This document shows, piece by piece, positions 1 to 50,969 of a stretch of DNA of 50,969 bases; within the stretch, counting starts at the first letter, position 1; each line of letters begins with the position of its first letter. The position numbers and the translations under genes are program-made. The notes below the pieces were generated by a model, which did not search any database, was not told the origin of the DNA, and saw only the letters and a list, made by a program, of their open reading frames with translations. This DNA is from Girardia tigrina (Eukaryota). The stretch is taken from assembly GCA_001938485.1 (NCBI GenBank), contig MQRK01220052.1, forward strand, positions 1 to 50,969, given 5' to 3'.

Positions 1-230
1 TGCTATGGCGATCGCGACCGTTGCTAGGGACCCAAGGAGCCAATCAGAAGCGTTTCTAAGGTGATCGCGACCGTTGCCATGGTAACCGCGACCGTTGCTA
101 AGGTGATCGCGACCGTTGCTATGGTAACCCCGCGGGGTAACTGGTTACGTAACCATGGCAACTACGGTAACTAGTTACGACCCCCCCCCGGGGGGGGTCA
201 TGTGGGGAGAACATACATTCTTCCCCTACT
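1..230. mobile_element. GC-rich terminal repeat of an element running off the window; probable Polinton/Maverick TIR end
   Basis: ~21-bp tandem units (GCGACCGTTGCYAWGGTRAYC) and several palindromes; ends in CTACT at 230 (5'-AGTAG on minus strand, typical of Polinton termini) exactly where the hAT transposase relic begins. Confidence 0.5.
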
Positions 231-754
231 TTATACCATATTTAGATTCAATAATTAATTCTTTGAAATGCCGCTTTTCTGAAAGTAATTCTACACAGTT
301 CAGTCTTTTCTCACTATATCCAATTCAAACTAATAACCTCAATTGTTAAAAGTATGTTGAAAAAATGAATGTTATGAAGAAGATATACAACATCGAAAAT
401 TTCGAAAATGAAGCAATGATGTGTTATGAAAACTTAGAATTATGTAATTTAGAATTTCTGGATTTCTTATCAAAAACTAGTTTGTTTCCAGCAATCCGTC
501 ATGCAATTTTGATTTTATTAGCGTTTCCTACAACCACGTGTACAGTAGAGAAATCCTTTAGTACATTAAGAAGAGTCAAAACTTCGCTGAGGTCTACTAT
601 GTCTGATAAAAGTTTATCTGGCCTTTGCATGTTAAGTGTACACAGGGAAAAAATTAAGAACAGCAAGGCAAAATTCATGGGAAGTGTAATTAACGAGTTC
701 GCTACTGACCGAAGAAGACTTCAATTTTTATTCAAGCAAGATTCATGTAAATAA
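231..754 (+). pseudogene. hAT transposase C-terminal relic (THAP12/ZMYM1-like, hATC dimerisation domain)
   Basis: FIPYLDSIINSLKCRF...FPTTTCTVEKSFSTLRRVKTSLRSTM..LSGLCMLSVHRE; ORFs 155-349 and 365-754 share a frame and are separated by a stop at 347-349. Confidence 0.9.
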
Positions 755-791
755 AATAAAATTTGAATTGAAGTGTTTTTTTTTAATTTTG

Positions 792-792
<1 letters not shown>

Positions 793-831
<39 letters not shown>
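793..831. repeat. (TA)n microsatellite
   Basis: direct reading. Confidence 0.95.
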
Positions 832-833
<2 letters not shown>

Positions 834-990
834 CTGTAATATAATATTTGTAATAATATAATATTAATAATATTATATTATATTATTTATAATATTAATT
901 ATTAGGTCTTTTTTCTTTTTTAGTGCTTCTGTGTAATTAAAAATAACTGAAAAAAATAGCCAACTGTGTATATATAGATTGACTTAAAAA

Positions 991-1063
991 GGAGTCGGAC
1001 ATTTTAAAAAATATAGGAATTAGAGTCGGAGTCGGACAATTTTAGTCCGACTCCGCAGCCCTG
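991..1063 (+). mobile_element. hAT right terminus (subterminal GGAGTC repeats, TIR ...CCGACTCCGCAGCCCTG)
   Basis: GAGTCGGAGTCGGA repeats and a CAGGGCTGCGGAGTCGG-type end downstream of the hAT transposase. Confidence 0.7.
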
Positions 1064-2419
1064 ATAAAAATACAAACCTGGATTTGAGATTCTACCAGCG
1101 GTCATTTTGACCACCATTAGAAAGACTTCTATTGATAATAACGTCAACTTAGAATTTTCCCATATTTTCTTCTATGCGATTTTTTTAAAGTACAATTTCG
1201 CCAGTGTAATGCTAGTTTTTGATTTAAACCTTCTTCAATTCGACAAAATTGTGATTAAAATTCATCATGTTGAAAGAACAGTTTGTGTTACTTAAGCTAA
1301 TCTTAAATGCCAATTGTTTTCTCTTAAATACTTTTGATATCTTAAAATATGTATCCGCACCATCTTTCATTACTTATTTGATTATTTATAAATTAAAACT
1401 CAAAAGATCGCGATAATATTACATTTGTTGATTCCACACTTTTGCCCATTTGTATTCCCTACAACCAGACGGAGGTAGTAATAATAATTATTTGCTTTAT
1501 TAGAAAATTATAATTAATTTTGTTTGTTATAATGACAAATAATTAATGTTTGTTATTATGTTTGTTACATTTACAAATTATTTATCCGAAATTATTTAAT
1601 GAAATATTTTTCAAATTCATTTTTACAATGCTTCATTGATTATAAATTATAATTAAAAAAAGGAAAAATATTATTGGAATACTGTGTTTTTCGGTTGAAA
1701 TGAAATGTTGTCTTTGGATAAATAATGTCGAAGGAAATAATAATTTGGAGAATGGTAATTCCTAAAAATTTGTCTGAATTTTTTTAATTTTTTAGAAACA
1801 ATGTTTAATTATAAATTAACATATTTATCTCTACTGAAATAAAACGAATAACAATATTTTAATACATTAAAATTAAAAAATAATCACAATAAACTAATTA
1901 ATATAAATAATTATTATTTTATAAAATAATAATAAAGAGTACTGTCAAAACTTGCAATACATTAATTGATTACACAAATTTATATATTTGATGATTCTGC
2001 ACTATACTTTCACTAGTATGTTATTATAATTACAAGAGGAGGAGTACTTTATGAGTTGGTTTATAATTATTTATTCAATCAATAGGTACTATTCCTCTCT
2101 AACTACAAATAAAAAATTATAATTCAGGAATTTTTACTATTAACAACATCAATATGACTTTTTAAACATTTATTAACATCACAAGTAGAATTTTCATGAC
2201 CACAAGTATTCAAACCGCCTTCACTATTTGAAATTTTTTCTTGATTAATTTATTTCTAAATTCATACTAATTTTGCAATCATTATGTCGATCAATGATTC
2301 GACAAATTGTGCCCATTATTTTTGTTTTTTGTAACCGAATACATTTTAATTTTAATACATTTAAAACGTTAAAAAATATTTGATTCAAAATATTTTAGAA
2401 ATATTAAAATTCCATTTTT

Positions 2420-2518
2420 TAAGAATATTTTTGAATGGTGTTTATTGTTTGTTGTTTGGTATGTTGTTTTAGGATTGTATTTCTCCCACCCAGATGGAAG
2501 ATTTATATTTTCAATGTT
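2420..2518 (+). repeat. degenerate partial Gypsy LTR copy
   Basis: GAATATTTT, GT-rich tract and TTGTATTTCTCCCACCCAGATGGA motif shared with the LTR at 17307. Confidence 0.6.
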
Positions 2519-3291
2519 TTAACCCTTAAACACCAGCCACAGTTAGAATCCTTCAGTCATTTGATTGATTTTTTTCATTTTTATAATTGGGATTAAGCAA
2601 ATTTGATATTCTAATTCTGTAAATAAAAAACATTTTCTGAATTTGTGTTATAAAAGTGTATAAAATCAGCTCAAACTTTAGAAAAATAGTAAAAATAAAA
2701 TTCTGCGATTTTTAACATTATTGAAGTTTTACAAAATCCGAGACAATAGTGCTCAATAAATAACCTATCAAATCAATGATTTTCAAATTTTTAATGTTTT
2801 CCCATTAATAGCCATCGCTGATGCATTGCATTATGCTTTCATTCAACCGAGAATCCCGTTGTTTCACGATGAAATAAGCCTTCAAAATTAGTGCTAGAAA
2901 GCGAGATTTAGAGGATTTCTTGTCAGTCAGAACCGGCTCAAACTTATTCTGAATTTCCACAAATAAATCTAATTCTTCAAAATTTGGATTTTAAAAATTG
3001 AAATTTCTATTATACTTTTTTTGGTTTTTATTTGAAAATTAATTTGTAATCGGTTTTTTTGAGTGAATCGGACAGTGCAAATGACAATATGTTTATTTTA
3101 ATTATTCGAGTTGTTTAAATGTAATAATTTTAATATGTTGACGCAAAAAAGTTTTTAAACAAAAAATTGAAGTCGCCATTATTTTTTCATTGAGTGCAGA
3201 TCAATTTGTGAGTATAAATAAATAAACATTAATTCTGCTTCGATTTTCGATTTTCAATTTATCCGGTGTGAATTTTTATTTTCAAATTGTA

Positions 3292-3524
3292 ATGGTAACC
3301 AAAGTCGACTTGAAAGTTGTTGTTTTGGGCAAAGAATGCATCGAAAAAACTACATTAGTCGATCGATTTTTGAACGGGAATGTCCAGGCGAATAATGCCT
3401 ATCAACCAACGATCGGGCGGCCTATCGCGCGCGCCAATTAAAGAACATCGATAATATTCCGATTATAATGGGCGTTTGGCACTCGGCAGGGAGCGAGCGA
3501 TATCAGTCAATGATACGAATTTTC
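3292..3524 (+). pseudogene. RAB24: Rab24 N-terminal fragment (frameshifted, G1 and G3 motifs mutated)
   Basis: MVTKVDLKVVVLGKECIEKTTLVDRFLNG..YQPTIG/AAY..IMGVWHSAGSERYQSMIRIF versus Rab24 [50 protein letters not shown]; frameshift near 3417; absent from the ORF track. Confidence 0.85.
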
Positions 3525-3542
3525 AAAAAAATCAATTATTGA

Positions 3543-3996
3543 TATCGTGAGCTGAGAGACGCTGAGCCGCGAATTCTCCACGACAAAGAAATCAAAAGGT
3601 CTCACAACTCTGAACTAAAGAAATGTTACGACAACGTATTGGTGCAATTGAAAGAGAAAATTACCAACACAAACGGCCAATCAGTCATCGTCTTACCGTC
3701 GATCAAATCCGATGTCGACACTCTCATGAACGCGCTTCTTTCGGTCATTCGAAATGGCGTTCTCGTGCAAGTCTCAGAGCATTATTGTGATCGCACTCGA
3801 CTGTCTCCAGAAACTGAATGCGTACGGTTACATCTCGAACTCGGCGCTCTATCGCGACTCCTCCAATGAAAGACTCATCGATAAGATCATCGTGTTCATC
3901 TGTGACGCCTTTCAGGACGGCCATTCCGGGGACGCCGTGCGGCTGCAGATCATCAAGGCCATTCTCACGATCGTCATCAACCCGAGTCTCGAGGTG
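3543..3996 (+). pseudogene. Sec7-family Arf-GEF BIG1/BIG2 (ARFGEF1/2) N-terminal DCB-region fragment, frameshifted
   Basis: RILHDKEIKRSHNSELKKC../FFRSFEMAFSCKSQSIIVIALDCLQKLNAYGYI..LIDKIIVFICDAF..VRLQIIKAILTIV matches the BIG1/2 N-terminus; frameshift at about 3727-3732; similarity stops at 3996. Confidence 0.9.
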
Positions 3997-5949
3997 CAAA
4001 TTTTAAATGTGACCCCCCGACCGGATGCTCGCTTCCCGTCGCCGGCGTGCCGCAGCCACAAAATCGCTGTGCCCGCTCTTGCACCATCACCCGTGATGGT
4101 TTGTCTTGATAACGCTCTTACAACTAGTGAACTTTATTCGTGAACATTTATTGAAGGCAGTAATTTTTTAAATAAGACTCAAAAAGAAAACATTTAATTT
4201 ATTGAGAAATTATCAAATTTAATTTATTTGATTAACATTCGGTATTTTTTATTAAGCGGTTCGATTGATTGATTGGAAATATTCTCCGATTTTGATTGAC
4301 AAAAACAACCTACTGATTCTCCAAGAAGGTTTCATCCACAATTATAATATTTCTGAAGAATTGGAAAACGATCTCATCATAAATTGAAATTTTCATAAGT
4401 TCAGCAATGATAGATATCATTGATAGTTATTCTAGTTCTACATTTACAATTGGCAAAAATTCCTCTATTTTGTATTCTAAAAATATCTAGAATGACTAAC
4501 GTTTTTAGTCATAAGATTCTGGATGGCGGATTCAAATGGATATTGCAGAAGTTCTAAGTCGCAGCAAGTATGCTATCTCAAAAGAATTCAGTTTTAATCG
4601 CAACTGCATTGGAGTAGGATTTGTTGGCAGAGTGTCCAAGATTGTTATTCATTCAAATCAACACTAACAACCCGAAAGATTAAAAAAAATAATTAAAAGA
4701 TTTTTTGTCAGATAATTTTGACAGTTTAAAAATGTAAATAACTACTTTTAAATTAAATTAATACATCTTCATCATAAATAGTATATTAAAATATTTTTGA
4801 AAAATAATTGGAATTGTAAATTGACAATGTAATTGAAATTTTTTTGAATAATTAGAGGTTTAAAAACAGAATTAAAATTTATCAATCAAAAACGATATCC
4901 AGTTACAAAAGTTTGTGGAGGACAATTGTCCCGGTGGCAATTCGAGTTGTGATATCAATAAATGTATTGAAAATCATATTAGAATTCTTAATACTATAAC
5001 CAAAATAAAACAATAAAATATTTCTTTTTTTCTTTGAAATTTTTTTTAGTATTTTAATATTTAATAAATGAACACTAAAATAAAAAATTATCAATATAGA
5101 TATTTACAAAATTTAAAATTTATCACAGTTTTTTTTAAAAAAAAATATTTATTTGTAATGTAATGTAATTTATTTTATAAATCTTTTTTTATAAACTTTT
5201 TAATAATATTTTTAATAACTATTTATTAAAGATTTTTTAATAAAATTGATTATCTAATTTGATTTTTGACAGAACTTTAAAATTGATACAATTATTTGAG
5301 AACTAGGACTCCTCAAACAAAATCGAAACATGTCCATCTCCTCTGAAAGATGTTTACAAATATCTTTATTTAAAATTTTTTAAAATAAATTTATGAATTA
5401 TTGGTCAATGTAGAGAAAATTATTTCTTTAAAATATCGTTTTCCTTTAAACAAATCCGAATAAAAAGCAAGTCATTCTTTGAAGGAAGAAAGAAAAATCT
5501 ATAAACCAAATTTTAAAAATTAAATTTGAAATGTCTTTTTAATATCTTGTTTCTGAAATAAAATTTTCTATTGTTTTTCCCTCAACATTAAAATGTATTC
5601 ATTCTGATACCTTTACACAGGAAGCTTTTCCCTTCAGCGCTGTAATTTCCCCGTCAACCATTATTTAGATTATGGTTCACGGATTTAGAATATAATTTTA
5701 ATTTTTAGAATATAATAATCTTTTGACTATTTTCGTCGGTTAAAAGCAAAACAACGTGAGAAGAAATAATAACAACACAACATACTCGATAAATATGCAC
5801 AAAAATATAGCAAAATATTCTTATAATTATTAGAAACATTAATATTTTTTCTGTCATTTTTATTAATATATTTATTATTAAGGATTTTTCGATCTGTTTC
5901 AGAATTTTTACAAACATTATTAAAAAAACAAAAATTAAAAATTTCGACT

Positions 5950-6185
5950 ATACCCTCAAAAAAATTACCCTAGTCCCCGAGAGAATAAATTATCCCAAAA
6001 CAATTGAGCTTAGAAGATCTTATGCTTCAACATTTAGAATGTTGGAAGTTGAAAATTATGATAAAACATTATTTTCTTGGAAAAAGTTGATATTTGGGTG
6101 GTCTGAAGACCCAGTAGAGGTAGAAGTAGATGCGAAGAATCTGCTTCTCAGTCGGTTCCAGCAGCTTGAAGCAAGAACATTTTCA
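5950..6185 (+). mobile_element. Tc1/IS630-like transposase fragment
   Basis: TLKKITLVPERINYPKTIELRRSYASTF resembles the region before the first catalytic Asp of IS630/Tc1 (DDE_3) transposases. Confidence 0.55.
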
Positions 6186-6188
6186 TAA

Positions 6189-6192
<4 letters not shown>

Positions 6193-6237
<45 letters not shown>

Positions 6238-6287
6238 NNNNNNNNNNNNNNNNNNNNNNNNNNNNNNNNNNNNNNNNNNNNNNNNNN

Positions 6288-6331
<44 letters not shown>
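6193..6331. repeat. (TA)n microsatellite spanning an N gap (6238-6287)
   Basis: direct reading. Confidence 0.95.
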
Positions 6332-6333
<2 letters not shown>

Positions 6334-7047
6334 CGGTAAAAGTTTACAATTGGTAAAATTTATTTAATCAAATAGCATAATTAAAAATATTTCAAAATTT
6401 AATTTTATTTAAATATTAATTATAATAATTTTTAATTAAATATTTTCCAATTTTCTTGTTAAATCACAGAGAGAGAGTTTTAATATGTTTTATTGAAATA
6501 ATTTACGTTTTTTTTAAGTTGATAACTTTGATATCGTGGAAATGTTTTTAAAAATTATTCTTCTATGAATGCATTATTTAATCAAACCTTTAATAAACAA
6601 ATTTGAAAGATCACCAATTATAAACCTTTAAAGAATGTAATTTGGGATTTTCTATTTTCAATGTTTTGCTTTATAAAATTATTCATTTTATTTTAAAGCG
6701 AATTAATATTACTTTAAAAATAATATTTTAAATTTTAATAAAATCCTTTTTGTAAAGGAATATTGGTAAGGTCTAAAATTAAAATTGTTATTAAAGATTA
6801 TCAATTTTCTTTTTTATAATCGATTTCTGACTCGATGCATTTAAAATTCTGATTTGATATACAACGGTCGCTGCCAAGATTGAACACTTCCTAAATTAAA
6901 CAGCACCAAAGTGCATGATAAGAATATACATTAGTGTCCAATTTCGAGAGTGATTACTGTATATACTTAATCCTTTTATTCTCTAAGGGAAATATTAACC
7001 TTAGTTTAAAATATTAAGAATACCATTAAAATCAAATTTTATTGCAA

Positions 7048-7082
7048 TATATTTCGGTGGATTTTCCACCATCTTCAGACTG
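7048..7082 (-). ncRNA. minimal hammerhead-ribozyme-like motif in Penelope pseudo-LTR
   Basis: CTGAAGA-T-GGTGG-AAAAT-CCACC-GAAA-TATA on minus strand. Confidence 0.55.
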
Positions 7083-7669
7083 AATTAACAACAATTTCGC
7101 TGTCTTATATATAGCAAATTGATGATTATGCAAACATCTTGCGTAATAACTACTTAAATATTTTCAACTTGAAGAGAGAGATGACAAGACGCCTCTCCAA
7201 TGTATGTAGCGTTGAACCCATTACACGAAAATTCATAAACCGGATTGGAACATAAACTCAAAGGAGAACGAGATTTATTGCTGAATATACTTTGAATTTT
7301 GTAAGATTTAGAAATGATTTTTAAATTCAAATTTTTACTATCGATTGATTTTAAAATAGACGTCTCGTCATCTCTGTAAACGGATTCAGGAGCATGGACG
7401 ATTGGGTAATGGGAGTAATATTGCTGGACACATGAAGGGTTGTAAGTCGGAGGTGAAAACAACTAATTTTAAAATATTGTGCAGTAATTTTAAAAATTAT
7501 TGGGAAAGAGTTACTTGTGAGGCATTATTGATTAAATCACTTAATCCGTCCATTAATGTCCAAACAAGTCTCTCTTCCAATTTGTTGAAAATATTTAATT
7601 AGTTATTATGCAAGATGTTTGCATAATCATCAATGTGCTATTTATAAGATAGCGAAATTGTTGTTAATT

Positions 7670-7710
7670 CAGCCTGAAGATGGTGGAAAATCCACCGAAA
7701 TATATTGCAA
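7670..7710 (+). ncRNA. minimal hammerhead-ribozyme-like motif in Penelope pseudo-LTR
   Basis: CTGAAGA (7674-7680), stem II GGTGG/CCACC, GAAA (7697-7700), palindromic TATA; stem I weak. Confidence 0.55.
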
Positions 7711-8989
7711 TAAAATTTGATTTTAATGGCGTTCTTAATTATAAAATTTTGCCATTATTTTTAAAATTTAAAATATTAGGTCATCCCAAAGTCCTTTTAC
7801 ACTTGAGAAAAATTCCACTTATTTTGATCATAAAAAAAATGCAAAAATAGAGATAATGCTAGCTATAAAACTGGATTTTTAGTTTTGAAGAAAATTTTCG
7901 ACATATCATTAATATATGTTACTGGGGTATTTTAACAAGGCATTTACAGCCATGCTTAAATGTTCGAAGTGAGTTTCATAATAGTCAATTTACTGTACTT
8001 TCAATCTAAAGTTTGGACATAAATGACGATACCATAATGAAAAAAAATGTTTTGTTTTTTAATGAACGATTTTTTAAATAACATTTTTTTTTGAAAAATT
8101 AATAAAATATATTTTAAAGGGTTTATATCAACCTTTTGCGGCACTTATAGCCTCTATTTTCCGAGATATTGATTGATACAAATTGTTAATTGTTTCCTAA
8201 GGAATTTATGCCTATTTTACATTTAAAACAACATCCAGTTACTTAAGAAACAATGGTGGAGGATATCAATCTTATACTCGAATCTCTAAAATTGCTCAAA
8301 AATCATAATGCTCAATAATGTTGAAGCTGGAAATTGTTGTAGCCAGATCAGATTCTCAACTTCATAATAATATTCCTCATTCAATTTTTTACCAATTCTA
8401 GCTGTATAGATTAGTTCTTTATTATCTTTAATAATGGTGTTTCTCTCCAGAAATAATTCATAAACCATATGACGACCTTGGTCAACCTAAAATCCCTATA
8501 TAATCTCTTCAGTTAGTTCTTCTATGAAAATAAATCATTGGTTCGACAGATTTTTGAAATATACCACCCCAAATCCTGACAAAATCCTAGCCTCATTTAA
8601 CGATTTGAAGAAGACAGTCTAGATGAAAAGTTTCTATTAGCTATCTCCAAACGTTAACTCGGATGGAGGTCGGAAATAGGTTAAACAATGATTCGTCAGA
8701 GAAAATAAATTTTTTTCAAAGCTCAATGGAAAAATTTTGGAAGTTTCTACACCACTTTAAACACTTTAAAATTTGTCTTTGAGAGCAGAGGTTTTTTAAT
8801 TGTAGTTTTTTTGAGGATTCCAGATTTTTGTGGTAGTGATTCTTGAATCCGCGGTTTTGTGATCCTCTCTAATAATCCGATTTTGAGTCATTTGTTGAGG
8901 ACTTTTTTCTTCTCTTTCAAAAGCAATCATTATTTTTCAAACTGTACTCCTTGAAATGCCTTCAGATAGTTTATATTACACTAACGCTA

Positions 8990-10360
8990 GGTCAAAAATT
9001 CCCCCCACGAATATTCCACCATCGAAAATTCCACCAATGAAAATCCTACCCACAAAGATTCCACAAAAAAATTAAAATTCCTACAACAAATGAATTTAGT
9101 TTTTTAATTATTAAAAATATTTGTTAGTTTAAAAGATTTTTAAAAATTGAATTTGTTTATGAATTAAATAAATTAATTTTAAAAATCAAAATGGGGTTTA
9201 AAATATCTATTAAGTAAAAAGAATAAGAAGAAAATTTGTGATGCAGAAAACTGTGTAAGAAAAGCTTAGAGGTAACCCTAAACAAACTAACATACTGGGG
9301 ATGCGAGAAATTTCATAAGGGATCTAAAGCTTGCATTCATACTGATTTTAATAGCGATGAACCTTATCCTTTTTCTACTTCTGACGTTCATAATCATGGT
9401 GCATCAAAAGCAAAAACAGATGTCCAACTTGCAGTAAGTTCAATAAAAAAATGCTATTTTTATCGGAAATGGAGCTTCACCGAGGAGGCTACAATCATCA
9501 ATATTTTCGCAGATGAATGAAGAAGACAAATCTAAAGTGCAGAGTTTATTAATATTCAAAATGGATGCGAGTGTCTTTGGTATTCCGGTTATTCCAATAT
9601 CTTGAAGAGGATATGAAATTCCAGATTCTTTTAAATATCTAATCGATGACTCACTTCTTTTGGTATATGAGTCTGTGTATAATGTATTCAAAGACGTTTT
9701 TAATGATGCTACAATTTCTGGTTGTTTATTTCACTTAAGTCAGTCGTTTTGCCGTAAAGTTTGTGATTTAGGAAATAGAATTTTGTACTATACTTTATCT
9801 TCATTTGCACTAAAAATAAAATGCTTCAGTGCATTAGCATTCCTAGCATTACAGTATGTCATTAAAGGATTTGAATTTCTCTCAAATGTTGAAGATCTTC
9901 CAGCTGAACAAACCTATATCGTCATTCAAAGAGGATTAGGTCAACGACGAAGAAGAAATTTGGAATGTCAGATGTCGTTCTATTAATAATATTTCAAGAA
10001 CAAACAATCCAATTGAATGATTTAACAGTTCGTTAAGAGCATCACTCCCAAGTTTGTACCCCAACATATGGTCTTTGTGTCTGCATTACAAAAAGAATTA
10101 TTAACACAAACAAAATTAATTCCTGTCAAAAGAGGAGATTCTTGACTTGAAAGTAAAAATTAAAAAATGTTAATAAAAATTTAAAGAATCTTGCAGAAAA
10201 ATATCTAGCAAACTAAATTATTGAGTTTTTGAAAGATGCTGCAATAAATTTGCATTAGTTTAAATAAATTGTTTCCTTTCATTTGTTCGACTTTTATTAT
10301 CATGTTTATTAATATAATTGTCATATTTATAATTGTCGTGGGTGGAATTTACATGGCACC
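8990..10360 (+). mobile_element. Mutator/MULE element, decayed and internally deleted
   Basis: YWGCEK..HNH zinc-finger-like region, ATISGCLFHLSQSF (CxFH), RTNNPIE; AATTCCACC subterminal repeats on the left and GGTGGAATT on the right. Confidence 0.85.
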
Positions 10361-12797
10361 GAAATTAAAACCGGCAATAACGGTATTTTAACTATCCGAT
10401 ATTTGACATTCTCGTTCAAAGTGTAAATATAAATCTCTCGAATACAAAATGTGAAATGTCAAAATATAAAATAAATTTTCTTATCTTAAAAAAGGAAAAT
10501 CAACCAAAAATTATTTATTATTTAATTTAAAAATTATTCTTTAATCATGGAAAAAGTGAACAATATTTTATGTAAGTAATTTAAAACGATTGTTAAATAT
10601 TAAATTAATATCTTTCCTCTAGAAAACATAAAATATAATTTATGCAGGGAAACATTAAAATAAATTCATTTAAAGTTAGCAGACGAATTTATTTGAAAAC
10701 AATTTCTGTAACATAAATATGTCGAATTTGCGCTTTTTTTCTGTTTTATGTCCATTGAGACTATTTTGTTTGAGTAGAAGCAGTTTTATGTTCTGATTTT
10801 CGATAACGTCTTCTCCCACAAACCGCAATACATATTGCATCAGAAACAAATATTTCAACAAGAAACATAAAGTCTATAGCATAAATTTAAAAACTAACTT
10901 GTTTTCGTGTTTAATTTAAATTATATTATATTTGTAAAGATACTGAATCCAGTAATCTAGAGAATTCACTATCCTTACTAAATAAAACGAGATTTGGTAC
11001 AAACCAGAATAATTCACTATTTGGTTAACTATGAGGACAGATGAATTATTCTTTATATATTTTATGGTATTGCGAAGTTAATTTAACTATCTCGTTAAAT
11101 GAACTTCCCAAGCCTACAAAAAGATAACGAAACGAATTAACAGGTGCTTTAAAAAATATGTAATTAATCAACAACAACAAACTGTTTCATAACGTTACAA
11201 AAAAATTACGATCAAGTATTTCCGCGTCAACGACAACAATGACAGTTGATCCAAAAGAAATAAATGTTCGTCTTTGTTTAGTCTTTTGTAATGTTAATAA
11301 TTTGATAGGCCCCTGTTGATCTTGATTGAATACGGTTCTTAATTTGACTGACAGTAAATGGGTACAGGTCACTGTTGATTAATTTGCTCGAGTAATAATT
11401 CTGATATATTCTGATAATAATTCGGTATTTGAGGTAAGCAATCGTCGATAAGCAATTTGATCCGGATTTTTAATTTAATTAATTTGTTTCTTGAGTTTTA
11501 GATTTGCATTTGAATTTATTTAAATCCAAATGCAAATCAGGACAACAATTTTATTATGAAATAATATTGTAATATTGTTGTTGTCATCAGCCGACATAAA
11601 TGATGCCATACATGGGATTCTTGAAATATAAAATAAATATAAAAAATGTTCCGAGATGTTCCATGTTTTTCGCACAATATCCTAATGTTGAGGCAAAGTA
11701 TTTGTCGACCTTAGTGACATACGACACTGTCTTTTATTACAATAATTGATCGTTAATGTCTTTGAAGCTTTTAAGCATTTAGATGATGTTAACCCTTTCT
11801 TTACAGGATTTTTTTGGAAATATCTTTTGAGTTAATGTAATTTGAGACTAAAAATGATAAAATAATAAATCGAAACATTAAAATTGAAGTCTAGTGTACA
11901 AGATCATGAGGCACTCCATCACTCCGAATACAAAAAAATCCAAAAGCAAATATACAAAATAAGTATGGCACTACCTTATTGTCTTTTACTTCTTCGATTG
12001 TCATATTTACTATTTCTTTTGTTGCTGTTTGGTTTGTGTTTGTATTATCAGTTTGTACTGATTGTGATTATGTTTTTGTTATGAATTGAGTTGATTTGTT
12101 CGTTGATGAAGTGTCTCTCAAAAAAATACTCTTTTTTTGTGTGTGTAAGGCCTTTACAATATTTATTTTTAAATGGTAGTTATGTTAAATATTATTAATA
12201 ATCGATATTTAATAATTTTTTAAAACAAACAAAATTATGAAATAAAAATGAAAATGTTCTGTCTGAATGTTTTCCATAGAATTTCTGTAAAAATAATATT
12301 AAATATAAAATAATAGTTTACAGACCTCTTTTAAGACCCTTTCTATGTTAATCAACACGTCTTCAGTAATAAATATTATCATTTAGTTGTGCTCCAGTAA
12401 CACTCTGTAGCGATGTTTACGCAGACGGATGTTAAAGTATTAAAATTTCTAAATTAGAGTTTCATTTGTTAAATCAGTTAAAATTATTATATTTTCTTTT
12501 CTAGCTTAGTATTATGCATATTTAATCACAGAGAATGTACTTTCCCCGAATAGATTGTTCAAAAATATATCCGATATTTAAGACTTTCTTTATGGCTGAA
12601 TGAATATGTTTGTTACGCCTTTATGACGCTTTTCTTCACGAATCGGCAAATTTGACATTCATTTCGACTGTGCTGGTTTTGGGAATGAGAACAATTAGGT
12701 TCCTTTAGATGTTCAATACATTGGCTCTTAATTTTCTACTAAATATTCCGAATGAATCGTCATTCTAGTGATTGACTGTACTATTGTTCGATACATT

Positions 12798-14057
12798 GGG
12801 GTTATCCATAAATAACGTCATGCAAGAAAGGGAGGCGGAGCAGAATTTCGTGATTTGTGAAAGGTGACTTCACATCAAAGTGATGCACGAGCTTCATCCC
12901 CAAATTATTAGTATGCTTATTAGTTTTTATCATTAAGTTTACTGATGAAACAAACTAAACATCTTAAAAAACGAAGGATATACATGTATGTGTAATGGTT
13001 TACATTTTAGTGAAAAGTTTTATAAAAAATTAATTATTTTAGTACTTTACGAAATAATTAACATTTCTTTAAAAGACAAAGCCAAAATATATACCTGTTA
13101 GGGCTTAAATATGTCTAGTGATCAAAAGTGGTACGATATTCACGCGCGGACAAGCCAATAATTTGCACAGATAGTAAAATGCAGTGACAGTATGTGCTGT
13201 TCAAAACCAAGAAGCTCTTATTTAAGTGTGATAACAGAGAGATTTCTTCCTGTTCCTTTACCAGTTATTCAAACTAGCAAAGGTCTACGTATTCTAGAAA
13301 GGACAACAAACTGATAGTCTCATAAATTCCTTTCACTGTTTGTAGCACGAAGCTTGAAAGTGGACAAAATCCTTCCTCGCTCTTCAAATACTTATCGGTC
13401 GATTCCATATGACTTATACTGTCCGTCAATACAGTCCATACGTAGTGATAGGATTTGCAAGACATGTCATACATAATTTGTGTCATAAGTTTTTCTCCGT
13501 AATCATTCTGTTGCCCACAAGCCGGAATCAATTATTGTTTTACTCAAATGCGTCAGGCCACAGAGAGTCGCTGCACATTGTCAACGTGAACTAGTGGTTT
13601 TAATCGTGAACGAAAACAATGTAGAGAATATAGATTGGATAGATGAAGAAGGCCTTGATCTGAATGGTATCTCCACTCCACTGAATGAAGAGATTCGTGC
13701 TCTCCCTATTTATTCCGTGAAAGAGCATTTTGATTCGCCAAGGGAGAATTGAGAGGCATAAAATTTTGTGAATTAATTGTGGAATTATCTATGGAAAAAT
13801 AATGTATATTGTATTCCCAATTTTTCTTATTTTTATTTTTCTAATCGCTATAATCTTTTGATTTGATAATGAGACAGAATTTTCATATTAGTTTTGTGAC
13901 AAAAACGATACAAATACAAAAGGGAAATCTAAGGCGGGGGTTAGAGCTTTGTGACATCATATTTAATGCGGGGTCAGGTATTTTGTGACAAAATACGTTG
14001 AAGGGGAGGAAGATGGAAATCTGCTAAAATAGCGTGGCGTCATTTATGGACAGCTCT
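12798..14057 (+). mobile_element. Zator DNA transposon, internally deleted
   Basis: TIRs GGGGTTATCCATAAATAACGTCATGC / GCGTGGCGTCATTTATGGACAGCTCT, ATT on both flanks; HARTSQ*FAQIVKC..CC..RFLPVP and PYDLYCPSI..RICKTC relic at about 13120-13520. Confidence 0.7.
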
Positions 14058-15249
14058 ATTCCCATTTTTCCACAGAGACTTGCTAGTGGTAGCAGATTTG
14101 AAGCTCGGGCATTTTATGCTAGGTCCATTTTAAAAAATTTTTGTGAGATTTTTGAGATGGAGCATCCTTTTGATTAATCCATCAGTAAATCAAAAAAATT
14201 ATTTGTGTCACAAATTAATGTAATTTAAATTGTCAACAAGTTTTTTATTCAAATCATCATTGTAAAGCTCGGTATTATTTTTAAATGAAAATTCAGACAA
14301 TAAAAAGAATTAATTTGCATTCCCTAGTTTGTAAGTTCAATACTTAAGTTATTTTAAGAATCATAAATTTTCTGCTGATTATCTATTGATAGATCTTTAA
14401 ACGGCAAAGAATCTCCGACACTTCTACCTTGCTGAATTACCGATTTTCTGCTTCCATTAATTAAGTATTTTTTGCTCACTCACCGATTCTCTTTTGTCAA
14501 TTGACGCTCATTGTTTCTTTGAAAGAAATGGGAGCGAAAATGAAATAAGAAATGAAATAAAATAAATATAAAAATAAAATAAAATAAATAAAAAGTTTAA
14601 GGAAATTATATTTTTGTAAATATTTAAAATCACGAAAATGATTTTTTGATAAAATATGCGAAGGTTTAAAGTTTTTTTTGGAGAAAATAATATTAAATAA
14701 ATTGCACTATAGAATGAGTTTTAATTTATTAAAAAATATTTAAATTAATATAAATAAACAGAAATTTTGAATTAATTAAAATAATTTCGTTAACTTTTAA
14801 ATAATATTAAACATCTTTAAAATAAGGTACAGAAAAATGCGTTGTTTATAAAGGTAATATAAACAATTCAACCAATGTTTTCTAATGTACACAATGGTTA
14901 TACCAAAGGAAATGGTTTTTATAAGACAGAATGTCAATATTGAAACCTTTACTTTTAATAAATAAATAATTACTTAATTCACAAAGATAACACCAAATAT
15001 TTGGTAAATATAATTTTTCATGAACTACATATAATATCTATTAATTTAATTAATTTAAAATGAGTAAATTATAATCATTTCTTATTCTTTTAAATGCTTT
15101 TCTCTATTTATCAAATATTAATATTTTTATATTTGTGCTTTAAAGATTACTAAACTTTTATAATTCAACCTTTAAAGTTTTGATTAATAAAGTCACTAAT
15201 AAAAATTACTTTTCTTTTTTGAAGAAAAAGAAAATTCTCTGCAAGCGAA

Positions 15250-15490
15250 ATCAGGAAGATGAGTTTCCCTAGCCTCAAACACCCTCCTTATAGATTGATT
15301 TTATTTGTTCCTCCATCTCAAGAAACTCATACGAGGTAGATATTTCCTCTCAAAAACAGAATTAAAAGATGTTGTGTAAGAATTTTTTAAGAATCAACCC
15401 GCCAATTTCTATGAAAATGTCTTCTTGGAGCTGGTAAGACGCTTGGAAACATTTCTACAGCATTTAGGTCCTATATTGAAAATAAATACC
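15250..15490 (+). mobile_element. mariner transposase C-terminal relic
   Basis: LFLHLKKLIRGRYF..EFFKNQPANFYENVFLELVRR. Confidence 0.7.
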
Positions 15491-16007
15491 TATCCATACC
15501 CACCAATGCTGGTTTAAAGAATTATTCATGAGTCATGTTCTGTCCTACTTCATTCCGGGTATTTAAGGGGCGCACCACGTATGATCCCACAAATCCACAG
15601 AATATCAAAATATTAACAGTATGAGGTGCCAGCTGCCGGCACTAAACAGTATAAAATGAAAGTAATAAATATTATAAAATTGAAAATATATTTACTAATT
15701 TAGTCAATTGCAAAATTACTTTTGATCTCAAAGATTCTATACGAATCAATTATGATTTTTAGGCCAAGATAAATTAGATTTTACGAAAAAAATAATATTT
15801 ATTTTTCATTTTCCATTTCTAAAATCACGAGTATAAGTCTCAGTCTCTAAAAGGCTTCTTAAACCCCAATACATGCGGTGGGACACAACATCTTTAAATT
15901 TATTAATAAAATAAATAAAAATTGATAAAATAATAGTTATTTGAACGCTTGTTATACACATCAATTTTTACAAAATTTGATTTTTTTGAGAATGATAGTC
16001 TTAAAAT

Positions 16008-16292
16008 CAGAATGTTGTAAGTTTGTTGTTTGTATGCTGTTTAGATTTGTGACTCTCCTACTCAGATGGGATTGATATGTTATTTGATTAATTATTTGAA
16101 TCTAATGAAATTAATTTAATGATATTAAATTAAAGTACTAATAAATTAAAGTTTGATAATTATGAATTTTAATAATATTTTCAGTAAAGATTTTAACTTA
16201 TTAAATTTAATATATTTTAAAAAGTAATGTTTATTTAAAAAATTACATAATGTCTTTTTATCCAATAAAAATTATGAGAAATTAAAATGTAA
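16008..16292 (+). repeat. degenerate partial Gypsy LTR copy
   Basis: GT-rich tract followed by TTGTGACTCTCCTACTCAGATGG motif. Confidence 0.55.
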
Positions 16293-16294
16293 TA

Positions 16295-17026
16295 CAGGTA
16301 GTCGTCGACTTACGACCTATGCAACTTACGACCATTCGACTTTACGACCACAATCGCTAGCCGCGGCGTACGACAGTGCATACCAGGTTCCGGTAGCACT
16401 ACCATATATGAGTGTACCATTTCAACTTGATCTGGTCTGCAAACACTCCAGGCACCTCATGAGTTGTTTACAAGCAAAAAAATGAATTTATTTATTATAA
16501 TCATTATAAATTAAATGTTAATTACTTAATATTGATATTCATTTTTTCCTAATTTTAATTTAATTGTGAGTGTGAGAAACTAATAGTACAAGACGTATTT
16601 AAATTGGTTTAATAAATATCTGTCTTAGATATTTTTCATCAAATCCCTCCCCAGATGTCTACCAAGAGGAAGTTGTCTTTGTCTACGCCTCAGCCTGTCA
16701 AGAAGGAAAGAAAGGTCATCGATCTCGATACGAAAATGAATGTAAATAAGTAGTACGAAGGAGGAAAGAAAGTGAATGTGATCGCACGTGATATGAATTT
16801 ATCACACTCGACTGTGTCGACGATTTTGAAAGATAAAGAAAGAATTTGTGAAGCTGTGAAAGGTTCTGCACCCATGCGATCAACAGTTATAACAAAGCAA
16901 AGAAGCGGGCACATCCAGTTGTACCATTTGCACAGTACTGTACATATAGCCTACTCAACTTACGACCAAATCGTGTTACGACCGGTCTGTCGGAACCAAT
17001 TGTGGTCATAAGTCGACGACTACCTG
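16295..17026 (+). mobile_element. non-autonomous Tigger/pogo element with CENP-B/psq HTH fragment
   Basis: TIR CAGGTAGTCGTCGACTTACGACC at both ends, TA TSD; RKVIDLDTKM..IARDMNLSHSTVSTILKDKERI. Confidence 0.92.
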
Positions 17027-17306
17027 TATTAAAATTTCCCCATTTATTGATTTTTTCATATTTAAATATTTAATCAAAAACTATATTAATCAAAGAAAGA
17101 TGACCACTGAAAATTGTTGTGAAGAATCTGTTTGTGTTGTAAATAAATGTTTGCATTCAAATTATGATGTTGTTAATAATTTAATTTACTTAATTTAATA
17201 ATTTACTTAAACCCCTCAAGACCAACTATTTTTTTTGAAGATAAAGGATGAGTCAAGTGTGAACATTCAATGTGTAGCAATTTGTATCGAAATATTATTT
17301 TGTTAT

Positions 17307-17790
17307 TGTGAGGAATATTTTGGATGTTCGATGTTTTGCGTTCGAATGTTGAATGTTGATTTATAATTGTGTCTCTCCTACCCAGATGGATGATTGGTAT
17401 TTTAATTCTTATTATCTGAAAATATGTTAAGTTTAAATTTATTTCTAATTTAAAATAATTGTAAAATTTAAAATAAGTTAATTAATTTTATTTACAATTT
17501 TTAATAAATAAATCGAATTAATATTTTTTAAATAATTAATAATTATTTTAATTTTAATCCGATAAATTTTGTGTAAATATTTTAACAAATTATTTATATC
17601 ACAATTGGCTAAAAATAATAAGATTAAAGTCATTAATCAATTAGTTAGAATGCAATTGTACGAAAGCTTTGACAAAGATTGTCTTAAGGACATTCAAAAT
17701 TGTTGTGTTAATAAAAATATAAAAAGTCAAATTGGTGTTCTTAATAGTTATGATGTATTCCCAAGAATTAATATTTCGTGCAAGAACTCA
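17307..17790 (+). mobile_element. Gypsy LTR (TG...CA) followed by a degenerate tRNA-iMet PBS
   Basis: starts TGTGAGGAATATTTT like the PPT-adjacent LTR at 50901; ends CTCA followed by TGGTAGCA (17792-17799). Confidence 0.8.
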
Positions 17791-18519
17791 TTGGTAGCAT
17801 AATCTTTGTGGTAGTCCGAATTAACTTGGGGCTGGACCTTAAGAGGTTAATACATTTATAAATGTATGTTGTCTAAACATGTTTAATATCAAAACAATAT
17901 TTATTGAAAATTAAAACAAAGTTTCTTTAATTATTTTTTAAGTTAATAAAATATAAATAATAATTACTTTTTCCAGAAAAAATTCCAAATTTAATCTTTC
18001 AAAATTTTATGGATAAATTATTTTTGCTAGACAGGAAAATTATTTTTTTTACATTTTTAATGACACAATTAACGGGCAATTATTTGCGCGATTAATGAAG
18101 GAGAAGGATAAACAAGATTACTGGAAATCGTTGAACATATTAATTAAATAATAAGTTTATTTTAATTTTCATATTTTAAATATTTTATATTTTTCTCAAT
18201 ATAAACTTTTTTTAGATTAGAAAAAGTTATTAATTCCTAACATATTAATTAAAAAGAAGACTTATTAAGTAATATATTATTTTTTTAATAAATTAATTAA
18301 AATAAATAAAACATTATTAGAAATATATATCAGAAAAATACAATTGTAATTATTAAATTTGTTTTAAATTAAAACCTTATTAATGGTAATGAATAATTTA
18401 TTCCTTAAAAATTGTCTTTCTTTGAATAAAGGACATTTTAACATTTTGTTCAATATAATTGAACATTAATTGTACTATATTTCATTTTGTACTTCAAAAC
18501 AGAGGACTGGGTCATGACT

Positions 18520-18959
18520 GTTATTAAGAACACCGATTTGACTTTTCGTATTTTTATTAACACAACAATTTTGATTGTCCTTAAGACAATCTTTGTCAAA
18601 GCTTCCGTACGAGTGTATTCTAAACTAAATTGATGAATAAATTAATTCGTATTTTTTTAGCAAATAAAGAAATAAATAATTTATTTAAATATTTACTCAA
18701 AACTTATTGGATAGAAATTAAAATGATTATTAATTATTTAAAAAATATTAATTTGATTTATTTATTAAAAATTGTAAAAATTAATTAACTTTTTTAAAAT
18801 TTTAAAATTATTTTAAATTAAAAATAAATTTAAACATAACATATTTTTAGATAATAAGAATTAAAATATTAATGATCCATCTTGGTAGGAGAGACACAAT
18901 TCCAAATCAACATACACATTCAAACACAAAAACATCAAACATTTAAAATATTCCTCACA
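18520..18959 (-). mobile_element. Gypsy LTR, inverted copy
   Basis: colinear reverse complement of about 17307-17745. Confidence 0.85.
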
Positions 18960-19550
18960 CTTGTGAAGAACTATGGAAAGCTTTGCTGATGATTTTGTAA
19001 ATTGGTATATAAACTTCTATATGCTCTGATGACTTGATCAACCTATAAACTTGGTTGAGTTGTTATATGACACCAATGTTGATTGAAATTGAGGCTTTAG
19101 AAAGGTTTTAGGCTTTAGATTGATTGTGAAAGAATGAACTAAAAAACTTTATATATATTTGACAAAACATTGGCTCAACTTACAGTAAAGAGGATCTCTA
19201 AATAGTGTGAATTCGTTTGAATAACTGCTGATATTTTTTAACTTTTGATGTATCTAGTCTTAGCCTTTATGTAACTTTAAAATGGTATGGTATTAAAATT
19301 TATATTATATATTATATAAAAACAATTTTTTATTGAAGGAGGATGTGATTACACTTTTTAATATTGTTCTAGAAGAAAACTTAAATACAATTGATCTATG
19401 TTTTACATCTTCTTCTAAAAACAATTATATCACATGATAAAATAGAAAATGCAGTCGATGGCGGATGACTAGAATTCAGTTACCTCGATTTTCGTCTTTA
19501 GCTGAAGTTTTTCAAAGTCTTAAAATAATTGTCATCAAAAAGAATATGTA

Positions 19551-19634
19551 CAGTCAAATACGGATAACTCAAAATTCTGTTAACTTGAACATTTAAACCT
19601 GGCCCCACAGTTTCGACTTGTCCGTACTCGACTG
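19551..19634. mobile_element. tiny Tc1/pogo-type MITE
   Basis: CAGTCAAATACGGATAACTC / GACTTGTCCGTACTCGACTG imperfect TIRs, TA on the left. Confidence 0.6.
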
Positions 19635-19830
19635 AATATGAGATAAATTGTACTATTTATAAAAAATCAAACGGAAGGAGAAAAACAAGTTTTATAAGTA
19701 AATCTTAATGGAAAAAAAGAATTGTGACTTAAGAGATTAACGAATAAATAAGTTACTTTGCCAATAGAATACGCTTCAGCAAGAAGTAATTGAGATATTT
19801 TGATTCACTAATGGGAGAAGTAATTGAATA

Positions 19831-20187
19831 CAGAGCCGGAGTAAGAAAAAATTGCGCCCTGTGCGAAGTTCAAATCTGGCGCCACCAGTGCGAAAAAGAT
19901 TCACTACTACAAATTATGCCTTCAAAGAATTAAATTGACTTTGGACGTTCGTATTCACAGGCTCTATGACGCAGCATTGATGTTTAAGCCTTGCATCGCC
20001 TAGCTAAAAGAAAACATCAATTTATTCGGATAAATTCATGGATGCTTTGCCATTAAACAAAAAAGACTACTATAATTATTATTATAAAGTGATTAACCTA
20101 CAGAGATCTGATCAGTCAAAATTGGTCATTTTGCGATTTTGGCGCCCATGCGCCCGGTGCGGCCGCACCGCCCTCACTACGGCTCTG
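19831..20187. mobile_element. hAT MITE
   Basis: TIR CAGAGCCG(G/T)AGT, perfect 8-bp TSD ATTGAATA. Confidence 0.92.
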
Positions 20188-22446
20188 ATTGAATACTTCA
20201 AAACCGAAATTTATAAGTAACGAATTGAAACTTAATGGAAACTTTTGAAAGATAATATATTTCGGAATAGAGATTGACAAAAATTTTTAATGAGAGCCAA
20301 ATTATGATGAAAAAATTGAATTTCTGATCTAACATTTAGTGCAAAATAATTTAAACTCTAAATTTTGGTTAATTTTTTTTATTTTTTTTAAAGACAATAT
20401 ATATCATCTGTATTGAAAAATTATTTTTTAAAATATTTTATTTGTAAAATTTGTGATTACAAACTTTAAGAGAACTTTTAATTTGTGATAAAATATTTAT
20501 TTATTTATTTTTATAATAATTATAAAATATTTAAAATTTTACCAAAATCAAAAAATTAATTTTACAATATTTTATTTTTAATAAATAATTAAAATTTGTA
20601 AAATTATTTTACAAAATTAAAATAAAAATATTTTATGTATATCTTTATTTTCATTTAATTTAACATTATGATAATACTTTTAAATATTTTTCAAATGCTT
20701 TTAATTAACAGAAAATTGATAAAATAATATTTATTTTTCAAATTTTAATTATACATTTAACTTATAAAATTTCGTTTTATTTTTATTCTCAAATACACTG
20801 AAAATCAATTAAATTAAATTTTAATTTACAAATCGAAACAATAAATAAATCAAAAAAAAATAATATAATATAACAAAAAAAATTAATTATAAAAACTCAA
20901 AAAAAATATCATTGATTTCAAACTGAAAGAAAGATAATTAATTTAAACAACTTCATAATTAAATTATTTATTAAAAATTTAATAACTAAAAAATTAAAAG
21001 AAAAGAAAAAATTTTTTTTATTATTTTTCTTGAAAAAAAATTCTAATTCACTGACAATTCTAAATTTAATAAATATAATAATTGCAAATAGTTGTTATTA
21101 AAAAACATAATTTTTTTTTCTCTCTTCAAGAGCATTACAGAACAATAGAAAAAAATCAGATAAATGAACGAAAAATCGAAATAAATTTTATTAAAAATAA
21201 TTTAATTACATCTCATGCCAAAGTGGTGAGAATCTGTTTGGATGGCATCTAATTGCTGCTTCACACCTGATCTCCCCTGTTTGATAAAACAAAAAAATTT
21301 AATTTGATACGCATATGCGATTCTTCTAAATTTTCGAATTAACTACTAAAAATATCGAAATATTAATCAACTTAAAAACAATAAACTTTATTATATTTCA
21401 ATTTTCAATTATTTATTTTCAATATTATTTATTATTTTGTTTAAATCGAAACTCATTAGTCGGGGAGTATCAATGGATACATTTGGATTTTGTATCGAAA
21501 TAAATCTCTCAATAATTCAAGTCAGAAAATTGTTTTTCGAAAGTATTTTTTTATTGTTCATTCCATCGGGTTTTTTTAGGTTTTCCTTTTATTTTTTGAA
21601 TAAAATAAAACAATTTTGTTTAATTGAATTTTGTTGTGTGTTAATTTTATTTCGGAGGATTTTGTAGCGGTGAAAGTGGATTTAAGCGTGATAAAAGTGG
21701 AACCCAGGTGAACAATTTGGATTAATTAATTGTTGGGATTATAATCTCGGGTTTAATTTTGGGATTTGGGCGAGGATTATGAAGGGGAATTCGCTATTTA
21801 ATAACTATAAGTTTACGGAAATTATAACAATCATTCACGATAAATATAAGTAAAATAAAAAAAAAAATTCATATTTTATAATTTTACAAGAATTATTAAC
21901 GTAATTTTAGCAAAATATTTTTTATTATTTAAGATAATTAAAAAAAATATTTCTTAGATATTTTTATTATTTTTTTTAATTATTAATAATTAATTTTTAA
22001 TTAATTATTAATTAATTAAAAATCTTAAAAAATATAATGTAATTTTTAGCACTCCCAATTTAATAGTTGTTTTTTTTAAAAAAAAAGTAATTGAAGTCAC
22101 ATTTGACGTTGTTATAAATGCGTCACAACATATCTCTTTCATCCGATCTTCAGGTTACCCCGAAGATATGTAGCGGATTTGATTTATCTTTCAGACTGAT
22201 CCTCATTTATATTTTAAGAATGTTCAATTCAAATCAATCAAGATCCAAATTTCAGTCTCCAAGAGAATCAGAACAAAAAGTAAAACTAATTATATTTGTA
22301 CAAATTTGTTTTAAAATCGAAACATCATTCAATTGAAAAAATAAAATATTCAAATTCGTATATGAAATAAGGATTTAATTATTTCGTTTGATTCAAAACA
22401 AATTCATATTTAAAAACTTAAAGATTAAAATTTTCGTCTCCGAGAA

Positions 22447-23050
22447 TCAACAACCATTAACAACACTAGTCTTATTTTCAATACTATTATGTGATTTGTT
22501 GATGATGATCTGGTCCCACAGGTGCTTCTTAAGGTGGTTAAAAAGGAAAAAATCGGAGGGAGCGAAGTCGGGGCTATATGGTTGATGGAGGAGCAAATTG
22601 AGCCTACAAAGCTGAATTGTGGCGATTGAAACCCTAGATGGGAGCATCATCGTATACAAAATAGATATCACACACTCTACTCTTGTGATGTGCCTTCCTT
22701 GCTTGTTGCACGATGTTGGAGTAGTAAGAATTATTTTCCCATCGCTTTCAGCAAAGTCAGTCAGAATAATGTCATTAGCGTCCCAAAACATCGTCAGTAT
22801 GAGAACTTTTCTGTGGCATGCTGAGGACCACGTTTTCAGTTAGCTGCTTTCTCTTGGCAGTTTCCATTCTTGCAACTCTCTTTTAGATTCTGGGACATAA
22901 AAGGAGAATGTGGTCTCGTCCACAGTTATGATATTACCATTGAAGATGTCTACAAAATTGGTCCTGATCTGCAGATTCTCCAAGCAGCATTCCAAACGTC
23001 ATTGTCGCATTTCTACCGTTAAAAAGCGTAGCTTAAAACGGGACCATAGT
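22447..23050 (-). mobile_element. mariner (DD34D) transposase relic
   Basis: TVDETTFSFYVPESK, FWD, HQPYSPDFAPSDFFLFNHLKKHL. Confidence 0.9.
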
Positions 23051-25445
23051 TTTCGAATACCTTTTTCAGTTTTAGACAGGTTGTGAGTTCTCTTAGCGTT
23101 ATTTTACTATCGTTTTGCACGATTGTCTGCAGCTTTGGGATTATTGAAACAAAATACATTTCCTTAACTTATATATGTTGAAGTTTAAATGTCTGTATCA
23201 ATTTTTTTACTATTATTATTTCAATATTAGTCTCATGATGTATTGTTCTCACCCCGTACAAACATTTCTCGCTCACCTCATTATTTTAAAATTTCGAGTT
23301 TATAAACATATTATTATCCACTATTGAAAAAAACTTTGAAAATGTGAATAAACATTTATTAAGGATTTGATTATAAAAAGATAAAAAAATAGATTTAAGC
23401 TTTTAAGAAACAATTTTTGATGATTCAAGAATTAGAATGATAACTGCGTCACGATAATTGTAAATCTTTAAATATTTATCACTATTCGACAATTATAAGT
23501 GAATGACAACGATTCCCTGGGGCCTCAGCCATATAGAGTTACCCATCACTCCTGTACCCAATAAAAGGAACCAATTTAAATACCCATTAAAAGTATCCCA
23601 TTTATTAAACATACGAAAACGATAATCAAATTTAAAGGAAATATTTTGAAACTTTCTATTATTAAGAAAAATAAAATTTGTTATTTGCTTTATATTATTG
23701 ATTGAATTATTTTTTGCCTCTTTCATTCACTCAAGCCATCCGAACCCGTTATCGAACGATATCTGAATTGCTCAAATAATCGTTGCCCCAGCAAGTTTTT
23801 CAATTAAGAAATTGGGGATAATTGTTTGTTGTAAATCTGTACAAAATCGATGAAGACGAATATGATTGATAAGATGAGATTTCAGATGGGCAACATTTAG
23901 ATTGGGGGGTCATTTCATGACCCTGATGTTTGTCCAGGGAGGTGCAAAGGTAGAAGGTTCTGTATTGTTGGAATTTAGTTAATTAATGCACGTCTTGTAA
24001 ATCATTTTTCTATGTCAACAGAAACATTTATAATCATTTTAAAAATAATTAATACTTTCATTAAATTTGCTTTATCAATTTATATTAATAATAATAAATT
24101 CAAATACTTTTTTGTTAAATAAGAAACCTATTAAAATAATAGAGTAGTCAATTAATTAGAATACACATAATTTACTAAATACCGAATTAATTTTTATTAT
24201 ATTTTAAGAAATTTATATTTTTGTTTTTCTGAAACGCTTTTTTTACTGTCATTATTAAAACAAAACAATTTATAAAAAAGCATTTTCAACATTAATGGGT
24301 TTATTTGATCACAATCGGAAAATTTAGAATTAGTACACAATTTGGGATGGGCTTCTCTTTGATGCTCAAATATTTGAACATGGCCGATAAAATTAACGAT
24401 GATGCTAATAATATTTTTAATGCCTGACAACTGAAAATCACGGCTTCTTGTCTTCGGTTGGGAATGTGAGGCAGTAAAATATAAATAAAGACAGGTTTTA
24501 CGAGTGTTTGTGTATTTGTAGGAACAGGAGAATACATCTCCGAATATATTTCCACCGTCTTTCGTCTCCAAAATTTATTTAATTCAAATAATTAAGTTAT
24601 ATCAAAAAGTTAATGCCAAATTACTAAATAATGCATTGACATATTGATGGGCCGAACGCCGCACTGCGTCTTGTTCTTCGTTGTTAAAACGGAAAGAAGT
24701 TCTATCAGCGCTGGCTTTAATTTTCACAAAAATTTTTATTTGTCAGTTATTAACTCAAAAATATAACAAAATTTAAGTTTTAACAAGTTTAGTAAAAGAA
24801 AAGTTACTGGCCGAGTTTACCACTTTCGCATAAATTGTTGTGTTCATCAACGTTATTGGGTTCGAGATTAAAATCAAGATCCACTAATTCGCAAAACTTT
24901 ATTTCTAACAGATTACATTTTACAAACAAATTTATGTGGAACACTAATTTCAATTTGCCTAAACCAGATTTATTTTTTAAAATAGTAAATATAAATATCA
25001 ATATAATAATTAATGATTTAACATTGATTTTATTTTTAAATAAATTAAAAACTTATTTACAATTTTGTTAATCCGCAATTTGATTTTAGATGTTAAAAAT
25101 CATTTTCACTGTAAACTTTAATACTAAAATTAATTTCGTAAACGATTTATTTTTACTTTTGATATTAAACATCGTTATACAATTTATTCACAATTTAAAT
25201 TTCGATTTTAAAAATCTTTTTCTAAAAATATTTATTTTATTTTAATGCTAAAATTAATTTCGTAAACTATGTAGTTTTACTTTTGATTTTAAACAATAAC
25301 TGTAATACTTTTCACTTAAAATTTCCTTTTTTACATTACTCTTCTAAAACTTATGTAAATAAATTATTTGTATATGTACCATTTTTTTCAAATTGGACAA
25401 ATTTTTTTAATATTTTTTTAAAGAAAGAAATTTGCAATTAATAAT

Positions 25446-26520
25446 TTATTTATGAACGTAAGGTGTTCCAGCTGCCAAATTTGTAATATCTCTGGCCATA
25501 TATCTAAAATATCCCAAACAGTCATTTTCTGTTATTTGATTAACTTCATTCTTAATCATTTCAGACAAATTAATGTTAAAATTATTAGCCAATTTAGCTC
25601 GAATACCATATTTTATTTTTGAAAATGCATTTTCAATGCAATTCAATATATATAAATAAGGAGAAAGAAAATGGAATGAGAAATGATATTTTTCAGTTTT
25701 ACTTTGCAATTTTTGCTGAGAATGAATTCTTGCATTGTCCAATATAAAATGCATTATGAATTTTCTCAACATTTAAAACATGATTGCAGAGCTCTTCTAA
25801 ATACTCTTCAAAAATATTAGAATTTACTGTGGTATTGCTAATCACTTTACAATAACTCATTTTTTTATTGACATAGCAGCAATCAAAGACATTGCTCTAC
25901 CTCAAGTTGTAGGCACTAAGGATCTCCTATATGAAGATCTCCTATATAAGGATCTCCTTTTTTGGATCTCCTATATGAACGTTGTACATGAAGATTAAAA
26001 GAAGATTCGTCAATATAATAAATCTTTGAAAAGTCAGATTCAAAGTAGTTACTAAACCACAAAGCGTATTCTCTTCTAAGATCAATGCTTCTGGCAGCTT
26101 TGATACTATCAATTTCTTTGTGTCTAAACTTCCTTGTAATCCGAATATCACCAATTCCTTTGTTGATTGTAGATAAAGAAATTTTGTATTAAATGATTAA
26201 GTAATTTTTAATTGTAGCTCTTTTAAAGTCGTTAAATTATTTTGCGATAATAATTCTTCGATTTTCAATAAAATCTCAGGATTCACTATAACTCTACGTA
26301 GACCTCCAGCATTTTTCTTTAATACCCGATTTTTGGTATGTTTCCTCCTTACGATATTTCGAGCAGTGCTTGCATTTATCTCCAAAATTGATGACGCTTC
26401 TTTAATCGAATGCCCAAGATCTTCAACTAGCCTGATTAGACTAAGACTTTTCTCATTAGATACGCTGCTGATTATATTTTGCGGTTATTTTGAGTTTGTT
26501 CTGTTGGTTAATCTTCCATG
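25446..26520 (-). mobile_element. Tc1/IS630-like (DDE_3) transposase pseudogene
   Basis: HTH (SIKEASSILEINASTARNIV), IDESSFN, FILDNARIHS, FLSPY..LNCIENAFSKIK; several stops and frameshifts. Confidence 0.9.
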
Positions 26521-26629
26521 AATTTAAAATAATATAGATTTTTTTAATATTTAAACAAATTTATTAAATTAATAATTTATAGAAAAATTTGTTAACTTCT
26601 TTCGTTAATCTTTTCTATAATTTCATATG

Positions 26630-27350
26630 AGCCCTAGAATCTGTCTTCTCCTTTTGTTCTATTCTTATTTGTTTCCAGACCTTTTCGCCAACCTTATAAA
26701 TTCTTCGTATCCCATTTTCCTCTCGCTTGTTTTTTTCTTTTAATCTTATTCTGATATCCTTCCGGTTTATTTTGTTGTTATCATAACACTTTTATCTGTC
26801 TATTTTCTTCTCAAATACGACTTATGTTGGACTCTACCCTATCGTCTTTTGTTTTTTTGCATTTATAGCAAATTCCACTTCCGATAATATGACTGCCCAA
26901 CTTGCAGCATTTCTCTCTTTCAAACTTGCATGTATGAACTCTCTTATTGTCCGAAACTTCTTTTCAATTATCCCATTTGTGTTATAGTGACATGGGCTAG
27001 AGAAAATTAATTTGATACCTTTTGCTTCCAACATTTCTTTCACTTTTTTTGCTTCGAAACATTTCCTGCAGTCTACGTGGATCTCTATAGGTGCTCTAAA
27101 TTGTAGTATCCATTTCTGTAATATCATTTGTACTATTGCCTCTTCATCTTGTCTTTAAATTGATGTAGAGCTCACGTATTTACTGAAATGGTTAATTATT
27201 CCAAAGGTGTACCTTTCTTTCCTTACTGTCTCATTCCATGGTTAGCAGACGTCTATACAAACTTTCTCAAATATTTTGACGCTGTTATTTTTATATTTTC
27301 TTCCTTTGTTTTTGTGGTTATTGTCTTTGTCCGCTGACACTCCGTACAAG
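26630..27350 (-). mobile_element. Gypsy integrase relic (second copy)
   Basis: CTECQ zinc-finger end, KWILQF..P.EIHVD, SSPCHYNTNGIIEKKFRTI, LSEVEFAIN. Confidence 0.88.
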
Positions 27351-27368
27351 GTCTTCTAGCTGTAACTC

Positions 27369-28960
27369 TTAGCTTCTTTCAAGATTTCCTTTCACTACTG
27401 TTGTGGGACCCATGTAACGGTCATCTTCGTTAGAGTCATTTTCCTTCTTAATCAATACTCGGTCTTCTACTTCAAAAATTCTTCTTGTCTCTATTTCTTG
27501 TTCAATATCTTTCAATTTTTTGTTATCTTCATGATTGTTTTTCCACCAATGTTTCAATTTTCTTCCAAATACTATCTCGACTGGTGACACAACTATTGAA
27601 GCTTTTAGAGTATTATTTAATATAAACTCGATTTCTGATAAAGCTTCTGTCCAATCTTTATGATCTCCATCCTTCATTCTAATATTCAAAACATCTCTGA
27701 TTTTCTAATTTTCTAAATGTTTTTTTCATCTTGACTAGTCGCTGCATCCAGGCTAATATATCTACTGAACTGGTCAATTATTGTCATAATATATTTGCAT
27801 CCATTTATATTTCTTTTGAATGGTCCACAAAAGTCAATGTATATTTTCTGGAAAGGTTCATCCGCTGATTGCTTTATATGCCTTTCTTTCGTTTTATTTG
27901 TTATTGCCTTCCCTTTTGGACAATTTAAGCAACTTTGAACAATTTCTTGTATAAATTCTCTCACATTTCCATGTCAAAATCATCTCGTAGGTAGTTAAAA
28001 ACCTTTTTGCTACCTACATGACACAACTTTTTGTGAAATTTTTCAATAACATTTGCTCAATCTGTCTTTGGGATTCAGTATTTATTATCTTGAGTTATTA
28101 CGATATCATTTTTAGTGCCCATTTTCTTGTTCTGCCTTTACTAATATCCTCGATTATCTGTTTTATTTCCTTATTATTCTTCTGCCATTTAAAACCATCT
28201 GATTCTTCGTTTAGTGCCAGTATTCTTGTTTTAATCTTTCCTTAGCCTCTTCATGCATTGTCTGACACTGATTGCACGATTCGCACGAGTTTCTTTACAT
28301 TGCATCCTCATTTGAATGTTTTCACCTTTTCGATATTCCATTTTCATGTCAAGAATACTCAGAAAATTTATACATGTTTGGAACTGTGGTGTGATAGGGT
28401 TCTTTGTAGTCATCATAAACGTAATAACTTTATGATCTATTCGCAGCAAAAATCTTTTTCCATACAAGAAATGTTTAAAATGCTGTGTGAAATAATAAAT
28501 TGCGAGTAGTTCTTTCCTTGTAATTCAATAGCCTAGTTCATGTTTATTCATTTTATGTGATCCATACGCAATCAACCTTTCTCTTGTACACTCGCCTTTC
28601 TGTGATAACACCGCCCCTATCATATCAAAACTTCCATATGTATCAAGTATAAAGTCTTTGACAAAATCAAGATATGTTAAAATCGGAGCTTTAATCATTC
28701 TTTCCTTTAGTTTTTGAAAAGCTTCATCACATTCTTCAGTTCAAATCACTTTCTTATCTTTATTTTTACCACAAAAACCTTCCAACACTTTTGCATATTT
28801 TGCGTAATCCTTTATAGATTTTCTGTAGTAATTTGTCAAGCCCAAAAAGCTTCGTAAATGTTTAATGTATGATGGGCTTTGAAACTTGCTTATCGCATCA
28901 ATCTTTGATTTATCTGTTTCAATACCATCTTTACTTATGACATATCCTAAGAATTTAATC
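27369..28960 (-). mobile_element. Gypsy pol relic (RT end, RNase H, integrase)
   Basis: FLGYV..GIETD, LRSFLGLTNYYRK, FILDT..IGAVLSQ, YGKRFLLRIDHK, PFQKIYIDFCGPF, SPVEIVFGRK. Confidence 0.93.
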
Positions 28961-29680
28961 TTAGAATTTAAAGCACATTAGAACTGATGAAATTATTTCG
29001 ACACAAATTGAAAACAATCTTTTCTATTTCACAATTTTTATTTACTAAATTCAAATTCGACAACATTGATTTTTTATTTAATTCTGATGAACATTCATAT
29101 TTTTCAAATTTATTTTTAAATATTTTTTTTTGATTTTAAATTTGTGATTAAAATTCTTAATCAACAATAAACACGAAAATATACACACACACCCAAACAC
29201 AATTCTTATTTTCCTAAACATTACATACACACATATTCACAAACATATCACAATCAACAACAAACAAACAGATTTAAATTGGTCGATTCAGACACACACA
29301 TAAAATTGAATCGATTGTATTTCCAAAGAAAAAGATTTAGTAATTATTCGAAAACGATCTGATTAAACGCCGCAGTAATTTCGGAGCACTAAATGGAAAT
29401 TGTTAACAAAAGAACGACTCCTACAAATCATTAATTTAAATACTTATTTTAATTATATATATATTTTTAACTTAAATTTAATTTAATTACTTTTTAGTTT
29501 TTTCTAATTATTTAAGTTATTAATTTTATTTTACTTTTAATTATTTAATTTAGTTATTTTATTAATTATATATTTTATTTAATTTATGTATGTATTTTTT
29601 CCCAAACTGGCAAAATGTTCGATCAAACATTTCATTTTCTGCTCCAGCATTAAAATGTATTTAATTGTTTTATAAAAAAG

Positions 29681-30482
29681 ACTATGGTGAACCCGTTTCG
29701 CCAGGTCTGGCGAATTTTTTGTTAACTAAATGCATGTAAGGAAATTTAAAAAATCTGGTTAATACTATAATAGAATTATGATTTCTGTCTATGTGAAGTT
29801 CCCGATGATGAAAGTGATTCGTTTAAACAACGACGGGAAATTTCCCCGAATCTCTATCAAAATCAATGCATGTCGGGGCAGATCCGAAATGATGATATTT
29901 CTATGTCGGGGCATTATGGAAAGAATACCTCAAATCTGCCTCAGATTGTTCCTGTATCGGGGCAGTATGGAATCGCATCCGGGATTGTGACCGATTTTCC
30001 CCCGAATCCGTATCAAAATTCAGATCCGAAATAATGACTTAAATGTGTTGGGGCACTACGGAAATTCAGCAATTCAAAATTCAATTAACTCTGGTAACAA
30101 CGTGAGTAACTAGCAATTAGATCTCTTGGTAAAGAAAATAGTAAATATAGAAAACAAATTGAATTTAATAAATAAAAATAATCATGTAAATAATAATAAT
30201 ACTGGATTTAGTTAACAAAAAAATTCGCCGGACGTGGCGAAACGGGTTCACCATAGTTTCTAGATAATCGTAAAATGATTTTTGTCAAAAAAATTAATTA
30301 ATTTAATTATCTACTGATAAATTAATTTTCCAAAATAATATTTTATATTCTTTTTAAAAACATTTGTAATATTCAAAATTAACAAATTACAATTAAAAAA
30401 ATAATTAAATTTGTTTTACTGAACTCCGGGAACTTCACACAGACAGAATGACAGACAGAAATCATAATTCTATTATGGTATT
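29681..30482 (+). mobile_element. non-autonomous Helitron-like element (ACAG microsatellite near 3' end)
   Basis: 5' ACTATGGTGAACCCGTTTCGCC; 3' GAACTTCACACAGACAGAATGACAGACAGAAATCATAATTCTATTATGGTATT. Confidence 0.55.
29761..30257 (-). mobile_element. second copy of the same Helitron-like family, nested in opposite orientation
   Basis: both termini of the outer element recur as reverse complements at 30206-30257 and 29761-29805; internal tandem duplication. Confidence 0.6.
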
Positions 30483-30484
30483 AA

Positions 30485-30724
30485 CCCTACAATGCGCAAT
30501 TTTTTTAATTATCATAAAAAATATGTTTATGTGGCCAGTATTACAAACTGAACTGTCATTTTTGTTGACAAAATATATTGCATCTATGACTTTATGGGCA
30601 GTTATCATTCCATAGACAATGTTTTTGGTTCACAGTATGTAAACACTCAAACAATATCATGTGATTAAAAGATATTGAGGTAAAATATGGTTCATTCAAA
30701 TATGAATCACGGCGCATTGTAGGG
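30485..30724. mobile_element. piggyBac MITE
   Basis: TTAA-CCCTACAATGCGC...GCGCATTGTAGGG-TTAA. Confidence 0.92.
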
Positions 30725-30970
30725 TTAATAATTGTAGATTCAAGAGTTAGGCCGAGTCAGTGAACAATTTGTATTTCTTATTGATACTTTTTCCCTGATT
30801 AAATTAAATTTAAATTATCAAGTAATATTATTTTCTTATCTAATAAAAATCATCACGATGTTTAGTGAAATATGAGTAAAAATAAGAATAAAGCAGACTA
30901 AAGAAAAACAAAGTCGTTTAAAAACTCTGATCGGGTCTGTTCGGGATTCAATTATCTTTATTTATTGTTA

Positions 30971-30975
<5 letters not shown>

Positions 30976-31006
<31 letters not shown>

Positions 31007-31070
31007 NNNNNNNNNNNNNNNNNNNNNNNNNNNNNNNNNNNNNNNNNNNNNNNNNNTGTGTGTGTGTGTA
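30976..31070. repeat. (TA)n/(TG)n microsatellite around an N gap (31007-31056)
   Basis: direct reading. Confidence 0.9.
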
Positions 31071-31373
31071 TATGAATATTTAACGGATCCCGCCCTCTTT
31101 TTTTCCCCATTCGCCTTAAAGAAACTGGAAATAAAACTATTGTGATTATATTAATTGTTTCTTATGTTACTTTATTTACGATAAAAAAATTCTTGTAAAA
31201 ATTTTAGTTAAAAATTAATTTATGCGTTTATATGAAAAGATTTAAAAAAATGAATTTGTTTTATTAGATTAAATGTTATGAAATATGAAAATTTGAAATA
31301 AAATCGATTCATTGGCTTTATTTTTCTTTTGGAGATTTTGATTTCAACAAATTGATATTAACGAGAAATATTA

Positions 31374-31478
31374 ATGGAGGAAATCGAGTCGCCTTATTTT
31401 TTATTAAACTGGCTTCGAGGTGGTGCTGAAGAAATGCAATTGTCGGCCCTCGAACAACTGTATCTGGTACTCTTGCAA
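31374..31478 (+). pseudogene. HECTD1: HECTD1 E3 ligase extreme N-terminal fragment
   Basis: MEEIESPYFLLNWLRGGAEEMQLSALEQLYLVLL versus HECTD1 [36 protein letters not shown]; no continuation recognised. Confidence 0.72.
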
Positions 31479-34332
31479 TACGAGACATGTTTGTGTCAAG
31501 ATTTCGATATTTCATTTGTGCTTCCTCACGTAATGATCAATCGATTGGTCAATACCAAAGGATCATTAATTACCATTTGTATGAGATTGTAGAATCCCAA
31601 TATGAAAAATCCCATTAGTCGGATCAAATTAAAACGGGCCCAGCACATCGAGAAAGCTTCCCTGCGTAACCCTGTTACCTCGAGGCAACCTGAGTGTCGG
31701 GCGGAACAGGGTCTATTCTAGAAATCTAAAATCAAATAATATGAAAATTTATATTTACTATATTTTATGAAATAAAATTATCAAAAATGAAAAATTCCAA
31801 ATAATCAAGAGGATGAAGTAACGTGATAGATTATATCTCTGTTGTGAAAGATTCGCTTTTTAGGATCAAGATTATCATCATTCCACTTCATCTGGCTAAC
31901 ACCTCTGACATTCTACCTTGTCTGTGCCTACCCTACCAGTCATCCCTTTTATGGAAAATTCATGTTTTAAAGTGACATATACTACTTTTGATAACACCTT
32001 ATGATAACGTTAATTGTTAACCTAAAATAGCAAAAATTTATTGTTATATGTTTCTTAAACTTTTAAATTAATGGAAAATTTTTTAATGATAGAAAACTAG
32101 TTAATAATAATTATTATTATAATAGTAATAATTTTAAAAATAATAATAATAATAATCTCTTTTTAAAATCTTATAGGTGGAAGTCATTATTTATAACATA
32201 AATTAATTAATATAATATGATAATACTCCAATATTAAAACATATAACTTTAGATTATGAGTTTGATTAAATATATTATTTTAATTATATTTGAAATAGTT
32301 TACACCAAAATGTATTTATTTCTGCTGTTGATTATTTGTACATAATATTATTTTCATGTAATTTTGTATTCTTTGAAAATTAATTTTGTTTTAATTGAAG
32401 AATAATAAATAATCAACAGTTTATTTTATTAAAGTCAATTTGCTATTTAAAAAATGTTAAAATTTTATATTTATTTTCAAGTGGCATTTGGAAAATAAGA
32501 AATGATGGCTTATGGCACTCGAAGCGCTAATGGAAATGAGCAATGTACTGCATGAGAACGTATTGAAACACTCGAAGAGCTCTAACGGATACGAATGAAA
32601 TGCTCGTTTTATTTTTATAAAATAATTTTACATAAATTAAAAAATATATATTTTAATGTTTTTTATTTTATTTATATTAACTAAAAGTTATATTTAATGT
32701 CATTTAGTATTCTATGTTCATCTGAAAGTGAATTAAATGGAGAATTATTTAATTTGGAAGTAAAAAAAGATGGTAAAATTTACACTAATATTTATCATTG
32801 AAAGTTTAACAATCTTCTGCAATAGGAGAATTAGTGTACAGCTGCCATATCTGGGGTAACTGGTACATTGAGATAAAATCCTGTAAAATTACATTAAAAT
32901 TATAAAAATTATTTAGCACTGTGGTGCTCAAAAAATAATGAGCAAAAAGAAAAATTCCAAGAAAACGATAATTGTTTAAATAAATTAAATGGAATGCGAA
33001 CAATTTTTAAAAAAACAATTTAAATGAAAAATAAATGTTTTTGTTGATTTGATTGCATGTCAATTCATAAATTTCGTGGTAATCTCGACTGATTTCTTAT
33101 CAACAATCCGATGGGAATATGGATTGGTTGAAATTGATCGATTTCCTCGGGCCGAACCCCGTACCATCACTCCAGATCCGACGTGTTTAACAGATCGACA
33201 TGACCAATCGGATCGACAGAAACCGGACGGACGTGACGATCACGCTGTTTGTTACTCGGTGACATAACGAACCGGTCGAACCGAGTCTAGTGTTATTACG
33301 TGCAGCTCGGCGGCGAACAACCACGAGTTACCGCGGTTGAATCTGGTTGTGCCCATCGCTCTCGTAACAGCTTGCAGGAATTCCCGTTCCTCGCAGTTAT
33401 ATTAATGAAGTTTTATGAAAAAATATGGTTTTTTAATAATTTATTACTTATAGAAATAAATATGTGTAATAAGAAATGAATATCGTGGAAAAAAACTGAT
33501 ATTTCAGGTTCCTTTTAAAAAAGTTCGACAAAACTCTTACACAGACATATAATTGTTGATAAACGAATCGCTAAAACTATTACTGACTCTACTCATGAGT
33601 TTTGATCAACCCCATAAAGCCTTTGTTTTTTCTTTAATTTGGCTCAACACATATTTAAGATATTTCGTGCATGAAGAAAGTTTAATAGAATAAGTCATTA
33701 ATTTGAATGTTTTAAAAAAATTTACAGAATTAAATCATAAATTAATTGTAATTATATAAAATTTCTTTTATTCTAATTCCAAGAAAACGATAATTGTTTA
33801 AATAAACTAAAAATGGAATGCGAACAATTTTTAAATGTACACTATGTACACTATGTACTTCATTGACTTGCTGGGGTGGTGCATGTCAATCTCCAGAAGA
33901 ATTGATATTCGGTGCTTGATATCTTCTCGTAACCATTTAGAAAAATAAGAATTATCTGAAGAATAATTGATTAGCGTAGTAAAACAACATTAAAAAATTA
34001 GATATCTTATATTATATTTTATATTATATTGTGTTTGTTAGGGTTCCGAAATATACATGTGAACACTTTTGATAAAATTTTATAAAGTCTTTATAAAATC
34101 TTTTATTCTTCTATTATTTGGGAATTTTTAAAAGATAAACTATATAAATGTAACCTTTTATAATAGTGTGATCAATTTAGATTGGTAATGCAGGGTTTTT
34201 CATTTTTTATTATTGTTAAGAATTAAAAATGTTAGGAAAATTTTTGAAAGAAAGTTATATTAAATATGTACAAATTAAAATTTTTATATAATTAAATATG
34301 TAACATTCGAAAAAATAAAATTACTAAAATTA

Positions 34333-34450
34333 NNNNNNNNNNNNNNNNNNNNNNNNNNNNNNNNNNNNNNNNNNNNNNNNNNNNNNNNNNNNNNNNNNNN
34401 NNNNNNNNNNNNNNNNNNNNNNNNNNNNNNNNNNNNNNNNNNNNNNNNNN
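34333..34450. other. assembly gap
   Basis: run of N. Confidence 0.99.
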
Positions 34451-37400
34451 AATGAAACGATTAAATATTTTAAAGTGTTATCGTAATTATAGAAGTAATA
34501 AAAAAGCAAATATGAATATTTATATGTATTTTTATCTATATCGGTTTAAGATTTATGAAACAAATAGTTACTCAAAAAAAATAAATTTGTTTAAATATTA
34601 GATTTAAACATTTTTTTTGTGGTATAATAAAAGTTTTAATGTCTGATACTAATAATTCTGACGATTTTCCAAGAACCTCTAATAATTATGATTTTTACAA
34701 TTTTATTTTATTTAATTGTTATATTATATTAGAAAATTATTTACTATTTTGAAATATTTTAATTGATAAATAATGTACTATAATAATAGTTATTATGATG
34801 TGCGTAAATAAATAACCTATGTTGGAGGTACATAATAAAATTTATAAATCATTTGTGTTACTTCTCATAACCATTTATGTTTCGGATTTAAATAAAAAAA
34901 TTTTAAAAAGTAATAAAATTAATTTTAAAAAAAATTATAATTATTAATAAAATTTAGTTAAAATAATATTGGTAAAAAAATTTTCATCGACCTTGAATAA
35001 TGTTTTTGAAAAAAGAAAAAAACATTTATTATCAAATTTAAAGATTCGTCTGAGTTCTTCACGGTCCAAAAACTTTGACTAAACTTTTGTTTGGATGTGA
35101 AAAGGTAGACAATCCGAGTGATTAAAACACAGGACGAGTATTGCAGTAAAATTGAAACATCTAATTCCATCATCAACTTTTGTATTCATAAAAATCCATT
35201 ATCTGCTATGGTTCTGATTTCGAAAAGTCGGTTTCTTGGAAAAAATTCTACAAAAGATGATGTGAGTGTATACAGAGTTTCATTCGATTAAGACAACTCC
35301 AGGATATACATTTCAGGAGGTCGTGATGTGAACCATGCCTTTGACATTGGATCGAATATTGGTCATTTTAAGAGCTCATCTGTCAATAATACCAGGGACA
35401 GTTTAAGTGAACATAGTGGAGGTTCACTCCTATGGGCATGAGTGCTTTTGCTCCCTACCAAGCTGTCCGAAATATTTTATAAATGACAAATAAAAATATT
35501 TTTGTGATTAAATTTCAAAAATATATATTGATAGTAGTTATTATTAGCAAGTCACTTTGAAAATTCTGGTCGACATAGTAATAAACATAATAAATGTTTC
35601 TGATTTTTATTAGTTTTACATTTTGTTTAAATGGAAATCGCCCCCCAGAATTATTGTCTGGCTCCGGTAAATAAATGATTAAAAAAATTATAAACTTTAA
35701 CAATCAAAAAAAAATGAAATACAATCTGATCTGTTTTAATTTTTACTTAAAGATGTATTTTAAAATATTTCCTTTTATTAGTTTTTTAAAGTTTTTTTCT
35801 ACTGAAATCTGAAATTATTTTAGTTAGGAACACAGTGAAAACTTTTACCAGTTGGATTTATGTGAAACAGTAATTATAGTAAAGCAATGTTCTCCTTCAT
35901 AATTCCCTCGCAGAATCTTTGTCGCATTTGTCCACATCAAACAATGAATCTGTCACTTTCGATGATCGATTAATTTATGCCCATTTATTTAATCATTATT
36001 TATAAATGAATCAATTTTTACTTTTAAAAAGATTAATTTATTTCAAGAACTCGATTTCGAATTTCTCTAAACAATTCCATTTTTAAATAGGAACCCATAT
36101 TTACCTTTGGGAATATTACACATCAATCGTTTATTAAATATAAAATATATTTAGGGAGAACTAAAGAAATATTTTGAAATCTTTAACAATTATTTATTTA
36201 TTTAAAATCTATATAAGAATAACCGGAATTCTTCAGTCTCATTCAGGGGGACTGTTGGAAACGACACGGTCGCGTGGAGGAACATATTTCAACCAGGAAA
36301 GAAATAGAATAAATCGCAGGAATTAGAATAGGAGAAAATTATGAGATGTAGAAGTATCTCAGAAAAAAAGATATACAAAAAAGAAAGATATTTTAAAAAC
36401 AGTGATCCAAAAAAATAAAGATTTATCGTTATTTTTCCATTACTTTTGGCAGACTGGAAAACATCAAGCATCACAAAATTTTTAATGGCTTTCGAGTGTG
36501 AAGCTTCGATCAGAGATGGCATAAGTTGCTTCACAGCTTTAACTTTCTACGTCTTATTAAATATTTCCAAAAGAAAAATGTTTTTGAATGACTTAGAAAA
36601 TTGAATAAGGATGCATAAAGAACAAAGATGACTTTTTATGTGATCTCTTCTTAAATTATTCTCGATTTGTAAAATGGAAAATTATCCATAACAAAAATAA
36701 CATTTTTTAATTTTAGTTTACTCAAGATTGATCAACTTTTGCTAAATAAAAATGCAACTTTTCCTATTTCTAATGCAACAAAAAACTTGCCCTGATTATT
36801 ATTATTATTGATTACTGAAGCATGTTTGGATTATTTATCAAATGAATCGAATTGTGATTTTTCAAAAATAATAAATAAATAAAATAAAATAAAACTATAT
36901 GGATAAAAAACAATAAATAATCCATATAGTTAAAAATAAAGAAACGAAAAGAAAAAAATTGTAATAAGAATTATTTAAAACAATTTTTTTGAAAAAAAAA
37001 CTGTTGATTGATTTTTGTGTACGAATGATTTTGTTTTATCGAAATAATTTTGTAAATTGGCAGAAGATTTTTTTCTAAATAAAAAGAATTTTTTACGTGA
37101 TTCGAGTTTTTATTTGGAGAATTATTCTTTCGTTTGAAAATAAAGAATTTTCTAATGGAGTTGAGTGTCACAAAGATGTTTAGAGGCTCATGAAAAGATC
37201 AAAATGGACGGGAAGCATCGATATGTCCTATTTGGAACAATGTAGGACGATAAATTTGTCGATTTATCGAAAATAGCCTCATGAGACTCGATATATGAGA
37301 ATTTTGTGGTGGATTTAAACACCGCTTGCACTTATAAGAAAGATTTATACACTGCTTATGCGTATGAAATTATTGAAAAGAACTGCAATTGTTATTCGTT

Positions 37401-38929
37401 GTTGGGATTCCTGATGTCGTACCGGTCAGAGCGAAAATGCTTTATGTGGGATTGAAAGGTTGACTAAGGAAACATATGGTGGAAATCAAAATAGTCATTA
37501 GGGAACAACTACAAATTGATTACATTTATCTGATTGAACATCGCTCATCAGATTAGAAGGACTTTACAAATTGAACGATGGCGATAGTGAGATTTCCGGT
37601 AAATAATTAGTAACACATAACGACCCAGAAAGAGGACATCAACGCTGGAGTGCAGCGACCGTGTTGTATTCACTTTACATCCAACAAGCACCATTTATAA
37701 CTGCACTTCCATGGCTACCTTTTTAAATCATTTAGTACAACCATACCTATCACAACTATGTCTACCGCGTCCCTATTGAGATTGATATTGATGAATCCTT
37801 TACGGACAAAATAAATGTTACCCTTAAATTAAATATCACTGATAAATTCCAAGATATATGCTAATATAATTATTTTAAGCATATTTGAAGCACAGAAAAA
37901 ATAGCAAATTAGAAGAACGGAAACAGCTTTAGTATACTGTATTAAAGTCCTCGCATCTGCCCTCAAGGTTGAACATTCAGTCTGATAAAAGAAAGTAAAA
38001 TTTGTCGCTACCCTCCACAGAGATAATGTCCAATATCTCATGCAAATACTGGAACAATTATCCAATTATCCAGCCCCTGAATTATCCATTGTTGACCTAA
38101 ATAGTCAAGAGATTAACAAAACAAACTCAACCATTCAATATGTTGATGAAATCTTTATTTTCCTAAACATTGAAGATTCCAACTGGATCATCATGCTAGT
38201 TCCTTTTGATCTTTAGCAATCATTTTGAAAAAATGGCGAGGGAATGAACTCATCGTACTATAAGACTGCGCAAATTATTACAAAAATAACACTAAAATCA
38301 TTTAATATTAATTTATAAATTTTCTAATTTTTTTTTTCTAATCTATTTTATACATGTTTAATTATTCAACTCAGATTAACCACACTGACCGTTGGCCGCT
38401 AATTTGCTACTACATACTTCGTCAATGTTTCCCTGATCTCTTGCCCCATCTTTCCATTTTTCAGATTCATAAGATTCTCCTTTCTCTCTATTCTAACACG
38501 AATTCTGCGAAAAAAACTAAGAAAAAAAACTGAAAAGCTATGCCACACTTGCCAGATTGTCCTTACCAGAACCAGCACGTATTATGATTGTGATGACAGC
38601 TTGGATTTCTGCATAGAAAATGGCTGTTTTCCAACGGCTTTTATCCTTCTATTTGTACAATGTTGGATCGCTCTTAGCATGGTCTTACCAACAAACTATG
38701 AAAAGGCATCACTTTCAGATTTTAGAGATACTTGGACATAAGGTCGGAAATTTATTGCATTGCGGTTTAGTCAAGGAGAAGGAAGTATACTTTATTTCCA
38801 CTGGATACCACCAGGTGACTTGTATGAGCCAGACTCGTCAGCATCATCCAAGTCGGACAAATCTTTACAGGAAGAATCAGTGTGTTCACATCCATATCCT
38901 CAACATCATGTAAGTCCCCATCACTAATA

Positions 38930-41402
38930 CAGTTAACTCTATCTATTTTCACGAATTTGGAACCGAAAAAATTGAAAAAAAAGTGAAATTATAAAAATGG
39001 CTATGTAATTTCACATATATAATTTAATAAAAAAACAACACGAGTAAATATCATATTATATTATTAATCCACCAAATATCAAAAATTTACTTTAAAAATC
39101 CAATATAATCATAACAAGAAAATTCTCAAATCATACAGTCATAAAAATCCATAAATCAGAATAATCGAAGAGTGTCTTTTGCTTTGAATTTTTGCTTCTA
39201 ATTTGATTAACATCAATTTTTAATCTTTTTAATATTCTAATTTCATTATTGCTATTTTGTTCTTGTTCCTCTAAAAGTTTTATCGATGTGTTACATGTAT
39301 TTGTTGCTTTTTGATAAGTTGTGGGAATTATATGGCTCTGTGAAGATGACGATGCATTTGTTTCCAAAAATTCATCATCTAAATTGTTTGTTAATTCATC
39401 ATTATTTAACTCAACATTTAGTTTATACTCTTCTTTATCTATAACCTCTTCAATAGAAGTAAATTCTTCAACTGTCATTGGATTTTTAACATTAATCTTC
39501 TTAATAAAGTCTTCCGATTCTTTTTTGTCTTTTCGAGCAATGCTTGTCTTGTCCAATGAACTCAATTCAGACTTGATAAGTTTCGTATGCTTCCAACAAT
39601 TTTGAATCGTTTCAGTGGATACATCCTCTCACGCACCAATAATATATTTAATTGCGTGTCATAAATTAAGTTTATTATTAATAAAAACATTATTATCTGC
39701 CAAAGAATCAAGTAGATAATTTAAAAATCTTTTTCGATATTTTCTTTTGAATGATGCAATGATTCCCGGCATCGAGTGGTTTTAACCTTGCGGTTGTATT
39801 GGGTGGCAAAAAATGAACATTTATAGATTTTAAGTTTATATCATTAACATTATGTGGTAAGGTGTAGAAATAATAGAATCTTCATATTTTTATCTTTCTT
39901 GTAAATTTCATTATCAAATTTTGTAATCCATTCTCTAAATATTAATGTTGTCATCCACGCGTTTGTATTTGACTTGTAAATGAAAAAAAAGTTTTTCAAA
40001 TTAATATTCTTAAAATATCCTGTGTTTTGAGACTTACCTATGATGAGTGGCTCATATTTTAGTTTTCCCGTTACATTTGTCCATAAAGCTATAGTTATGT
40101 GCTATTTATCTTTTTTCTTACTAGCTATTCTCTTGGATACTAATTTGTTGTCAGACTCTTATCGGTAGTAAACTGCTGTTTCATCAAAATTATAAATATC
40201 ATTAGGATCGTATTGGTTTATTAAATTTAGGAAAATAGGTAAGGATTAGTCAACAAGATCTCCATCAACATTTCCTACCTCTCCGTGAATGTGTCATTTT
40301 TTAATCCCAAGTCTTTGTTTGAAACCTGAGAGGCATCCATCTGAAAAATTAATTCTTTCCTTTTCCGGAATGCGTAATTTATCACAAATTCTTTTTCCTT
40401 GATTAGAAAAAGAATCATCAATTATTATCAATCTCATTTCGTTTGTATAAAACTATTCAATCAAACTTTTTCTAATTGTGGATACCTGACATTACCAGTT
40501 CTAAATGAATTTGGATTCACTATCTGGCATATTTCGATATCAAATTGAGGAGAATTAATGATTTTAATCCAGGAAGCCAATTGTTCATGTTTTAGTTTCT
40601 TGTTCGCTTTGGAGTGTTTGTAGAGTTTTGTTTTTCCGCTTTGGTGAGTGAAACATTGGACTTTTAATATGGACCATGTTTTGATGGGTTTGGATTTGTT
40701 AAATTTATTTAAAAATTTTGAAATATTACAATATTAAAAATTTTAATATTACAAGCGCACTCACTATTTGACATCTCTCTTGATCAATATATTTCTGATT
40801 TCATACTAATTATTTTCAAAAAATGAAAATCTGTTAATAAAAATTATTAATTATAAAGAATCTAATTGGTTGAAATTAAATCTAAACATTTTTTTAAAAA
40901 AAGAACATATTATATTAATATATTAAAATTTTAAATTACATTAAAAACATAAATAATACATTCAAAAATTATTTTAAATCTTTTTTACTTTACAATTAAA
41001 TTAAATTATTTTTAATTAGTAAGAATCAAAGAAAACATCAATCATCCATTCGTGCAGGAGAGGCACAATCCGAATCAACATTTTACATGCACAAATATCA
41101 ACACACAATTCAAAACATTCCTCACAATATTAAATTGATTGAAATATTTAAACAATGATGACAAATTATTTTTCAAAAGTCAAATATACGTAATTTATCA
41201 CAGATTCTTTTTCCTTTATTAGAAAACATTTCATCAATTATTATCAATTTCATCAAATTTTATTAGGTTAGTGTGAAATTATCAAATTTTGAAATTAAAA
41301 AATTTTTAAGCCTAAAAACATAAAGACATGATTTTTTTCGAAAAAAGTGTGTAATTGTCTAATTGTAAAATTATCGAGTGTGAAAATAGATAGAGTTGAC
41401 TG
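38930..41402 (-). mobile_element. pogo/Tigger (CENP-B-like DDE_1) transposon, decayed
   Basis: TIR CAGTTAACTCTATCTATTTTCAC / GTGAAAATAGATAGAGTTGACTG, TA TSD; FSDGCL..FKQR, HGEVG, IYNFDETA, HFLPPNTTARLKPLD at about 39131-40680. Confidence 0.93.
40760..41126 (-). repeat. Gypsy LTR copy inserted in the pogo element
   Basis: TGTGAGGAATGTTTT start and TTGTGCCTCTCCTGCACGAATGGATG motif; left boundary approximate. Confidence 0.65.
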
Positions 41403-41869
41403 TATCACTTTCATTGTCTCCACAGTCATGTCCTTCAATATCATCAGTAATGAAATCGTATTCTTCAACTTTCTCTTTCTTGCCCAGACTCTCTTCATAA
41501 TCATTGATACCGAAGATGTTGTCTATGGCTACTGACATCGTAACTCGTCTCGGCATAGTGTGTTGTTCAACTAAAAAGATATAGATTTTAGGAAATCATC
41601 TATTTCATTTTTGGACGTAATTACACCCTCTTATTTCAACGGGCCCATCACCGGAACGACGAGCATTACCAATAACAGGGTTTGCGATTCCTGTAATACC
41701 TCTTCCTAATCCAAGGCCTCCTTCATTATTCTTTTGTTCAATCAAAAATATAAAATATGTGATCATTTACAAAATCAGATCTTAGAAAATAACTTACGGT
41801 CGGTGAAACAACTCACTGAGACTGCTTCAAACCTCTACCATAACCATAAATATTTATTATTTTGCAAGA

Positions 41870-42445
41870 CGCAAAGATGCTCGACTTTTATAGCTGATAT
41901 ATCAATGTGAAATAACGGTTCTGGCACTTAAGATATGAAGTTCTCGATGAAGCCATAGGTGAACGGTTCACAATCATAATTCTTGTCCTACTGTTGACAA
42001 GTATTGAAATGCAAAAGAAGTGCGACCATAAAGAAGTTACCTCGAGTTTTCGTGATAACTTTGTTTATACTTTCAATGAAGGGGATTACTGTAACATTTA
42101 TAGTTTTTTTATGGGCATCCCGGTAAAGAATTAAAGATGTAAGCATTCTTCTGAGTACAACAAAGGGTAAACCAATAAAAATTTTCATGGTTTATCAGAA
42201 CAATGCAACAGCATTTCGGAGAAGTCATTCTCTCCATGAAAGGTGCAAGAGATGAACCAATTCGAAAAAGTTAAGACATTGCCAGGTTTCACAATACTAT
42301 CAACGAAATTGTTGATATCAGTATCATCGAACCAGTACCGCGAATCTTGTGGTCTTTCTACAATTTCACCGGTATCAGAAAGGGTAGTGCCACCCTGTCA
42401 ATTTTGTGTTCTCCTTTGACCTCTTTTTCTAGAGGTAGTAGGCAT
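41870..42445 (-). pseudogene. Ulp1/C48 SUMO-protease-like domain, degenerate
   Basis: YWFDDTDINNF (cf. WLNDEVINFY) and CQQ*DKNYDCEPFTYGF (cf. PQQxNxxDCGVF); catalytic His region not legible. Confidence 0.6.
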
Positions 42446-43521
42446 TTTTGTTTAGGATAATATGGATGTGAAGGAATTATCAGAAAATTCTCCCTCCTCA
42501 GAAATTAGCTCATTACTTGCTGTGCATTTTTGGGAAAAAAACATACGGTTCTTGAGACTTATCCATGTCAACGTCTTCAAATTTACTGAATAATTTATCT
42601 TCCATTTGAGTGAAAGTTATAACTGGAGGGGCATGGCAGAAGGAATAATATTATTAATTTTAAGATTTTACTTTCCCAAATGTGTATCGACGATAGACAC
42701 ATTGTTAGCATAAAGATTTTGACTATACCATTATTGTCAAGTTTTATCTTATGTGTCATTATAATATTTTTTAGTTTTTTGATTTTTACATAATATCAGC
42801 TGTGAGGAGTTTACATGGGTTTTCAAGCAGTTTTTGACGCAGCTTTTTAGTAATAATATCCATGGCAACCGCCGAAGTTTGTTTAGACTTGATTTCCTTG
42901 AAATCCGAAAAAAACTTCATCACTTAACATGCGGACAGCAATAGCAAAACCGTTGCAGTTTTTGTGACATCTATCACAAATAGTTTCTATGATATTAGTT
43001 AATCTTTCAATCGTAAATGTATGGGAGATGTAAATAACTACAGCCGCCTTCCAGGACGGCGGGCATGGAATACCGATATCAAACGCTATAAGGAGTAATC
43101 TATCCAACTATCGTGGCTCGATAGGTTCGGTAGTATGAATATCCGTCGCAAGAAAATACAAGTTTCTGACGAAGTTTCTGCTTAACTTAACTCTTCTTTG
43201 AGAATGATTACTTTCCTTGCTAGATAGAAAACTCACAAAATTAATCTTTTCTATGTGAACAATTGTCCATGCTACATGCAATTTTTTCCTAATCAAATCA
43301 AGAGAAAAATGAAAAACGGTCTGGTTACAGTCTCATCAAAAGTTGCTGGTGTAAAATGAACCTCTTTATCAGAACAACTGGGATGATCCTCTTTTTTATC
43401 AACTTCATATCTAACATCATTAGGTGGATTATTTGAAATATCATCAACAATATCTTTATAATCATGGCATTCGGAACATCCCGAGTAATCCGTTAAAATT
43501 TAAATAAGTTATTTTCCGCGT

Positions 43522-43640
43522 GTTTTTATCACGTTTTACTTAGTTTCGTTTCTTGTCTGTCTGTCTGTTTGTCTTTCTGTCTGTCTGGAACAAATCTTGC
43601 GATTGATTTTTCGACCACTTTCAGTCATCCAATTAAGCTG
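43522..43640 (+). mobile_element. Helentron/DINE-like end with GTCT microsatellite
   Basis: TTTTTATCACGTTTT followed by (GTCT)n. Confidence 0.4.
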
Positions 43641-43754
43641 AATTTTTTTATACAGGCTTGCTTCCGATGACAATACAATATTTTAAAACATTTACGGCTC
43701 TACATAAACTGCATATGCTATAATTTAACTTTATGAAAATTTTAATTTTATGAA

Positions 43755-44430
43755 AAAATTTAAAAAATAATGGCAAAATTTTATAATTAAGAACGCCATT
43801 AAAATCAAATTTTATTGCAATATATTTCGGTGGATTTTCCACCATCTTCAGGCTGAATTAACAATAATTTCGCTGTCTTATATATAGCAAATTGATGATT
43901 ATGCAAACATNNNNNNNNATAACTAATTAAATATTTTCAACAAATTGGAAGAGAGACTTGTTTGGACATTAATGGACGGATTAAGTGATTTAATCAATAA
44001 TGCCTCACAAGTAACTCTTTCCCAATAATTTTTAAAATTTCTGCACAATATTTTAAAATTAGTTGTTTTCACCTCCGACTTACAACCCTTCATATGTCCA
44101 GCAATATTACTCCCACTACCCAATCGTCCATGCTCCTGAATCCGTTTACAGAGATGACGAGACGTCTCTCCAATGTATGTAGCGTTGCACCCATTACACG
44201 AAAATTCATAAACCAGATTGGAACATAAACTCAAAGGAGTACGAGATTTATTGCTGAACATACTTTGAATTTTATAAGATTTAGAAATTATTTTTAAATT
44301 CAAATTTTTATTATCGATTGATTTTAAAATAGATGATTTCAATTTTTTGTAACCTTCTGAATAAGGAACGATTAGCGAATATCCAATTGCCCCACGTTTT
44401 TGGTTAGGTATAAAATTTTTCACATGTCTA
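43755..44430 (-). mobile_element. Penelope-like element 3' part: GIY-YIG endonuclease and pseudo-LTR
   Basis: ORF 43923-44423 NLVYEFSCNGCNATYIGETSRHLCKRIQEH..EALLIKSLNPSINVQ. Confidence 0.93.
43818..43855 (-). ncRNA. minimal hammerhead-ribozyme-like motif
   Basis: CTGAAGATGGTGGAAAATCCACCGAAATATA on minus strand. Confidence 0.55.
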
Positions 44431-45899
44431 GAAAAAAATTATTTTCCTCTTTTAGTGCATTGGTAATGCTTGAAAAACGTGGTTGTTTTTATAAAAAATT
44501 TTTTTATTAATAATATTATTTATTATTTTTTTAATTTTAAAATTAATCCAATTTTATTTTAAAAATTTTCAATATAAATTTAAAAAATTTTAATTATATA
44601 TATCTTACAATTTATCTCGAGTTTGCTTGTCGAGCGCGATATCAATATTTTCGGTAATATTAAAACTTCTAAAAAATAGTTGGTTGTTAAAAAAAATTTC
44701 AATTGTGTCATTAAAAGAAAACTGAAAATTTTTTTTAAAAAAAGCTTCTGAGGATTTATTCTTTAAAAATAAATCTAAAAGTCCCTGCGTTTTTTTAAAA
44801 TTCTTAGTTTTAATTTCTTTGTTGAAAAAAATATTAATATCATTTTCAATATCGTACGATTTAATATGCTTATCAAAATTAAAATTAAATGGCTTTTTTC
44901 TCAATAAAAATATTAAAAGTATTCAATAATAAACTAATATCCTTTAAATGAAATAAATTATTTACGATGTATCCTTGTTGATTCAATCGGGACTTGTGAA
45001 CATTTTTATCCGTTGGTTGGGACCAGTTACTGGTTTGATCGCTTTGATTATCAATTAAATTGTGTTGATAGATTTGGTTCCCAGTTTTATTATCGGTTTG
45101 TCCAGTTGTGAGGTCAATTTGAAGAGACCGGGATTTATCATTATCAGTTATTTTCTTTTTGAATTGCAATCGGTCCGCTTTCATCGTTATACAAGCATTC
45201 ATCAAGCTAATAAAGGCTGGTCCAATGGGTATGCATGCGCTAATTTTTATATATTCAGAATCTACTCATTAAGACGAACCTTTTGATATATAAAATGTCG
45301 GATCTAAAAGTCTCGCATCATAACGTAATTATGTATTAAAGGTCAAATTAAATACCTTCGGAATTCTTAATGAAATTGGACTCATTTTGTGGACATTTTT
45401 TATGCTGATTACGAATATGCGATTTATTTTGCAATATATTTTATTATTATCAAGTTATTAAAAAATAATTTTTTAAATTCAAAATTTTTATTGAATAAAT
45501 ATTATTAAATAATTGAAGATTATTAAAAAGATAAAATCAATTCATTTTCAATAAATGAGGTTTTTAAAATATTCTTCACCTGCTGTTACAACGTGTTGAA
45601 GACGGTATTTAAAATTTCCAATAGTTTTCGCAATTATTTCTTGATCAATGTAATGATATAATTTCATTTCATAAAATTAAATTATACACTTCAAAAAAGA
45701 AAGAAATTAAAATAAAGTAATTATTTCTTGTTTAAATAAACCGATTTTAATAAAATGAAATTAACAAAAGAAGTTTTCTGTGACCGACAACATGTATCTG
45801 AAAATTTATCTCGTCACGAAAAAATCTCGATGCATATAGAAAATTGTACTGCATGTTAAAATTTAGAAATAAATTTAAAAAAAAATTAACCATTGATAA

Positions 45900-46620
45900 A
45901 AAGTTGGAATGATATTATGATTCTGAAAAAAACTTGTCACCTGTAGTACAATTTCTTGCGGAACAAGGATTGGCTTTTAGAGGACATTCTAACACTTTGT
46001 ATAACAAAAATAACGGAAATTTTCTTAATTGTATCGAAATGATTGCGAAAATTGATGACATAATGACATATCATATTAAAATAATTAACAAATCAATCAC
46101 TTAAAAAAAACAAATGCCACATTACTTAGGACAGTGGTTTCCAACATTTTTGTACTGGCACCTTCCTTTAAAAAACAAATTGTTGATTCATTTTTTGTGA
46201 CACCAATTCGATTTTTTTGGTTTATATTCGAAAATAATATTTTGGAAACAGCTGCATACCCCCACTTGCAACGGTCTCCCGCCCCCCTGAGGGGTGCCCC
46301 CACAGGTTGGAAAGTTTTTTAATGGAAACCACTGACTTAGGAAACACTTTCAGAATGAAATAATTACTATCCTTAGTGATCAAAAAAGAAAACATATTTT
46401 AATGTCGATAAAAGATGCAAAATATTTTTCAGTTATTTTAGATTCCACACCAGATACTGAGCATTGTGAACAAATGTCAATGGTATTTAGATATATACAT
46501 TTTCTAAATGATGAGATTGTATTAGAGAAAATTTTCTAGGATTTTTCAACGATGAAAGTATGACTGGTGAGGCTTTTTATGACTTCTTATTACAAAAACT
46601 AAACGATTTCGACTTAAGTA
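45900..46620 (+). pseudogene. hAT transposase relic (ZMYM1/DUF4371-like), split by a MITE
   Basis: QFLAEQGLAFRGH..NNGNFL, FQNEII, KYFSVILDSTPD..HCEQMSMVFRY. Confidence 0.9.
46132..46334. mobile_element. hAT (Charlie-like) MITE
   Basis: TIR CAGTGGTTTCCA / TGGAAACCACTG, perfect 8-bp TSD ACTTAGGA. Confidence 0.93.
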
Positions 46621-46639
46621 GAACGAGGGGTAGAGTCTG

Positions 46640-49000
46640 TATCCGTTCTTTGTCTGCATTTGTTGAGCCGGATCGAAGAGCTTATTTGTGTGCCTGGTGT
46701 AGTCGTTCTAGTTTGCCGTTACTTTGTGGGTGATATGGAGTGGTGTGTTTGTTCAATGTCGTATCGGTAGCACAGATTTCGGAAATCTGTTGATATGAAC
46801 TGTCTCCAATTGTCACTGATAATTTGCTCTGGTGTACCGAAACGCGATATCCATTCTTTTTCTATGATATCAGTAACTTCTTTAGCCCCGATATCCCGCA
46901 TGGGAAGACTTCCACCAACATGTGTCGCGGTCGATCATGGTCAAGAGGAACTTCTTTCCTCTGATTTCTTTGAGAGGTCCAACTAGGTAGATGAGAATCA
47001 CTCAGAGTTTTCCTCTGTTCGTGATAAGGTCATGTTGGTGCGTCTTGTGACTTTATTGACCTGGCAATTTTGACAATTTCTGATCCATTTTCAAATTTCA
47101 CTCTTCTTGTAAGGCGACACATAACGTTTAGTCAAGAGTTTAATTGTAGCCTTTGCTCTTCTATGATATCAACAAATTTCCTCTGATTTTCTTTCGATTC
47201 ATCACGATCGTTTCGTCGATTTTTGAACCGGTCGCGGCTGTCGTCATCGGAATCGTCTCGTTAATTGTGGCGGGAATTTCCGGATCGAATGTATCATCGA
47301 CAAATCAAATCAACAGACTCAATTTGCCGACATTTCTTTCACCGATAATCAGAATATTCAATATCGTAATAAAAGCCTCTATAATTTTTCTGAATTGGAT
47401 CCGAGAAATTTGATTGAACTCAAAAACTGAGAATCGAATCCGATGAGTTGCTGAATTTCCACTTCCATCATTCAATTTCAAACCATCGCAAACTTTATGA
47501 GAGACAAACATGGCGACTCAAAATTCAATTTTATTTAAATTTCCAGTCAAAAACTCGCGCCAAACAAAAATTTATTATTTCATTTAAACAAATCTAATAA
47601 TTTTTTCATATAATTTACAAACAAAAACAGTATTTTTTCAAATAATACAATTAATTTTTTTCAGCAATAATTGTGATCAAAATAACTTAAATTTAATTTT
47701 TTTTCACTTTCAAAATTCCTCAAACAAGGAGTCTGTAATCACCGCACCATAACGAGAGGAGGGGACCAGTCACTGTTGCTCTCTCGTATAATGCCGCCTT
47801 TAAGTAGCAAATCCAACTGTATTCAAACAATTCATAAGCTGCTTTCGAGAAAATGGTGGACCTGATGTTTGAATGGAAAGTGGTGGTAGGCTGATCAGGT
47901 TTTGTATTTCCATCGGCTTCCGGAGCAGTTTTTAATTTTTGCAGTCTATCAGAAGCTTGAATTTGGCTAAATAATCGGAGCTCAAGATTGGTCGGCGAAC
48001 GTCTGCGACTGTGAATCTCCATGGGAAGTCTTCATTTAATACTGGAATATGGAACTTAAGAAGTTTCTCACCGAATGTTTTGATTTTGGCATTGTTGGTG
48101 GATATTAATGCGCGACTAGTTGCTGTTGAGTCTGGCAGAAAAGTAGCTTGAGGTAAAACGCTAATATCTGCTCCTGAATCGTTAAAAAATGAACATACTA
48201 ATTTTTGGACGTGGCAGGGATGATGGAAATAACGTTGATCTTCATCTTGTATCGAAAGAGATTTTTAGGGTACTTAGTGTTCGAATTCAATGGGTCCCTA
48301 GCTCTTTTCCTGGAAAGTTTTCTGCTCTGTAGGAGCACGGTGTTTAACATTTACCCGTTAATTTACCAAATCTTTGATGATAGAAACACAGTCATGATTC
48401 ATCGGTGTGAGATTTGCTGAGTCGATTCTTTATACAATTGATTATCGATTTAATCTCTTCTATTGCCATGTTAGAAGACTGATTTTTGGGCACGATTGTT
48501 ATCAATTGCGTATCATTTAAGGAGAAATGATCATCGGCTTTGACACTGAGTGCCTCCAGACTGAGCGATTGGAAAATTATCAGGTGGTGTCTAATTAAAG
48601 TTGGGAGAGCAGCTAAGAATTGCTGCTTGATTAATTAACACTTGTTTAGATCTGCATTGGGTTGGATTATTCGGTGGAATTTCTTTAATTCGTCTAGCAA
48701 TTTGATGGGTTTCAATTGATGTTCGGTTCCGAGTTCGGTCAAGAGGCGTAAAGCTTGGGCTGCAGTCATCGTATTTTCCTTTGGAGAGCCTGTTTCAGTT
48801 TTCCATATGAATAATTGCAGGAAGGATCCATGGCTGATGTATGTGTATCCAGAATTTCAGGAGGTAGGCTGGTGAGAACATGGAAATATTTTGTCTTCTG
48901 GCTGGAAATGTTTTCCAGTTCGAATGCGGCTTTGACTTGAATGAACCAGTTAGCAATATTTTTGCGAATCTGACTTGAATGTGACTGGACTCAGTCACTT
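46640..49000 (-). mobile_element. decayed Gypsy element (gag, protease, integrase; RT/RNase H missing)
   Basis: gag-like LKPIKLLDELK..QQFLAALP..LEALSVKAD, DSGADISVLP at about 48150-48185, KATIKLLTKRY..CQNCQ, WISRFGTPEQIISD. Confidence 0.85.
47263..47385 (-). pseudogene. RAB18: Rab18 N-terminal fragment
   Basis: ITILNILIIGERNVGKLSLLI*FVDDTFDPEIPATI versus Rab18 [36 protein letters not shown]. Confidence 0.85.
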
Positions 49001-49098
49001 TTCTAACACCGATGTAGTCACTTTGATCCATAATTAAAAATAATCTAAATAACGCCTCTTAATAAATATTTATTTTTATGAAATTCTATTTATTTAAA

Positions 49099-49101
<3 letters not shown>

Positions 49102-49144
<43 letters not shown>
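49102..49144. repeat. (TA)n microsatellite
   Basis: direct reading. Confidence 0.95.
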
Positions 49145-49148
<4 letters not shown>

Positions 49149-49699
49149 AAATTATTTCATTTTTAAAATTAAACTATATTTGTTTGATATCAAGATTTAG
49201 GAATTAGGATTATGACTATATATTTAACGATTTTTACTAACTTGATGAAGATAAAAGATGTTGCAAAATAAATCTTTTATTCTTAATCTGCATAAAAAAG
49301 ATCCACAAAATGAAACCATTTTTATTGCGAAATTCGAAGTTACATAATTTGACCTCTATTACATAATTGCGCAATGATGCGACTTTTGAACTCCACATGT
49401 TACATACTAAAATGTTCTTCTTGATGAGTAGATTCTGAATATGTAAAAAATTATAGCATGCGTACCCATTAGGCCACCCTGTAGGATTGTCGATCAATTG
49501 TTCATATTTTTTGTTCTTCGTCAATTGATCCGATGGAAATCTCGATAACAGTTCGCCTTCTTCTTTGGTAAAAAAAGAAATATTCAATTGCATATTGATT
49601 CGTAGAACACGTGTTTCTTCGCTGTATTCAAAAAAATTTTTTTTAGCAAAATGCTGAAATTAAATGCAGGTTTTGGTTCAGATCATGAACATCTTTATC

Positions 49700-50100
49700 C
49701 GATGGAAAGTAAATTGAAAACTGTAAATCCTTATATTAGTGCGTGAAAATGTGTCTTTGACTCTTTGAGGAACTTAAAATGCGATGGTAAGTGAAACATA
49801 AGCATAAATGTAAGTCTGACAAAGCCAACACTATCAAGGTAACTGTTGACTTTCTTCGAAATACTGTTCCAGATTTCCTTGAATTTGAACATTGATCAGC
49901 AAAAAGTCCAGATATAAATGTGATGAATTAATATATTTAGAATTTATTTCGAACAAGGAGATAGAAAAATTACCACAAAAACACAATCGAAAAACTGAAA
50001 TTCATCTTTTTAAATCCCTAAAATAACATTATTTCAGTCACAATAAATACTTGAACAGCCGTTTGGACTCCTAGTCTTAACACGATGTCTTACAGTGCAA
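49700..50100 (+). mobile_element. Tc1/mariner transposase C-terminal relic
   Basis: TVDFLRNTVPDFLEFEH*SAKSPDINVMN (WPxxSPDLN motif). Confidence 0.65.
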
Positions 50101-50537
50101 TAAAATCCATTTTAAATAATGCGAATCATTATTTATGTTGGGGTTACTTTTGGTGAACATTAATTTTTGATATTTTTTAAAAATCATATTTATATTTTAG
50201 ATAAATTAAAAATAATGTTCGACTAATTAAAATGAAATAATCTTTAAATAAAAAAATTAAGTTTATAGATAATATTTTTTACTAATTAAAATAAATAAGA
50301 TTTTATAAAATATATATTTTATAGGTAACATTTCTATCTATTAAATTGAAATAAGTTTTGTAAAAATTTTAGAGTAATGATAATATTTTAATTAAGTTGA
50401 GACAATTTTTTATAAAAATTAAGTTTTAAAAATTCACAATTAAAATATCATTTTCGAAGTTAAAGAATATTGTAAAGAAGATTTTGATACATTTTGTAAT
50501 AATATTTAAAATTTTTAAATCTTAAATTTTATTTAAG

Positions 50538-50905
50538 ATTGAACGGAAACCCTGCCAGAAATAGAGTTTATGCTAAATAGCACAATTCAGGCAACCACAG
50601 GGATATCTCTAGCAGAAATAATTTTTGGTAGAAAACTAAGACATTGGTGGAAAAACCCCGATGGAAAAAGACCTGTCGAGAAGGAAATGAATAAAAGCAC
50701 GACACAGACGAAACGAGTATTCCAAATAGGAGATAAAGTGCTTATAAAGAAAGAAAACGTAACGAAGGATGAGGATCGATATATGGGCCCAGCCACAATA
50801 AAGAACCGACGACATGAAAGAAGTTACGAGATACAATTAGATGATTGCATAATATTGATCAGAAATGTGGAATGGCTAAAGCCATTTAAATCGAGGGGGA
50901 TGTGA
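50538..50905 (+). mobile_element. Gypsy integrase C-terminus with polypurine tract
   Basis: LPEIEFMLNST..AEIIFGRKLRHWW..FQIGDKVLIK..RYMGPA; paralogous to 27369-27689; PPT GAGGGGGA at 50893-50900. Confidence 0.9.
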
Positions 50906-50969
50906 GGAATATTTTAAATTTGGTATGTTGAAATTGGTTTGTTGAATTTTGTATGTTGAGTTTGGTATT
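50901..50969 (+). mobile_element. start of Gypsy 3' LTR
   Basis: TGTGAGGAATATTTT directly after the PPT; defines the LTR family scattered through the window. Confidence 0.85.

Follow-up and report, generated by a model that had tools for sequence, protein, structure and literature searches.

The capture of gene fragments by mobile elements has been described chiefly in plants, bats, flies and primates, and its carrier is normally recognisable. During 5' transduction by SVAs, of which SVA_F1 is an example, a non-autonomous unit whose 3' part stays constant takes up the 5' exon of a host gene and spreads in its altered form (PMC12593883). Retrocopies mediated by LTR elements are more often truncated at the 3' end than at the 5' end, and two genes may be fused in them (Tan et al. 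2016, PMC5131818). For Helitrons, stepwise capture and internal loss are known (PMC3288121), bat Helitrons favour the 5' ends of genes (PMC4224331), and Pack-TIRs occur in animals (PMC8277862).

In the window, i.e., the whole stretch of 50,969 nt analysed here, the block at 3292-4089 represents a decayed copy of a short, repeated cassette whose tail is fixed and whose gene starts are interchangeable (Table 1). Two-gene, 3'-truncated chimeras are already known; what is new here is the tiny fixed end combined with interchangeable gene starts, which amounts to a nested series of captures. The nested series raises the interest of the locus above that of a lone chimeric pseudogene, although it is lowered by the state of this copy, which is a pseudogene and encodes nothing functional.

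Table 1. Features of the cassette and its borders, in window positions.
Feature	Position	Strand	Remarks
Upstream of Rab ATG	3208..3291	+	Possible Rab 5' leader, weakly indicated; 5' limit of cassette undefined
Rab GTPase 5' fragment	3292..3525	+	ATG start; frameshift at about 3411-3420; 3'-truncated; damaged GTP-binding motifs
Fold-back inverted repeat over Rab/BIG join	3498..3547	.	Linker 3531-3547 complementary (14/17) to Rab 3498-3514
ARFGEF/BIG (Sec7 family) 5' fragment, DCB domain	3546..3999	+	At least one frameshift; no introns at relatives' sites
Shared GC-rich end module, about 90 nt	4000..4089	+	Follows the same BIG tail in six database proteins
Perfect 7-bp hairpin	4083..4100	.	Final 7 nt of the module form the left arm; right arm in unshared flank
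CTAG then T	4124..4127	+	23 nt past hairpin; possible Helitron-like 3' end, in this copy only

The gene fragments and their setting

The cassette consists, all on the plus strand, of a Rab GTPase 5' fragment, an ARFGEF/BIG N-terminus and a GC-rich end module. The preliminary description had called the block much more GC-rich than its flanks, which is borne out by a GC content of 47.5% in the cassette against 25.6% and 23.8% in the 1-kb flanks, and its GC3 of 0.48-0.75 makes the composition one of coding type. The window as a whole is AT-rich (GC 28.4%), and transposon remains are abundant in it, including hAT, Tc1/mariner, pogo, Gypsy-type integrase and RNase H, and GIY-YIG. Elsewhere, a second GC- and CpG-rich island (33050-33400) is bracketed by near-identical direct repeats of about 60 nt (32953-33011 and 33775-33835), and 21-nt GC-rich tandem repeats at 1-754, with palindromic motifs that we take to be X-box-like, adjoin a fragment of a hAT dimerisation domain.

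The Rab homology extends over 78 codons from the ATG, is broken by a change of frame and ends before the 3' part of the gene, as had been described. The first half gives weak matches to Ras/Rab GTPases in the PDB (22 matches, E 0.012-0.064, with RhebL1, Rab7 and Rab6 at the top) and to Roc (6.7e-4) and Ras (4.7e-3) in Pfam, both under the curated cut-offs; the second half by itself falls short of significance (lowest E 0.43), its top matches still being Rabs. The P-loop and WDTAG motifs are damaged, with substitutions at invariant positions. The Rab24 subfamily named in the preliminary description did not emerge from any of the tools used. Judged from its motifs, the fragment probably belongs to Rab24; its residue 38 is Gln, in agreement with dog Rab24, for which Gln is named at this residue (PMC3916225), and the database matches include no Rab24 sequence. 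A literature search returned no paper with both Rab24 and Ser67. Upstream of the ATG lie a hexamer resembling a splice donor (at 3208) and a pyrimidine tract reaching 3285 without AG (an imperfect acceptor); the hexamer occurs 27 times in the window, counting both strands (0.27 per kb). Together, these two signals faintly suggest that the Rab gene has kept an intron in its leader here, which would count against an RNA origin.

An N-terminus of BIG1/2 on the same strand, shortly after the Rab piece, had likewise been recognised correctly. Its larger part, 3733-3999, matches BIG1 structures (E 2.6e-16) and Pfam DCB (1.6e-8) and is thus homologous to the DCB domain, and 3570-3692 matches a BIG profile made from 39 matches (E 9.5e-6, three frames tested). 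The two parts match in different frames, therefore a frameshift lies between about 3690 and 3733, in line with the earlier account of a frameshifted and 3'-truncated gene. In a tree of the fragment, which took in the 69 of 148 matches that span the full piece, the window groups with five flatworm proteins (one monogenean, two tapeworms and two flukes) with a support of 95/97, the bootstrap not having settled, and its branch is long, which suggests no more than a fast-evolving animal, perhaps a flatworm. No parent was found among 46 candidates when the BIG piece was searched against longer proteins, nor among 383 candidates for one-frame read-through of the Rab second half, the BIG first half and another module frame. 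No BIG match above about 49% identity occurs among the best 150 of 153 matches listed from the representative library.

The BIG piece had also been described as intronless, and this holds at sites where relatives are read through into introns. Read-through after QIIK, seen as Val and unrelated sequence, affects 29 of the 122 BIG matches that bear the motif, and read-through after CFQ affects 3 of the 78 with a CxxF motif, one of them a named tapeworm protein; the window has no intron at either site. A count at another intron site (25/126) was discarded because it included true homologues. As far as sequence can tell, the absence of introns favours a spliced template; alternatively, they may have been lost from the BIG gene in the host lineage, the parent gene not having been found. 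The earlier dismissal of an RNA origin for want of 3' ends was too strong, since LTR-mediated retrocopies are mostly 3'-truncated (PMC5131818), and it is further weakened by a BIG piece that lacks conserved introns.

Such 5' gene fragments may be common in this fast-evolving, possibly flatworm genome. At 31374-31720 on the plus strand, a 72-codon frame from an ATG, with internal deletions, presumably resembles the N-terminus of the E3 ligase HECTD1 and may be a second 5' gene fragment. It has weak atlas leads to ARM/TRIP12-N only and no Pfam match, and a stretch of moderate GC richness that contains a stem-loop and CTAG comes after the frame.

An end module shared with other genes

The third GC-rich piece of the preliminary description is present, but its limits, given as 4010-4140, are corrected to 4000-4089: the sequence common to relatives stops at 4088-4089, and 4090-4143 is not common to them. 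Together with the BIG tail (3970-4089), the module recurs in at least six database proteins with 34-35 of 40 residues identical, and every residue difference is one base from the window codon. When the frame at 3730-4140 was searched against the representative library, P0008 and P0009 matched the end of the query and not the BIG core, among the best 150 of 153 matches listed. Of 37 candidates in a search with 3961-4140, two matched, P0009 and P0166, and the cluster of P0166 added P0167-P0170; P0170 consists of the upstream gene only and does not contain 3970-4089.

The genes in front of the module differ among these relatives. In P0008, a sideroflexin stands there, represented by its 5' part (profile positions 2-226 of 319, E 4e-77). 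P0009 and P0166-P0169 have another gene, which is propeller-like by a weak lead only: for P0166, atlas matches under 0.9 point to WD40/propeller clusters, neither Pfam nor the PDB returned a match, and the single-sequence model was useless (pLDDT 29.6). This gene may resemble Nup214. In P0166-P0169, window positions 3546-3584 and 3669-3680 are kept directly before the 3970-4089 part. The BIG piece of these proteins thus starts at the same point as that of the window, retains one further short stretch, and has lost two internal segments by deletion. In P0166-P0169 and P0009, the propeller-like gene is in frame with the BIG bits and the module, which gives open chimeric frames of 307-421 residues that are candidate young new genes if transcribed.

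All partners are sense-oriented, and the Rab, BIG and sideroflexin pieces are N-terminal and 3'-truncated. Because the module stands behind Rab/BIG, sideroflexin and propeller-like genes, the cassette is a repeated one, whose 3' end is fixed and whose different upstream genes number three or more. The six relatives come from three sources; five of them are 98.8-99.7% identical upstream, may be alleles or assemblies of one locus, and reduce the count to three independent structures, not seven. All six depart from the window at 4089, where one simply ends. Beyond this point, the tails of the five others are unrelated to that of the window (0/5 below P 0.05), and only one of ten pairs among the relatives' own tails reached P 0.037, the rest being unrelated. 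For the P0008 tail, a possible homology with window sequence past 4089 was considered and rejected as not significant (P 0.09). The differing tails could stem from splicing or assembly, the contigs being 1.4-2.1 kb long and either genomic or transcript.

These relatives make an artefact scarcely credible, whether through chimeric assembly or through errors in the sequencing of a genuine locus. The scaffold is gapped, and the Rab/BIG join was seen in no other sequence searched, but sequences from three sources repeat both the BIG/module join and the point at which BIG starts, and the lesions include substitutions at invariant motifs. In addition, no further Rab or BIG exon was found among the 51 long ORFs of the window or the 43 short ORFs of 2500-5200.

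The origin of the module was sought in Pfam (in the frames tried), Rfam, plasmids, phages and prokaryote genomes, with nothing significant. Rfam gave no match to a hammerhead ribozyme, as would mark a Penelope-like or retrozyme end, and the module folds no better than shuffled sequences (z -0.6 to -1.2). Elsewhere in the window (7013-7769 and 43756-44438), there are two Penelope-like 3' fragments, 95-99% identical, that contain a GIY-YIG domain and terminal pieces in inverted orientation.

Joins, ends and the manner of capture

The fold-back repeat over the Rab/BIG join is the sole such repeat in the 852-nt cassette, was not equalled in any of 1500 local shuffles, and had a counterpart of its type in 1 of 60 simulated cassettes. 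The hairpin at the module end is the only perfect 7-bp hairpin in the cassette and was matched in 7 of 1500 local shuffles, with one somewhere in 14 of 60 simulated cassettes; for both repeats, the thresholds were post hoc. The two inverted repeats are placed exactly on breakpoints and resemble what snap-back end joining would leave, as snap-back synthesis leaves inverted repeats at breakpoints (PMC5728401). They speak for a patchwork made by repair with no dedicated carrier, in which synthesis-dependent microhomology end joining or template switching at forks would have linked existing retrocopies or intron-poor gene pieces, which were then duplicated. The many internal deletions in the relatives and the lack of any element signature agree with such a patchwork, which nevertheless leaves unexplained why a single 90-nt module, always with the same end, turns up behind three genes and why the pieces are all 5' parts in sense; the 3531-3547 arm, moreover, could alternatively be old BIG leader sequence. 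We consider a patchwork of this kind unlikely.

The serial capture of gene 5' ends by a carrier, as proposed earlier, is supported as regards serial joining to a repeated carrier, given the BIG tail and module behind two other genes. The suggested identity of the carrier (Pack-MULE-like, Helitron or LTR element) fared less well: none of these is shown, no pair of terminal inverted repeats (TIRs) surrounds the block, adjacent arm remains facing outward or being unpaired, and no second copy of 4000-4089 exists anywhere in the window. No target site duplication (TSD) was detected as a repeat of at least 7 nt between 2801-3291 and the first bases after 4087, where the undefined 5' end of the cassette bears on the result; no run of at least eight A occurs in 4090-4400, and no retroelement end was found at the cassette.

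A Pack-MULE or Pack-TIR origin would call on a family with long inverted repeats, remains of which lie at 2136-2195, 2422-2524 and 4898-4993 and match the arms of the element at 17300-18960. However, the first and last of these face outward, 2422-2524 has no downstream partner, the arm match at 4898 is weak (E 0.45), and the shared end at 4089 has no TIR; even with Pack-TIRs known from animals, this origin is very unlikely. An inverted match between 2132-2192 and 4939-4999 was examined as the TIRs of the cassette and rejected for its wrong orientation. The element at 17300-18960 itself is Foldback/MULE-like, with inverted arms of about 440 nt that are 88% identical, and further decayed arm copies lie at 16022-16084 and 40971-41133.

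In a chimeric retrocopy mediated by an LTR element, template switches among packaged mRNAs would have joined the genes, and 4008-4089 would be a very short or truncated 3' LTR. Retrocopies of this kind are known to join two genes, to lack introns and poly(A), to be truncated mainly at the 3' end and to transpose again (PMC5131818), and 4008-4089 starts with TG, ends with CA and has a sharp end. LTR-element remains are present in the window. But the module is only 82 nt long and TG...CA is a 4-base signal; LTR sequence on both sides of the cassette is lacking, the module being single upstream and elsewhere in the window, and there is no internal element sequence or clear polypurine tract. An LTR-mediated retrocopy seems quite unlikely. 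Decayed LTR-retrotransposon pol and gag-like pieces are located at 26800-29000 (-), 46700-49000 (-) and 50543-50905 (+).

A Helitron derivative could have its plus-strand 3' end at the hairpin and the CTAG followed by T (4124-4128), or its minus-strand 5' end at 4089, with end bypass. The combination of hairpin, CTAG and T arose in 6 of 3000 shuffles, neither TIR nor TSD was found at the cassette, and the stepwise capture, internal loss and preference for gene 5' ends cited above would suit the cassette. By contrast, the spacing from hairpin to CTAG is 23 nt here and 11 in Helraiser (PMC4778049), and neither the CTAG nor the hairpin is common to the relatives, which depart in mid-hairpin. The window has four plus-strand and three distinct minus-strand sites of the pattern, so that six other sites share the same hairpin-CTRR arrangement; 2801-3291 contains seven ATC sites, and at 4089 the minus strand lacks a TC start. 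Capture of DNA should also keep introns, and those of relatives are absent here, the parent gene not having been found. We regard a Helitron as an improbable carrier.

The reading that we prefer, tentatively and as a possibility short of probable, is an RNA-mediated process in which a non-autonomous element acquired the 5' parts of mRNAs one after another. First, the module of about 90 nt would have been linked to the 5' part of a BIG transcript after splicing, and the BIG-module unit would have spread and acquired, on its 5' side and likewise in sense, the 5' parts of further genes: Rab in the window, sideroflexin in P0008 and the propeller-like gene in P0009 and P0166-P0169. The unit may have landed in a host gene and been re-copied from a transcript begun at that gene's promoter (5' transduction of the SVA_F1 type), or a reverse transcriptase may have jumped from the unit onto another mRNA; either route would give 5'-side addition of intronless pieces that contain a start. 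The ends would have been joined via short fold-back repeats, with neither poly(A) nor target duplication, and the copies would afterwards have lost internal pieces. Mobility, the RNA step, the order of events and the enzyme are all points that we infer. A bolder version, in which a very short mobile module of about 90 nt, of no established class, repeatedly collects the 5' coding parts of housekeeping mRNAs and stacks them in order in a fast-evolving, possibly flatworm genome and yields young, intact chimeric frames of 293-421 residues, is doubtful. The order and mechanism of capture should be readable from the nested series across genome copies, and the long chimeric frames, if transcribed, would be a working source of new genes, or of small RNAs directed at the parent genes, in a lineage that has been little studied.

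Comparison with known systems

No matching cassette was found in searches of the open flatworm and myxozoan literature, or in the gene-capture literature searched, including PMC13317346. Like maize and bat Helitrons (PMC3288121, PMC4224331, PMC4778049), the cassette would combine stepwise capture, internal losses and a bias to gene 5' ends; no TSD was found, and the copy in the window has a hairpin and CTAG near its end. Unlike Helitrons, its shared end is neither CTRR nor TC, its hairpin is unshared, and introns are apparently missing. With Pack-MULEs and Pack-TIRs, it shares GC-rich pieces of host genes in AT-rich repeat DNA (PMC8277862, PMC5861414), although no inward-facing TIR pair or TSD of 8-10 bp was found at it.

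Among RNA-based systems, LTR-mediated chimeric retrocopies resemble the cassette in their intronless, 3'-truncated two-gene pieces, the lack of poly(A) and repeated copying (PMC5131818), but they carry LTR-element sequence on both sides, whereas only one short end module is seen in the cassette and all its partners keep their starts. SVAs have poly(A) and TSDs and use L1 (PMC12593883), and none of these marks is found at the cassette, which further differs from them in its two stacked genes, coding 5' partners of 230-1000 nt and a module of only about 90 nt. In joining a constant 3' part to an added host 5' part, however, the cassette is SVA_F1-like (PMC12593883). Overall, the cassette behaves like known gene-capturing elements, but the full set of defining ends was found for none of them.

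Follow-up and report, generated by a model that had tools for sequence, protein, structure and literature searches.

Why does a transposon-rich stretch of AT-rich invertebrate DNA carry the front ends of conserved host genes, and does one mobile system account for them? The window (the whole stretch of 50,969 nucleotides analysed here) is 28% GC overall, and the original prediction named four host fragments within it, RAB24, ARFGEF/BIG, HECTD1 and RAB18, as samples taken from gene 5' ends by an undescribed mechanism. Our searches support BIG, RAB18 and a small GTPase with RAB24-like motifs. They do not support HECTD1: the forward-strand piece at 31374–31485, read as about 37 codons from an ATG, has no Pfam match, and its sole PDB match is a designed armadillo-repeat protein. 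The name HECTD1 for the piece (31374 to about 31485) is putative and reflects a likeness to the HECTD1 N-terminus seen on reading. Further, as predicted, every fragment with a tested start begins no later than about residue 15 of its parent protein, and a 5' bias far beyond chance is confirmed for this set. Inactivating changes are likewise present, as frameshifts in the RAB24-like and BIG fragments and as a TGA and an ATA start in RAB18, and the fragments do occupy GC-richer islands (48% at 3351–4150, with smaller ones at the other two fragments).

Nor do the fragments look like decayed, intron-bearing duplications: none contains an intron or has a recognisable donor and intron after it, further downstream exons were not recognised in a limited search, and BIG directly follows RAB24. 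The assembly gaps all fall within (TA)n/(TG)n simple repeats and interrupt no fragment; the nearest (31007–31056) lies 318 bp before the HECTD1-like ATG, and the argument is independent of continuity across the gaps. Among 229 open stretches from outside the 20–30 kb block, Pfam recovered transposon families plus only DCB and Ras, with interrupted genes searched piece by piece and their pieces never joined. Since no other host family emerged, the census of host fragments must be very incomplete. Ten GC-rich pieces without an assignment had no family match at relaxed settings, and tRNA and Rfam scans of the window were likewise negative.

The RAB24-like and BIG fragments had been counted as independent samples; they are instead neighbouring parts of a single composite element. 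The small-GTPase fragment (3292–3524, forward strand) comprises about 78 codons without an intron, with an altered P-loop and a one-base frameshift at about 3415–3418. Its ATG aligns with position 1 of the Ras profile (Pfam Ras/Roc match), and its PDB matches are the N-termini of Rab7, Rab6 and Rheb, with RAB24 missing from all of them. The paralogue is suggested by motif only, namely AGSERY, which we take to be a RAB24 motif, together with GKE in the P-loop. For the putative GKE assignment we follow a description of Rab24 with Y17 in the P-loop context (PMC7756361). Downstream, BIG adjoins the fragment head to tail with neither intron nor intergenic spacer; the junction (3525–3543, forward strand) is a run of seven A followed by a short AT-rich stretch, and aligns in part with a junction in a related contig described below.

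The BIG/ARFGEF fragment itself (3544–3998, forward strand) is identified by PDB entry 5ee5 (BIG1, E=2.6e-16) and by Pfam DCB (1.6e-8). It aligns with residues ~12–165 of full-length orthologues and therefore starts near, rather than at, the start codon; it contains a frameshift near 3725–3735. A word-index protein search with this piece did not find short relatives, and an exact look-up of a 129-residue ORF had no match. The fragment runs unbroken through three conserved intron positions (about 3642, 3810/3811 and 3957/3958), defined by conservation in the insect Diaphorina citri and the nematodes Heligmosomoides and Steinernema. The absence of these three introns suggests derivation from spliced RNA, where we infer the loss from orthologues of other phyla and not from parent genes of the source organism.

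The composite ends in a 133-bp module, R (3957–4089, forward strand), comprising the last 14 BIG codons and a 91-bp GC-rich tail (3999–4089). Its sharp 3' end at 4089 (...GCACCATCA) is the common terminus of a young repeat family. Similarity searches recover R at 91–96% identity in seven contigs from other assemblies (L001, L002, L004, L005 and L009–L011); all eight copies stop at the same base, and the DNA downstream is different in each. Those of the related contigs that are metagenomic come from short-read assemblies, in which a repeat of 1.8 kb may be traversed by a chimeric path. Scans of metagenome, viral and prokaryote collections for further copies returned only an already known contig, and within the window R occurs once, with no inverted copy of its end. 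It has no Rfam match, even at a relaxed threshold, and its predicted fold is unremarkable (z=-1.05). That R might be a complete BIG exon was considered and set aside, as the BIG alignment covers its first 14 codons only.

What precedes R varies. Elsewhere it follows the first 140–330 codons of a sideroflexin (Pfam SFXNs, E=2e-77, profile positions 2–225 of 319), of a MAP65/PRC1 homologue (profile positions 2–134 of 477), or of a gene that we call gene X (an ATG-initiated stretch of about 330 codons). Every partner lies on the same strand as R, and those tested start at profile positions 1–2. The proposal that mobile DNA captures the front ends of host genes is sustained by copies of R that carry the starts of other genes; the apparent enrichment for membrane trafficking is lost once these related copies are included. 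The constant part begins at 3544, 3957 or 4013, depending on the copy. The sideroflexin/R junction falls exactly at the third conserved BIG intron position, immediately after an AG, and the PRC1/R junction has no preceding AG. In L001, the terminal ~95 nt of a Penelope-like 3' tail lie 11 nt downstream of R in the same orientation; no other copy has such a tail. L001 and L005, both single short contigs, may each show a primary insertion in a real gene, not a chimera that has been mobilised.

Evidence of mobility comes from a 1.76-kb unit, gene X-BIG-R, of which at least five copies exist at 99% identity, with an exact common 3' end and differing flanks. Three of these also have an exact common 5' end with differing 5' flanks, while the L011 copy is without the first ~360 bp. 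The common ends, the different flanks and the shortened copy together indicate transposition with 5' truncation. Four copies retain an intact gene X-BIG-tail frame of 393–421 residues. Gene X had no match in Pfam or PDB searches, and its single-sequence AlphaFold model has a pLDDT of 31. Captured pieces carry promoter-like DNA from upstream and, in the gene X unit, also the end of an open frame that precedes it; read-through transcripts account for this better than mature mRNAs do. In L004, which has an internal deletion with short homology at that point, the BIG portion starts as it does in the window (3544–3585, 93%) but gene X stands in the place of RAB24, and it is this gene X/BIG junction that partly shares the window's junction sequence. 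A common BIG start with different partners suggests that front ends were repeatedly added to a pre-existing BIG-R unit.

We found no TIRs, LTRs or Helitron ends for the family, no poly(A) tail after R in any copy, and no exact target-site duplication of 8 nt or more; the three full-length gene X-BIG-R copies show weak 6-nt similarities at their flanks. The ends of that unit (CTGTTTCGCG... and ...GCACCATCA) are not inverted, and it is without a 5' TC, a 3' CTRR or an A/T insertion site. No TIRs were found around 3292–4089 or 31374. With the three conserved introns also missing from BIG, the Pack-MULE-like, DNA-level capture originally suggested does not fit. No autonomous element with an R tail was found in the rest of the window or in the collection scans. 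Young, 99%-identical Penelope-like copies with a GIY-YIG endonuclease are abundant in the window; their ORF has protein relatives only at 64–70%.

The idea of a common carrier with a shared terminus holds for RAB24 and BIG, through module R. No carrier linking RAB18 or HECTD1 to R was found, and the evidence does not extend to a single window-wide system. RAB18 (47263–47382, reverse strand) is represented by two adjacent pieces whose sole PDB match is in each case 1x3s, at the consecutive residues 10–33 and 35–48 (E 0.48 and 0.1); each match is weak individually, and jointly they make a convincing case for RAB18. The fragment has about 40 codons, an altered P-loop, ATA at the start-equivalent codon and an in-frame TGA at 47307–47305, and it ends in ...ATI with no GT donor following. 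Upstream of it, an AT-rich stretch that reads as promoter-like (47383–47722, reverse strand) contains a 29-nt motif also found upstream of RAB24 (3100–3128); the upstream sequence common among fragments is limited to short AT-rich motifs, and its significance against simple shuffles is probably overstated.

On the same strand, RAB18 sits between the front of an LTR retroelement (47723–49058: gag with Pfam DUF7041 at 7e-11, a protease-like region and the first RT residues, both by eye) and an integrase directly 3' of it (46685–47190: a zinc-finger region by reading and an rve core, Pfam 3.4e-7), and the RT and RNase H are missing. RAB18, too, was probably acquired at the RNA level; it adjoins the 3' half of the pol of an LTR retroelement. 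A tblastx comparison of the window's two LTR elements found no similarity between them, so the gag-protease and integrase halves flanking RAB18 are not assignable to one element. The region is bracketed (45211–49483) by 255-bp inverted arms at 45211–45464 and 49231–49483, which are 80% identical, are each preceded by TA and resemble the long TIRs of Tc1/mariner elements. Their cargo, present as a single copy, consists mostly of other transposon fragments and so fits nested insertions.

We propose, with a probability of roughly 0.45, that RAB24-BIG-R (3292–4089) is a decayed member of a repeat family that is non-autonomous, propagates through RNA, has a fixed 3' tail and acquires host sequence by 5' transduction or exon trapping. 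The cycle is built around what the copies display: a common, sharp-ended tail, variable 5' partners, different flanks and a BIG portion free of introns. An R-family copy, usually 5'-truncated, would insert into a host gene in sense orientation; transcription would start at or above the host promoter, cover the gene's first portion and end at the R tail. Introns between promoter and tail would be spliced out, with a cryptic acceptor within the element being used in an exon-trapping variant. An autonomous partner recognising the R tail would then reverse-transcribe the chimeric RNA and insert the copy at another site. Such a cycle would always capture gene fronts because transcription begins at the host promoter. 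Copies that bring a promoter with them could be transcribed at their new sites and amplify further, and repeated rounds would place each new front 5' of the previous one, head to tail, as in the window order of RAB24, BIG and tail.

The main rival, which we regard as rather unlikely, is template switching, in which a reverse transcriptase starts on element RNA (R or a Penelope-like tail), switches onto a host RNA and continues to that RNA's 5' end. Fronts would then be over-represented, since on any RNA that is reached synthesis finishes by running off at the 5' end. The succession of R and Penelope-like tail in L001 resembles a jump from PLE RNA to R RNA, and the young Penelope-like copies in the window would fit such a source. 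A-rich runs at the RAB24/BIG and gene X/BIG junctions, the variable junctions in the constant part (3544, 3957, 4013) and short homology at both the L004 internal deletion and the sideroflexin/R junction are in keeping with it as well. However, mature mRNAs would not carry the promoter or intergenic DNA, or the end of an upstream frame, that is seen in the gene X unit. Further, the position of the sideroflexin junction, exactly at an old exon boundary after an AG, favours splicing, and jumps are normally made to the 3' ends of RNAs, so that truncated host RNAs would be needed.

The same promoter-like DNA in captured segments would be readily explained by capture at the DNA level, whether Pack-TIR/Pack-MULE-like, Helitron-like or by gap-filling repair, and a MULE-like transposase remnant (9242–9983, by eye), the TA-preceded 255-bp arms around RAB18 and the documentation of Pack-TIRs in animals (PMC8277862) all lend it some plausibility. 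We nonetheless consider it quite improbable: three conserved introns are missing from BIG, gene X-BIG-R has no TIR, TSD, TC...CTRR ends or A/T target, no TIRs surround RAB24-BIG-R or HECTD1, and the contents of the 255-bp arms fit nesting. Least probable is that there is no system, the fragments being unrelated decayed pseudogene scraps or first exons of degenerate duplicates whose other exons were lost among transposons. RAB18 and HECTD1 do lack a carrier in common with R, P-loop N-termini are the parts of GTPases easiest to spot by eye, and the census of host fragments is very incomplete. Against this, RAB24 lies directly against BIG without intron or spacer, R is found behind further gene fronts in other assemblies, and the tested starts fall within the first ~15 parent residues with no donor or intron after the fragments.

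The acquisition of host fronts through transcription, which we favour, is not without precedent, and to call the mechanism undescribed was too strong: 5' transduction and first-exon chimeras are known from SVA and L1 (bioRxiv 10.1101/2025.02.02.635956; PMC6139936; PMC10681720). As with the MAST2 first exon in SVA_F1, the R family has spliced host first exon(s) in sense before a retroelement 3' part, a common 3' end and a variable 5' side, and in both the captured promoter-proximal sequence can drive copies. The R family differs in being without poly(A), a clear TSD or a LINE/SINE body, with a 91-bp tail only, and in its setting, an AT-rich invertebrate with serially stacked fronts and long coding pieces (80–330 codons) that extend into non-coding DNA upstream. 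Plant Pack-MULEs and animal Pack-TIRs are also non-autonomous, combining several gene fragments, often GC-rich 5' parts, into chimeric ORFs (PMC8277862); unlike them, the R family is without TIRs and TSDs and its BIG piece is intron-free, with candidate long TIRs at the RAB18 region only. Helitrons share chimeric arrays of gene fragments and a conserved 3' terminus, but the 5' TC, 3' CTRR hairpin and A/T site are absent here and introns have been removed.

Penelope-like elements in Adineta vaga move host sequences in trans (PMC3846280), and one R copy has a PLE tail; the genes moved in A. vaga, however, contain introns and are framed by Penelope terminal repeats, whereas the R family has no framing repeats and its BIG is spliced. 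Classical processed pseudogenes are, like R-family members, intron-free copies of host mRNA, but it is their 5' end that is lost while the 3' end and poly(A) are retained, the reverse of what is seen here. For RAB18, the nearer likeness is to retroviral or LTR transduction, with a host front occupying the expected place of RT and RNase H in the same orientation, although no LTRs were seen and the host piece includes promoter-like DNA.

A more general reading, tentative and on balance doubtful, is that an invertebrate retroelement consisting of a ~91-bp 3' tail lives by serial capture of host promoters and first coding parts, carried as stacked chimeric ORFs. Animals would then have an RNA-based equivalent of Pack-MULEs. 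It would be a steady source of exon shuffling, and perhaps of small or antisense RNAs directed at parent genes. If the model proposed above holds, the start of transcription at host promoters would give a simple mechanical reason for the 5' bias, the 91-bp tail would offer a tractable system for the minimal cis-signal of retromobilisation, and gene annotation would be confused by N-terminal pseudo-paralogues. N-terminal coding parts and promoters would be shuffled genome-wide, creating chimeric ORFs, and promoter capture, represented by a few SVA/L1 cases in primates, could be the main lifestyle of a minimal invertebrate retroelement.

All of the gene fragments lie in GC-richer islands, as originally noted, within a window whose overall GC content is 28% over 50,969 bp. 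The identity of the BIG/ARFGEF fragment is solid: positions 3730-4140 match human BIG1 in its DCB domain (PDB 5ee5, E=2.6e-16; Pfam DCB, 1.6e-8) and, with 3543-3729, align to residues ~12-165 of full-length orthologues, with a frameshift near 3725-3735. Support extends to the RAB18 fragment, in which two pieces split by an in-frame TGA cover consecutive RAB18 residues, each having RAB18 as its sole match among the 177,635 PDB sequences searched; interrupted genes were searched in separate pieces, never joined. The RAB24 fragment is a small-GTPase N-terminus that begins at the ATG at 3292 and shifts frame where one base is missing at about 3415-3418. Its narrower assignment to Rab24 rests on its P-loop and on switch II. 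The P-loop reads GKE and agrees with Rab24 (Y17; PMC7756361). The switch II sequence AGSERY likewise agrees with Rab24. The HECTD1 identity was not confirmed: the piece returned no Pfam match and a single PDB match, to a designed armadillo repeat, and it has no recognisable carrier.

The window itself is a mosaic of transposon remains. Pfam recovers a hAT dimerisation domain (350-751), a pogo CENP-B-type HTH (16.7-17.0 kb), the GIY-YIG domain of a Penelope-like copy (43.6-44.4 kb), an integrase (46.7-47.2 kb; 47190-46685, minus strand) and a gag (DUF7041; 48.8-49.0 kb). Read by eye are a FLYWCH/MULE-like remnant (9.2-10.0 kb), mariner and Tc1-like transposases (22.4-26.5 kb), LTR-element pol (26.6-29.1 kb), a pogo DDE domain (39.1-40.1 kb), hAT-like pieces (45.9-46.7 kb) and a protease beside the gag. 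A 2.2-kb series of same-strand open stretches without Pfam match (41298-43499, minus strand) probably represents a transposon protein of unassigned class. A Penelope-like element has two copies of its 3' part (GIY-YIG plus tail) here, at 7013-7847 and 43651-44438, inverted, 36 kb apart and 97-99% identical; the 99% match to the copy at 43.6-44.4 kb falls at 7.4-7.8 kb. The first copy carries a local inverted duplication (7013-7168 versus 7584-7739) and the second contains an 8-N gap. Four runs of N (6238-6287, 31007-31056, 34333-34450 and 43911-43918) lie inside or beside simple repeats of the (TA)n/(TG)n type. They interrupt none of the fragments discussed, and no argument here relies on them; the closest precedes the HECTD1-like ATG by 318 bp. 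A ~400-bp inverted-repeat pair (17350-17746 and 18522-18916; 81-92% complementary) is foldback or MITE-like, with a relative at 1184-1276 of the related contig L001, and a GC-rich 21-bp tandem repeat of at least three copies (51-132) adjoins the hAT C-terminal remnant at the left edge.

The RAB24 and BIG fragments belong together in a single object that has a carrier. The RAB24-like sequence stops at 3524 and, after an A7 run and ~12 AT-rich bases, BIG begins on the same strand at 3544. Searched exhaustively against proteins, the BIG piece recovered ordinary BIG proteins plus two short ones, P0024 and P0025, whose match covers just the final 60 query residues at 71-80% identity. Restricting the search to a region brought in P0167, whose cluster has three further full-length members, and P0168. 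The contigs concerned (L001, L002 (= L003), L004, L005 and L009-L011), from NCBI assembly GCA_013558295.1, four ENA metagenome assemblies and two JGI metagenomes, have 77-133 bp in common with window 3957-4089, the module R, at 91-96% DNA identity; they are short, and part of them are short-read metagenome assemblies. Upstream of R, on the same strand and starting from an ATG, lie a sideroflexin (Pfam SFXNs, E=2e-77, profile 2-225 of 319), a MAP65/PRC1 homologue (profile 2-134 of 477) or 241-330 codons of gene X, which has no Pfam or PDB relatives. All eight copies of R have their 3' end at an identical base (...GCACCATCA) and differ in what lies downstream. A palindrome-like motif, ACCGAAAA(T)ATTCGGT, precedes the start codons of the sideroflexin and PRC1 by 130-240 nt (L001 1-60; L005 ~790-850) and may be a promoter element of the source organism.

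The combination of gene X, BIG start and R is itself mobile. Five contigs share a 1.76-kb unit, 99% identical, in which a 67-codon open frame ending TGATGA is followed by ~390 bp of AT-rich sequence, codons 1-330 of gene X, the start of BIG and then R. Of the five copies, three start at an identical base (CTGTTTCGCG...) with unrelated 5' flanks, one is missing the first ~360 bp, and all have unrelated 3' flanks. No terminal inverted repeats, LTRs, poly(A), Helitron ends or clear target duplication were found at the unit or the R copies. The BIG start of the window (3544-3585) recurs in L004 at 93%, with gene X in the place of RAB24, which indicates that different front ends were joined to a pre-existing BIG-R unit. 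An internal deletion, bounded by short stretches of similarity, distinguishes L002 from L004. Four copies (L004, L009, L010, L011; P0167, P0169, P0170, P0171) keep the chimeric frame open over 393-421 residues. Just beyond the 5' end of the unit, L002 holds an open frame (9-143, minus strand) with GLPKVHK...PMRPVIS, a motif typical of Penelope-like reverse transcriptases.

The RAB18 fragment has different surroundings. On the minus strand, gag, protease and the first RT residues (49058-47723) are followed by ~340 bp that are AT-rich and promoter-like, the RAB18 front end of 40 codons, ~70 bp and the integrase, so that the host piece occupies the expected place of RT and RNase H if the two sides are parts of one element. 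The fragment terminates at ...ATI, the ancient Ras-family intron position, and neither a donor nor an intron follows. Inverted arms of 255 bp (45211-45464 and 49231-49483; 80% identical), each right after TA and beginning (C/A)AGG(G/C)TGG, enclose the hAT-like pieces, integrase, RAB18 fragment and gag/protease; possible readings are Tc1/mariner-like TIRs that received nested insertions and a carrier of the Pack-TIR type. A 29-nt motif (26/29 identical) precedes both GTPase fragments in the same orientation, the RAB24 ATG by 163-192 nt (3100-3128) and the RAB18 start by 191-220 nt (47602-47574, minus strand), and a second short motif, GTCGCCAT, lies downstream of it at both.

Three intron positions are common to the first exons mapped in the BIG orthologues of Diaphorina citri, Heligmosomoides polygyrus and Steinernema carpocapsae (after ..AL(E/G), DC(L/I)Q and QI(I/L)K), and the window fragment runs unbroken over all three; it was therefore most likely derived from spliced RNA. 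The absence of introns, together with that of TIRs, disfavours a purely DNA-level capture. The third position (3957|3958) is the exact sideroflexin-R join in L001, right after AG, which fits an old exon junction re-used as a cryptic acceptor or, alternatively, short homology there. The chief rival explanation is that the reverse transcriptase switched templates. A-rich runs at junctions speak for it, as does L001 992-1088, where the last ~95 nt of the window's Penelope-like 3' tail follow R after 11 nt in the same orientation. However, the captured pieces contain promoter-like upstream DNA, and the gene X unit in addition the last part of an open frame lying upstream, neither of which mature mRNAs would bring. 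The simplest model for propagation of the R family is 5' transduction. A truncated copy would insert into a gene in sense orientation and be transcribed from the host promoter or via read-through from upstream; the transcript, spliced and terminating at the tail, would be returned to DNA by some reverse transcriptase. L001 and L005 may be first-stage insertions of this cycle.

This behaviour agrees with SVA/L1 5' transduction, exon trapping and L1-mRNA first-exon chimeras (bioRxiv 10.1101/2025.02.02.635956; PMC6139936; PMC10681720), but the R family has a minimal element body, lacks poly(A) and a clear TSD, and stacks captures serially. Penelope-mediated host gene mobilisation (PMC3846280) is a possible engine, although the framing repeats of that system are missing. 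Pack-MULE/Pack-TIR elements (PMC8277862) and Helitrons are ruled out, their defining ends being missing from the R family.

Propagation by 5' transduction would explain the sampling of gene front ends, the stacking of pieces in a single orientation, the truncation of inner pieces at the 5' side and the amplification of promoter-carrying copies. The pattern of gene front ends originally noted is real, and a retroelement family carrying such front ends accounts for part of it.
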